A DNA stretch of 64,000 bases from positions 12,710,001 to 12,774,000 of the forward strand of contig OZ281495.1 of NCBI GenBank assembly GCA_965637545.1, read 5' to 3'. Shown here piece after piece: positions 1 through 64,000 of this stretch. The notes below the pieces were generated by a model. The model saw only the letters and a list, made by a program, of their open reading frames with translations. It was not told the DNA's origin and did not search any database. The stretch is from Phallusia mammillata. Its lineage: Eukaryota. Each line of letters starts with the position of its first letter. Position 1 is the stretch's first letter. The translations under genes were made by a program, and so were the position numbers.

Positions 1-98
1 TCCGTGCTGCTCTGAGCAGAGCCAAGCCCAGTCATCAATGGCTTGCTTGCATCCTTTAACGGGACTGAAGCCAAAACAGGCTTGTAGCTGTCAGTAAG
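1..98 (-). CDS. RhoGEF shared exon (partial): LTDSYKPVLASVPLKDASKPLMTGLGSAQSST
   Basis: Acceptor tctttgccag| at 98 (phase 0) and second acceptor ctgacag| at 87 (phase 2, same frame); open to the window edge. Confidence 0.65.
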
Positions 99-3000
99 CT
101 GGCAAAGAGTTTGAATTCCTTGTTGTATATGGGAATTCAAACAAGTTTCCCAGATCGGCCCAAAGGTGACCTATTCTATTATAGGAAGAAATATTTTGTT
201 CCGAGCAATTGTATCGTTAACCGTATCGACTGAAAATGATAATCTACATGATTGCAAACAGATTTAAGACTGCCCAACAAACGTTTTCATGATTTTTTTC
301 TCAAAATCAAGTCTTATCTTAGTTCTAATTTGAACGAAAAATAATTGCGCAAGTGCAACTTAACATTTTTTGCAGATAACTTTTTTCAATGCAAACCTTT
401 CGTTAGTGCTCATTTAATTATAGCTATCTTTTGTGGGCTAAATTCAGTAAAAATCTTCACGCAGAGATCAAACAAAAAGTCAATCATCAGATTCCAGCCA
501 CGAACCATAAGATTTTACTGCCAACCGCCATCTTGTCAATACACAGCGCAATAAATGACATCATACTTCAGTCGGGAGTGGATTGCGGGCAAAACCGAAG
601 TCGAGACGTTCCCAGTGGGGCATCAACGTAATATATACGTTGCAAATGTATGTTATCAAACAACCTGGCTTCTGGACTCCCCCACTGCGAACGGCTGTAA
701 TATTGGAATTCGCGACATGCGTTGCAGCATTCTAGGAATTCGGGCCAAAGATAACCGTTACCTTATAAAGTCTGTTACTATGTCAGATGCCTTTGTTTGC
801 GCAAGCTAAACATGTGGCGTTCTAAAATGCTGAAGTCTCAATGCAAACTGTGCCTAAATATGATACATACAGTTTTAGCTGCTGACGCGTTAGTTTGATG
901 CGCCCTCATAGAACAAGATTTACTGCCACATGAGACCAACAAAAGTGTTAAAAATTTACCTTTTTTAGTGCTGAATGCAGAGATCGCATAATTTCGTTAA
1001 CTAAACTGCAACTGAAGAATTTCTTCTTGCCGTTCCTCATAATTTTCCCTCAAACTTCTGCACTAGTCACACCAAACCGCAGCTTGCAAATGAGTAGCAG
1101 ACGTTGCAGCAAAACCAACTTCACGTCGCATCGGAATAAGGAGTTGTTTACCGCCGAAAAGGTTGGTGAAATTGGGACAAAAATAGCCGAAGGGGCGACA
1201 CAACATGCCTGCATGAGCGAACGAATAACCGCGTAATAGATGGACGATGGGTGTTGGGCATCAGACAGCGGCGCGCCGACGACTATTTGGCCAAGGCGAT
1301 CAATTTTGCACCCGGTTACCCGTCTACTACAGGGTCATCGTGCCTTGACGTGTTGATTCGTTGCGATAACCGCCCTCGGCGCAAGTATCGGGGGGTTCGG
1401 AAGGGGATGCGAGTAATTAATTAAAAGACTCGTTGTTATTGTCTAGATATTGGCGCGTGTTGTATGTAACAAGGCCACGCTCATTTGTAACATGACAAGC
1501 TGTGCTCGGTTTTTGGGGATTTCCAGTGGTTAGTGTTGCGCGCTTGGTATTTGATATAATAGTGCTTAAGTCGTATAAGTGCCAGACTCTGCAATCACAT
1601 CCATTTTTTTAATAATTACCGTGCATTGATGATGGCCGTCACGACAAACTAAATGTCAATTCCGCTATGCTGGCATCCGTACAACCGGTTACGATCGACA
1701 GCAGGCGCCAGCCGATGAAACCGATTCGCGGCCAAGAGTTCAAATGCAACAAACCACAAGAGTTATGCATTAGGGTTTGAAAAGTTTTTCAGTCAAACTA
1801 AATGACTCATTTGCCATGTTAGGTTTGTCACAGGAACAGCAGTTGTCGAGCAAACGTTGGTTTGGTGGTTGGCATAAATCGCGTACGTGTGCAAACGCTC
1901 ACGTTACAATGCACGTAAACAACGCGACAAACCAGCACGACCTTATGTTCAATGCATATCAGCTGTCCGTAAGGAAATGTATGCAAATACTACACCGCAT
2001 GTTAAGGTTAGCATTTTAGAGATGCTTGTTGCAGGAATGTACAAAAAAAGCTGTGTGCGTAACCACTGACAGCTTATATGTTTAAGCATGCGCCACTTTT
2101 CTTATTTCACAGCAACTTATATGGCACACGACACGAACAGTAAGAGACAAAAGTTTTCACGGAAATTAAGAAGCTCAGTATCTGACTAAATCTAATACTG
2201 ACTAAGAATAGGTCGTTTTTAGTGGGAACAGATACCAAAGTGGCATATGCCTACTGGCCAACTGACCGAAGTAAATTAGATGAAACTACAAACGAATCTT
2301 TACTTTCACTTCTTTACATTGCTGGTCCATTATAGCCATTCATCAAATCTTAAGTTCATCTTTTACCTGCTGAATTTTCTTCTGTCGAAATACAACCGGC
2401 TGTGTCTTGTACGGTGGCGGGGAAAACGTATACCAAATACTGCTCGAGTTTAATTTATCCGGGTCGCCACCGTTGGCGAGAGATCTAATGAGCGCCTCGG
2501 CTCCGTGGGATCCGCTCCGACCCTTTTTCGAATCCATTCTTCCATGCATTTAATCCAGTGCGCGGGATTACAGGTCCCAGTACGCTATATCACAGTGTAG
2601 TCCTACGCTAATATACAGTGTTCTACAAGTGAAAGCATATCACTGCCTGTTGTACGTTAGTCTGGACTCTGAATCATGTTTCGACCACGCACATCTGTAC
2701 CTGGGTTACACTATGTTGGATAAATCTGGCTTAAGTGTGTCACTTTTCTAATACTGTTACTAATAGTGACAGAGTGAATCCTTTTGGTGATTCAGACGAG
2801 TTCACATTTACCCAGGACGCAAGTGAATTTAACATATTTGACTCGTAGTCCCTATCAAGTATAGTACATTCATTTAGGCTCTATTTGTTTCCAGCAAGTT
2901 GCGTCATTATTAATAACTATCAGTATAGGCTAAAGCAACTTGCTGCATAATTCTAATATCAAGAAAATATCTTATAAATCTTTGTTTCGACAAATTTTTA

Positions 3001-6000
3001 GATTCTAGGCTGAAATACCTTGCTGTTAACGCAATTTTGCTACTCAAGCCTGATCTGTGGCTAAATAACTCATGCTTACCCCAGTATTGGGCAGCAAAAC
3101 ATTGTGATGCACAACAAGCATTGTGTGACCCGAACTGCGCAGTTGTGAGCGTGAGAGCTCGCTTTGAACAGGAAATAGGGGACGTCATCATGGCACGACT
3201 GCATAGAGTCGCTAAATTTTAGTGTGCATCTTTCTCGAGTCATCAAATTGCAATTGTATCCAGCAAGCGCTCAACTGTGCCTTCTGTTACAAGGAAGTTA
3301 GCTGGCTGCAATCTTTTTGACAGGTATAAGATAACGCACCGCGAATTTTTAAAGTGTAGGCAAATATACGACAGACATGTACAGTTAGATTAGAGTGCAA
3401 GGCATAGGCGTGTTATTAGTCAGCGGATGCAAGACCATTGAACGGGCGCTTGTGACGTACCGTCGCCTAAGAGAATTTCTTTTTCTGTTCGCCTACAAGC
3501 TATAGTTTAGGCACACATAGCAATAGGCATCGAAGTAACTTGTCCATTTCAAATCTGTGTTCAAATTCTTAAGTGTGCTTTACATGACTCACTTTAATGA
3601 TAAAAAATCAATCCTCACTAAAACTGATTTACAGACACATGCACTATTGTACTAAAACTTTGCACTGAGAATTCCTAGTGTAACTTTACCCTATTGCCTA
3701 CCTAATGCAATCTCTAACTCTCACACCTCAATAACCTAAAACACGTTTCATGAGATCTTCAACCAAACTGTTTTCGTTGATTCATACCAAATTTGCTACA
3801 AAGCTGACTGTCCGTGCGGATTCTGAACCCGCGTTAGCATTTCGGGTCCTAACAAATCTAAACAGACCACATACAAAGCTTTTGACTCAAACAAAACTTC
3901 TACGTTGTCATCGTGCGGCGACTGAGATTTTCCGTACTGCGGTCACTTCCTATGCCACAATAAACTGCAAAGCACACGCTTTAATCCGCAATCTACGCTG
4001 GGAACAATGCTCTCACAACTGTTCGATCGATTCACGAGAGGGACGACACGCCAGGGACACAATGCTCGCAGTGAATCATAAGACCTTTTGGTGGAGAAAG
4101 CGTCTTGCATTATTTATCATACAACCATCAGCAGGTCAGACGTTTGCAACCTGATGTACTACAAATGTTTTAATGCTGTTTGATTGTAGTATTGCATGAT
4201 TTGGAGGTAAACGTAAGTAAGCAAAATTGTGTTGGTTTGGGAAATAAGTATGTTTTAAGAAACTCCGGGGGGCATTTTACCTAATTTGATTTTGAAAAGT
4301 TGTTACAAGGTGTGAACGGAGAAAGAGTAAAATCCTTGATTGGCAAAAAGACTGCTTTTCCAGTAACATATTGCACCCTTTTTTGAAATGTTTGGGAAGT
4401 TGAATTTGTCATAAGATGAGTAACTTCGTTTTTTTGGGCAAGGAAGTTATTTTTGCTGTGATCGGAGTTGGAAGTGCTTTTGTTGGTGTAGATAGTATTC
4501 ATTCGTTAATTGCTTTAATAAATAGCGGCTATCAATACCTTGCAACAACGTCCGCTTCTCATTAACTCAGCCATGCGCGCTGTTCGAGCCTCTCAATATT
4601 TCTGCACTATTTTAAGTAGTTACTGGCGCGTCTTTGTAATGTAAGCGTGCTTAATCCACAAATACTGTAGGCGCTAGGCCTAGGGAATATTTGTGAAATT
4701 TTCTCCACATTGCGCCAACTTCTTCAAGGTTTAAACCAGGACAGCTGCATGGCAAAGGCCGGAAGGAAGGTGGTTCCGCTGAAACAAACGCTAATTGCAA
4801 GTGTTGAATTGTTTCCGATTACCTCTGCCATGCAAAGTACGACAAACATGGCAGCAAGCGGAAGTTCTGACATCACCATGACCATTGTTGTTGTGTTTTG
4901 TAATAAAAGTGATTTTCGAACGCATTTTTGATAACAGTGTTTTCTCATGGCTGATAATTTTTTTCAATGCTGAAACTTTATACGTGGTAAAAAACTAAAA
5001 AACTTGTTGTACTAACCTTGAAGTTCTTTTTGCCGTTTGCTTCTTTTGAGTCAGAAGTCGAATCGTACGAGTCTAAAGAACAAAGCAAAACATTTAGATC
5101 AAAGTTAAAAACACACACCCACATTTGCACTTTAAACAATAAACAGTGTTCGCAACTATACCTGTTCATAGGATATGAAATTTTGACACCTGCTTTAACA
5201 GTACTTAAGTTAATGAATTATTAAATACACCCAAAAATCCTGCAATAAAAAGACACAGTTTTACTGCCATCTGCCGGACAAGACAATGCTGCATTTACGA
5301 AATACACATTAACCACAATAAAATTCTTGTCTCGCAGCAAAAATAAATTGGTGTAGTAAGTAGAGAAATGTTTTATACCAAGGCGAGCACCACCTCAAGC
5401 ATCAGTTAACCAATTAACCATGGCGCCATGTTTTCGCGCCATGCAGAAGCTAATCTTGCAATCCCACTTGGCGAACAAAGACAACACGTGAGAATTAAGG
5501 GATTTTGTTATTGTCCTCTTCAGAAGGAACAATGCACAGACTACTGTTGCTGTTTTGCACAAAAACGAAACCAGAGTCGTGGGAAAGGCTGTGGGAACAG
5601 GATTGGATACCGAATGGATTTTGACTGTCCAAACGTAACTTTTGTTTATGACTGATTGCTGTTCATCTTGATCTAAATGAGAGCGCAAAGTGAAACCCTG
5701 GGAGTTAACACTAATAACAGAGTCTAAAGATAACCTTTGGGGTCACTTTGTTACTTTATAAAGCTTTAAACGCAATTTATAAAGTACCCCCAAACGCCAT
5801 TTTTTAAAAAGTTTCTTTTGTTGGTAAAATGCCACATTGCATTTCATTTACATTCAGACGAATGAAAAAACAACAACACTCCGAATAAAGCAATACAACA
5901 CATCTCGCTTTTAGGTAAGCCATGCTAAAGTTAATGTGAAAACGCCTACGGAAAACTGTTCATTGTCTGATCACATGATCCATCGAAACCAACCAAGCAT

Positions 6001-9000
6001 GTCAAACAATGGGTGTGACGTTTCTCCTAGCGTTGGAATACAATTGAATTTTCCCAGTGAAAAATGCGATCACCTACAGCAAAATACTACTAATTTTAGA
6101 CGACCTTCTACTAAACGCTGTGACTCATTCTCACAAGACTAAGGACGACCAGACTGCTGGCACCTTGCTAGTTTCAACTTTCAAGGTCCTTCAGGTATAG
6201 GTTGTTGCGATTTCCATGGGTTCAATTCTTCACTTACGTTGCAACAAGTTGCAAGTAAATAACACGTATCACAAACAATAAGTTTTTAGTTTCGGCAAAA
6301 ATGACTCAAATATACAAATCGATCTAAGTCTAAGAACACAAAATCCTATTGACCACAAAAACACGCGAATCCTTCAGAAATCATACACCTGATGTTTTTC
6401 TCACAACATTCGGCTGTCCGCCCACTGCCTATCCCGTCTGACTAACAAAACCACCACTTGGCTGTCCTTCAAAAGCGAACGACCTCCCAGGTGTGTGGGA
6501 ACGACGTTGACACACAAGGGGCAAAACACACATGTTACAGGAGATCCGCATTTAGAGCAAAATAGACCTTACGTGTTCTTCGAGGTTTTCGAGGCATCTA
6601 ATGGCTGTCGAGTATCTTTCAGTATCCACAAGTGCTGGTGCAATCGCCTTGATGTGTTTATGATCCAAGTACTGCTCGTTAAGCCACTGAGAGTTCGACT
6701 TGCGCAGTTTACGGCCAACAAAGCGACTTCAATGGGTTGAACTAAACCGGCGTACACAGATGCAATACCGCAGAAGTAATAGACGCAACGATTCAAAGAA
6801 CATTCGTGCCAAGCAACTGCCAAACATCTTAATAAGCTTTCTTCATTGCCTTTTGCTTTCACGAGGATCGTGGCCAATCGAATGCAACTCGACGCGTATT
6901 AGATGCACTAACATTTCACGTTGGAAGTAGCGCGCATTCTCGACCCAATGCAAATCACACATAACCTTAGCAGAACTCGCCACAGTGGGTTGTTAGACAA
7001 CCTTTCTCAACGCGCCCCTTTGCCTTCAGTAAGACACTAACAGAAATGAATCCTGGTTGGAAAGAAAACGCCTTTTGTGGAGCGACAGAGGAAAGGATGG
7101 AAACCTAAACAAATTCACTATGTCGTACAGTGCATCACGTGACGTAGGTACGACGTCAGTACCAAGGAGGACTGTAAATTCCTAACGTTTCAAAAATTGA
7201 TGTTTTTTGTATGAACCTATTTCGTTCCCATAAAGATTACTTTAATGACAATTGATTTTTGTTGCGTTCCTAGACGCATTCTATCGTATTGCCTTCTTTG
7301 TCCAGCCCAATGAAATAGAATGTTAAACTTATGTCCAATACTGTCTTTAAGGCACAATTTAATATTCCAATGAACCAAAGAAGCAACAATAGTAAATCTA
7401 GTTCAATCCTGAGCTGTGCATAACTAATTCAAACTGCAACCGAATAGGACAGAGCAATCTGTGCCCTTCACAACGACACACTAAAGAAGCTTGCTTCACA
7501 ATGTTGCAACAGACAACCGCTCAAACCACAGCAACGCTCATAAAGAACATCGCACTGACGCTCTGCACCAAGACCGTGTTCGCACTTGGGCGACAAGTGC
7601 CAGCGAAAATATGCGGAGTGGAGTGACGAGAGTTTGCTGGCTCGACGAGTCTTGCGGTGTTGACATGAGGGCAACTCAACAAACATCAGAGTTGCCCAGT
7701 AACCTGAACTGTTTGGTGACCAGACAACGTAAAAGCACTGACCAGTTGTACTGCGTGGGCTTACAGTGCGTTTCTGAAGAGAGTTCTAAGTAATCATGGG
7801 GATTTTAAGGCAAAGCTAATGTTGATTCAGCGGACACAAACAGATATTGTGTACAGTGAAACGCAAACACTTCATAGAAGCTGCACAATGCGCCTGTCGG
7901 TGACTGCTGGGAAATACCAGCGCCTAACCATAAAAAACACCGCTTGATTTGATGTGCAAAGCAAAACGTACTTACATTTCGGAGAGTATTTCACCACAAA
8001 ACCACCCGAGACAAACATTTTGTCAGCACCAGCAGAAAGAACTCTTCCTTAAAAACCAGCATCGACTCTGTACCCATACCAAGACTAACTGAATACTGTT
8101 TTGCGCCTGAATAGACTCGTTCAAAGATCTCGCACGCGATTCAAAAACACGTCAAGCAGCGTACTTGAACGTTCGACGTGATCCGGGCATTAATCCGACG
8201 ATAATCGTGCGACCTGGGGGTGGCCACATCAAGAGGCAACTCCATGTTATCGCTGTTGTAAAAACACGCGCCAGCACAACAGGGTCAAGTGGGTGGTGTT
8301 ACGGAATAGGCGAAATTTTTAGATGGGAAGATACAAAGGCAGGTCGGCCGAGGGCTACGAAATCCATGCGTTTCTTCTCAATGTACAAAGGTTTATTATA
8401 ATGAAGTATGAAATGTGGGAAGATTCATCACCAAGATGGATTTCAAATTTGGATTTAACAACACTTTAAAAAACACTATAAGAGTTATGGTTACTCCGTA
8501 CCATGTTTAGTTAGAAACGACATCGGTTTTACTGTTTTTTGGCAAACACCTACATAAAACCAAAGTGCCTTAATTCATAACCAAGGTTGCTGGGCAACAC
8601 AAAACTAGACAGTGCACAAACATATCATTCACCAATGACTTTATGATTATGCCGCACAAACAGCCAGGCAGCCCAATAGTGAGTTACGCAATTGACATTA
8701 GGCGTGGCTGGCACAGGGTTGACCACATTTAACGAGCCGAAAGTTAGTGCTGGTGGGAGCTGGTGTGAAGCCCGAAATCATGTGATCAAGGGTCTTAGTT
8801 GGGCCGTTGGGACCTTTGCAAGGCAAGTTGTAAATACCAAAGGGTTCTTATGAGAGAAATAACATGCATTAGGTTGCTGAAGGTCGAAGAACTGGAACGG
8901 TACTGGTAAAAGATCACCAAAGGTCACCATGTTCTTTTATGTAGTTCTTTGAACCTCAGGTATTATTTTTATTCTACAACTGAATTACATATGTTTCATA

Positions 9001-12000
9001 TGAACAGGTCCGTAGTGCTGTTCATATTATTTATATACAAGATATAATTGTGCTAACAACGCAAATACATGATGAAAGTTACATAAAACACATATAGAGG
9101 GTCATTTCGAATTATAACTCAATCTACTTAGCGTCACAGACAAACTGTCTTTGTTCATTACATACAAATAATCAACTCCTCAAAAAACATAACCTCAGTC
9201 CAAACAATTGCGTTCAAGATTTTGTTTACACTTGGCCTTGAAACAACATGCCGCTGTCCGTAACCTTGCTATCAATACACATTACACCACCTCCCTGAAA
9301 CTCAATGCAAATGCACTTGTCTCCCTGACACAGGTCTCTCATATGAGCCACACAAATGAGGCACAGTGCCATTATAACACAGCAAAACGCATCACCGGAA
9401 AGCCATCGAAACAGCAACAAGGGGCCGAACCTGCCATGTGAACTTCAAAGCGGTGTAAGTCGCATGCCTTATGGCAGATCGCAATTCCCTGTGACTGTTG
9501 GCGCAGGTTAAGGGAAGCCCCTAAGAACTACGGTACACGGCTTTCTCAGCAGACTCAAGACGCCTACTGCACCAGGCCGTGCAATCACTTTGCAGTTACG
9601 GCGGGTATATTCAGGCCTGTTTCTTATCCAACATTCTTGTTAAAAAGAGTGTTCCGGTTATGCTATTGCATTTCTATGTTTTATTCTACTAAGTAACAAC
9701 TAGTGTTGACTGCCACAATTCACAACTTGTTTGCCAAAACAGCACTAGATATAACACATCTAAAGAAACATTAGGTCCTGAAAACCCTACTACCCAAACT
9801 ATTGACCCTTATAGTACAGCACAGACATCTCTTGATCAACCCTGTAGCCTTCAATTCCTTCGGGTGCCCAGGGCCGTGCAGCAATGCTCGGCGTCATTTT
9901 TGGGAGCGCAAGTTGCCGAGCCGGTTATCGCATCTGTCTGCTAACGAGGGAACAGTCAAACACATTACGTCAGCCCGTCAAACACATTACGTCAGCGCGA
10001 ACTGCCAATGTACGCCAGGGCAAGGTTCGAAATGGAATAATGATTGAAAGTCGATCGGGGGAAAACCGTTCAGGTCAGAGCAATCCTCTATGTTGTTTCA
10101 CATAAAAAAAAAGTTACTGAAACTCTGGGTCTGGAATCCTAACAATAAAATTCCACAGAAATATTCCCCTTCAACAAACATTACATTTCTTTTGCGGTTG
10201 CTGTTAGGTGTAAAATGCCAGTTATACAATATTGATAACACATGTTAAGCTCTCTTTCCACACAACGTGATTTGTGCTTGTTCCTAACTGACGAATGTAC
10301 GTACATACGTATTTCTAACTGTATTATCACCAACAACCAGCTTACTACAAATTGTGGTAACTGAGGCGAAAGCAAATAATCCACCACAAGGCTTCGACAA
10401 AAACACAATGAGGTGCAGACAGGCATTCTAATTTCGACAAAGCAGTGACAGCGGCGCGTGCGTGGATACCAGTTCTAAGTGCGTCCAGAACAATGCCTTA
10501 CTCGAACTCTTGCGACCTTTCGGCTACCTCACGGTCGTCAACAACTCGCCGGAGACTTTGCCGCTCACAGCACGTCAACACAAGAATTGGTTGCACGGTC
10601 CACTTCGCATATGACTGTTTTTCCCCAACAAAGCATGTGTAATAAACAAACTAAATTCGGTATTGTCGATGCACTTGGCATAATAAATAAAGATTTCAGG
10701 ATTTCTGTGACTTTTAAAACGCAATGCTATGTTAAAGTTAATGTTGCAATTTTTGCCGTAAACGTAGACACAACTAGATCACAATGCTTGTCACCAGTAA
10801 CAGACCGAGAAATTCAAGAACGACTAAACAAGGCTGAATTACAAACAGTCAGCAATAGCAAATCTTCTTCAGGCGCGTTAACCACAAACTTGTGCGTACA
10901 CACAACTAAAAACCAACTGCTAAAAAGTCGCCAATGCCGCTGTAGCGACCGTGTCAATATTTACCAAAATCGAGGAGGCGGTCGTTTATTGGGGAAAAAA
11001 TCAATTTAAGAAGCGCACGACAAGTCGTATTTTGTGCAGGCTTCCTAAAGCAAACAAACTTGAAAAGCTAGTGCGGTGGAAAGTACGTCGTAATAAGGAT
11101 GTTGACTTGTCGTTATGAAAACTAGATCTGTGGCAATCGGACGATGAACTAATATGATGAAGGCCAAAGTGATTAATACCCATGTAGGAGTCAACTTAAA
11201 TGAGTTTCTTACACAGTTAAATGATAATGTTAAGAATGGAAATTAGCAGTCCAAATGTTGTGTTGTGGCAAATTGATGTTGTACCAGATACTGTATTCGA
11301 AACATTTGATGACTTTAATGTACTGAAAGCAGTGTTTCATACCGGAACGGAACGGAACGTTATACCGGAACGAAATAAATATTTTTTGGCTCAAATACCG
11401 GAACGAAATACCGAAATAAAAAATATTCAAAATACCGGAACGGAACGAAATACCGTTAAATTTTATTCCGGTATTTCGTTCTGGACATTTGACATGATAC
11501 AATTGCTCAAACATTTTGCGCCGTTAGGCTATAATAAAAATTGAAGCTCCTGCAATTTACATCTGTTTGACCATCATTGACAAATGTTATGTGACGTAAC
11601 AACTATCGACAGTAATTATTGTGTGTTGCAACTTTCTTCCTTTTTTCGCTTAATAGTTGCAAAGACCACAAAGAAATGTTCGTTTGTTAAGACCGAAATA
11701 CCGAAAAATACCGTTATAAATTTATTTCGGTCAGACCGGAACGAAATGAAAATATCGGTCCAGAACGAAATACCGAAATAAATAATTTGCTCAGAACGAA
11801 TAACGTTATTTGGTTTCGTTCCGTTCCGGTATGAAACACTGACTGAAAGTACATTTTATTCACCCATGTTTAATTATAAAAATAAATAAATAAGAAAACA
11901 GTTAAGACCAACTATTAGTCGCGAAAACTTTCAATACATATTACATATCATCCTAAAACTGGAAAGGCACAAAACATGGTGCCGAGAAAATGCCGATATC

Positions 12001-15000
12001 TTAAGTGTTGTTCAGCATGAAAACCCACTCGCCCGGTTTGAGTGCAATCCGCTAACCAACATATCTCTAATTTATCGATCAAACGGAAATATATCATGCA
12101 TATCTTTTTGACAAGTTATGCAATATAAGTGAAGTACCTGCTCGTCGATTCGGCACTCGAGACAAATGACTTACCGCCCAGAAGATAATAGGTTTACGGA
12201 GGGATTAACTGACGCATTCAGTTGCCACGCAACGCCCAAAAGCGCATTTATTCGTGAACTAACCGGCGATGCAACACTACAGTTAACGAAATGTATTCCT
12301 AATGGAAAACTCCTAAATGTTTTCCTGTTAAGATGAATTAAGAGCCCAAATAAAGTTTGAGCACATGTGTTTTATTAATTCGACCTGGCGTATGTATGTG
12401 AAAAATGTGCTTATTATTACAATACTGTTTTGGCACCAAATCAACTAACTAATTCAATATTGCACTCAACCATGGCAATCACATCCTTCACTAAATCTCC
12501 TTCTATTAACAGCAAACTACATTCATAACGCTTTCGGAAATAACTAAAGTCTTGCAACGCTTTGCACTTGTAACTGGGTTGGCATTTTTCCGCCAAAGAG
12601 TGATAAATGACCTTAGCCGAGATTTACGACTTTCCCACAAGCCTCCACCAAAGCCCGCTAATGCAAGTTGACGGGCAAAAACCATTGCGATACCGGCTCA
12701 CACACATTAAGTGTTGACAGCTTCGATCAGTCGTCGGAATGCTCGACCATTCGTGAAGATAAGGCTGGAAGCAGTGGATTCGGTTTCGCTGACTTTACCA
12801 GCTAACTACATTGCGGTTCATATGCTAGGCGATCTTAAAAATAGTGCTCTTCAAATACACAGTTTGAAATAAAGTTGACTTAATCAGAAATAAATCCTTC
12901 CACTATTCGAATCCTTTTTAAATGTTCGTAGCCGGTGTTGGTTACGTTCTGTGGGCTAAAATTCTTGGACAAAAATCATTTTTAGATGAGCAATTATTGT
13001 GAGGTCACAAAAGTTTATTGAAATATTATAACTTACACCACAATTACCCGCAAAAAGCCACATCAGTGGTGTGGGGCAAAGCCTTGCAAAACCAGTCTAG
13101 AACCCAAACTCAACATTTAGTGTGCAATAATCTGCAAATGGTCGCTATTTAAAAATCTATGCAACGTTCTAGCACACAAGGCCAAGTAGAATCACTTTTT
13201 AGACACAACAATCTTCAACAGGCCCAGCTACATTAATACTGCACTGATACTGACTGTAGCTTGGAGAGAGTGTGATATACACCAGACCGGCACGGAGTTT
13301 CCCCACCCCCGTTAAACCACAAAGGCGCAAACTGGTGGCTACATGTTCGTAGTACACCGTTCCGCCTTCTGCTTTTGTAAAGGCCGCCCTCTTTTTTTCT
13401 AGGCACACAGCAAACGTTGACTCAGTGTTTGCGATTTCCTTGATGTTCGAGAACTAGCCTTAGGGAAGAACCTACTCAATATTAAACAATTTCTGTTTGC
13501 AGAGAAAAAATACAGTTTAATTCCGTGGGTGCCGTCTATATTTGGTTCAAGTATTACCATGTCAATTCAATGATGTTTTCCACCATAACTGTCTGCAGCT
13601 GTGCCTACGCATTCGGTGCACTTTACAGTCACACCCGAAAAGGAGTCAGTTAATGCAATTCCTTATAATTTCTACAAAGAAAATTCCGCGGTTTTTGCGC
13701 AGACATCGTAAAACGTTCCTCCCGAAGAAGCCTTTGTTCAGAACAAATTCCGTGTCTTTTACAAGTTCAAGTCCGTCAGTGGCGTATAACAGACAGGCGC
13801 TTACGTATTTCAAAGCCCAGCAAGGCGTACGAACAGACGAGATACACTTCCTCAAGCTATTTCCTACACACCGGCCTTTACGCTGTATTCGAAGGCCTGA
13901 ACATGACCTCAGCAAAAGCTGTTATTACAGAATCATGTTATTCATGCGGACGCTGCTCGTCAGTTTATCGACCTTAGCTTTGTATGTCTTTCCAGGCGAA
14001 ACAGGAAATCTGGTAATGGCAAGGTATAGCGCGACTTGCGGTCGGATAAATACACGCGCCGTGCGGTGCTATCTCGTTGTGACTGCCAAGTGCACACTAC
14101 AGAAATCACAATGTATATTCATTTGAACTAGTCTAAAAACACAAGAAACGCACATGGTTATGGGTAACTTCTATTTTTTGTCGGTTAATTTATTTGTCTT
14201 CAATGGCTGCCTGCAAAACCACACCGAGTGCTAAAAAAGTAGGCCTAATGCTTTGTTTTTACTTCCTTCTAACGGATTTTGTACACATTCATTTCCACAC
14301 CACACCAGCAAACCTAAACGCTCATTATCGAAGCCCTGGTGCCCACAAACAGTAGGTAAACATTATTTCAACCGTCAAAATTCCAAGCGGTGCGCATTTT
14401 GGGCGCCCACGACATTTTCATTTACTTGCTCCAACAAAACCCTTAGTAGGGCAGTTCGAGGGTGGGACCGGAACGACGTCTATTGTCATGTCGCGCGAAC
14501 ACGAACGACAAAATGCTCGACATTGCGCGGGCCCTGTGGCGATTCGAACGGGAACTCAATTACTAAGGTAATCTCCTCCCTGGTGACGCAATGACAAATG
14601 TACACAGAAGACACCTGCTTAGTTGTTGCCCCTGTGACGTGGATTTACGACCATGCGAACAGGAATACTCGACAACGTCGGATATAAAGCAATGTTGCGC
14701 AACTGTATATCTCACACTTCAAACAATCCAGTGGTAATTATAGGAAAATTATACCACCTAAAAACGTAAACGCACGTAAACAGTGACCTTTCTTGTATAG
14801 GTTTCTAGGCTGACTTATATCTGCATATCTGATAGTGCTCGCTACAGTGAGCCTAAGAAGGTCATCGTTGCTTTTTGCCTGGTTTTGTTGAAAATACACA
14901 ACTTTACTATAGTAAAGATACCTTCGCAGTTGATAGCCTCCAAGCCCTAATCCAGAATCACATTTTAAAGGTCAGTATATCCCAACTCCTAAACAAAGTT

Positions 15001-18000
15001 AACTGCATGAACCAAGCGCTGCATTTACATCCAGGTGTACAACAACAACGCTCTTAACATCTGTACAGAAGCTTGGTCTCTCAATCCTACTCGGTACTTC
15101 GCATAACACACTTCTCAACTCAAATCCATGCAAGTGCATGTACATCTTGGTGTTTCCTGTTTACGAGTGGCCTTACTAAAGACGCTCCCGTTGACACTTG
15201 TAATTACGAGTTTGCTGTCCTCTGTCAATTAACGGCTAAATGTGTAATTACAGCAATCTCAAGCATCACGTCATTTTGATATGTCCCGTTTTGTCCTATC
15301 ACGTTGATGGACGTTGTGACAGACTACGTATATTTTAAGGGATTCGACAGAAAACTGCCCGTTTTATGGCACGAAGATAATTAATACAATTACAAAGTTT
15401 AACATTATATCATAAGTGTAAAAAATATCCAATCAGCAGCCAAGATATGAAATTCATCGAGATGTGAAAACCTTTAGAACAAAATGCACTAAAACGTCAT
15501 CAGACTTATAACTTAAAGACTTATTTTGCCATACGTTAGAGAAATAAATCCTTATTAGCGTAATAGTTGTTAATGCACTACTTAAATCTAACAACGAAAG
15601 TTAGACCTGCAACCTTAATCTGAATCATACAACTACAAAACAAAACGCAATGCAGTTATGTCGTTCACAAAACTAAACCACATCTTACAAGCATGCCATC
15701 GCATATTACTACTGCAGTGATTAACCGCAAGTATAGCACCCACAGCCACGTTACTACCTTATGTGGCCTATTTCAGCGCATCTTAAAACAGCCTGAGGAG
15801 GTGCCGGGCCCGTCTTAACCGCTAGCGAGGTGTGACAGGGATTATTTATCGGTGTCTGCATTCTCCTGTCGCTTGTATATCCTTCAGACGGGCCATCAGG
15901 TGAAAGTTGATATTCTTGCTAAATTGCGGCTATAAATTCCGGCCTTGTGGTATATTATTGACCGCGCACGAAACCCGTCAATTTTACCGTGAAGAGTTGC
16001 ATTTGGTTGCAAGACGTTCATTACTCCAATAAAGCTAAGTGATTTGTCAAATTTAAACTGAACCGTCACTTTTTTAAAAGCATTGAGTTTTATCTGTTTT
16101 TCTTGTTTAAAAAGCACAGAATCCTGCCGTTTGCAAAATGCTTTCATTTTACGTTAGCTTTCTACAAGTGTTAAAATCGGACTACAAGATCTTAGCTATT
16201 GCGCAGTATAGTTTTCTGTTTACATCCAAAATATCCGCATCAAAACACTTGACACCTGGCACAGACCAAAAAAATCACGTAACTTTTGTAAAGACACAAC
16301 AAGGGTATGTGCCAAGTTTCTAAAAGAACATAGAACACGGAAAACACACACAAATCTTATTCCTGATGCTAAGCTACAGTCAAAAACAATATGTTTAGTA
16401 ACTAATGTAAAAGAGTTGTTAAGCTTTCACATTAGGTTAACAGCGTTCAAGTTACTTGTTAAAACCATACATACACCAGTATGCGATATAAAAACTGATT
16501 CGCCTTCTAACACTTGCACCCTACGTGCGCTCGCCCTAATGGTCCCAATTACGAAAATACCGATGCGACTATTATGACGTCGCAAACGAAGCGTTTATGA
16601 CACGGAAAGTGACCAATCACAGACACCAGTTTGTCTCTCTGATGAAGGGTAAACAAAACTTGTGATAGCAAAGCTTGGTGATTCATTCTCAATATACAGG
16701 GTAGTAATGATTTATATCAGCATGTATTGGGCTTTCACTGACCACAATACGTGATTGACACGTGACAACTAAACCAAGTGCGTCACAGGATCGGATCATG
16801 ACGTCAGAAAAACATGCGGCAAAAGTTTGTACAGTCAAGTACATACAAAACGGTTTCCTATGCAGTTTTAAAATACAGCATGCTTTATGTTATATCCAAT
16901 GAAGATATGTTACTGCACTATATAAAACTATGCATTAATAATGCACTTGCATGCAATTGCAGCATTTTCTGCAAACCTACGGACATGCGTCATTGGCGTC
17001 ACAACTACGCTGGTGTTACAGCCAGATTTCATTGCGTTTCGTTAGAAACAATGATAGAAATGTCACTGGTTCTGAATTACACACAGTGCGTCAACCAAAG
17101 CTTGCGTCGAACGTGTGTAACATCCACAAAAAACAATACTTTACTAAAAGCTCTCTAAAATGTACTTTAATATGATGACTCAAATTTCCTTCAATTGCAA
17201 ACGAAATTCAGAATCGAAATCAGTACTGAATAGACCTGACTAATCGTAATCACGACATCACGTTTCTCAACGAGCTGACGCGGTTGCAATCCTTGCAACT
17301 GCATGTAAAGTGTAAACATCGACTTTCGACTAACCGGGCATAAACACTGATCAGGCAACCGGCATGTCCAACAGCACAACACCTCCAGCAGTCACAAACA
17401 AAAAATAACGCCAGGTCAGCTGCTGAAACTGCAACGATCAATCAAACATGCACCGGGGGCGAAAATCGCGCTACAGCGTGCCTTAGTTGTCTCGAAAGGT
17501 CGGCGTTTTGATGCGGCAGCGCGTCATAATTCAGCCGGTCTGAAAGGGGCGGGTTGGTGGTTAACCCAGGACGTTGGTGCCGCGGCGGTGGATAAGCTTC
17601 AAAGGCGGATAGGCAACGGGTGTTGGGCGCTGGCAACGCAATTTAAACGCACCGTTTCCCTACAATAACATCTCCTGGCATTGTTAAATTCGCCTGCTGT
17701 TTTTATGCGCATTCACAACGGAAGGTCCATTGTTAAAGTTTAAAAGTGTTTAACGTCTAGAATGAACGTTGCCACTTGCAGCATAAGAATCATGCAAAAC
17801 TATTTGCAACCATATATGCATGTTCTTTTGCAGTTGCACCCATTCTGTATTTTTTTCGTAGAAACCGGTAGAACCACATCAACGGCAATAATCACCTATG
17901 CCACGCTACACCACATTACCAGTCGTATAGAAAGGCCTAACTTTACACAAACACACACTTAAAGTTGGCATTTTTATACGATAACACGTTGAATATCAGA

Positions 18001-21000
18001 CATGTTTGTGTTTTACCTCCGCACGTTGTGTTTCTCTAAGGCCGCAGCACACCTTGAAGCCTTTTGGTGGGCGTTAAGCGTAACTGTACGAAGGGTGTCG
18101 CACGCACGAAATCGTGTGAAACGGGCGCCGGGAAAGCGTGTTATGGTAGCTTCACGCCTGATGTACGGCTCTGTGATGGAGTCGGAAGGATGAAAGTCGG
18201 CTAAATCAGCGGAAGAATCCATGCAGGGATTGACACTAGTGGTGTTAGTTTCGCATGGAAAATCGAAAATCGACGGGAGATTGGGTTGTAAGGACTTACA
18301 GGCTCTGTATGCTTGTGCATTAAACGTTTGTCTTTATTTTAGCGCAAAGTGACAAAATGGAAAACTGTGGTGTGTCTTTCATTATAAACAATAGAAAGGA
18401 TGGGAAGAAACTACAAGAAAGTCCTATAACGTACCTTGTGTTACGCAAGTTCTTAATCAGCAAATTCAAAATGTACAACGCCACAAGAACCTCACACACA
18501 TTATTAAGCTACTAGTGAAACAATATACAAAACCCTAAAAACTGAGATGCGACACTTCCCCTAACATAACGTACATTACGTCAGCATACAGCAAAACCGT
18601 GCAGCAGTCATAACCAAACATCCTTCATACACAGGAAGCCATGTACAGACATTACATCATACAAAGTAAACTTCGCAATCACACCGTGCAAATTTTTAGC
18701 CTAACCTGCAGACCTTGTTGCACACATAGGAAAGTGACATGGGCATTGTGCTTTGTTTCGTAAACTCAAATTCGTATGACTGACAACGTACCAGGGGGAA
18801 ACAAGTACTTGAACTTAGTGGTCGATGGTTGTTGTTTGAGCGTTGGCGACCTTCAAGAGGTGGATGGATTACGTAATGGAGTTTGCCTGGATCGTGGTTA
18901 ACACTCGAGGCTAGGGATTAATATCACCCGAAGAGTGATGGGTATTAGGACGAGTTTGTGATTGGTAGCTGAAGTATCTTAACCACAAAGGCTTTGTGTA
19001 GATTTAAGAGGCTTTGGTGTGATTTATGATTTTTCAAGTAATAAAATGCATTTGGACTTGATAGCTGCAAACCAGTTTTGCTTATAATGGTATTACACCC
19101 ATACAAAATACATCTGCCGTCGTAAGACATTTCAGGGACGTTTTTAAGGACGCTGCAGCATGGAAAATGCGTTTTTTTGTGAACATCAATAATTTCGAAA
19201 ATTGACAAAACACTAGTATTGAGCAAAAAAGGATTGATTACTAGCATGCGCAGAAGACCCAAACGGGAAGCTACACTCCATTGCACATGCCATGTGGGGT
19301 CACCGTAATCGTTTACAAGCCAGTGAACTGGTCAAGACGTTATTTGTATCCCAATTGCCTGCGTATGGCCGTAAGTGCATGAAACGCGTTCGGGGCGTAT
19401 ATAAATTCGTGTTAATTGTGTTACGCTTGACTTTAGACATTTTCACGTGGGTTATGATGCACACTCCAAAGTCACCTTCGGTGTTCCGTCAATCGCAAGA
19501 AAGCGCTGAGGCCCGTTGAGTACGGTTTCTAGTGATTCCGTGAATACAAGGCTAATTGCCACATCCAGTTCCCAAAAAACTTCGATAATTGCTACGACCG
19601 CACGAGCCTGGCAAAAACACTTATATGGTTTGAAAGACTGACCAGACTTAAAGATTTTGGTATGCACCTACGCACAGGCAAAAAATGAACTAAATGCGAA
19701 ATGGTTTTATCATTTTATATTACGACTGTTACAGATAACATACATGGTTCAAATGCCAAACAGGCGTTACCAGACTGCGTGGGTGAAGCTCCCAATCAGC
19801 AAACAAGCACTCCTGGCATATTGCAAAGGCCAAGCGTGCTGGAAAAGAGGTCTTGCTCAAATAACACAGCACACAGTCGCAAATGCGAAAGCCGGTCGAC
19901 CGCGTCTAGTCAGGAAACGAGTTTCGTAGTCGAGGCAATATTTGGGCGCAGCCGATTCAGCACAAATTGCCCGCAAATCATCGCCGAAGCTATAAGTCGC
20001 AGAATACGCCCATTGAAATTCAGCCCAAGGCGGAATAACGTCGCTAGCGTAAATCGATGGTACATGTAACAACACACAAGGCGCGTGCTACGTGGAATGC
20101 CACCTCGCTGTCGAATGACATTTGTTTGTAAACCTCCAAGCGCGATGGCGCCACCTTACAGAAATTTAATTGCACTTACTGATTTTCTTCTTATTCGGTC
20201 TGGGTAGGGTCATAGCATTGCGCCCGTCCCACGTATCGAAAACATCTTCGGCTTCGCGGCTTAAATCGCAATCATCGACGCTTCTAGTGGTTGCCTCCTC
20301 TTCCGAAGACGCACATAAAAGCTCAGATTCAGCGGCAAAAAGATCGCGAGCACGCCGCCGCTGGCGCGGGGATAGGGTGGCATTGATTCGGCGAAAGACG
20401 TTTGGCGAGGACCGATCTTTCGTCAATGGAGTTTTGGGCGGTCGAACTGGACTTGGAGGCATCATAGACGTTGATTTACGCGACGCGTTGCTAGGGTTAC
20501 GAGAGAGGTTTTGGATTCTTTCCTCACTTAACTCGCTACCCGTGCTTAACTCATCATAATCACCCGAGTCCCCATTACCCGAAGTGACAGAGTTACGGTT
20601 ACTCGAACCGCTGTCACAACGGATCTCAATGTACTCGTTATCGTTCGGAAAAATTCCAACCAGAGATGCCGGTGTTTCGCAGCTGTTCGACTCTATAATA
20701 TCATCTGGCTGTTGAAAAGTTGAAGTACTCAAAGCTGCTCTCCGACCCTTCTTGGATCGACCAAGTGTGCTGATATAGCCGAACTTTCGTGGAGTTTTGG
20801 GGGAAGATTCCTTTGACGATCCGCGCAAAGGGGGTGGTGGGTTACGACGCCAACTCCATGTATGGTAACCGCTTTTGGTCTTTGGCAACTTGTACTCTGG
20901 CAAATCATATTCAGTGCTCAGGTCGAAGTCGCTTTTTGATGAGTTGCTTCTCGGCTTTTTGCCTTTCAGGTAATCCACAAGTCCAGTGTTGGAGCGTGCG

Positions 21001-24000
21001 CGCTGATCTTCGCACTCATAATCTTCCGACTTTCGTTGCTGGAAGACTTGAAGAAGTCCGGTGAGTCCCGTCTTTTTCCTAACACTAAGATTGATGTCGG
21101 AAAGACCGTTTAGATTTGAACTTGACCGATTTCGGCTAGTGTGAGTCATAATACTCTTTACTCCACCAGTTCTTGCCGCTGATTTTACCTTTCTGGATGC
21201 TTCGCATGGGCACAGTGATAACAAATGTTAGCAGTATCAGTATTTAGATGGTTACGATACTTACAAATCTATACGAAGAGTCTGATGAGAACAATAAATG
21301 TCGTAATAAATATCTGTCAAACATTCTTCAAATGCCCTGAACAACATACTGTCCTACTGTTTTGCAAACTAATCTAAAACTTCAAAAACACAAACAGGTT
21401 TGTTCTGCAATAAAGTTCTTCGTAGCCATACCAAATATTAATATCTTAGCCAAATTCAGCCAAAGGGCCTAACCATTTGCTACGCCCAAACAAACATATG
21501 ACTCATATTACGAAATAATCTTGCATCACACACGATTACAAAGATTAATGTTAAAAAAGTGATGCTAGCAGAAAACGTAGCAACCAAATGTTCCGATAAT
21601 TAACATACTGTCTTGCGTAGGCAAATTAACAAATAGGGTCAAAACGATGTTACAAACACCAAAAACGAGCACGTTGCTATTGCGTCACAATGCTCGTAGT
21701 ACGTCAGGAGAAAGCAACCACATTGCAATGGATAAGCCTGTAACCGGACGTAATGCACAAAATCAAGTCGTTGCCATCAAAACAGGGTCAAAGACTGGTA
21801 CTTAGAGAACAATTTCTTGCCATTCAATACCTCCAAGACCGTATTGGCAACCGTTCTGCACCAACAAATTGGCAACTGTTTTGCACCAACAAATATTTGT
21901 AACTTACATACTAGCTTACAAACCTCAAGTTTTTTTAACCTCACTTACATTTGCAGATTTTCAAAAACAGAAAAATATAACCTCCACACACTTTTAAATT
22001 TTAAAAATGTTTAAGATGTCAACAGTTACTATCCAACCAGAAGTACTCGATCGGCACGAACGACAACATGTGCGCCCCAAGCCTTCCAGTCGCAATGCCT
22101 AGCTGTTAAGGCCATAATTCCAATTCCGCAGACGAATAAATCACAAGGCTTAAAGTCGTCAACCTGACAATTACGCCGCGTTTATCATACATATATAACC
22201 CTTCCTGTCGCACTTGCGCCAACCCAGCGTTTTACCTGCCTTACGTTTACGCACACTTAAACAACCAATGGCAACAGCAAGCCGGTTGCTGTGTCTCAGT
22301 CGGACAGAGGACTGTATATGCAGAACTGCGGCAAAACGACAACTTTCCGCACGCCCGGGGCGGCTTAGAGAAGACCAAGTGAAGCCGAGCGGTCGACGAG
22401 CGACGTTGATTAGAGAGAGTCGGAACCTGTTTGACCATAAACAAACATACCTTTCAAGTGCGCTTTGTCTCACGTAGGGCTGCACGACGGACCCCCCGCA
22501 CGTGTGGCATATGCCACGTGACTGCACAAATACCTCAGACAGATTAAAGCAAGTTTTCGAACGAGCTTCGTGCAGAAGAGCATAGCGTTTTTCGAACTTT
22601 GCTTCTTATTGTAAACAAAATACGCACACTTAAAAGTTAGTCCAAATTCAGCTTTGAACACTGATTTCCATTGCTAAATTTTAAGACTGAATTCATCCAG
22701 TAAAATGCACGCACTCTAATACATGCCCGAATCGACAGGCGAAAAAGTCCCGTTGACTGCAAATCGACAGCGTAAGTCACAAGTCCAATTTTTAGGTCTC
22801 GAACGTTTTGGTGACGGCCAATCAATGCGATTTGTAATGGCTGCTGAACCGGAAACCCGATTAGCAAAGCAACAAATCGAATAAAGTGACAGGTGCTAAC
22901 ATGCTAGAAATTAAAACAAAAAAATCGGCTAGCTTGTGAAATAAAAACGCCTTGTTTGTTTGCATGGAGCTAGAAAAGTATAGATTTGTGACGCCACCAA
23001 AGCAAAAAAATTACACTTACATCTCAAGCATACTTTACATTTTATTTGCAATAATTTCAGGAACAAATATATCCCTGGTTTAGTTATTGGGAGCAATTAT
23101 TCAAAATACCTCCGAATGAACTGAGCTACGTGGCCGCAACACAAACACCATGCGTTTTACGTGATCCTCAAAACAAATCGGTTTACACAGAAAACAGTTT
23201 TGTATGCGTAGAACTGACGCCAGCTCTTGCGCAAAATAACGAGTCCTGACCTCTGGTTGAAGTCTGTACGACACGATAAGACTTGTGTTCTACATCAACT
23301 TAAAGTGAGCTTCCCACGAGTCTATAGCTCGATAACTAATACACCAGGGAAGGGGCAGAACGACAAAAAACAAACACAACCCAAAAGTTTTGTTGACTGC
23401 CCTAAAGCTGTTTCGTGTTGCGTACATTGCAGTGAATTGTCATTCCTTTGGGAAGGTTGACCTTTTCCAGGACAAACGTACCTACGTAAAGCACATATCT
23501 ATCAAGCGCAACTTTAAAACGCCCTCATCAAGGCAAAAAAAAAACTTCAGAATCATTAGATCCGGTGTGAGGATTTCAAACTTAATTGGTTGACTGTCTG
23601 CCCAAATCTCGGTCAAAATCTCGCTTCAAACTACAGCAAAAACTTAATTGGATATGAAACCATGGCTACACAACAGTGAATTGTGCCGTGTATACTAAAT
23701 TTATACAAAAGCACTGTGGCGGCACTTTTCACTAATTGACACACAAAAGAATCAGTTCTAATTCCAATTCATCCATTAAGCGTGGCTTTCCAATCAAACT
23801 AATCATTCTGTTTACTACAATTTTACCACTATTAGCAGAACTTGTAGGATCGAGTACTATACCAACGTCTGATTTCAGGAACACCTGCCAAAGAGCGATT
23901 ACAAGGCGTCGTTGACTTAAACGGATTATTCAACGCGTCACTGGCTTGTACGGATTGAGGAGAAGAGACTTGGAGAATACTGTACTGGGAATGCTGACAA

Positions 24001-27000
24001 GTTAAGAGTTGTGATTTTTGTTGTGGATACGAAATGACAATGGACGCTCGCCGTTATATCACCAATAACAGGAACTTCATATGCCTAAACTGCTTGGAGT
24101 ACAAAGTACCATATAAGAGTGATAAGTTAGAAGTAAGCCAGGCAAATCATACAATTCTATGTTAGAAAAAAATAAAAACTATTGAATAGAATAGAAAAAA
24201 ATATCCCCACAGTTAATTGTCCCCAAATATCCAAAACTTTATTCCTTCTGAAACACAAACTAAGATAAGTTTCCACGCCTAAAGAAACAAGTTTGGCGGC
24301 GGCATTACAGTTACTCTTGCTTAAGTACGCTTTAAATCTAGATTCTGTCGGCGCTTATATTTCCACAACCGTTCATAGCATATCCACATCCGGGACAACA
24401 AGCACGTTGAGAAACGTGCATATTTCCAAATCACAATCTTTTGAAGCATTGCTACCCCAACTGGGTAATACATTGCCAAAGCAGACTAACCGAACTAAGT
24501 TTAAACGTCCCTAACAATTATTGCATGTTAAGACACTGCAATATCTTTATTTGTAAAGTTTATTAAGAACCGACCACCTTCTCAAGGAAACGTAGCTGAC
24601 ACCAACAGTACAAGTAAAAACGTATATGATCAATGTAGAATCGTCTCAGTGCTAGCTATGAACGCAACTTGACGGAAAGCGCGGCGGCAATAACAACATA
24701 AGATTGAAAGGATGGTCTTTGGTAAACACCGGTGGACGATCCTTCACCTTTTAATCGACCAAGCTCTTTCGCCTTGGGACAGTTTCGCGGTAATCCAGCA
24801 GTTATGGTAAACGTATGAAGACAGGTTGGTAGCACGCACGTCGGCAAATGGACCATTGGCGTATATACCATGGCATTTCATTGTAAAACCAGTGCAAGTG
24901 TATTCAAATACGTGTAAATTTCGAGTTTAAAAGTTTTATTGTGTTGTAACTGTTAAAACGAGTTTTTTTTCAAAAAATATAACAAACGCATAAAACAGAG
25001 GTATGTAGTGGCGCTTGCGTTTTTTCTTTTTAATACTTTTCAAAACAAAATATTTCATGATAACAAATACTTTTTTAACCTGCTGCAACTTTCTTTCAAT
25101 CCAAAGTTTTAAGCACCTGCTGTCAAAACCAGCTTTTCACCACAATATACACAAAGGGTTGTTCTCAACCGCCCGCTGTTAAACATAAACATAGACACGC
25201 GTCCAAGTTCTACAACACTCAACAGTAACCACGCTCGCTTCATCTCTTACAAACACTGCGCAAATACTAGTAGTTCATAAACCGGTTTTACTTATCAACC
25301 AACCTTGAACAGTCTCTGACGAACGTTAAGCACCCAGTCAGTTATGTCAACACGGTACAGCGGCCAGCTACGACAGCTTATAGACTCTTAAACCCAGAGG
25401 CGTACTTAAGGCGAAAAACAATGGCCAAGGCGGCGCTTCGAAGCGAAACGACCCACCCTTGCGACGATAATATTCTGTTTCACGCCCTGGGTGGAGCACA
25501 CCGGCTCTATAATTGTTCGAAATAGTCCTTAACTGGATCGTAGTTCATATCAATGCGGTCGGTTAAAGGTGTACGCCCGAATTTGTCCTAAAACTTGACA
25601 CTTCAAATAGGTTTAAATTCGAGCATTGAGTGATTAACTACACCAATTCTAAAAACTAAAGTAACTGCTATAAGCCGCAAAACAACTTTCTCCTTTTTCA
25701 AAATGGCATTATCGAAGATTATACAAAATATCTGGCTGGCAACACGAATCTGACTTTTTTGACCAAATACAAAACCTTCATATCAATCCCAGGTGGTTTC
25801 AGGCTATTCTGGTAAAGTTGAGATTACAAAATCAGTTACAACTGTCCCATTAAAAAGTGAATTGGAAACTACAAGCTGTATAACGGAATACAGCTATCTA
25901 TAAGCTCTTGTTGCGTCGAAATATGACAATCACGTTTGGGCAGAAAACCAAACATCAGTAACGTATGACGTAGAACGCATGCGGATGAAATCACCAAAAC
26001 AATAATAACACTGCTTTCTAATGAAGGATTACGCACCAGTACTATAGTCTAACGTATGCTGCAAAACATGAAACGTTAAATGCCATTCGCCTTAATGCTG
26101 CATAGGTATATGGCTACGTGACACACCTAGAGGGTCATTTAAATTGTTCGTGTCAAAATAAAGGTGATTTTCCTGATTGCAAATTTCGGTAATTTGCATG
26201 TCGTGCTGACCGCGTAAACTCGTTCCCTACTAACGTGCTCTGCATTGTTCAGACCCTACAAAAGCTAGACTTTAAAATGAACATTTCTAGAACACTAATA
26301 ATAGCACAAACTCAATTCCGTCCACCTTTTTGCTCATTTATAATCTAAACGCAGCAAAGGGCGCCCCCAGGGTGGCGCACGAAGCCTCTACCACGGAAAG
26401 TGGATAATTAAAGTCGCGGCATTAATCCTTGGGGGCGATAATTACTGCCAAAACTCGTCTGCTTTGACTACTCTGACAGTTGCTGAGGCCAGATGCAAGC
26501 ATCGAGCAGGCCGTACAGCAGTCTGTCGCCGTTTTCTGAGTTCGTCTAGGCAACTGCAACAATCCAGGACGGAAGCAATTGGACTTTGCGTATTGCGAAT
26601 GCGAATGCGATGTGAATTTATTTGTGCTGTTGCTGTTGGTGGCAATGGAAGAAGGCAAAAGGTTGTGTTAGGGGTCAAGGTCGATTTGAGACCAGGACGT
26701 TTAAATCCAATGTGAGAATTTATAACGCGTGTTTCGTTTATTGCGCAGTAGCCGCGTCTTACAATGTTTTGTATATAGTTGATAAATTTGACAAATGTGT
26801 TTTAAATCTAAAACTTTCAATAGGTTTCTAACGAAATGAGCTAAATTGAAACGGCTCCAACAAAATTTTGCATCGTGCAAACTTTCGATACAACACCAAT
26901 TAAAACCACACTGATGCAGTTTACATTGTATGAAAACATTTATCGCATCGAAACTTTCTGTAAGAATTATCCTAATGATTATAGGAAACATTCCAACAAG

Positions 27001-30000
27001 CGAACATTAAACCAACACAACCATTAAGAAGAAAGCTAATAACTTAATATAATCTCTTTCATACACAAAAAAACTTCGGACGGTGCAACTAAAACATGAA
27101 TTGATGCGATCTCATCAATCTTATACGGCCAGTTCATTGCATTCCAAAACAAAACGACTTTACACGACAATACAATGCAGACCAATTATTGATCTTTAGG
27201 CAACAAAAACTGGTCAGTTAAGCTAGTTGCTCAGACCCAACCGTTCCTATACAACGCAGTGGTCACTAACATTAGCTCATCTCCAGTCAGCCTGTAGGAA
27301 ACATAACATATTTTCCCAGTAGACCCTAGTCGTTCCTCATAGGACATACCCTACATGTATACACTGCTTTGAAGTCGACAAGTAGGATGACAGCAACAAG
27401 ACTACTAGTTACTACTGAAACTAAGAATTGTAAGGGACCTCTGGCGCTCCAGAAGTACCCTGTAATTATTTGGTCGATTATTGGTGAGAAATGGCCACGG
27501 AAATTCACTAGCAATTCATGGGTAATTGCAAGTATCAGCAGGATGCCACTGGGACGAAGTTGCAATTTTTGAAAAAAATTGGTCCAAAAATTAATTGTAA
27601 TCTGAATTCGGCAAATGTTTATGATTGCATACATACTTTCCTACCAGACAAATCCTTTTTAAACTTGGTACATGACTTATTTGAAATACCTGCGCTTCAC
27701 CTATTTCAACAACACGGAGCATGAAATTTGTTTTGATTTTCAAGACTATAACTCACCAAAATCGTTTTCAAGGAAACTCAAGTGCATACAAACTTGGTTT
27801 ACCCGAAACACTCACATTCTATAATCAACACGACTAATTTTACCCAAAATGCGCATAAACTAACTAGCTTTCAAAACAGTTAATCATCATTTTATGTCAG
27901 AATATAGCTATAACTCAAAAACCAGTTCCAGAAGTGTCTCGAAGTATCTGACGAATCGGTGCATCTGAACCCATCTGTTCGCCTCAGGGTCGTCTATTAC
28001 GACTGGCACAACGGCTGCTCGAGGCGAGCGCGTAGGCTTATCTTGTAATTGCACAGAAAACCGCATTGAGAGATCAGTAGGGTGCGTTCAGCTAGCATGA
28101 CCTTTACTGGTGCTCTGCAGTCGCCGCGTAGCACACCGTGTGAAAGAGGTGAACGCCACGAAATAATTACATATTACACACTGCCCTACCATGCAATATT
28201 TTTTATGATCGACACTGGTAAGGTATAAAGGCTTTTAGGTGTGCCCTTAAGTTAAAACTAGGCTTCAAAATAATTTTTGTGAAGTAAAGTTCGGTGAACA
28301 ACTCTATTGCATTCAAAATATCCCAGGAAACTCAACTTAAAATCTGCTCTAAACGCTACATACTGCTTTAACTTGATACAAATGCGTTGAGTTAAGCCGT
28401 TGTTTATTGCCATTATTATCTGAACCTATGTTAAATTTGCCATAAAGCTCGTTGAAAGAACGCTTCAGGCGTTTCGCAAACCAAGGAATTAGCACCAATG
28501 ACGCGCAAAATTGTTGTTATTTGAATCATAACGACTGCTGGCATTAACACATAAACGCGGATTATTTATTGGCTTCGAAGACTTGTAAGCAGTAAACTCA
28601 CTGTCCACATCACAAAACCAGATTGTTAAACATTTGCTGATACAATTTTAAACTGTATAACTTGCTTTCAGCAAGCTTTATCGTTTTTAACGGATTTTTA
28701 TTGTATTTCCTCACTACTAAGCAATTCCATATTTCTTACATTGAAAATAGATCGGCGCCTTGTTTGCACGGGACGCAAATATCGTAACATACGACGACAA
28801 ACGCGTCCCCCGTGCGTCAAACGCGTGGTTTCCGGGTGTAGCTTTTGAAACAAAACAAAAAAATAACTGTTTTTAGAAATAAATGCTGATCAAATTGTCG
28901 ATTGCGCATCAATGAAGCTTCCTGACTCGGTACGTGAGAGAACCGCGTCATAGTGGGCAGGTTTTTTGCCGACCATATACATTTTCTTGCGATAATTTCT
29001 CACGTTTAGACCACTAATTCCTGATGTTGGGTGCACGCTAATCTCAAACTACCCTCCACCGTTATTGCTCTTATATGATAGAAACGTTATTGTACTAATT
29101 ACTGTTGGAAACGCCTGTTTCACTTGAACTGTTTTACATCTACATAAAAACATAGCTTGTTTGCATGTAAAAATTGAGATCAAAAAGCTCCTGTTCTAAT
29201 TGGGGCTCGGTACGTAAAAAGTCAAAACCACCAACCTGGCAAAGCAATAAAAATACGCCCTGAAACGGTTTGGATAGATCAATTACAAAACGAACAACCT
29301 TTTTATCTATTTAAATAACTTCGGTTTACAAGAATATAGCTCAGTAATAAACTGTACACATACAATACATTATTTACTAAACAATTATTTCAACCCCATT
29401 CTAAAAATTTGACGTTCTTTACGACAAATACATGCAGGTACAACTGACATAATCAAAACTTACATAATCAAATTCTGTAGAATTGACAAAACATACAGGA
29501 GCAGACTGTTAACAGCAAGAGTTAAAACATTGAGAGTGCCATTTAGAAAACATTCTATTGTGAAGTTTCGACAGTCTTATGTTTCGGAATTTCACATGAC
29601 GTAAGACATTTTATATAAGGATCAGAATGCTGATTGACTGTTGGCGCTTTTTCGAAGCCTTGTTATTTTTTGTCATTGATAATAAAAACGTGAGTTGAAT
29701 GAATGGCAGACCTAGTGGTGACAGGCGCTACGCTGTGTTCTATAGTGAAGTTCCTCGAATCGCGGTTAGAATTGCATTGGAAGTGGAAATGGAATTAAAG
29801 TGACCCTAGGAAAGACTGTCAAAACCCAAAGCGGTAGCCAGGTTCAATGTTTGGCAATAACACGCGTTTATTTAAAAGCTGTTTATCAAATGACTTTACG
29901 TCGGTAAGTAACAACCAGTTTTATTATTCTATAAGCGAAGCAAACAATATGAATCAACTTGAATGATGTCCCTCATTTCTGCATCTCTTAATGCAAACCA

Positions 30001-33000
30001 AACAATACAATACTGAGAAAAGAATGTTTGACCTGTTTCTACGGATTTTGACACTCCAATAGTGTAGCGGTGTCCCTACTACCATCAACCAAACACAACA
30101 AAACAACCAAATACTGAGGTCAACTGACATAACCGCTTGTTCCTGAACATTGCGCCAATAGCTGCACTGATAATGACTTGTGAGTGGCGCCAAGTCCCCG
30201 CTTGTCAACCATTGACTCGTTGACCTAAGGCGGTGCATTCTGACATAATACAACTTGGAAAATTGCCTGTTCGTTGGGAAACGATCTGCGAAATAATGTT
30301 GCATGTGCGATCACACTGCATTTCTGCAAAACGTGGGTTGTTTTGCAGACATTTGATGAAATAGATTACATGTATTGAGCAATGATTTATAACTGTTTCT
30401 TAACAGAACTTGATTTACAATATACGGAAACAAAAAAAACTTAAATCACTGATGATGGCATTAGCATCCGTAAAGTTTGAGAACAAAAACTCGCTTTTTA
30501 CGTTTATTGAGGTCACCATATTTCTCATGAGAAAATGTATGCTGCAGTAAGCTTGTTTATCAACATTTTAAATGATTACACAAGATTTTTCAAACAAGGA
30601 TAACAATTGGCAGTGTTGTGGTTAACATACATACAAATGGAAACTGATGACGCAACGCCATGGGTTAACGAGTTCGTTCCATTGGAGTTTTATTATCTGA
30701 AGCGCAACGTTAGATGCGTAAAAACGTTTTCAAACTCATCAAAAACTCATAGTCATGATTTACATTCCTTTTTGTGTATTTTTACGAATTTTTATTTAGT
30801 ATCTATAAAGTTATAAAGAGAGTAACGAAACGAGATAAACAGTTTCATTTCAGCTGCTTACGGTCCTGGTCACATTATCACATGTTAAAAACATGCATTT
30901 TTAAAACAACCTGTGGCTAAAAAGTACAAATTTCTAACCTATCCTCTGCTAAACTGATAAAAAATGGCTATAAAAAGTCATACATCCAAACGTAAATCCA
31001 TAACACGAACCAAACAGCAAACCGTAGCGTTACAAGCAAACGTTTCCGGTCGAAAGATGTCCAAATGGATAATGCGCTGCTCGTAACACAAACACAGCGA
31101 AAAATGCTGCCAATCATAGCGTCTCAATGTACTGGTTTCGTCGAGCGCTGACGTCACCCGAAACGGTCCCTTGTGACCTCGGAAGACGTTTCCCAACCGC
31201 TGTAGCGAGGCTTGCTGTCTTGACGCGCATGAACTACTTCAGTGTTTAGTGGTACATACAAAGCCAGGTGTACTGTGTAATGAAACCAACTCTTATTTAG
31301 CAGCATTACAAATGCATTTCATTTAGTACAACGTTCCAATGTTTACCAAGTTACATGAGTAGTTCGAAAGCTTCTTAAAACTGCCTTTCAATTACAATGC
31401 TTCCCCTTTTTACAGATTTTCTTCGATAGCCAATATACAGCAAGAAAGCCTAACAAGCGCTACTGATTATAACTGGCTATTTTTAACTTCGCTTTGGTAA
31501 GCAACAACAAATGACATACACACTCGTTTTAACTTGGTAACATAACCACCTTTACATTCTGGTAAATCGGAAACTTGTATCTGCAAACGTGCACACATTT
31601 TTACAAGAATCCGCTGTTTATATCTTGGCTGGGCCTAAAACCGCTCAGTCTAATACAGCACATCAGTCATTAGCATACAGGCCACAAGCTTTTTCCTATT
31701 GAACACATCGATAACCAGCTCGCTGCATCCTATTGCTTTGTTTCGCGCAGCGCAGCTAAAGGGCTACAACAAGGCAACACTACAAAACTGCCAATTTGCC
31801 CACATCCCTTGCATACCACAATATTATAATGTCTAACAGTCCATCAGAACTGATATTATAACATCGTATTTAGAGGTAAAATAGTATTCTTTGACTGAAT
31901 GTTAATTATAGTTTGAGAATGACTACTGTTGTATCACAAAACGATTCAAATTTTTCCAATATGTTATCATTACAAATCATTCATACACAATGCAAAACAG
32001 TACACGTAAATTTACCTCAAACCAAGTAAGTCAACGTAAATTGGTTTTAACAGTGTTAAAATTAAACTTAACTTGCTTAACTACTATGCCGAACTGTACT
32101 TACAAAGGCGAGTGTGTGTGGCTACGGTTTGCTTTCGTGTTGGCGAGCGTGTCGAGCAACAAAAGAGCTTCAAGGGTGGTCACGGGCTATCAAAAGTGAA
32201 TACTAAGCACTAAAGAGTTTTTGTGGCGGTCCGGAAACGACAACAAATTGACTTTAAGTACAGGGATGTACTGTTTCATATACGAGTACCAACTTTTGAG
32301 AGTAAATTTCTTTTAAAAGTAAAAATTAAGTCAACATCACTGTTTTTCAGTCTTTCTTAATTTTTGAACGTTAAAATTAGCATTTGTAGACTTAGTAAAA
32401 AGGTATGAAGACATTATACAGCTGAAAGTATTTTCCTCAAGTGGCCACTAAACTTTTCCTTAAAACTTTTATTTTACCCCAAACCTATCTTTTTAAAAAC
32501 ACGACTACAAGTGCGGCTTGTCACGCAATCTTTAACTGAAGTTTAAAAGATTCAATTTCTTTAATCCACATTTTAACAAAAGTACACTGTTGTGCAACTA
32601 CAAACGCCTCTCCCTAACCGAATAATCTCGCTGTCGCTGAGGAAATGATTTTCTGCCAGACAAAATCTCGTCACATATTGACCGAATCTATTAAATTAGC
32701 CTAACAAAAACGTAATTATAATTACAATTACAGAATACTGTTGACAGCATTTGCAGCCCGGAATTAACGGAGAAGCTACACACAAGGAATTACACAACCT
32801 TATACGGAAACACAGCAAAAGCGCCAGCAATTGTTTGCTGCGTGCGAGACGATTTACCAAGCAAGACCAGCGTTTAGCCACTTGATAAAGAAACTTAAGC
32901 TATTTTTAGTGGTAGTTTTTGACGGTAGGTTCAAGTCTTAACTTGGCTAACTGTTGAGTGGGATGAACCTATTATACCGATTCGCTAGCGAGTGAAGGGC

Positions 33001-36000
33001 GTGATAAAGAAGTTAATTAGCGGTTAAGGGGTTCAGATTTCCAAGAATAAAGCTGTTTATTCGAAATTGCTTTTGTTGACCACGGTAATAACAATAGCGA
33101 TCGATCCTTCAAACGTCGATAATAGTATACACACACAATAATTGGTTTTGTAGTTTTCATGTTAAGATAATTTGTGTTAATTAGTTGGCTGCATTGAAAT
33201 TTTCACAATCTACATTTTAGTCAAGTAAAACAGAGGTATAACCAAACGTAAAAAGGTCTCTTTACCAAACAACTTACGTAATGTACCCATCGATTATTTA
33301 TTAAATCACGCTCCTGAAAAACTTAATAGCCATTGGCAAGAGTACCAGAATAGCCCGGTAACCGATAAGTGAGAATATCACCATCAACGAAATCGCACAA
33401 CAGTATACGGAAGCATGACAAATGTAAAAATAAAACACTTTCGACACACAAGTAAGAGGGGCTATTTTTAAGTACTGCGCTTTGCTACTATTTCGCTTTT
33501 CTAAACAGTTTTAAGCAGACAAAATACTTAATCTTCTTTAACTGTGCGTTTGCTTACTTAAATTTTGTACGATCAACCACGGTCCGACATACATATGTTT
33601 TAAAGACACACCTTGATTCGTTGTTGGTGACACATGAAGCGAAAAACATTCCGAAGTCCGACAACACGAAGGTATACACACAAACGCCTGGTTTGTGAAA
33701 ACTTTTCATTAGTGCAACTAATCCATCGATAATCGCTTAAACAATGGCAACTCCAAATAAAGCAGAGTTGCATCAATTAAGGGGTTGCGGTACACATTTT
33801 TTTTTCTTCATTTCAGTTCATTGCCTCACCATGTATTGGTAATTGTCTATATAGTGCAATGAACCTATTTTATGGAACTATCCCTCAACCACCTAATTGT
33901 TAATTATTTCCGAACAGCAAACATACTTAAAAATGTGCTTAAGAAGCCATTTTGGGTTCATAATTGTGCAAATTATCCTCGAAACATCATGTGAAACTTT
34001 CAACTAGTGCGAACTAGTCACTGGATCAAATCGTTTGAATACAAATTTAGACAACTCTAATCAATCAAGCACGCCCCAGGCATACGGCAAAACCAAACTG
34101 ATGTAGATAACTGGACAAAAATCAATCGGAACTCTCTCGGTCAAACAATATTGCTTAGTGAAGACACAGATATACTCCACTGGCTGTATCTCACAATAGC
34201 GTGAAGCGGCTAGCAAGTTTTAGCAGCTGCGCACGACAAATGATTTCCTCGCTTGCGTTATGCTGGGCCTAGCCAGCGGAAAACAATACTTCGGGGATGG
34301 ACGAGCGACCTCAACACGGCGGGAACCGCAACTGCCCACAATAAATCAGCGATCCGGCCATTGTGAAGCGCTAATAAAGTATGGTCCAGTGGCTTGGAAG
34401 TGCACAGTACACTGGTAGCCTATGTTGTGTATTGATATGAGGAAGTATGCAACTATATAGTGGATGGGAATTGACTGCATAGGTACCTTAAACGCAGTTC
34501 AGTTGTTAAAACATTTTTATGCTTTCGAGGCATCGTGTTTTAACGAAAATGTAGACTACAAACAGGGAAAAAACTGTAGTCATTTAGTGGTGTTTGCACA
34601 ACCTGGCCTCGTGCAAAAGGAAACGACATAACCTATCGTGCCATGTGTTCGTTGTTTAACCAAGCGTCCCGCACCTTAATATAATATACACTATACATGA
34701 TTATCGAGGAAACGACAATGGGGCAACGCATGGCACTCTGAACGCACAACCAATGTTTGAAAATCACATCCAAAAATGTAAACACAAATCAAACTCTTTC
34801 ATGAATTGCCCAAAACCACAAGAGCAAAACTAACACTTAACCTGAATTTCTTTAAATTTGAAACCTCATTTTCTTTTATTCATTCTGTCAACAAACGTAC
34901 ATGATATATTCACCGCACCTTGAAACCGAAAAAAGTCTGCTATCCTAACCAGCCTATCACGTATCCCAGCTAAATCACATTACCAGCTAAATCAAGCACA
35001 CCTCAGGCAAACGAAAAAAAATACGCAACAACAACGTCATTAACCAAACACCAAAAAAACACCACAGCACTGAAATAGCGGTGTGCGTCAATCGTAGATG
35101 TAGCATATGTTCGCCTTGGGGGCTGCAATACAGTGATATTAGGCCTTCAAAGGTCCGACGACAACGCTGTGTAGTTTTTGTGCGTGCCTTGTCGTTTGTT
35201 TAGTTTACACTAGCTGTGAAAGGTGTGTCTGATCAAGGAATTACGTCCACTATAGTTCACGCACTTATCGTACATGTTTGAGGGTTTGATATTGCGTTTC
35301 TTACCAGTTATAGTTTAGATTTAAGCAGGGTTGGTAATTGGGCATGGAGTAAAATTTATGCCAATTTTTTTTCAGTTCAAACGTCCGCTGTCAACTATTT
35401 AATAACGTTTCTCGAAATGCTGTTTTAAAATAAATATATTTCAAGTCAAAATGCATGTTATGTATATGGTTACTTTATCCTTACCCAAAATAGAAATGTT
35501 TGCCCTAACCCGTTACACTATGACATCATGGAAAATGCGATTGTAAGGGGTATATTTTTACCGAAAAAAACGTGGAACATTCCTTTGAAATCATCTTAGG
35601 GCAGGGGTTCTTAACCAGGGGTGCGTGTACCCCTTGGGGGTACGAAGCATCAAAGCAGGGGGTACGACATGCAGTGTGAAATTATATGCTATTTAGGCAT
35701 GTTTGTGAACAATGCGTGTTAAGTTACTATGTTATAAATCTTTGACGTGTGCTGTAAATATTGTTCAACTTACAAGACTGTTTTAATACATGCATTCAAC
35801 ATGTAAGATATAAATACAGTGAGTTTAATTCCTATTATTACAATTTTATTTACTTCCGTCGACCATTGTAGAGAGGGGTACGAGATACTTTTATGAAAGC
35901 TCTGAGGGTACGAGCTCTAAAAAGGTTAAGAAACACTGTCTTAGGGCGACCAACGCAACGCCAATTACAGTATAGCCAAAATAGAGCATATTTACCGCTG

Positions 36001-39000
36001 TAAATAGTTTAATCGATAACCAATATAAGATCTTTGGAATATTGACAAATACTTTACCACAGGCACTGGACACCGTAACTTGTTGTCACACGATATCACT
36101 AACAAGTTTTACAAAAGATGTATTTATCAAGCTTATGTTTTGGTAGTTGCATGCAGAAGCTTTGTGAGATGTAAAGCTGATCAATTAAAAATTAAATTCC
36201 CGCCAAAAACAGGACCTAAAAATTTAGAGCTTTGAGTAAATTTAAGTGATGAATATGCGATACTTGATAGAAAAGGAAATTACCTTGATTAGGAAGTGCG
36301 CCAAATTAACTAAATATTGATAAAACTTACTTAAGCTATACAATAGTAGTTGAAAATGGTAAGGTTGTATATTTTCAATAACATTTCCATGACAAAACCT
36401 TGCCGTGTCTAAATTAACCTTGACCTTGTGCAATTTACGTAATAGTTCAGTAACTGTAGAATGCTCTCAAACAAAACGTTTACATAAATGCCTTCCAAAA
36501 GAGTCCAACACACAACAGAACAGGAAAAACGTAAACGCTTAAACATAGTATGGTGGACATAAAAAGACAAGCCACTATCGTTTAAATTCAATTCGACGAA
36601 GTATCCCGTTTGCCATTTATATATTAGCCAAATAAATCGCTACCATTGTGTTGAAACTAATGACCTACTGGTGTCACCACTTCCACAATTATATTCCTAC
36701 ATTGAACCGGTAAAATACTGGTAAACATAGGACACAACGCAAAATCGAATTTGCTGTTACGTCATTCATTGCATCCAAACGTGTGACGCATAAATCCCCG
36801 ACCTCTGGAGCTAATTTGACGTTTATTAGCAATTATTGTGCAGCTCAGCGCGGAAATTTCACAATTTGTGCATTTAACCTAACGGAAAAATGTCCTTACC
36901 TGTCACCGACTGCAGGAACACGTCAGCAAGAAGCGTTTGTCGATAAAATCGTCGCGGACAAAAACGATAAAAAGTGGTTGCCATCTAAAACAAATCTAGA
37001 CAAATATACTGCGGTTGAAAAGGCAAAAGTGAAAACCTTTTGTTAAGGCGGACAGCTCAACGCAACCTCAAAAACACGTATCCTTCAAAAAAGTTGCACA
37101 TTACACAACTTGGTACACCGCTTTAGCATGCAGTGCTTAACCATAAAATCCCTATAGCATTATCTTAACCCTAAAATGAACCACTGCATTGTGTGCCGTG
37201 TTTAAACTGTTACCAGCATCCATTATACTTAAACGCACAAATAATGTCAAGGCCAGCTTGAAGGGCAGGCTTGTGCCTTTTGTTTCCTGAGGAATAACTA
37301 CAGTCAGCAATGTCAAACACCCCAAGGTATAACAACCTTTCGCTACCCCTTCGTACGTGCAGGCTTGAGCTATAAGATGGACAACGCGCAAACCAAAACT
37401 AACAACAAAAAACAGACACTAAATGTATAGTGATTACTGAATATGTTTTATTTGCTAAACCACATTTTAAACGGAACTAGCTATCCGTTAATAACGCTTA
37501 TCCACATTTTAGAAAATGTCAACCAAAAAGGAACAATCCATCAGGGGGGCAATTTTCGCTTCACACATTGAAATACAAACAGTCTTCCTATGGTAAACAA
37601 CAACCTAATGTCTGACATATGTGCATATTGCTTAAGGCCAACATCAATTCTTATCAGACAAAAGACAAACAGGTTAGACGCGACAAGCCCTTCTGGTGAT
37701 CCGCATCATATTGTGTATTACCTCGTTATATGAGGAAAACGGCTGACACGGTTTGTTGACTTGTGTTCGTGTACAAGGTGTGCTGTCGGGGCGGGTGTTG
37801 AACATTACAGGCTACATTGTTTGTGGCGGGAGTGTACACTGAATTAAGATTACTTGCCAAGAATGAGAATGCAAATATAATGAAAGAGTATAAAGGACTT
37901 GAACAGGTTAACATGCCACATTACCGTATTGGACGACTGAAAAGTTAAAAATAAAGAAACCGATAATAAAACAACACGTTTAAACATGCAGTATTGAGGG
38001 GCATGCCTCCTGTAACAATAAAGTTATAATAAGTCTGTTTTATTAGAGCTTAATACGACACTGGTGTTTCTTTAATGAAAGTGTATATAAAAGGGGGTTA
38101 CTGCCAAACTTTAGCAGTGTCCTCATATCACTGATGGTGGCATCAGTGTTTGGCGCAATGCTTGAACAGTAAAGCATGCCGCTTTTTACGTCGGGCTGTT
38201 ATATTCCTCTATTACTATTACTTTTCAACACAAATGTTCTTTTCTCCTTTTCTTTAGTCAGGGGTATCCACTATCAAAACTTTAACACTAGTTCAAAAGT
38301 ACCCACGAAACTAACTTAACACGCGATCAGGGAACAAGGGAAGGGTGTGAATCATCAAATGCGGTTTTAAGATTCCAGTGGGATATCCCGAAGGTGCGTT
38401 CACGCGGCTGTAAAGATTGTTTACACGTCAATGTGTCGCAACAACACAATGTACCTTGAAATCCTGTGTGATTTTAAACTGGTTGAAAAGATACTAAACG
38501 TGTTGCGCATATACCACACGAAATTTCAAAGATGTTTTAGAAATGTGTGTAAAAATATTCTTGCAAAAAAAGACAACCCTGCCAATATCAAACAATATTA
38601 AAGTTAAATTTTGGTTGTCATCCACTGCCATGCATAACATATTCAACGCAACCCTTTTTAAACTAAAAGCATTTAAACCACGTGCATCAAGCGAAAATTC
38701 TGACCTGAAAAGTTAGTCACCATAGATCAAGGTAAATAGAAAGCCATCAGTCAGTCTTCCGTACCCACGCGCATGGGGTTATTTAAACCACAAACCATTG
38801 TTGCTAAAAATAGAAACTGCAGACAATAGGGGTCGACACTGGGTTGTATCAGATAACGAACAATGGTAGGTGGAATTTGCGTTTGTGGAGAACAAGCAGT
38901 CAGAAAAAGATCTTCGGCGTTGCTTTAGACACGTTTTTTTCAAAGAAAACTTATTCTTTGAAATACAAGATGCTCCTTTTTATGAGAATGTGAACCTTGA

Positions 39001-42000
39001 AGCCTGACTCAACATCATTGTAATCAGACCAACAGACAACAAACCTTTTTTTGTAGGAGCATGGAACTCCAAACCAGCGTTCAACCTTACGGTTTTAGAA
39101 GGTTGCTCATTATAAAGTTTAAAGAAATTGCGTAACAGTAAACATTACCGACTCGCAATAAGGTTAAGAGAAGATCATCAAGCAGCAAAAGAAAATATCA
39201 GATTTGGTTTCACAGTCAAAATAGTGAAATCAAGTGTCCCTTGCGACAAAAAGTTTGCTCATAAATAACAGAGCCAGCAACGAAGTGCATAGATCAACAT
39301 ATAAAAATATCCTTGAAAAAGTGAAAAGAAACACACGTACCGTCTTCCTCCTGAAGTGAGTGTCCATTTCCGTACCTCAATTCCGCCAAACTTTTAGCTT
39401 TTGCCTAAAAAGTATAATTTTGGTAAACAATTGGTGATAAAAATTCCTCTTACATATTTGATAGTGATTTACGGAACATTTAACTGATTTTAATAACGTC
39501 GGGATAGACTGAGGTTAGATAAATTATCCAAAAACCTTTAGTTCGACATATAATGTATATTAAATTTTCATTTGAAGATACATAATGTGCAGAATCCTTA
39601 CTTTTTTGTCAGGTCTCACTCCTCGAGCGCTGCTTCGCATTCGTTCCAGGAAGCTCAATTTGCGGGTGACCAACTTCTTGGCATGACCCAACTCGGGTTT
39701 GGGAGGTACTGGGGGAGGTAACGGGGCTGTGGTGGGGCGTTTGTCCCCAAAATTGCTGGGACTAACAATAGAACAGAACTTCGTCGTTAGAGTGTTATTT
39801 TAAAAGCTAGAATAGTGATTTTAAGTTTTTACGTTGCATGCTTGGATGGCTAAAGCCTCATGCCATTTTTTTAATTAAAAATAGATGAATTTATGAACGT
39901 GATGTAAAATGGTCTTACAATAACGGAAAAGATATAGTAGAGATCGTTGATTTAACATAGCACATACACCACAGTAACATCCACGTGACTTAAAACTGTG
40001 CACTAAACTCTAGGACCTGTCATGTCGTTCAACGCAACTTACCGTATTTAAAACCAAAAAAAAAAATCAAATTAACAGAACACAGACTGAAAACTTTGAC
40101 AAGTCTGAAGTCGTCCACCGTTTTATTAGACATATATATTTCACCTAAGTAATACTTGCATACGATTTTTAGCGCTGTTTTGTTTTTAGATACTGACGAT
40201 GCCTATTACTTAGGTGAAATATATATGTCTAATAAAACGGTGGACGACTTCAGACTTGTCAAAGTTTTCAGTCTGTTATTACATGCGACTGTTGTCTCCA
40301 TCTGTCGTACTGAGTCTCTGGTGACTCGTGATTTATAATATACTACACACAGTTTATAACAGAACACAACAAGGAAACTAAAAAATCATGCAAAAAGTAA
40401 AACAGCAATCATGCGTGCAAAATTGCTTAGCCATGCGTGACGGTCAAGGATGCGCACGTGACTCACTCTGCGAGAAACTCGGTGAGTGAGAGCTGTGCGG
40501 ATGACGTATTCGCCTCACTGCTGCCGTCTGGCGGATCACCACTTGTTAAGCTAAAGCGGCAAAACATGCATGGAATTGAATAATCAGTGCGTTAATTGAA
40601 CTACCCGAAATGTTAGACTCAATCAAAAGAAATGATGCGTATGACAGCATGACGTGTATATGATTGAATGAATCAAAACGTCATAAGATATAAAGACTGC
40701 TGATGAAAATGACTGAACTTTTGTTATTAGAATTAACTAGGCATGGTTTTATAAGATGTATTTAACATTGAGTTGATCACGTGACATATCAGGAGCCTCT
40801 TGGTTACGTAACCACCACTAGAAATTACATTTGGTAGGCTAACCTAGACCAAATCGAATTTTGGCTGTTCGTTTTTTGTCGATGTGGTTTAGTGTCAATC
40901 ATTTTGGCTCACAACATATTTGGAATTGGTTGGATTTGTAGCTAATAATTGATTACACGAAATAAAAACACGAATTTTTTACAAAATCTTTTGAATTAAT
41001 TTTAATCAATTCAAGAGCAGGGATTCATCAACTGTCAGTTAGTTAAATAGTGTATGATTTATTGGTGAAATAATGATGGATAATAATTTTAAGAACGAAA
41101 TTTGTGAGCAAAACATCGATGTTCGTTTTGTGTTGCATGGTGCACGTTGACGTCAATGCAGTTGGAAATTTGATTGATCACATGCTGGTGATGTTAATGT
41201 GCAAAGGTTGCGGTCGGCGCCATAATTGTAACACCAATTTCAAAAATTTAGGTAGCCGACCACAAACTTGACGTTTTATGTGCTAGTTAAATCAATGTTA
41301 ATCACATCGGGCCAACAACGCCCGAATCCCCGCGGATGACTACAAATTTCGCCGGGGTTAATTAATTTAAAATCTAAAGGGGTGTGAGCTTACAAGGGCT
41401 GGCTGTTGATTCGACGCTGCAGTGCCAGCAACGACTCTCGGTGATCGCTGTGTGAAAAAGAATTACTGCAAATGCCGGTTCAGTTTTTTTTTCAATACTT
41501 CTGTTTTGAATAATTTGCAAACCTTTCTTTAAGGGAATATTAGCATGGGCATAAATAGAAGCTTGATTTAAACCAAACTTGCCAGTGAGCTTGTTTATAA
41601 TGTCAAATGAGTACGAACCAGGCTTTATACCAAAGCTTGTTATTACGTATGTACTAAAATGTATGCACTACAAACAAGCGTTGTGCAAAGTTTGTAATCA
41701 ATATTGGGTTTAATAGTTAAAGGTCGTAACGTTGAGAAAATCAACTAACGTAAGAACTAACATCAGACAAAGTTTACTAAACACCGATAGGTGGCGCAAA
41801 GAGCTCTGGGAAATATTTAAAAGGGAAGTCCTGTAAAATGCTAACGATAAGGGAGATTAGGGTCAGGGTTAGGTTTTTCTAGTATAGCATTAAAAATTAT
41901 GAACACTCGTATCCCTGTTTAATTGCTAGTTTATATAACAGTGCTCTTTACGCCACCTGTCGACTTATTGCAAACTTTGTCGAATGTGAGCTCTTATGTT

Positions 42001-45000
42001 AGCTGCTCTAATGTTGCGTTAGGTTTTAAAAGTGCAGCGATCAAAATGTGAACAATGAGGAATTACAGAGAATTTAAACAGAGATAAACGGACATTGCAC
42101 ATGTGATACCAAAGAAGTGAAATTGTTGTTAGGTATCATTGCGGCGATTTGGGACAAAGAAGCAACGCGTTGCTAAGATACAGCCAGGGTTAGTGATAAG
42201 ACAGACAAACTTCTAACCCAATGACAGAATGTAACACACCCAATGCCTTTTTTGGTTAAGTAGAAAACGACTATAGCACAAGAAGTTTGAAAAATCTAAT
42301 ATATCACCCACCTTGGTATCACGCCTTCGCTGATGGTCGATCTTCGGTCTGGGAAATAAATATTTGGGATTAGTAGTCTGCGATTGAGTAAAATTTTGAT
42401 CATTTAAGATTTTTGTAAACTTTTTTGCCATGCGTAGAAGCGACACCGTACTACAAATTCTATGTTTTTTTCACGTAAGCTATACTGATACACAAAAATA
42501 CTGGCCACAATCAACCAATTATTATAGTATTTACAGACAGGAAATCATATTTTCTCTCTAGTACGCAAACCATTTTTCTCACGTTAACTTCACCCATACA
42601 AAAAATGGTTTCCAAAATCGAAGCATACCAAAATCATTTTTTGACACGTAAGTGAAATGTTTACCTTGTTCCGAGTTTTTCTGGTCAGCAAACTGGCTGC
42701 TCAGACTTTTCGACCTTCGTCCATCCACCTAAAATGTCAAGGGTTACGCGAATAGGTATTAAGTTCAAACAACATTTTGCACATGCCTCATGCGTTAATT
42801 AGAAAGAATTTTTTAGTTGGTAGAGAAAATTATTTGTGTTTTGCGAGAATTAGATGCTGTTCATAGAGGATTAGATGCTGTTCATTTTTTGGGAGATGAA
42901 AACGTACATATTTTACAATGTAGTAAATGCGCCAATATTGTTGTGTCTGTCTCAAAACTTGGTTTGTTACAGTATTCATGTGAATAGAAAAGTCCACGAG
43001 ATTTAAGCTTTTCTTTAGATCACTATTGCATCTCAAGTCTCAACACTACTGTTACAAATACAGCATGCAGGATTATCCTCACAAATTAGAAGCAAATCAA
43101 TTAATGATACTCACGATGTTAGGTCTCACCTCTTCTGTGCCTAGAAGTGCATAAAACCTAAATGTTACTTAAGATCCAAATGTATAAAATTCACGCAAGT
43201 TGCTTTAAATTATGATCGACAGTACTTATTTTATCTGGGACAAACGAAAATAAACATAGGATTTTGGGAAAATAAAGGTAGCGACTAGGGTTCAGGTCCA
43301 GTAAAATTCTCAAAACACACATAAGAAATAAATTACTCAAGAGCAAAGATTAAATACCCAAACACATTTCTTACCCCTAGGATCTGTAAAGAAAACATAC
43401 GTTTAAGGGTTGTGTTATATGCAAAATTGAAAAAAAATACACAGCACAGCACAAGAAATCGCGTTTGCCCTGTGTGACCAATGAATCAGAAACCTTTTCT
43501 TTTTTGCTTAGCGGCATCTAACTACATTAATAAACAAAATTAACAGAAAGTTATAAAAAACGGAAATATGCTTAAATGAGATGTAAAGTTGCCCCATTGC
43601 ATAACTCTAAAAGTCTAAAACATGGAATAAATAAATAAAGAACTTTTAGCGGAACACTTTCATTACGTTTTCAACAAAACACCAAGAAAAGTTTGCTAGT
43701 CTTGTGGTACTTGAGGATTAACACGTTACCTTGTGTTCCTGCGTTTGGTGCAACAACAGAAAACAGAGCCATGTTGTGACGTTCCAAACGTCGCACCACT
43801 GTGGGTGATTTCGACTCTTCGCCCTAAAAAGTAACACAAATGTTGCATTTTACACCTTTATGTCCACTTAACCATATGCTTTGTATTTTGGAAAAAAATT
43901 AATGGCAGTATGAAACCGTGCTTGTAGTGAAGTAGTTCGTTTATTTCACGAAGTAATAAAAAAACATTTGTCTATTGCGGTACATGCGTTTTACCAGATA
44001 TTTAACATATTATCACAACCAATAAGCCTTGGACCAGATTAGAACACATCAGTAATGGAAACATATATGTTTGCACACTCTCCCATAAAATTGTACCTCA
44101 AAACAGAATTTTCGAACCAACCCTCAACAAATCACATTAAAACGATGGGTAAAGTATGGTCACAGCCAAATGCAAGTGTTTGTAACGCTAACCATGTGGT
44201 AAACAACAAATGTCCCTCAACGTACGGGCACGACGGTAACCAAATTATTATATTTGTTATGTAAAACCTTTTGTGCTACCCTCGTATTACAAGTAATTTT
44301 ACATTATTTTCCAATGTATAAAACTATTTATAGTTGGTAAACACGTTAATGAGAATTACAAGGCTAGTGGCATTTTTAAAAACACTGCTTTTATTTTTTG
44401 TTTCACAGCAGGTCAAACAAAGTCAAGTTTTTATTTGGAAGTAGGAAAATCGGTACGTAACTTTCACTTTCGTTTGAATGGTGTGAAACGATACAGTAAA
44501 AAAATCGGTTCAAGAAGGGACAGAGGAATGGAATGTAGGTGACAGATGGGGTAAATAAGGTTGACATTTAATAGCGACATTCCGCCAAAGCATCAAATTA
44601 GTCGTTACCTGTTGTATATCACCCACTGCTTCATCTTCTTGTTGAAAACTCAACCTGGAAGAAGGAAAGGCGTTGTTATTCTATTTTCAGTGTTTAAGTA
44701 ATGCTAAAACCAGGATAAACTGTTCTCGATAAACCTTCGTTGACATGTTTGTGCATGGTTAACGATCGAGCTTCTCGCAGTCAACTGTGACAAAGTTTGT
44801 TAGACTACCAGTACATCGGAACAACAAAAACATACTGTTACAAAAATGATTTCATGAAACGTTATACAAGGATCTGTTCGTAAGTTTAATGAAAAAATGA
44901 CGGCCTAAATAGACGTAAAATGTGTAATGCTTTATTCTAATTTCATTATGAAGGAAATTTGCTAAAACATCGCTAAATATACTGGAATTGGTTAAAGAAA

Positions 45001-48000
45001 ATTAAAATTGAAGATCGCCCTTCTTGCAACAAACGTAACTGCGCAAAACATAAGGGATGTAGTGAAACTGAACAAGTAAACCAATAAATTGAAACTATAA
45101 TAACACAACGCGTCTAAACTATAATAACACAAAGAAATACGAGAAATTCAGAACAAACAATTAGCATCACGTGTTCACATAAAGACCTGATTTGCATTCA
45201 AGTCGGCTGCAAACAAAAAGATACCGATTACCTACTTTAAAACACACGTGACTTTAATAAACTTACGGGCGTTGCTGAACTGCTGGGGTTACTTCGTCAT
45301 CAAGACTCTCAGCCGAATGCCAGCTATGACGTCGTAATGACGTAGGCGACCTGTCTGCGTCATCGAAGGGTGCTGAATTGCTCTGTTATCGAAGCAAACA
45401 AATATGATACAATCTAGTCGCACAGGTAAAAAACTCTAATTTTACAAACAAACAAACTGAAACTGTGGTTAACCTGGGAGAAATACTACAAACAGGCAAT
45501 TGCAGGCCAATGGGGGAGTTGACCAAGGTCTGTAGTTATAGAGTGAACATTTATTAACACAAAACATTTCAAAGGTATTTCGCAATAAACGAATTACCCA
45601 CATTTTTCACCTTCTAATATTTTTGGCAATTTTATTTATGACAGAAGATATAATTACCAAAGTTGGTAATGTAGTAGGGTTGCTTTGGTAACTTTTATTA
45701 CTTTATAGTGAAAGAAGGCCTACTTTTCGAATGGCATTTATACCATAAGAGGAGTACTTACTGTTTGATCAGCTGACTCAGTGTAGGGCATGTTTCTTCC
45801 CTGTGACTGTTCAGCAATCCTTGTCGCAATTATCTGCAGATACGGAAATACAATTTATGTAAATAAGTTGTGTAAACATCCAACAAACAAGCAATGATGA
45901 TGTCATACATGATAAAATCACGACAGGTTTACCTACTTACATAGAAGGTTTAATCAGGGGTGGGGAACCTTTTCGTTTATAAAGGCCACCAAACAGTTTA
46001 TCGACACTCGTTTAGGCCGCATAAACTATTTCCCAGGCAAAAGACAGTGGTGTTCAAACTTTTTGACTTTACAGAATGGTCATTTTGCTATTCCCTCGTA
46101 GAGTTGTAGGACTTACGGTCCAAGCTAAAATTTCTTATTACATTTCCACCTTAACTACAACATTCAGTATTTATTTAACCTAGAAACTCGCTTGTTTACA
46201 AATATCAATGATCTAAGAGCAACTTGTGACATCACAGACGAGTTTAAGATATTCGACTATGCGCAAACAATTGTTCTTTTGCAACACAATTAAGATTGTA
46301 GAACCTTGGTCCTTCGTAGTCATGTGTACAACTACGGGACCATTTGGCTCTAGTTTGAAAACCGCTACCCTAGAACTGATCAAATAGTAATGCGGAATAA
46401 AGATAAAAAAATACGTTTCTGTCTATTTTCAGCGCCTGGTGCAGTTCCTAATATCAAAATCCTAAAAGGTATTTTGACATCGAAGGCCGCACTTAGTGCC
46501 CTGAAAGGCGGCATGCGGCCTTTAGGCCGCAGGTTCCCCACCCCTGGTTTAGATTCTAAACCGAATAGGGAACACCAACAGATATTCAACAAATTACAAA
46601 AATGAGGTTTGTTAACTTGGACTGCAAAAAAATCATTGATAAACAAATATACACAAGACACGGACTTGAATAACAGCTTTAATAAAAAGCAAATTGCCAG
46701 CGACGTAGAGTAAAACGTATTCATTTTTTAATAACTCGAATAAAAGAGCACCAGACCAACGAAAAATCGGAGGTATGTAGGCATCTTCAGACTAACCCTA
46801 TGCATAGGGTCAACTTCACCGAACCAGAAATATTGGACGCAACATCGGATCGGATTCGTTTGTTTATTCTGGAGTCGCTTCTTATCCAGCAACATGCACC
46901 GGGGCTGAACGTGGACACAACTTCGATGCCCCTGCGGCTTTTTAACACCTAATTATCACTGGTTTTATCGTTATCTCCATTTTGTCGGCAACCTTTTATC
47001 AGCGTGACGCAGTTGATTAAACTTTTCTCCTTACTTTTTCTGTATATAAACGCGCTTGTTTTCACTTGTGCATTACATTTTTACACTGTTTTAATAAAAA
47101 ATGAATACGTTTTACTCTACGTCGCTGGCAATTTGCTTTTTATTAAAACAAATATACGTTTCAGCATTATCTAAATTCCTGTTGTTCGACAGCTATGTTA
47201 TAATGCAAAACTGTTGTCAGGAAAACTTGGGTGAAATTTACTGAGTTGATGATGGTTTACCTGTGCTTCTAAATGCTCTGCATCTATTCCAGCTGGTAGG
47301 GCTTGTCTGTTACGTGGCATAACAGGAGTTGAAGGACTTTCATAACTGTCATTGAAGGTGTTTTCTGCAAACAAACAAAATGAGTTGTATAAGAACATTA
47401 AACAACTACCCATCCACTATACAGCAACATATATTTACATGCTTTTGTTAATTTTACAAGTTATTTGACATTTTATTAACAACAACTGGCTTCCAGACTA
47501 GTTTCAAACTACTGCATAGAAAGAAAATTAGTTTGTTTTAATAAATTCCCCTTATACCCCTACTTACTTAAGGTAATGTGCAAGCAGCCCAAATAAAACT
47601 GAACTGAAGACATGCTTCTGTAAAGCGCATAAATATATATACCGTGGAATTTCTCACTAGGTTGATATTGTCTTTTTGTGAGTTAAACATAACCACAAAA
47701 ATCACTGTTTGCCAATACCACTATATATTGAACACAAATGCTTCTTGGTAAAATTTGGCACAATGACGGAAAAACAGAAAACTCTTTCTGAACAAAAAAT
47801 CCACAAAACAGCTACATTTTAAATACTCATTAGTGCAAAATTCAATTGGCCTTCCCTGCAGGGGAGATCTTAATATTAGTTGCCCCACAGCATGGCAGTA
47901 TTGTCTATGAAGCTTTACTTAGCCCACAGAAAGAAGGCTGGGCAGTGAGGTGGGCTCTTCAGGCCAGGTTGAAGAGACAGAGTTATCGCCAGATTAGGTA

Positions 48001-51000
48001 TACAAGAGGTTTTTTGGTTGGCAGTGCTGGCTTCATTTTGTTAACGTTTTTCAGAAATATCTAGGTTTATAGTTTTGCAATTTTTGATTTCTTTCAGTTT
48101 TGCAAGTTTATATAGATGTAGGACATACTTATTCACATACCAATTTAACTAAAGAAATCAGACAAAATGAAAAGTATAACCAAAACATGTGCCTGCTTTT
48201 TTGAACATTTTTAAGCTGAAATAACCTCACAAAACAAATGCCAAATAAAAGAGTAGTAACACTATGTACGTTGAACCAATTCGGACGGTGCTTTAAAAGG
48301 CATAGTCAAAAATAAAAGTGCTTTTATACACTTCTAACATTGCATGTGATTGATAGAGTCGTATTATTCATTATTCATCAAATTTTGGTAAAACATCTCA
48401 ATGGGTTGTGTACATGGGTTATACAACCAAATAACTTCATCGTTTACATGCGTTTGGATTGGCTCCACATTAAAAACTTGTTTAGCATGGTTAACTGTAC
48501 TAGTAATGTATAACGAACAGTAAGTTACCGAAATAGTTCGTAGCGACACAAAAGCTTCAAATTGTCGATGCTAATTTTATCTCCAATGACCATTTACAAC
48601 TTACACTATTTACCATGAAACCAATTTAGATTTTACTTTTAACTAACATAGTAAAGCCAGTCAGAGACAAAGAAATCAGTGTAAATGACCTGAAGTGAAA
48701 GGACAAAGGAACTTAGTGGGTGGATGGGGGGAAAGGGCAGCCACTGACATGACCACAAAGCGGAACACACTAAGTGGGACTTTTCTCATGACGCCCTTCT
48801 ACCACGATACAAGTGGGGCATGTGAATAATTGATATCGGGTTGCTAACTTAACTGCGACTCCAACAAAATGGATTTAGGAACACATCAGGCTTTACATAA
48901 AGTTTCACAGATTTTAACAAAAGCATAGCTAAAATTATACAGTTGTTCTCTGAAATAGTTTGATGCAACCATTGTATAATATATAATATGTTTTACGATT
49001 TCGTATCACACAACTTTGTACAGATTGCTAAGACAGTTTGCATAAATTGGTTCTTAGTTTGTCAACATTCCATTAATCTCTACATGCTTGTGAAATCACT
49101 TACTCCTTACCACATGTGCAACTTTTAACTGAATAAAATTTAGGCGGAAAAAATTGAAACATCAATATCCAATGTACATGTACACAAGACATGGTCTTTA
49201 AAAGTAGCCAAACTTGAAACAAAATTCAATGAAGAATAAAACATAGACATTTTAATACTCAGACATATATTTAACTACATACATTTAATAGTGTTTTGTA
49301 AAACGTCTGCGTAAAAAAATATCCACATTTCTATCTACATCATTGATAATTCAGTTTTTTAATGAATACGATAGCAGCAAAAAAATACACACCTGACAAA
49401 TAAGATAAGTCTTGTGCAAGATCTGGACATGATGTGGAGAGCCTTGCACTTTCACCACCTCCAGTCTGATAAAAGATTTTTAGTTTATTAAGTTATTTTT
49501 GAAAGCATATTCTTTCTAACCAAACCAACAAAGGTTTTTCGACAAAAAAGTGCATGTTAGATTGTAGACATACAGAATCTTTATTAACTAGAATAAATTT
49601 TCACCTCTCGTATTCTTTCCAGGTCTTTGTGTCGAAGAAAATGGATTCCATCACTTATTTCTTTCAAGTGACTTATGTTGTCAGCTGTTATCAAAGGTTG
49701 AAAATTAACACACTTTGAATTTGATTTAAAATTCTCCAAACATATCTAAATCAGCTCATTAAAATCTATTTTTAATTTATTCAAAGTTAAACCAGTGGTT
49801 TCTACGAACTACATAGTAATCCCAACTTCAACACACAGTGATGCTGCTTTTTACAAGCAAAAATTTTAAGTTTTCTGTGGCTATTATTCCCAACACAATA
49901 CAAGCATCATCCTACAAAAAAACTTACTTAAAAACTCTCCTTTGTCCCTGTCTGCAGAATTAGATGAATTCTTGTTTCTATTCGGATACTCCCTTAACTG
50001 TGCATCATTTCTATAATCCACTGTGTTATAGTCAGGTGAGTATGCTGCACCAGGTAAATTGTACACCTCATCCCCTGTATAATCCTCATTGTAATATTGT
50101 CCACCAGAACCGGGCACAGACGACAGGATACTATCGTCCATGGCCTCGTCCCAAACAGCACTTGTGTCAGGTAGTTGGAAGGCCGAGGGTGGTGCGGTTT
50201 TAACCAAGGCCTCAAATTCAATATCTGTGATAAATAATGTATGAGCTATTGATGGGACACGAAATGAAGTTTTTCACCACTTGTAATTTAATTTCCGACT
50301 GGGCAGCATGTCAAAACCCAAGCTCTTGTACCACAAAGTATTGGATAATACAATTAGGTGTTACATAACCACGTTTCTTTTTTCACCCTTACACTGTTTA
50401 ACTATAAACCATTCCAAAAACAAACTAGAAGGGTGGCTTAGCACATATTGCCCTTGCACATACACTATACCCTATTTTAAAAGATTAATACACTTCCTTT
50501 ACATATTTTATACTGGGTCCCATATCATCCACTGTCTTTTATAACCTTGGTTGTTTCTGCAAGCAAAAACTCATGGGTCCCCACACATGCAAAGTTGTAG
50601 ATAATGCATTTCAATAGATAACAATGAGTAAGTTTGGTATTGTGAAGACAAACACAGTGATTGGTACTGTGCATATTTAAATATGCTATATGGGGTACAA
50701 ACTATTTAAATTAAAAAACTCTCTTTAGGGGGCTAGCAGGATAACTAATGGAGGTTCAACACACACAAACTTAAAAGAAGAAAATCACAATGACTCAATC
50801 AATAGTCCTGCAAAATTTCAGTCCAATCTGCCAACGTTTAAAATTTTAACCACTAGAGGTGTTTTGAGCAACAACCATTAATGTTTTTGACGTCAAAGGG
50901 CTGTTAACAACCCCCGAACTGCAATGGCGCAATAACGTCCACCAAGCAACCCACAAAGTCGCAAACGAGGAACATACAACTGGTTGCCCTTGTAAGACTA

Positions 51001-54000
51001 TTGTGTCACAGAAATATTTTGTTTGTGTTGCCCAGTAACATACAAATACGTTTTACACTTTGGGGGCTTGTGGGGTAAATGTTAGGGTTACAGGGTTGAA
51101 CACAACAATCGACACCTATAAATACTGGGGTTATCAACAAAAACAAAGTGGGATGCACATCTACATAACTACATCTACCATCTGTATAAATTTCATCCAA
51201 ATCCATCAAGGATTTGATGGAAAAACGAGTCGGACAAACTTTGGGGAGAAGAAAAATGAAAGAAAAAAAAAGAAAAATAAACAAACAATTTGAGTAAAAT
51301 CAATATGTGTCCCATAAAAAAGGTTTCATTTTGTGTACTGAAGTAGCAGGTTCTAATTGTTTATTTTTAATTTCAATGTAAAAACAACACCAATCACTTT
51401 AGACCAGGGATCACCAAATTTTTGTTATGGCAAGCTAGATAAAAGAAAAAAAGACATGTTCCAAAACTGTGTCTGCAAAATGCTTTAGTGTGCTATTGTC
51501 AAATAGTTAAATTATGTGGAATAATGAAGAGTCCTGTCTACTGGCGATACTTATTTTTTCCATCACAATTAACATTGGACATTTATTCGCGCACAATATC
51601 AAAAGTATTGATACTTCTAGTCCAGTCTTAGATGTAACAAACTGCATTAGGATCATTTATATCAGTCCTGCAAAAATGAAGTAAATGTTTTACCAAGGGT
51701 TGGCCAAAGGTTGTTGTAAGTTTCTGAAGTTGTGGAAACTGTTCCAAAACTGTGCTGTTTCAAATAAGTTGTTTTTCCGATAGATTCTTTGTTTTCCCAC
51801 CGAATCACACCATGAACGTGCGGACTGAAGAAATATAAAAATATTTGTTTTGGGGATCTATGTGTTATAGTTTGTTTTGGACACAGTACATAGAAATGTT
51901 CATGTAATCTAATCAAATAGTGCTAATACACAGAAAACAGGTTTGTAAATTTTAATGAGCAGCGCTTACTAGAAAGATAGATTAAGCTATTTACTTTTCA
52001 AAGAAAGTTTCTTTAAAAAAATTAATAAATCAACTAGCATCATTCAATAACAAAAACGCCTGCTAACTTATGATATATATGACTAGCAACAGTTTAAATC
52101 TTACAAGGAATTTCAACAAGGGCAGTTCACCACAAAGTGGCACTTAAAGTGGTCAGATATTGTGAAGTTTCAAGTCACAGGCATTTCATTTAATCCCATT
52201 TGTTGTGGTGTTTAATTACAAATTGTCGGCGGACAGAGTGTGTGAAAAGAGTGTAATTATTTGTGCACTTTAATCAGTTTGTGTCGTAACTTAAGTAACG
52301 TGGTTAGCGAGCATAAACAGTCTGCAACCAACAAAAGGTGCCCACACTCTTGTGAGTGAAATTTTAGCCACTGAATTGCCACTTGAAAATACATGTTGTT
52401 CTACTACTGAGCCGGGGCACATTTTTTCTCTTTGATTAGAAACAGTTCACAGTTGCATTGTATTGTGCCAAAACCTTACCAACATGTTATTCAAAACACA
52501 ATTTTATGTGCAGTTACCTGACTGTTACTCACTTTTTTGATGTTACATAACAAAATCACGGATGTACATATGTATACTGTGTCATTTCTAAATACTATTT
52601 AAAGGCCCATATATTTCATTTTGTCTTAATTAAAACACCAAAACAATTGGATACCTAATGTGTTCTATCAATGCGCTTTTGTGTTGGCAGAGAGGGGTTG
52701 TGACAAGAATTTTATTTCCATGTTTTGTAACTAACTGAATAAATTTATTAGGCCAACCAGTATTGCTTACTATATCATTTTCACCTTACAGTCATTAAAC
52801 AAATCAAGTAAAGATTAGACCTTGTATGTTTTGTAAGAGGTTGTAAGGTTTCCACACAAGACGTTGTAAGAAAGCACCCTAGCGACAAATCTTGGCTTAG
52901 TATTACTTCCTATTGGCCAATTAATAAGCCACTGTGACACACAAGGGCCCCAGGCATGTCATGTCGCGACAATTATAATTTAGCTACATAGCAAAGGAAA
53001 ATTCTAAAGACCTGGGAAAAACCACATACAGTATAATATTGTCTATAGGTTTACACTTTAACAATTATTTTATTCTACTGTCTTGGATACAAAAAAATGC
53101 ATTTCAAGATGCAAAAGACATTGGTGACTTGATTCACAGCAGTGAATGTATTCTTTTGTTATTTTAAGCCCTGTTTTTTCTGCAATATAACGTATATATG
53201 ATATCATTTTATGGTCCATGGTATTCCTTTAAACAACTATTTCAAATACTGTATATATGAGAGACTTACTCAGTAATAAGGTCAGAAAGGCCGTCAAATT
53301 TCCGATCCCTGGCAATGTCCTCAGCAAAATCACCATGGCGATTCTTTAACTTGAGGCATTCTTTAGCACCGTTCTTGTCAAGAAGCAATGTAACAAATGT
53401 GGACAATCCGAGGCGAGCGGCAAAATGAAAAAGTGTCTCACGTGGAATACGTGCTGCAAAATGATACAAATTAGTTAAAGATGGGAAATTAAAACCTAAT
53501 CGGACATGGCTGTGTTTTTTATGTATAGTTTTGTGGTTCATTCCGAAACAAACAATATTATTGAGCATTTTAAAGTTTAAAAAGTTATAATCATATTAGG
53601 TGGCACATTTCATAGTTAAAACACATTTGCAGAAAGTTTCCAATTTTTGGTTTGAAAAAATTAACTAAAACAGTTTTAAATTGAAACAGTAACTTGAGAA
53701 GAATTTAAATATCAGGAGGGTTTAGTTGTGTACACAACAAGTCCTGACATGGCTTGTCTAATGATGTGTAACTCCATCAACCCTTCATATTTAAGACCAC
53801 CCACTCTGTACCTGTGTCTGGATCGCCAAGCACACTCCAGTTTGGAGGCAGAATAAGATGCTGGAATGCACTGGTAAGTCGCTCGTCTAAAGTAGAAAAA
53901 TCTTCTTGTGCTAATGAAAAATTTCCTCCCTGAATATAATCCCAATCTTCTAGGCTTTCCAAGTTGTGAACACTAATGAGACAAAAATGTAAATGAGGTG

Positions 54001-57000
54001 CATTAATTTCGATTTTTGTTTACTTTTTTGTTTTTTCATAATGTTAAAGGTTGAAAAAAATGTACTGTAAAAATCCAAGCCTTACTCAAATCCATTTTTT
54101 ATTATGTTTCTTCTTTCGATATTTTTTAATTTAATAGATTCATCTTACCTGTCAGCCAAGTATCTCGCAAGGTAGCAGGTTTGGTCCAGGTAGTATGTAA
54201 AGTCTTCAGCACCGATACATTTACACTCGCCGTTCGAAAATCTTACATAAACTGCTACTTCGACTCTTTCAGGTGGCTCATGATCTAAACATAAACATAC
54301 CACCTTAAAAACGGCAATTGTTCAAGTATATAAAGTTGATCACGACTAATTTATGTTGATCACAAAACATTGACATGTATATTATAAATTATAAGGGGAA
54401 ACAATAAATAAATTTGTTAACTGTCTGTTTGTCCCTCTATTCAATTTTTTTTCTGTCTTCACATTGTTGGTTAACTACAATTTAATTACACTCTTTTTTA
54501 CTATATTATCAGATACAATATTTGCAAAAAAATGTCTGCACATAACCTTTGGGGGGCTAAACAAACTGGACTCTGCAACCCGATATTCACTAGCACTGCA
54601 TCAATGGTCTGGAAAGCAATAAAACCCTTGGACTATTTCCTGAATCTCCACTAGATCAAAGATGGGCCAATTTGGCATACAAGTGATAGATGACCAGACT
54701 GGACACACAACTGAAGTCCTATTTACACAACAAATACAAGTGATCGAAAAAAGCTAACTTGTAAAGCAACAAGCTTGGTGTAGCACTTTCACTGCTTAAA
54801 GCCAATCCACAATGTTTGACAGAATGTACAAGGCGGATGTTACAACTTACAATCTACATTATGCACCTAAAAAGATTCACAGAATGCCTGATGCTTCTAA
54901 ACTCACCAGAAACCCAAAGAAAAATGTATTTATTAAACAGTGAAATTATCACTTATTTTCAGCATTCTGGTGAACGACACAACAGGTTTTTGAAAATGAA
55001 AGACTTTTTAACAAAGGGTTGTGGTTATATATATACACGTTGATTTTTGTCTGCTTTCAATAAGTAACCAGCTGTTACATCCCATGATACTAAAAGTACA
55101 TAAAAAGTTACTTAATTTGGCACGCTACAGACAATATCTCAAATATTGACATGAACTTCGATCTATTAACAATAGTTACCCAACTAATACTTTCAGCAAA
55201 CATTTTCTCTCCAAATTTGTACCTAGTACCTTTTGTATACTAGTAGCAGTAAGTCCAATCTCATTTAACACAGTTAAGTTTGCAGCTACCAAACCATTAC
55301 AAATCATTTGGAAAGGACTTATTTACAGGCTTTTGCTTACTTTCTAAATAATAATTTAACATTAAACTTTAAGCAAACACTGACCTACACTAATTTGTCA
55401 AAATACTTTGGCAATCAGTCACAGCCCCTCATGCCAAGGTTATTCATTAAAAAAACAAATTTAACATGTTCACCAGCTCCAAATATATAACACAGCTGCC
55501 TAAACCATGGCTAAATCCCAGTAACAGTGCAAACAAAAGTGCCATGAGCACCAACCAACAGGCGGGATTTGTCGTGTCCGCTGTGTAAATGTATTGTCTG
55601 ACAGTAGATCAACAACAATCAAATCGATTGTGTCCTTTGCGTGACTGTGTTATGACAGTACACATACAGAAACTGTTTCACAGCAGGGGGATCAATTGAA
55701 GTGACACTTCAAAGTTATCGTTGGAATGTCACTTGAAAGGGTTCAACATCAATCTCTATTTAATTTTTGTCATGTTTTTATATGTTTGTTCGAAAATGTA
55801 GTTTAATGGAAATTGCCCTAACATTTCAGTTTGTTCAAATAAACCTATTTAGAGAAGCACAATGTATAATCTAATTTGAGATGTGTAGAATACAAAATCA
55901 TACAACCAGTGACAAAGTTTTAAACTAACAGAACTTGAATTGACAATGTTCATTACAGTACATAAAAATTCCCAATTTTGTCATATGAGGTAGGTTAGTA
56001 CAATACCATATTTGAACAATATATGATATATATTTTTATCCCAATTTAACAATGCCTTTTTTTGCACCATTTAGTACCTCAAGTAAAAGTTACAAATATC
56101 CAGCTAGAAAAAATATACTACTATTGTGAGTGGTACATACATGTAAAATATTATGTGTCATACCTGGTACAACAGCCTGAAAGGCATTATCTTCAATGGA
56201 TATCCTGGCCTCTGTGACATGACGTTGTTTAGAGCCTTTAAAGACCAGGAAGGCTCGAATATGTTCAGGCAATGCGAAGTTTTCTGGAAGGAACATGACA
56301 ATCAAGCCACCACCCTGTACAAATACAACAGGTTTAGCAACAAACATTATACATGGCATATATAGGATTAAACTCTACAGTGCTACTGTATAAAAACAGC
56401 TAAAAAGACAATTTTTAAACAGCTGCAAAACTACATAAGTTGGAAACACTGAAAATATTTTTGATTAGCATACGTCATTTAAATGAATTTACACGTACAT
56501 AAACTGGTGCAGATGTTGGAAGAAGCTCCATCCGTGTCATGTCTGCAATATAAAATAAAACATGCAATTCAAATATAATACAGTTCACACAACAGATTTT
56601 GACCTGGGATGAATTAGATGTAGTGCTCTGTAATATCTCACCAGTGGGACTTAAACGTCATGGAATTTTTAATTGTTTAGTTAGGATCAGGCTGTAACAG
56701 TATTTAAGTCAAAATTGCACAATCATAGCATATCAAATGAGTGGTAAATTGACTTTCAAATACTAACAAACCCTGCCATGTATAAACTCCATAATGATTT
56801 CATGCAATACCTAATCGAACAAAATACTTTCACCATGACAAAGAAAACAATGAGTGTTGCCACACAGACAAGTGGTCTATTAAAAAACAACAGCGCATTC
56901 AAGTGAAGAAACCGTGACTCCTTCAACCACATACTACTACCAGCCATTGGGATTTTTGTGTTGCATAGTATTTTAGCTATTCAGTTTTGGTTAGTATTTT

Positions 57001-57202
57001 TTTAATAATAATGCTGATATAGTATCTAAATAAATATATTTTTTGCCATTTTCACCTTTAGGTAAACACTGAAATACATTATTATTTGCAATCTAACTAT
57101 TTAAAAGTATTATAATTACATATTTAGCAGCATTATTTTTAGGATTTCGAGTGTTGCATAAAATGCATATATACCTGCACTGTATTCATGAGCCTGCATC
57201 AT
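1..57202 (-). CDS. ARHGEF28/AKAP13-like: Lbc-family Rho guanine nucleotide exchange factor, AKAP13/ARHGEF28 (RGNEF)-like; multi-exon 5' part, continues beyond position 1
   Basis: Exons 56499-56540, 56164-56314, 54149-54284, 53812-53972, 53270-53453, 51694-51824, 49928-50224, 47261-47364, 45762-45833, 45267-45382, 44609-44654, 43730-43823, 43115-43140, 42665-42728, 42312-42348, 39602-39761, 39341-39404, 18792-18910 and 1-98 all have AG/GT ends and join in phase into one ORF (2004 nt before the last exon). N-terminus MELLPTSAPVYGGGLIVMF...KGSKQRHV...EDNAFQAVVPG...LDERLTSAFQHLILPPNWSVLG...RETLFHFAARLGL matches the AKAP13/ARHGEF28 N-terminal domain as recalled. DH-PH domains are not in the window. 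Confidence 0.85.
960..1040 (-). CDS. Candidate alternative first exon (MRNGKKKFFSCSLVNEIMRSLHSALKK)
   Basis: ATG...AAG|GTAAAT, phase 0. Confidence 0.4.
2367..2549 (-). CDS. Candidate alternative first exon (MHGRMDSKKGRSG...QKKIQQ)
   Basis: ATG ORF of 61 codons, donor CAG|GTAAAA, phase 0, in frame with exon 98. Confidence 0.55.
6573..6726 (-). CDS. Candidate internal exon (RFVGRKLRKSNSQWLNEQYL...CLENLEEH)
   Basis: Good donor |GTAAGG and a 51-codon open frame, but a weak AAG acceptor; phase 2 to 0. Confidence 0.3.
8165..8245 (-). CDS. Candidate alternative first exon (MELPLDVATPRSHDYRRINARITSNVQ)
   Basis: ATG...CAA|GTACGC, phase 0, in a GC-richer patch. Confidence 0.4.
9955..9996. promoter_or_regulatory. 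20-bp direct repeat carrying two CRE/ATF-like TGACGTAA sites
   Basis: GTCAAACACATTACGTCAGC at 9955-9974 and 9977-9996. Confidence 0.45.
10346..10426 (-). CDS. Candidate alternative first exon (MPVCTSLCFCRSLVVDYLLSPQLPQFV)
   Basis: ATG preceded by aattag|a; donor |GTAAGC, phase 0. Confidence 0.3.
11330..11841. mobile_element. Non-autonomous hAT DNA transposon (MITE), 512 bp
   Basis: 25-bp perfect TIR CAGTGTTTCATACCGGAACGGAACG; perfect 8-bp TSD ACTGAAAG; internal CCGGAACG and CCGAAATA subterminal repeats. Confidence 0.92.
18017..18222 (-). CDS. Candidate alternative first exon (MDSSADLADF...KHNVR)
   Basis: True ATG ORF of 69 aa with donor GAG|GTAAAA, phase 2. Confidence 0.4.
18792..18910 (-). 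CDS. RhoGEF exon: SSVNHDPGKLHYVIHPPLEGRQRSNNNHRPLSSSTCFPL
   Basis: tccctag| and |gtacgt; the phase 1 to 0 exon needed to link 39341 or 20180 to exon 98. Confidence 0.7.
20180..21178 (-). CDS. Large Ser/Arg/Pro-rich RhoGEF exon (999-nt symmetric cassette, or alternative first exon from ATG 21149)
   Basis: Longest ORF in the window (352 codons) with disordered signalling-protein composition; donor A|GTAAGT at 20180 (phase 1); in-frame phase-1 acceptor aaatcag| at 21178. Confidence 0.8.
35602..35938. mobile_element. Non-autonomous hAT (Charlie-like) MITE, 337 bp
   Basis: TIR CAGGGGTTCTTAACC / CAGTGTTTCTTAACC (13 of 15 match); perfect 8-bp TSD TCTTAGGG. Confidence 0.88.
36900..36984 (-). CDS. 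Candidate alternative first exon (MATTFYRFCPRRFYRQTLLADVFLQSVT)
   Basis: tttgttttag immediately before the ATG; strong donor CAG|GTAAGG; phase 1, matching exon 18910. Confidence 0.5.
38765..38798 (-). CDS. Weak candidate alternative first exon (MVCGLNNPMRV)
   Basis: ATG 5 nt after ctatttttag; donor GTGG|GTACGG, phase 1, matching exon 18910. Confidence 0.25.
39341..39404 (-). CDS. RhoGEF exon: AKAKSLAELRYGNGHSLQEED
   Basis: tttttag| and |gtacgt; phase 0 to 1. Confidence 0.75.
39602..39761 (-). CDS. RhoGEF exon with Pro-rich SH3-ligand-like PLPPPVPPKP and RKLSFLERMR
   Basis: tgttag| acceptor; two in-frame donors (exon end 39620 |gtgaga or 39602 |gtaagg); phase 2 to 0. Confidence 0.8.
40082..40276. 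repeat. Perfect 73-bp inverted repeat with 49-bp spacer (foldback or MITE-like)
   Basis: Arms 40082-40154 and 40204-40276 checked base by base as exact reverse complements. Confidence 0.95.
41766..41981. mobile_element. Degenerate MITE-like element with ~39-bp imperfect TIRs and an internal TTAGGG-like motif
   Basis: GACAAAGTTT...AGGTGGCG.AAAGAGC at both ends in inverted orientation; core ttagggtcagggttagg. Confidence 0.55.
42312..42348 (-). CDS. RhoGEF 37-nt exon: DRRSTISEGVIP
   Basis: ttcccag| and |gtgggt; phase 1 to 2. Confidence 0.7.
42665..42728 (-). CDS. RhoGEF exon: VDGRRSKSLSSQFADQKNSEQ
   Basis: attttag| and |gtaaac; phase 0 to 1. Confidence 0.75.
43115..43140 (-). CDS. RhoGEF 26-nt microexon: GTEEVRPNI
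   Basis: cttctag| and |gtgagt; phase 1 to 0, needed for frame continuity. Confidence 0.65.
43730..43823 (-). CDS. RhoGEF exon: GEESKSPTVVRRLERH...NAGTQ
   Basis: tttttag| and |gtaacg; phase 0 to 1. Confidence 0.75.
44609..44654 (-). CDS. RhoGEF exon: LSFQQEDEAVGDIQQ
   Basis: cttccag| and |gtaacg; phase 2 to 0. Confidence 0.7.
45267..45382 (-). CDS. RhoGEF exon containing RRHSW: SNSAPFDDADRSPTSLRRHSWHSAESLDDEVTPAVQQR
   Basis: ataacag| and |gtaagt; phase 0 to 2. Confidence 0.8.
45762..45833 (-). CDS. RhoGEF exon: IIATRIAEQSQGRNMPYTESADQT
   Basis: ctgcag| and |gtaagt; phase 0 to 0. Confidence 0.75.
45955..46546. mobile_element. Non-autonomous hAT (Charlie-like) MITE, 592 bp
   Basis: 16-bp perfect TIR CAGGGGTGGGGAACCT; degenerate TSD GGTTTAAT / GTTTAGAT. 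Confidence 0.82.
46678..47147 (+). mobile_element. 5'-truncated Penelope-like retroelement: GIY-YIG endonuclease C-terminus plus 3' tail, flanked by an inverted copy of its 3' end
   Basis: 46731-46952 reads ITRIKEHQTNEKSEVCRHL...ILDATSDRIRLFILESLLIQQHAPGLNVDTTSMPLRLFNT* (RIxEH, ExxxI and PxLN motifs; no start codon, so absent from the ORF track); 53-bp perfect inverted repeat 46678-46730 / 47095-47147. Confidence 0.8.
47261..47364 (-). CDS. RhoGEF exon: NTFNDSYESPSTP...EHLEAQ
   Basis: tttgcag| and |gtaaac; phase 1 to 0. Confidence 0.75.
49928..50224 (-). CDS. RhoGEF exon: acidic, Tyr-rich region DIEFEALVKT...DKGEFL
   Basis: atcacag| and |gtaagt; 297 nt, phase 1 to 1; overlaps ORF 49884-50207. 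Confidence 0.8.
51694..51824 (-). CDS. RhoGEF exon: PHVHGVIRWENK...NLWPTL
   Basis: ttcttcag| and |gtaaaa; phase 2 to 1 bridges its neighbours. Confidence 0.8.
53270..53453 (-). CDS. RhoGEF exon: ankyrin-like RETLFHFAARLGL...NRHGDFAEDIA
   Basis: Phase 1 to 2; tttgcag| and |gtaagt; family motif RETL.HFA.RLGL. Confidence 0.92.
53812..53972 (-). CDS. RhoGEF exon: VHNLESLEDW...LDERLTSAFQHLILPPNWSVLGDPDT
   Basis: Phase 2 to 1; matches the LD..L..AF.HL.LP..W.VLG family motif. Confidence 0.92.
54149..54284 (-). CDS. RhoGEF exon: DHEPPERVEVAVYVRF...CYLARYLAD
   Basis: tttag| acceptor, |gtaaga donor, phase 1 to 2, open frame. Confidence 0.9.
56164..56314 (-). CDS. RhoGEF exon: GGGLIVMFLPENF...QAVVP
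   Basis: AG/GT ends, phase 0 to 1; GSKQRHV and EDN..Q..VPG motifs of the AKAP13/ARHGEF28 N-domain. Confidence 0.92.
56499..56540 (-). CDS. RhoGEF exon: MTRMELLPTSAPVY
   Basis: Acceptor ttatattgcag 2 nt before the ATG; donor GTACGT; resembles ARHGEF28 MELSCSEAPLY. Confidence 0.85.
57175..57202 (-). CDS. Possible upstream first coding exon of the RhoGEF (MMQAHEYSA)
   Basis: ATG at 57202, donor GCAG|GTATAT, phase 1; joins acceptor TTGCAG|AC at 56542 in frame with ATG 56540. Confidence 0.45.
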
Positions 57203-58538
57203 TCTGCGGTTCTTCAAAGTGATGGTGTGTTTCAGAATTTAAGAGCAATTATAGAATTATTACAAAACAACATTGTTCTGTTGATATAAATGAAGGTTCT
57301 GTGGCAATTAAACATGGAAACACTTCGGTTTAATGGATTTTGGCAAATGTAAGATTTTGCAAAAATTAATTTCGGTTAGCCAACATTCAAGTCTTGACCC
57401 AAAAAGTGCATGCTGCATCTACCTCCAAAGTGTGGATAAAAACTTCAAAAGCATGTAAGTGTTGAATAAGTAAACAATACAAAAATTGCCTGAAGCAAAG
57501 AACATAAATAAACTTTTTTTGATTTTCTGCTAATAAAGTTGATATCTCTATTTTACATTGTTTTAATAATTGAAATGCAAATACTGATTTGTTAAGTTGA
57601 TGTGTGATTTGCAAATTTTTTTTGTTTATGAGATAACCTGTAGGTTCTACTGCAAATAACATTTTGCTAAAAATGCACAAGAAATCCGGTATAGCAGAAC
57701 AAGAGTTCCTCTTATTTCAAAATACTTCAAATGGTCTGAATCTGAATAATGAAACAATGCATGTTGAAAAGTGTTTAAAATAAAAAGCTTTGCTAAACAC
57801 GTGTTGTGCTGGTAGAAATGGTCTTAAATAGACAGAAAAACTACTGCAATTCAGTTTCCCAAAAATAGTTTTTCAGTAATCTGAACTAAAGAACGGCGAT
57901 TGAACAAATTAAGCCAAGCAACTCACGTTTAACAAAATATTGTTGGTATTTAAAGTTTTGAAACCAGGGGTGCTAAAGTTACAAAAACTAACACAACGTA
58001 TTTCACTGTAAAGTAGAAATATATCAACATCAAGTCATCAATCACCACCACAAAAACAAGACATTAAAATAGACGTCTTTCAACAGTGGTTGGTGCTGGT
58101 GGTTACGTCAACAGTTTTGGCTAAAAATGTTTGCAAATCAAATCAATGCACAGTTTTCTTAATCAGTTTCCGAGTATACACCATAATGCTTACAAAACAT
58201 ATCCGAAAGTACGGAAACCAAACTTCCACAAACAATTAGATGAAAACAACACACGGGAATTTTGCTCAGCAAAGATCCCTTCTGCTGTTACTAAATCCAA
58301 TGAGATAAATGTCCCTTTTTAGTTTTTAAACGTTTTAAATCTAAGCGTGAACTTTTTGGGCCCCACCCGGATGTTGTATTGTTTTAATTTAAAGCATTTC
58401 TTTATATTTTTGCTTACTCTAGACTACCTTGTTTTGTACAAGTTTTCTCTTCGGTACCTAGACTGTTGGTCTGTTCTTGAATGAACACTAGAAGTGATCG
58501 GAAAATAAAGCAGTACCGGTTTCAAAATGCTTTTGCAT

Positions 58539-58544
58539 TTTATT
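58539..58544 (-). terminator. Polyadenylation signal AATAAA of the VWF-like gene
   Basis: TTTATT on the + strand about 340 nt downstream of the stop. Confidence 0.5.
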
Positions 58545-58571
58545 GCAATGATAAAAACAAAAAGGAACAAA

Positions 58572-58626
58572 TCAGGTCAGGTCAGGTCAGGTCAGGTCAG
58601 GTCCAGGTCAGATCAGGTTCGGTCAG
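58572..58626. repeat. (TCAGG)n pentanucleotide microsatellite in the VWF-like 3' UTR
   Basis: Six perfect units followed by degenerate units. Confidence 0.9.
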
Positions 58627-58880
58627 ATTGCCGACAAATGATAAAACGATACGATAACGTAAAACACAAACAAAAAATCAAAAGAAAAAACGAGAAACAC
58701 AAGACCGCCGAAACAGTCTTGTGGGCAAAAATCGGGTTAGTCAGTTTCCAGTCCGTCACCGCAAGACGTAGTGAAAAGCACAAAATTTCGCAAAAAAAAG
58801 AAAAAATGGAAGAACTGTACAAATAGTCATTGGTCGCTAATAACAACGATCAACTCGATTAAATTGGCTTCCTCGTTGGC

Positions 58881-58970
58881 TTACGAAGCCCCGTTGGCAT
58901 TGAAAGCGGCATTTAGCGCTTGCTCAAGTGCTTGTTTGATGCCGGATTTCGTCGCACTTACTTTCACCAC
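58881..58970 (-). CDS. VWF-like terminal exon (VVKVSATK...ANGAS*)
   Basis: atttgcag| acceptor; TAA stop at 58883-58881; followed by an AATAAA. Confidence 0.75.
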   Translation of the reverse strand: MVKVSATKSGIKQALEQALNAAFNANGAS

Positions 58971-61900
58971 CTGCAAATATACCAAGTTTAAAACGTTTAA
59001 AAGTGCATGTTTTAATGATTCGTTAAAGTAGGGTATGCATATGATATGGTCGTTAAACATAGTTGTCCCAAAGGACCAAAAAAGGAGATACTGGGTTTCC
59101 CCGGAAAGCAGTGCAGGTTTCCAGCCCAACTATTTTAATAATTGTTCAATACACACGTAAAAGTAGGTTATATTGTAAATATAAACAACAAAATTGTAGG
59201 CTATCCCTAAACTAAAACATTGTATTTAAAACATGAGCAAAATTGCCGAGACGTAAAACGTCGGAGTAGCCTTTTGTATAGTCTTCCAGTTACGGTGACA
59301 GGAGTAACTACAGCCTACTTACATCCAGCTGCGGTGCATCAAGGTTGTACTTGGCCAAAAGACTTCGTACCGCCTCCGAAATGGCAACGGTGTCTTTTGA
59401 AACGTTGTCAACCTCCAGCACTTTAACTTGGTAGTTGAGGCCGTCTTTCCAGGACGCCACAATCCCTACGTTGCTCTACAAAGGCAAAAATGCAGTCCAA
59501 ACATAAAACAACCTAAATCTAGCAAGCATTTTTATGTAACAGATATTATATAGCCTACGTGTAGATATTTTAAGCTGTAAACATTCAATGTCCATTAAAT
59601 GAAGAGACATGTGTGTCTGAAGAGGTTTTGCTAATAGCAGTTTCATATCTTTAAAATCGTACCTTGTTTCCGGATGTAACAGGGTCTTTGACAGACATGG
59701 TTGGTACGACATTCCATCCATCGCATATTCCATGACCAGAACATACGCATTTCGTAATGTTCACAAACGTTAAAGACGTCTGAAACAAACAAAACAGTAA
59801 AACTTTATTGAAATAAAATTACTTATTTAAGACGCTTTAAAACATTTCTTAAATCATTAAATTCTTTTTACAAAACTGTTCAGTTAAAAATCATCAAGTA
59901 TACCTGACTACCGTCTTGACAAGTCGCTGTCACCGTTGCATTGTCGTATTTGTCCGCCTTACAACACGAGCAATGTTGTACGTAACTTCCAGTGGCTTCG
60001 TTAAAGTGCGAGGCACTACCGCAGTTTCCTTGGCAAGAGGTAAGAACGATTGATTGGTCAGTTTGGCAACCTCGAATCTGGTATTGGCGGGAAACCATCG
60101 GTACTGCTTCGCAGCTCTCCCGGGCGGCTACGCCTGTAATTTCACGTTCATTCTGGTTTATAAGGTAAAAGCCATTTTGACTTTGTCCGAATGTATTGAA
60201 AGTGTAAAATCGTTAAATTTTTATTTTGAAAATATACACTATGTCACTACGTCACTGCATCAACCCAAGCTCAATTCCGAATGCATTTTTCTGGTTTTAG
60301 TTGATTGTGAAATCTTTGACAAATCAAACTCGTGTTTAGCAAACCTTGTGTTTCTAGTCTTTGTAAACAACTTACATTCAGCGCAACAGCCGTCAGCGTC
60401 ATAGAATATGGTTCCCTGCAACAAAAACAAAGTTCAAGAAAACTTTGAAGGTCACTGAGTTAATTAAATAAATGTTAAACGTCACAAATTGGGGCACCAA
60501 TTGAAATAACCAATGGCTAGAAGTATTGATTGTGGAGTTTATATTTCATTGTAGTTTGTTGAACTTACCCCGGCTTCGATGCACGCTGTTATATTTACTG
60601 TCGGACAAAGTGTCTCTGACGTCAGTGTAACGGCATATCCGTCTTCACCTGCTACACATTGGTAAGCGTGACATCGTTGCCTATGGGCCTGCCCTATCTG
60701 AAAACAATGATAACAAATGGAAGTATTTTAAATGTTCATTTAGACTTGCTTAGTATAGCTTGAATTTTATTGTTACAAAATACAACACAAAGTAGCTATA
60801 TCTTCTTTTGACAATTATTATCTTTACGATCAAAACAGCCAAGATAAAAATGCATCCATACTGGGATCAGCCGTAAAGGGTCTATGCACACCACAAAAAT
60901 CTAGCCTGTGGTGGGATTCGAACCCTCCGCAGGAGTCTTTCCTGGACTCGCTCTCGAACAACTGAGTTACACAGCCTCAGCTGTAAACACCGAAAGTCGA
61001 CCAAAACAAGAATTTTGCCAAAACTGAATGAAATGTCCATTTAAGATATAAGCTATACTACCATTGAAAGTTTTTTTAGTTTCGACTGTAAACTTTCGGT
61101 TGATTTTTAATGACGTACCTGCAATACCATGGTAGCATTGTTTAAGCTGTCGACCACAATAGTGATGTTACATTCAGTTGGGCGGCAAACACCGCAACAT
61201 GTACCCGGTATCGCTTGTCTGTCATATCCCTGCAAAGCAAAACGGATCAAACATGTCATTGATAACAATTTAAAACAATCTTAAACAAAAATAAAACCAG
61301 TAAAAAGAATTTAGCTAATCTTCCTAAAGTTTATCAATGGACGACAGGTATTGTATTGAGTTTAACTCCTTTATGTATACGCCGTAAAGTACTTGTACAT
61401 ACTGTTTAAGCTTAAGCGCACCAACATGTCTTGCCTGAACGTTAACACCAGAGGTTCCCAACAATGCAAAACATGTTCATTCCTACCTAATAGACCATAG
61501 AGTAGATGCTAAACCATACAGAGATTATTCAAAAGTTGGGTATTACATCAACTTTTCACGCTATATTCCTAGACCTAAAGTGTTTTTTTACAAACCACAT
61601 GTATACAAATTAAAGTAAATTCTCTGCTCAAGTTTAAGTTTTAAAAGTCCTCCCCGTGTGGGAACGAGTGGTTTACACAGTAACAGAGTTGTAAGCCAAG
61701 CCGGGCTTGAGTCACGTGCGGGTTCGATCTAGCGGAAAAACAATAGGGGCTTGATTCCAGGTCGCACTCGGCATTATCATTGCCGCATTTTCTACAACTT
61801 TCGTGTTTAATTTGGTATTTTTTGGATTCGGCCTTGTACTTTTATGTCCCAATTTCAGACTCTCCACAACAAAGCATCATGTAGAAGTATGTTACCGGAG

Positions 61901-63939
61901 GGCAGTTTTGACAAGTGGTAACGTTGCATTGTGCATCGTAGAATCCATCTGGTCTCTTATTATGTGAACATACACACGTTGTGCATGGATCCTCTTGCCA
62001 TGTCCCATCAGGTAATACAAGCTGAGTACAAAAAAGTTTTTTTTCAAAATCTGTACATAACCAAGGTGACAAAAAGAAAAAAATCATGTGTTTCTTACCT
62101 CGTTAGTAGCGTTCGTAATGCAAACCTCCTGTGGCTCTACAGAAAAAAAAAAAACCCGTAATGTTTAAAGTGTTCAAAAAGGCTTAACAAATTTTCCTTC
62201 AAAGTTGAACAAGGCAGAACTTGATATTGTATTGATACACTGTGTCGTTATTTTTGTGTTTTTACTAAGCGTCATAAACTCTTAATTTAACAAATTTAAC
62301 AACCTTTGAATTCAAACCCTAACTAGTTGCGTTCTGCACAAACAGCACGCAGGAATACATAAATGTTACTTGCTAACTTAAGTTTATGACATTTTTCATG
62401 CTTTAGGTATACTGCTATGAGCGTTGCCGTTTTGATCCTTGCTGAATCGATCAAGAGTTTATCCTTCAACGTTTGTATGAAAACTTTTCACACTAAGCTT
62501 TATGTAAGTGAGACCAAATGTTTGCACGTCTACAAACTACTACGTTCTAAATTGTAACAGATCCCAAATACCGAACACGGATTTTCAGCTAAGAACCTAC
62601 CGCAGTTGCATGCCAAGCAGCAGTCCACGTTTCCACACTTAAGGTTGTAACCAAATTCACAAGTTCTGTTGACAGTCGGACAATCTATGTGAACTTGCTC
62701 GATCACGTGGTTTCCATTTGAATCAAGTTTGCAAGTAAGAATGTAACACGGTTCGCCCGGCTGCTGCCATGACTCATTGATCTGAAATTACTAAGCGGTT
62801 ATCCTATGCAATATACGTATTTATTTTATGTGTACTTATTCAGTGCGGTTGAGTAAAAACTTTTGTTACTTATATCTGTGTTTCACAAAAATATAGAGCC
62901 GCGAAAATTTAACAACGTTGTGAGTACGTGCAGTTTTGGATTCGTTTTATAAGTAACAACTAGATTAAATCCATGTGTTTTTGCATAACATACAGGTACA
63001 CTTTTCGCCAAGTTTAAACGTATGATATTTGCCTAAAACTCGGAATCTAATAAAAACGTTCATAATTAAGGGCCAAGCATAAAACGGATTTAAAAATTTT
63101 CATACGTGATGATAGGTTGAAAAGGTTTCGTTTCCCACAATGCACTGCTCCTGTTTGCAAGCTGGACAACATACGTCGATTACTGGTTCTTCGCGGTAAC
63201 CCTATAATGTACAAAGGGTGTAACTTGAGAGCGGGACTGATCCAGTACCAATATACGTTTGAACCACGCCGTTTCCTTCCATATTCAGTATTTTTAACAA
63301 ATGAATAAAAATATATCACCAATTAGAAAAATATACAAAATTATTCTCTAGTTTTGTGCATGAATCGAAAATGTTAGTTTAAATTAAAGAATACAAAAAA
63401 TATTTCACCTTCCAATGTTAAGTATTTTTTAAAGACACTCAGAAACGATTGTAATGTAAGACCTAACCAAACAAATCTCTTGATTCTTCTGTACTAATAG
63501 TCGACTAATGAGGGTCAAAAAAATTAAACTCAACTTACTGTAGGACATGGGGAGCATCTGTTTGAAGTGTCGTTGCATGTTGGTTGGCGGTAACCAGTTG
63601 CTGGATCAAGCACCACTGTGCAAGTACACTCCGTACAAGGCTTGCCTGGAAGCGTCCATACGTCACCTATTGGCTTCACAGTTTGACCCTGAGCTTCAAG
63701 AATCATACAAACAGGTCCAGGCACTGGAATACAAGATAAAATTATGTAAGACGAAATGTCGTATCAGCAATAACTTAAGCTTAAAAAGCAATAGAGTCAG
63801 TTTAGTTTGCATTCGCTTTTTATGTTAGCTTAAAAACAAGGCAGTGGTGGACCGCTTGAAACTTGAAATTTACAAAACACTTACCGCATTTTTCTATAGT
63901 GCAGTTGCACATATCGGTCGTTGTTTCCTTTACTTCGCC
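58881..63939 (-). CDS. VWF-like: von Willebrand factor-like secreted protein, 3' part: C2(end)-C3-C4-C5-C6-cystine knot plus C-terminal extension; continues beyond 64000
   Basis: 13 exons (63885-63939, 63539-63723, 63106-63201, 62601-62781, 62099-62136, 61896-62021, 61119-61229, 60569-60697, 60376-60415, 59904-60133, 59663-59779, 59323-59475, 58881-58970) join in phase: 1551 nt, 516 aa plus stop. Cys spacing follows the VWF C domains and CK. Many N-glycosylation sequons. Confidence 0.88.
59323..59475 (-). CDS. VWF-like post-CK extension exon (SNVGIVASWKDG...DAPQLD)
   Basis: ctttgtag| and |gtaagt; 51 open codons in phase 0. Confidence 0.75.
59663..59779 (-). CDS. VWF-like exon: end of CK (KCVCSGHGIC) plus linker
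   Basis: gtttcag| and AAG|gtacga; phase 0 to 0. Confidence 0.88.
59904..60133 (-). CDS. VWF-like exon, C-terminal cystine knot (CQGNC...HCSCC...C)
   Basis: attacag| and |gtatac; CxGxC and CxCC knot motifs. Confidence 0.92.
60376..60415 (-). CDS. VWF-like exon: GTIFYDADGCCAE
   Basis: gttgcag| and |gtaagt; phase 0 to 1. Confidence 0.85.
60569..60697 (-). CDS. VWF-like exon, C6-like
   Basis: ttttcag| and |gtaagt; phase 0 to 0. Confidence 0.88.
60904..60976 (-). pseudogene. tRNA-like element (pseudo-tRNA or tRNA-derived SINE head) in a VWF-like intron
   Basis: 73-nt cloverleaf layout; A-box TAACTCAGTTG, B-box GGTTCGAATCC; perfect anticodon stem GAGTC/GACTC with loop CAGGAAA; mismatches in acceptor and T stems; no U33; T5 run 4 nt downstream. 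Confidence 0.65.
61119..61229 (-). CDS. VWF-like exon: GYDRQAIPGTCCGVCRPTEC...MVLQ
   Basis: tttgcag| and |gtacgt; phase 0 to 0. Confidence 0.9.
61896..62021 (-). CDS. VWF-like exon, C5-like (W.EDPCTTCVC...CNVTTCQNCPP)
   Basis: tactcag| and |gtaaca; phase 0 to 0. Confidence 0.9.
62099..62136 (-). CDS. VWF-like 38-nt exon: EPQEVCITNATNE
   Basis: Long poly-T acceptor, |gtaaga; phase 1 to 0. Confidence 0.85.
62601..62781 (-). CDS. VWF-like exon, C4-like (INESWQQPGEPC...CGNVDCCLACNC)
   Basis: atttcag| and |gtaggt; phase 0 to 1. Confidence 0.9.
63106..63201 (-). CDS. VWF-like exon: GYREEPVIDVCCPACKQEQCIVGNETFSTYHH
   Basis: attatag| and |gtatga; phase 0 to 0. Confidence 0.88.
63539..63723 (-). 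CDS. VWF-like exon, C3-like (W...PCTECTC...)
   Basis: ttccag| and |gtaagt; phase 1 to 0. Confidence 0.9.
63885..63939 (-). CDS. VWF-like exon: GEVKETTTDMCNCTIEKC (end of C2-like domain)
   Basis: tttttag| and |gtaagt; phase 0 to 1. Confidence 0.85.
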
Positions 63940-64000
63940 CTAAAAACGTAAGTAAAACAATTTTGGACTTACATTTAGATCATTTCAGAAAATTTGTCTC

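What the first reader, a model, noticed from the sequence alone, without database searches (positions are those of the whole stretch)
1..39340. Array of alternative first exons giving variable N-termini on a shared RhoGEF core
About 39 kb of the RhoGEF lies in two huge introns (39340-18911 and 18791-99) in a gene whose other introns are 0.2-2.6 kb. They contain repeated GC-richer patches with ATG-open frame-GT donor units. Candidates upstream of exon 18910 (38798, 36984, 21149) end in phase 1, and candidates downstream of it (10426, 8245, 2549, 1040) end in phase 0, each matching the next shared exon. This would be a variable-first-exon system like plectin or UGT1, producing short GEF isoforms without the N-terminal domain and the RRHSW site and with different targeting peptides. 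Caveat: I screened partly by phase, so selection bias is real, and mismatching candidates exist (37805-37722, 18222-18017).
Basis: partly seen in the sequence, partly recalled or inferred. Interest (0 to 1): 0.7.

Follow-up and report, generated by a model that had tools for sequence, protein, structure and literature searches.

The report
Nested alternative first exons, ascidian RhoGEF
This sea-squirt RhoGEF gene does have alternative first exons inside its large intron, but only two of the seven proposed ones hold up, the "shared" exons were mis-called, and the same layout is already annotated in related ascidians, so it is ordinary multi-promoter biology.

Summary
The window is Phallusia mammillata. 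Residues 1-736 of its 1839-aa ARHGEF18/28-like protein (P0009) map to the minus strand at 100% identity.

**Supported candidates (2 of 7)**
- 21149-20180: spliced RNA contigs from four runs in three studies cover 20180 to 21201-21268 and join 20180 to 5072. The exon encodes the N-terminus of annotated short isoforms in Clavelina and Ciona.
- 2549-2367: it is the ortholog of an annotated third first exon in both relatives, at the syntenic position (BLASTP 2e-5 and 8e-5; 0 of 2000 shuffles reach the score).

**Not supported**
- 38798, 36984, 10426, 8245 and 1040 have no support. ATG-open-frame-GTA units occur at chance density (284 sense, 240 antisense, 280±22 in shuffles), and their phases are uniform.

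**Verdict**
- This is a conserved gene with three promoters in the window; relatives have a fourth.
- The leaders are unrelated to each other, as in plectin, not paralogous as in UGT1A.
- The DH-PH core lies outside the window.
- The observation and the interpretation are each partly right; novelty and interest are low.

The parts
39341..57202 (-). Promoter-1 (long isoform) block: 21 coding exons, from 57202-57176 to 39404-39341, encoding P0009 aa 1-717. This part carries the ARHGEF28-like N-terminal domain. The last exon ends in phase 1 (GAC G|GTACGT).
   Evidence: Exact 6-mer and tblastn mapping of P0009 at 100% identity; sequence read.
45320..45334 (-). RRHSW motif (P0009 aa 504-508), found only in the long isoform.
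   Evidence: tblastn. The motif is conserved in Clavelina P0006 (RRHSWHSSESL) and Ciona P0008.
5073..39340 (-). Single 34.3-kb intron of the long isoform. It contains the promoter-2 first exon.
   Evidence: P0009 aa 717/718 join 39341 to 5072.
20180..21268 (-). Alternative first exon 2. RNA contigs start at 21201-21268. The ATG is at 21149, followed by 970 coding nt (323 aa, Ser-rich, mostly disordered). The donor is ATCA|GTAAGT, the last exon base is 20180, and the exon ends in phase 1.
   Evidence: Spliced RNA contigs in X1, X2, X5 and X11. phmmer hits to P0002 (1e-56) and P0001 (3e-64). Alignment A2 shows a conserved start Met. AlphaFold mean pLDDT is 49.5.
5017..5072 (-). Shared 56-nt exon (NSYDSTSDSKEANGKKNFK in the short isoform), with acceptor ttctttag| and donor CAAG|GTTAGT, going from phase 1 to phase 0. 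Promoter-1 and promoter-2 transcripts both use it.
   Evidence: The loose end of the RNA contigs at 20180 matches 5043-5072 exactly. P0009 aa 718-736 map here. Sequence read.
2367..2549 (-). Alternative first exon 3. The ATG is at 2549, or at 2537 (MDSKK...) as in Clavelina. It encodes 61 or 57 aa, has donor CAG|GTAAAA and ends in phase 0. It is expected to join the RPSIIRPQS exon, which lies beyond the window start.
   Evidence: BLASTP 2e-5 to aa 1-51 of Clavelina P0056 and 8e-5 to aa 20-53 of Ciona X3 P0064. It is the best tblastn hit of both peptides in the whole window, and 0 of 2000 shuffles reach its score. Its position is syntenic. Alignment A1.
18792..18910 (-). Not supported.
   Evidence: Absent from P0009. 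The only RNA is two low-depth X1 contigs, 18682-18840 and 18821-18988, which cross both proposed splice sites unspliced. Its phase (1 to 0) cannot be combined with exon 5072.
1..98 (-). Not supported.
   Evidence: After aa 736, P0009 continues RPSIIRPQS..., which is nowhere in the window. There is no similarity to the Clavelina or Ciona loci.
960..1040 (-). Candidate 1040 (27 aa, phase 0). It is frame-compatible with the next shared exon, but unsupported.
   Evidence: It is not similar to the fourth first exons of Clavelina or Ciona. No RNA was laid on it.
8165..8245 (-). Candidate 8245 (phase 0). Out of frame with the true next exon 5072, which needs phase 1.
10346..10426 (-). Candidate 10426 (phase 0). 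Out of frame with exon 5072, and not conserved.
36900..36984 (-). Candidate 36984 (phase 1). Frame-compatible with exon 5072, but with no conservation and no counterpart among the relatives' isoforms.
38765..38798 (-). Candidate 38798 (11 codons, phase 1). Unsupported.

Best explanation
The window holds the 5' two-fifths of the Phallusia mammillata Lbc-type RhoGEF gene (named ARHGEF18-like or ARHGEF28-like), on the minus strand. The gene uses nested alternative promoters, each with its own first coding exon. The first exons are unrelated to one another. Promoter 1 (first coding exon at 57.2 kb) gives the 1839-aa long isoform. Its 21 specific exons encode the ARHGEF28-like N-terminal domain and the RRHSW site. 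Promoter 2 lies inside the 34-kb intron and starts a transcript near 21.27 kb. Its single 1.09-kb first exon encodes a 323-aa, largely disordered, Ser-rich leader that appears restricted to tunicates. Promoter-1 and promoter-2 exons both end in phase 1 and both splice to the 56-nt exon 5072-5017. Promoter 3 lies in the next intron. Its first exon (2549/2537-2367, phase 0) encodes a 57-61-aa leader and skips straight to the first core exon (RPSIIRPQS...), just outside the window. Relatives have a fourth short first exon 140-240 nt upstream of that core exon, so the Phallusia copy is probably off-window. All isoforms share the DH-PH_16-coiled-coil core. The leaders would change regulation or localisation, not catalysis. 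What is shown: the exon chain of the long isoform, the 20180-to-5072 junction in RNA, and the orthology and synteny of exons 2 and 3. What is inferred: that each first exon has its own transcription start, that exon 3 is used in Phallusia, and any functional difference between isoforms.
For: P0009 aa 1-736 map at 100% identity, with 39341 joined to 5072. Its DH (876-1060) and PH_16 (1089-1201) domains lie off-window. RNA-type contigs from 4 runs in 3 studies cover only 20180 to 21201/21255/21268. They include 5.4-5.5-kb contigs that end there with no extra letters, and at 20180 they run on into letters identical to 5043-5072. phmmer of the ORF against 1.84 billion representative proteins gives 4 hits, all starting with Met at the same aligned place. 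One is Clavelina P0002, a 1350-aa RhoGEF whose aa 15-328 are this exon. Ciona and Clavelina both have annotated long, big-exon, e3-type and e4-type isoforms. The genomic order is the same in both: long-last exon, big exon, small shared exon, e3, e4, core exon. The window shows that order as far as e3. Candidate 2549 is homologous to e3. The leader is mostly disordered.
Against: Contigs cannot prove a transcription start. The X11 contig ends at 21268, directly after ...ttcgtatAG, so the 5' end could be a splice or trans-splice acceptor. No Phallusia RNA was laid on 1-6000, so use of exon 3 in this species rests on orthology alone. The runs are only guessed to be RNA by their records, although the spliced junction shows cDNA. 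Isoforms in the relatives are mostly computational RefSeq or annotation models.
Confidence: 0.8

Rival explanations
1. Seven or more alternative first exons form an array. The upstream ones splice to exon 18910-18792 and the downstream ones to exon 98-1.
For: The units exist with the stated phases. Two of them turned out to be real first exons.
Against: The two acceptor exons are not in P0009. 18910-18792 is seen only unspliced and at low depth. The big exon splices to 5072, not to 18910. ATG-ORF-GTA units occur at chance density with uniform phases. Five candidates have no conservation and no counterpart among the relatives' isoforms.
Confidence: 0.03
2. The 5' end of the short (big-exon) mRNA is made by spliced-leader trans-splicing, or by cis-splicing from an unseen non-coding exon, at the AG at 21270-21269. 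It would not be a transcription start at about 21.27 kb, so the promoter lies further upstream or is even shared with promoter 1.
For: The longest contig (X11) begins at 21268, exactly after ctcttcgtatAG. SL trans-splicing is common in ascidians (established knowledge, not tested here).
Against: No contig carries extra leader letters at its 5' end. The other three contigs end at 21255, 21255 and 21201, as expected from coverage fading towards a true end. An AG before a given base is expected 1 time in 16 by chance.
Confidence: 0.15
3. The big ORF 21149-20180 is an internal cassette exon of the long isoform and not a first exon.
For: The frame stays open for 25 codons upstream of the ATG. Its phase-1 end equals that of exon 39341, so inclusion would need only a phase-1 acceptor.
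Against: P0009 skips it. RNA contigs at about 18-40x depth end within 120 nt upstream of the ATG, with no loose ends. The only phase-1 AGs upstream lack a pyrimidine tract. All five homologues start with Met at the aligned position. The long isoforms of Clavelina and Ciona also lack it.
Confidence: 0.03
4. The 2549 ORF is a conserved relic that is no longer used as a first exon in Phallusia.
For: No Phallusia RNA was examined over it, and no Phallusia protein record carries it.
Against: The frame is intact, the Met aligns with the Clavelina start, the SIWY.FSP.PYK motif is kept, and a CAG|GTAAAA donor sits at the orthologous exon end in the right phase. Neutral sequence would not keep this at the roughly 40-50% protein identity seen between these genera.
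Confidence: 0.08

Closest known systems
Orthologous loci in Ciona intestinalis (LOC100175494; isoforms named ARHGEF28-like, AKAP13-like and ARHGEF18-like) and Clavelina lepadiformis (ARHGEF28-like X1-X6; CAK8677311-17)
   Same: The same long isoform, the same about 330-aa big first exon, the same small shared exon, and the same e3 first exon. The genomic order is the same, and the exons converge on the RPSIIRPQS core exon.
   Different: The Phallusia introns are about 2.5 times larger (15.1 kb against 5.8-8.2 kb between the big exon and the small exon). The fourth first exon (M...SPR[KR]D..LRKK) was not found in the window. The Phallusia short isoforms are absent from the protein collections searched.
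Vertebrate Lbc-subfamily RhoGEFs (ARHGEF2/GEF-H1, ARHGEF18/p114RhoGEF, ARHGEF28/p190RhoGEF, AKAP13/AKAP-Lbc)
   Same: A DH plus PH_16 core followed by a coiled coil. There are several isoforms with different N-termini: the GEF-H1 review PMC8583009 names these four as closest relatives and reports at least 3 GEF-H1 isoforms. From my own knowledge, AKAP13 has the AKAP-Lbc, Brx and Lbc isoforms.
   Different: No C1 domain is detected in P0009. The 323-aa leader has no detectable relative outside the 4 hits, apparently all tunicate.
Plectin-type alternative first exons (unrelated first exons on a common body)
   Same: Mutually exclusive first coding exons that are unrelated in sequence, each in frame with a common downstream exon.
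   Different: Far fewer exons are supported here (3 in the window, 4 to 5 in relatives). No evidence on tissue or targeting specificity was obtained.
UGT1A or clustered-protocadherin variable exon arrays
   Same: Several first exons splice to constant exons.
   Different: Those arrays are tandem paralogous exons. Here the leaders are not similar to each other (E=0.17) and no repeats were found.

Membership tests
Lbc-type RhoGEF (ARHGEF2/18/28/AKAP13 subfamily) | DH (PF00621) immediately followed by a PH_16-type PH domain (PF17838) | tested here: met
   P0009: DH 876-1060 (1.8e-26) and PH_16 1089-1201 (5e-17). P0002 has the same pair. Both domains are encoded outside the window.
Lbc-type RhoGEF (ARHGEF2/18/28/AKAP13 subfamily) | C1 zinc finger upstream of the DH domain (present in ARHGEF2, ARHGEF28 and AKAP13, absent in p114/ARHGEF18) | tested here: not met
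   No PF00130 hit in P0009 at E<=0.01, whereas the non-tunicate relative P0011 has one. On this feature the protein resembles ARHGEF18.
Lbc-type RhoGEF (ARHGEF2/18/28/AKAP13 subfamily) | ARHGEF28/AKAP13-like N-terminal domain in the long isoform | tested here: inconclusive
   The N-terminal exons (56.3-53.3 kb) match the C1-containing relative P0011 only weakly (1e-5 to 0.03). There is no Pfam model for them. The source names of the orthologs say ARHGEF28-like.
Multi-promoter gene with alternative first coding exons (plectin type) | Two or more mutually exclusive first exons, each with its own ATG | tested here: met
   Promoter 1 is given by P0009 and promoter 2 by RNA contigs. Promoter 3 is given by orthology to annotated first exons.
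Multi-promoter gene with alternative first coding exons (plectin type) | Each first exon is spliced in frame to a common downstream exon | tested here: met
   39341 to 5072 (P0009) and 20180 to 5072 (RNA) are shown. For exon 3 the join to the off-window core exon is inferred from its phase and from Clavelina and Ciona.
Multi-promoter gene with alternative first coding exons (plectin type) | Each first exon has its own transcription start or promoter | not testable with these tools
   Only contigs were available, and they cannot show a start. CAGE or 5'-RACE is needed.
Tandem paralogous variable-exon array (UGT1A / protocadherin type) | The variable first exons are homologous to each other | tested here: not met
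   BLASTP of leader 2 against leader 3 gives E=0.17. No direct repeats of 60 nt or more occur in 1-39400.

The most novel reading that the evidence does not exclude
The short isoform's 5' end at 21268, just after an AG, may be a spliced-leader trans-splice site inside the 34-kb intron. In that case N-terminal diversity in this ascidian RhoGEF would come at least partly from alternative trans-splicing of a longer primary transcript and not from independent internal promoters. Separately, Phallusia might own extra lineage-specific first exons, such as 1040 or 36984, beyond the conserved ones.
Probability: 0.12. Interest if true: 0.45.

Novelty: new member of a known kind. Interest (0 to 1): 0.22.

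Why it matters
The result corrects the gene model. There is one 34-kb intron, a missed 56-nt shared exon, and two false exons. It also adds two short isoforms (about 1445 and about 1160 aa by exon arithmetic, not assembled here) that the searched protein collections lack for Phallusia. The multi-promoter layout of this RhoGEF is kept across Phallusia, Ciona and Clavelina. This points to distinct, selected roles for the leaders, for example in regulating RhoA during ascidian morphogenesis. As biology it is ordinary: alternative promoters in Lbc-family RhoGEFs are well known.

Tried and rejected
- **CpG profile.** A CpG observed/expected profile was tried as a marker of internal promoters. The window is not CpG-depleted (median 0.95) and real and false candidates do not differ.
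- **Pfam on intronic ORFs.** Scans of 20 intronic and exonic ORFs gave no hit reaching a curated cut-off (best E 0.039-0.15), and no transposon domains.
- **Repeats.** A repeat search on 1-39400 found none.
- **RNA genes.** Rfam and tRNA scans were run to explain the RNA contigs at 18.7-19.0 kb. Both found nothing.
- **Clavelina protein against the window.** tblastn of P0002 finds only the big exon, because the small exons are too diverged.
- **Unbiased tblastx.** Window 1-39400 against the Clavelina and Ciona loci finds only the big exon.
- **Search for the fourth first exon.** tblastn with the Clavelina and Ciona e4 peptides gives nothing above noise in the window.
- **Other tunicate contigs.** L003 and L005 do not reach the downstream exons within 10 kb. 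L005 does show a long-isoform exon 4.6 kb upstream of its big exon.
- **Failed look-up.** P0007 is not on record in the contig index, so P0062 was used instead.
- **Literature.** Two searches found no paper on this ascidian gene.
- All exon searches were made exon by exon, by reference.
Full report
**What is at the coordinates**

Apart from the 61-codon one (2549), their peptides look random. The exception in length is 21149: an ATG, 970 nt of open frame, and a near-consensus donor ATCA|GTAAGT with last exon base 20180, in phase 1.

As a class the units are chance.
- On the sense strand of 99-39340 there are 284 ATG..GTA units of at least 10 codons.
- The antisense strand has 240, and Markov shuffles give 280 +/- 22.
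- Phases split 96/98/90.

**Identity of the gene and the true exon chain**

phmmer of the 352-aa ORF against 1.84 billion representative proteins gave four hits. One is Clavelina lepadiformis P0002, a 1350-aa protein with DH and PH_16 domains, whose residues 15-328 are this exon.

A word search with P0002 then found Phallusia mammillata P0009 ('Rho guanine nucleotide exchange factor 18-like', 1839 aa). P0009 residues 1-736 map to the minus strand of the window at 100% identity, in 22 exons. So the window is P. mammillata.

The chain runs from 57202-57176 down to 39404-39341 and then directly to 5072-5017. That is a 56-nt exon with acceptor ttctttag| and donor CAAG|GTTAGT, going from phase 1 to phase 0. 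The next residues, RPSIIRPQS..., are nowhere in the window. The DH (876-1060) and PH (1089-1201) domains are encoded beyond coordinate 1.

The long isoform has a single 34.3-kb intron (39340-5073), not two huge introns.

**RNA evidence**

One search for runs, made with 18700-21300, returned runs holding 30-48% of its words. That is the share expected if they hold only the exonic part. I laid four runs from three studies on 17000-22999.
- In all four, a contig at 18-40x depth covers 20180 up to 21201, 21255, 21255 or 21268.
- Each contig stops exactly at 20180 and runs on into 30 letters that match 5043-5072 perfectly.
- This is a spliced 20180-to-5072 junction, which also shows that the runs are cDNA.
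- Two of the contigs are 5.4-5.5 kb long, and the exon lies at their very end with no extra letters. No loose end is reported on the upstream side in any run.

So the mRNA appears to begin within about 120 nt upstream of the ATG at 21149. Contigs cannot prove a start.

The X11 contig begins right after ...ttcgtatAG, so a spliced-leader or cis acceptor cannot be excluded. I give that reading about 15%.

Candidate 18222-18017 has zero depth in all four runs. The stretch around 18910-18792 is covered only by two low-depth X1 contigs (18682-18840 and 18821-18988), which pass unspliced through both proposed splice sites.

**Relatives carry the same layout**

Cluster look-ups show full isoform sets in two ascidians.

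| Isoform type | Ciona LOC100175494 | Clavelina |
|---|---|---|
| Big-exon start | X1, X2 (1448, 1392 aa) | P0002 |
| e3-type leader | X3: MEEKK...RRRKGQ\|RPSII | P0056: MDSKK...RRRKGE\|RPSII |
| e4-type leader | X4, X5: MPHGNS...LRKK\|RPSII | P0053: MEMYSH...LRKK\|RPSII |
| Start at internal Met-Met | X6, X7 | P0051 |
| Long isoforms | 1752-1808 aa | 1742-1834 aa |

Mapping these N-termini onto the fetched loci gives the same order in both species.

| Element | Clavelina L001 | Ciona L002 | Window (minus strand) |
|---|---|---|---|
| Last long-specific exon | 3616-3684 | 5246-5308 | 39404-39341 |
| Big first exon | 10001-10981 | 10001-11032 | 21268/21149-20180 |
| Small shared exon | about 16732-16776 | 19260-19322 | 5072-5017 |
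| e3 | 18399-18557 | 20421-20576 | 2549-2367 |
| e4 | 20523-20609 | 22297-22377 | not found |
| Core exon (RPSII...) | 20750-20806 | 22616-22675 | off-window |

**Candidate 2549 is the ortholog of e3**
- BLASTP of its 61 aa gives 2e-5 against residues 1-51 of P0056. The window's fifth residue, a Met, aligns with the Clavelina start (MDSKK).
- BLASTP gives 8e-5 against residues 20-53 of Ciona X3.
- Both e3 peptides have their best tblastn hit in the whole window, on either strand, at 2537/2534-2376/2370 (3.8e-5 and 1e-3). The next best hits are at 0.4-0.8.
- None of 2000 shuffles reaches the observed Smith-Waterman scores.
- Alignment A1 shows the shared SIW(Y).(F/L)(S/T)P.P(Y/F)(K/R) motif and a basic tail.
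- The donor CAG|GTAAAA is at the orthologous exon end, in phase 0. That is the phase the core exon needs after exon 5072-5017.

No Phallusia RNA was laid here, so use of the exon in this species is inferred.

**The other candidates**
- 1040 is not similar to the e4 peptides. Its score is below the shuffle mean, while the Ciona and Clavelina e4 peptides score 51 against each other. In both relatives e4 sits 140-240 nt upstream of the core exon, so the Phallusia copy is probably off-window.
- 10426 and 8245 end in phase 0, but the true next exon (5072) needs phase 1.
- 38798 and 36984 are frame-compatible with 5072, yet they have no conservation and no counterpart among the relatives' isoforms.
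- Unbiased tblastx of 1-39400 against both loci finds only the big exon.

**Nature of the leaders**

The six big-exon homologues align from a common start Met to a common end, (T/S)LPR followed by a short variable, mostly basic tail. Conserved islands include TWS(W/L)R, LSR(N/Q).S, a Pro/Ser-rich patch and (T/N)WD...(T/S)LPR, the last reading TWDGRNA(M/V)TLPR in five of the six. AlphaFold with this shallow alignment gives mean pLDDT 49.5 and pTM 0.17, with one helix at 261-280. This fits a largely disordered regulatory leader.

Leaders 2 and 3 are not related to each other (E=0.17), and the region has no repeats. The resemblance is therefore to plectin-type unrelated first exons, not to UGT1A-type or protocadherin-type paralogous arrays.

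**Comparison with what is known**

The core is an Lbc-subfamily RhoGEF, DH plus PH_16 with no detectable C1. The GEF-H1 review PMC8583009 lists AKAP13, ARHGEF18 and ARHGEF28 as GEF-H1's closest relatives and notes several GEF-H1 isoforms. Alternative promoters in AKAP13 are my own recollection. I found no paper on the ascidian gene.

Exons were searched singly, by reference.

**Verdict**

This is a real but ordinary multi-promoter gene. Two of seven candidates are supported. The layout is conserved and already annotated in related ascidians.

Noticed in passing
window 18682-18988: Two low-depth (4-6x) contigs in run X1 only cover this 307-nt stretch contiguously and at 100% identity. The rest of the 15-kb intron has no coverage. 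Rfam and tRNA scans find nothing here. This could be pre-mRNA debris, a small unannotated RNA or a rare retained piece.
   Followed up: partly
window 21268-21270: The longest RNA contig (X11, 5492 nt) begins at 21268, immediately after ctcttcgtatAG. This might be a spliced-leader trans-splice acceptor and not a transcription start. A TATTTAT motif lies about 40 nt upstream (21313-21307).
   Followed up: partly
window 13542-14126 (+) and 10479-11009 (+): Two antisense ORFs of 194 and 176 aa lie in GC-richer patches of the big intron. They have no Pfam hit. The Clavelina locus also has a called antisense ORF (L001 14315-14965) in the corresponding intron. Homology between them was not tested directly, and tblastx found nothing.
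   Followed up: partly
window 58881-64000 (-): The upstream neighbour is a Cys-rich, VWF-like or cystine-knot protein gene, seen as ORFs such as 59880-60098, 61842-62087 and 63530-63724. An earlier first-reader note (s1-385341) covers 58881-59741.
   Followed up: no
window 20180-21149 (-): The 323-aa leader has only 4 relatives at E<=1e-3 among 1.84 billion representative proteins. One is from Clavelina and three are from unnamed environmental or ENA contigs, so the module appears tunicate-restricted. It keeps several short conserved motifs.
   Followed up: partly
window 20669 and 21225: The RNA contigs differ from the window at 20669 (C>T on the + strand, in 3 of 4 runs) and at 21225 (A>G, in X11). 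These are probably polymorphisms between individuals.
   Followed up: no
L005 12818-13667: In the unnamed tunicate contig carrying P0003, ORFs with FAM200/ZBED5-like and GTF2IRD2-like (domesticated transposase) Pfam hits lie 1.8 kb downstream of the big exon, inside the corresponding intron.
   Followed up: no

What the first reader, a model, noticed from the sequence alone, without database searches (positions are those of the whole stretch)
58881..59741. About 100-aa Cys-free domain appended after the cystine knot of a VWF-like protein
In VWF, gel-forming mucins and otogelin the CK is the extreme C-terminus and mediates tail-to-tail dimerisation. Here the frame continues past the last CK cysteine (SGHGIC) through two more well-formed exons: DGWNVVPTMSVKDPVTSGNK-SNVGIVASWKDGLNYQVKVLEVDNVSKDTVAISEAVRSLLAKYNLDAPQLD-VVKVSATKSGIKQALEQALNAAFNANGAS*. 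It shows an alternating strand/amphipathic-helix pattern that I do not recognise. It could be a lineage-specific module added to a polymerising mucus or adhesive protein.
Basis: partly seen in the sequence, partly recalled or inferred. Interest (0 to 1): 0.7.

Follow-up and report, generated by a model that had tools for sequence, protein, structure and literature searches.

The report
Extra tail after VWF-like cystine knot
A giant sea-squirt relative of the clotting protein von Willebrand factor really does carry 100 extra cysteine-free residues after the end domain that normally finishes such proteins, and this tail is in the mature mRNA, resembles nothing I could find, and has an unknown role.

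Summary
They run through the stop at 58881-58883 into a ~360-nt 3'UTR with AATAAA at 58544-58539. No contig covers the introns.

The domain before the tail is a complete cystine knot. Its 11 cysteines have the spacing of human VWF in 9 of 10 intervals. The last cysteine therefore corresponds to VWF Cys2811, which bonds to its twin in the partner chain.

The tail is exactly 100 residues with no Cys, 10 basic and 10 acidic residues, and one NVS sequon. It reads as a ~20-residue linker followed by strand-strand-helix-strand-helix.

Searched exon by exon, it hits no Pfam family and no solved structure. Among 1.84 billion representative proteins only two repeat-protein artefacts appeared.

My reading is a small folded orphan module, displayed in two adjacent copies at the dimer junction. 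Its fold, pairing and function are inferred, not shown.

The scan earlier noted a different gene of this genome with a non-terminal cystine knot (s1-408633), but not this tail.

The parts
60569..60700 (-). Upstream cysteine-rich (VWC-like) exon, 44 codons, phase 0-0
   Evidence: Spliced contigs in 4 runs; frame and translation
60376..60415 (-). 40-nt micro-exon that ends a VWC-like module (..GCCAE)
   Evidence: Joints 60132/60375 and 60414/60568 with cut +1; GTAAGT..CAG introns
59904..60133 (-). Cystine-knot exon A, cysteines 1-8 of 11
   Evidence: Pfam DAN 28.3 bits and Cys_knot 24.6 bits, both above their cut-offs; PDB hits to gremlin, bursicon, VWF CK 4nt5 and MUC2; spliced contigs
59723..59779 (-). 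Cystine-knot end, cysteines 9-11 (C-x-C-x5-C); the last Cys codon is 59725-59723
   Evidence: Translation; Cys spacing equals that of VWF
59663..59722 (-). Tail part 1: 20-residue linker in the same exon as the knot's end
   Evidence: Translation; joint 59663|59475
59323..59475 (-). Tail exon 3: 51 codons, phase 0-0, beta-hairpin plus helix, one NVS sequon
   Evidence: AlphaFold2 on this exon alone gives E3-9, E15-21, H27-42 at pLDDT 60
58881..58970 (-). Tail exon 4 coding part: 29 codons (short strand plus amphipathic helix) and stop TAA at 58883-58881
   Evidence: weak resemblance to designed helical repeats only
58520..58880 (-). 3'UTR of about 361 nt, holding a TCAGG microsatellite at 58572-58626
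   Evidence: Contigs reach 58520-58590; TRF
58539..58544 (-). Polyadenylation signal AATAAA, about 19 nt before the contig end

Best explanation
These are the last exons of a giant, transcribed von Willebrand factor-like gene of a sea squirt (Phallusia mammillata according to earlier notes of the scan). They encode a complete 11-cysteine cystine knot. In the same frame and the same mature mRNA, 100 cysteine-free residues follow: a linker of about 20 residues and about 80 residues predicted as strand-strand-helix-strand-helix. By spacing, the cysteine just before the tail corresponds to VWF Cys2811, which forms a disulfide with the same cysteine of the partner chain. A tail-to-tail dimer would therefore carry two copies of the tail starting a few angstroms apart at the centre of the junction. 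I think they most likely fold into a small module that pairs with its twin and caps the junction, shielding the inter-chain disulfides or offering a two-fold binding site. Shown here: the exons, the splicing, the open frame, the 3' end and the knot framework. Inferred: dimerisation of the knot, and the folding, pairing and role of the tail.
For: Spliced contigs from 4 studies give the same joints, and one contig is 10,385 nt long. The knot exon passes the Pfam Cys_knot and DAN cut-offs and hits VWF CK 4nt5 and the MUC2 C-terminus in the PDB. The Cys intervals are 15,11,4,17,2,1,14,16,2,6, against 15,11,4,17,2,1,14,16,2,5 in human VWF (VWF numbers from PMC8626975 and PMC6333368). Cys2811-Cys2811' is a self-to-self inter-chain bond thought to shield the other two (PMC6333368). 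The tail composition looks globular: V 15, A 12, S 10, N 9, K 9, only 3 Pro, and net charge 0. AlphaFold2 on exon 3 alone gives a hairpin plus a 16-residue helix. Exon 4 has a helical hydrophobic moment up to 0.57. The stop lies in the last exon, so nonsense-mediated decay is not expected. Exon G+C is coding-like.
Against: The exon 3 model has only pLDDT 60, and the whole tail was never folded. No relative was found that would show conservation. No protein-level data exist. The runs are only guessed to be RNA, although spliced contigs with GT..AG introns can hardly come from DNA. Pairing at the dyad rests on analogy with human VWF.
Confidence: 0.6

Rival explanations
1. The tail is a known fold or family that went unrecognised because each exon had to be searched alone (20, 51 and 29 residues).
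For: Piecewise queries are weak, and HMMER filters drop faint hits. The strand/helix pattern is common to many small alpha/beta domains.
Against: Exon 3 covers about half of the putative domain, yet it gives no Pfam hit at E<=10. Its only PDB hit is one chance-level match. It has no true hit among 1.84 billion representatives.
Confidence: 0.15
2. The tail is a young, neutral read-on: an ancestral stop after the knot was lost and downstream spliced UTR exons became translated, with no folded structure or function, much like the origin of the hCG-beta C-terminal peptide (from general knowledge).
For: There are no detectable relatives, and fold confidence is low.
Against: The frame stays open for 100 codons across two introns (p about 0.001). 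G+C is coding-like, unlike the UTR. Hydrophobic periodicity is regular and the composition is balanced and not low-complexity.
Confidence: 0.15
3. The tail is a C-terminal propeptide that helps the knot dimerise in the ER and is then cut off, so the mature polymer ends at the knot as in vertebrates.
For: The ~20-residue linker between knot and tail could hold a cleavage site. This cannot be tested here.
Against: The 100 residues hold no dibasic or R-x-x-R site, with only one Arg.
Confidence: 0.07
4. The joints are an assembly artefact: the tail exons belong to another transcript and were joined to the knot by the contig assembler.
For: The evidence is contigs, not raw reads.
Against: Identical joints occur in 4 runs of 4 studies, each at canonical GT..AG sites, with the frame kept. 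The contigs end at a poly(A) signal. No other copy of the tail exons lies in the window.
Confidence: 0.03

Closest known systems
Human von Willebrand factor CK domain (PDB 4nt5)
   Same: Both have 11 cysteines, with identical spacing in 9 of 10 intervals. The domain follows VWC-like modules in a giant VWF-type protein.
   Different: Human VWF ends 2 residues after the last cysteine (Cys2811 of 2813). Here 100 more residues follow.
Gel-forming mucin C-termini (MUC2, PDB 7qcu; Ciona Ci-GFM1, PMC6109156)
   Same: They share the VWC-CK end of a polymerising secreted protein, and the knot matches MUC2 residues 700-768 of the solved fragment.
   Different: In these proteins the CK is described as the C-terminal domain (PMC6109156, PMC10082768). 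No alpha/beta tail is described.
Sea-squirt gel-forming mucin with an internal cystine knot (scan note s1-408633, same genome, other gene)
   Same: It is a second case in this animal where the knot is not the end of the protein.
   Different: There about 1,070 residues follow (PTS repeats, CysD and a helical tail). Here a single compact 100-residue segment follows. I could not compare the sequences.
Peripheral subunit-binding domain of E. coli E2o (PDB 2btg, 1bal)
   Same: A 17-residue stretch of the exon 3 helix is 11/17 identical to it.
   Different: E is about 0.4, all five PDB rows are variants of one protein, Pfam E3_binding gives no hit, and the G-T-G..G-R-I half of that domain is absent. 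I take it as chance.

Membership tests
C-terminal cystine knot (CTCK; Pfam PF00007 Cys_knot / DAN clan), for the domain before the tail | Profile match above the curated cut-off | tested here: met
   Cys_knot 24.6 bits (cut-off 24) and DAN 28.3 bits (cut-off 22) on exon A alone
C-terminal cystine knot (CTCK) | 11-cysteine framework of the VWF/mucin type, including the three inter-chain cysteines | tested here: met
   Intervals 15,11,4,17,2,1,14,16,2,6 against VWF 15,11,4,17,2,1,14,16,2,5 (PMC8626975, PMC6333368)
C-terminal cystine knot (CTCK) | Lies at the extreme C-terminus of the protein | tested here: not met
   100 residues follow in the mature mRNA
C-terminal cystine knot (CTCK) | Forms disulfide-linked tail-to-tail dimers | not testable with these tools
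   Inferred from the conserved cysteines only
VWF / gel-forming mucin superfamily (whole protein) | D assemblies, a central VWA or PTS region, then VWC modules before the CK | tested here: inconclusive
   The D and VWA parts lie beyond the window (scan notes s1-355925, s1-355966). In the window there are only cysteine-rich exons with one weak VWC hit (E 0.061). A 10,385-nt contig shows a very long mRNA.
Mucin PTS region (for the tail) | Pro/Thr/Ser-rich, repetitive composition | tested here: not met
   P+T+S is 17 of 100 residues, with no repeats
SEA domain or other Pfam alpha/beta modules of mucins (for the tail) | Profile match | tested here: not met
   No Pfam family at E<=10 for any of the three tail pieces. 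The test was piecewise, so it is weak.
Peripheral subunit-binding domain (Pfam E3_binding) | Profile match and the second-half G-T-G..G-R-I..D-V motif | tested here: not met
   No Pfam hit; PDB E about 0.4 over 23 residues only; exon 4 lacks the motif
GPI-anchor signal (for the tail) | Hydrophobic stretch of 15-20 residues at the very C-terminus | tested here: not met
   The last 20 residues form a polar amphipathic helix ending ..NANGAS

The most novel reading that the evidence does not exclude
The tail is an undescribed small alpha/beta domain that pairs across the two-fold axis of the cystine-knot dimer. This would give VWF/mucin-type polymers a capped junction that protects the inter-chain disulfides or serves as a bivalent docking node, a design not known from vertebrate VWF or mucins.
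Probability: 0.25. Interest if true: 0.6.

Novelty: new variant of a known kind. Interest (0 to 1): 0.42.

Why it matters
In VWF, gel-forming mucins and their relatives the cystine knot is treated as the end of the chain, and the last cysteine seals the tail-to-tail dimer. This protein keeps that knot almost residue for residue in its cysteine framework, yet continues for 100 residues from the sealing cysteine. It is a natural test of what can be attached at the dimer junction. If the tail folds and pairs, it would show a second, non-covalent layer of junction assembly, and would mark a handle for engineering such polymers. With the other non-terminal knot noted in this genome, it also suggests that sea squirts have remodelled the C-terminal ends of these polymers more freely than vertebrates.

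Tried and rejected
1. Exon 3 against 1.84 billion representative proteins gave only P0001 and P0002. P0001 is an LRR repeat protein and P0002 a bacterial DUF7507 repeat protein. Their scores are sums of many weak stretches, and BLASTP of exon 3 against the best stretch finds nothing at E<=100. I rejected both as artefacts.

2. The word search with the 110-aa knot frame and the 82-aa exon 4 frame was meant to fish out a stored fragment holding the joined tail. Neither gave a candidate.

3. A metagenome scan with exon 3 gave 600 pattern matches, none confirmed.

4. The PDB searches gave one chance-level resemblance for exon 3 (E. coli E2o binding domain), designed helical repeats for exon 4, and nothing useful for exon 2.

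5. tblastn of the tail pieces against the window found no second copy. In that script the exon 2 piece was cut in the wrong frame, so only the exon 3 and exon 4 results count.

6. I considered and rejected a GPI signal, a PTS region and furin sites from the sequence.

7. I did not run a fold search on the exon 3 model. At pLDDT 60 and 51 residues the matches would be meaningless.

8. Papers on ascidian mucins, the endostyle and larval glue do not mention this tail.

9. The scan's own notes, looked up by sequence, were blank.

Full report
**What is in the sequence**

On the minus strand the frame of the cystine-knot exon continues through three further pieces. The first is 59663-59779 (39 codons: the last 19 residues of the knot, then 20 more). 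The second is 59323-59475 (51 codons). The third is 58884-58970 (29 codons), followed by TAA at 58883-58881. After the last knot cysteine (codon 59725-59723) there are exactly 100 residues and no cysteine. All introns begin GT and end AG, and all three junctions are phase 0.

**Is it expressed as proposed?**

The look-up of sequencing runs listed 20 runs of one organism from 6 studies that hold part of the stretch. Most hold about 0.43 of the sampled words, which is about what the exons plus UTR make up.

I laid four runs from four studies on 58400-60800. Each has one contig that joins 60700..60569 | 60415..60376 | 60133..59904 | 59779..59663 | 59475..59323 | 58970.. and runs on to 58520-58724. 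Every skipped part is CT..AC on the plus strand, which is GT..AG on the minus strand.

- No contig lies in the introns, so the read-through stop at 59653-59651 is not used in what was assembled.
- One contig is 10,385 nt long, so the mRNA is very long.
- AATAAA lies at 58544-58539, and the furthest contig ends at 58520.

Caveats: these are contigs, which drop rare isoforms, and the runs are only guessed to be RNA. Contigs that lack canonical introns are nevertheless hard to explain as DNA.

**Is it more than chance?**

With the window's base composition, 100 codons stay open with a probability of about 0.0012. The tail exons have G+C of 0.43, 0.51 and 0.50, like the knot exon (0.52). The introns have 0.21-0.36 and the 3'UTR 0.39. 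The stop lies in the last exon.

**The domain before the tail**

Exon A passes the Pfam cut-offs for Cys_knot and DAN. In the PDB it matches gremlin, bursicon, the VWF CK (4nt5) and the MUC2 C-terminus.

I counted cysteine positions per exon and added the offsets, without building a joined sequence. The intervals are 15,11,4,17,2,1,14,16,2,6. Human VWF gives 15,11,4,17,2,1,14,16,2,5, from the disulfide numbers in PMC8626975 and PMC6333368. The framework therefore maps one to one, and the last cysteine corresponds to Cys2811.

In VWF that residue forms Cys2811-Cys2811' with the partner chain, and it is thought to shield the two other inter-chain bonds from reduction (PMC6333368). Human VWF has 2813 residues (PMC6109156), so it ends two residues later. 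Here 100 residues follow.

**The gene**

Earlier notes of this scan describe the neighbouring, overlapping window as a VWF-like gene of more than 6,900 residues with about twenty VWA domains (s1-355925). They also note a CysD domain in the VWA array 10.5 kb beyond my window (s1-355966), and they name the animal as Phallusia mammillata. I did not test these notes, apart from seeing the long contig and the cysteine-rich exons upstream.

**The tail itself**

- Composition: V 15, A 12, S 10, N 9, K 9, L 8, D 7. It has 10 basic and 10 acidic residues, 3 Pro, one sequon (NVS in exon 3), no dibasic site and no hydrophobic C-terminus.
- AlphaFold2 on exon 3 alone gives strands 3-9 and 15-21 and a helix 27-42, at a mean pLDDT of 60.
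- Exon 4 starts with a short V-rich strand-like stretch. It then has an amphipathic helix with hydrophobic moment up to 0.57, and it resembles only designed helical repeats.

**Relatives**

- Pfam gives nothing for any tail piece at E<=10.
- The PDB gives only a 23-residue match of the exon 3 helix to the E. coli E2o subunit-binding domain, at E about 0.4. All five rows are variants of one protein, and the family profile does not hit. I take this as chance.
- phmmer of exon 3 against 1.84 billion representatives gave two hits. Both are repeat proteins whose scores are sums of weak stretches.
- There was no self hit, so this animal's proteins are not in that library.
- Word searches for stored fragments found nothing, and so did a metagenome scan.
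- There is no second copy in the window.
- This absence is weak evidence. A 51-residue query needs roughly half its residues identical to pass, and ascidians diverge fast.

No stored protein holding the joined tail could be found to stand in for it. The fold of the whole tail, and HHpred or Foldseek on it, therefore remain undone.

**How it most likely works**

- Shown: a VWF-type knot with all inter-chain cysteines, followed in the same polypeptide by 100 residues.
- Inferred from VWF: the knot dimerises tail to tail and the last cysteine bonds to its twin. The two tails then start side by side on the two-fold axis, at very high local concentration.
- My preferred reading (about 0.6 for a real, folded, retained module, and less for the specific role) is a small alpha/beta module that pairs with its twin. 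It would cap the junction, adding to the shielding that Cys2811-Cys2811' is thought to give, or it would present a two-fold binding site.
- Rivals are an unrecognised known fold (0.15), a neutral read-on after stop loss (0.15), a removed propeptide (0.07) and an assembly artefact (0.03).

**Novelty and score**

The knot and the protein belong to a known kind, and a compact, non-mucin tail after the sealing cysteine is a new variant of it. The scan has another case of a non-terminal knot in this genome (s1-408633), with a very different continuation. I score interest at 0.42. The feature is real and unusual for the family, but it is an orphan sequence in one species, with no fold, no relatives and no tissue yet.

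Noticed in passing
window 58572-58626: A TCAGG microsatellite (about 11 copies) lies in the 3'UTR of the gene. One run's contig lacks one 5-nt unit, so it varies in length between individuals.
   Followed up: partly
window 60376-60415: A 40-nt micro-exon, supported by contigs in all four runs, encodes the ..DGCCAE end of a VWC-like module.
   Followed up: partly
window 60611: A T>G difference in one run falls on the third position of a Thr codon (ACA to ACC) and is synonymous. It is the only base difference seen over the exons laid.
   Followed up: yes
window 59323-59779: Exon 2 (39 codons) and exon 3 (51 codons) are both phase 0-0, so skipping either would keep the frame. No such isoform appears in the contigs.
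   Followed up: partly
window 49887-56374, minus strand: A run of open frames of 58-129 aa lies downstream of the VWF-like gene on the same strand and looks like exons of a separate gene. None hits Pfam at E<=0.01.
   Followed up: partly
window 20169-21227, minus strand: This 353-aa open frame, the longest in the window, is Ser/Lys-rich and has no Pfam hit. I did not examine it further.
   Followed up: partly
window 59342-59410 (exon 3 helix): A 17-residue stretch is 11/17 identical to helix 1 of the E. coli E2o peripheral subunit-binding domain. I judge it chance (E about 0.4, no Pfam support), but it is striking to the eye.
   Followed up: yes
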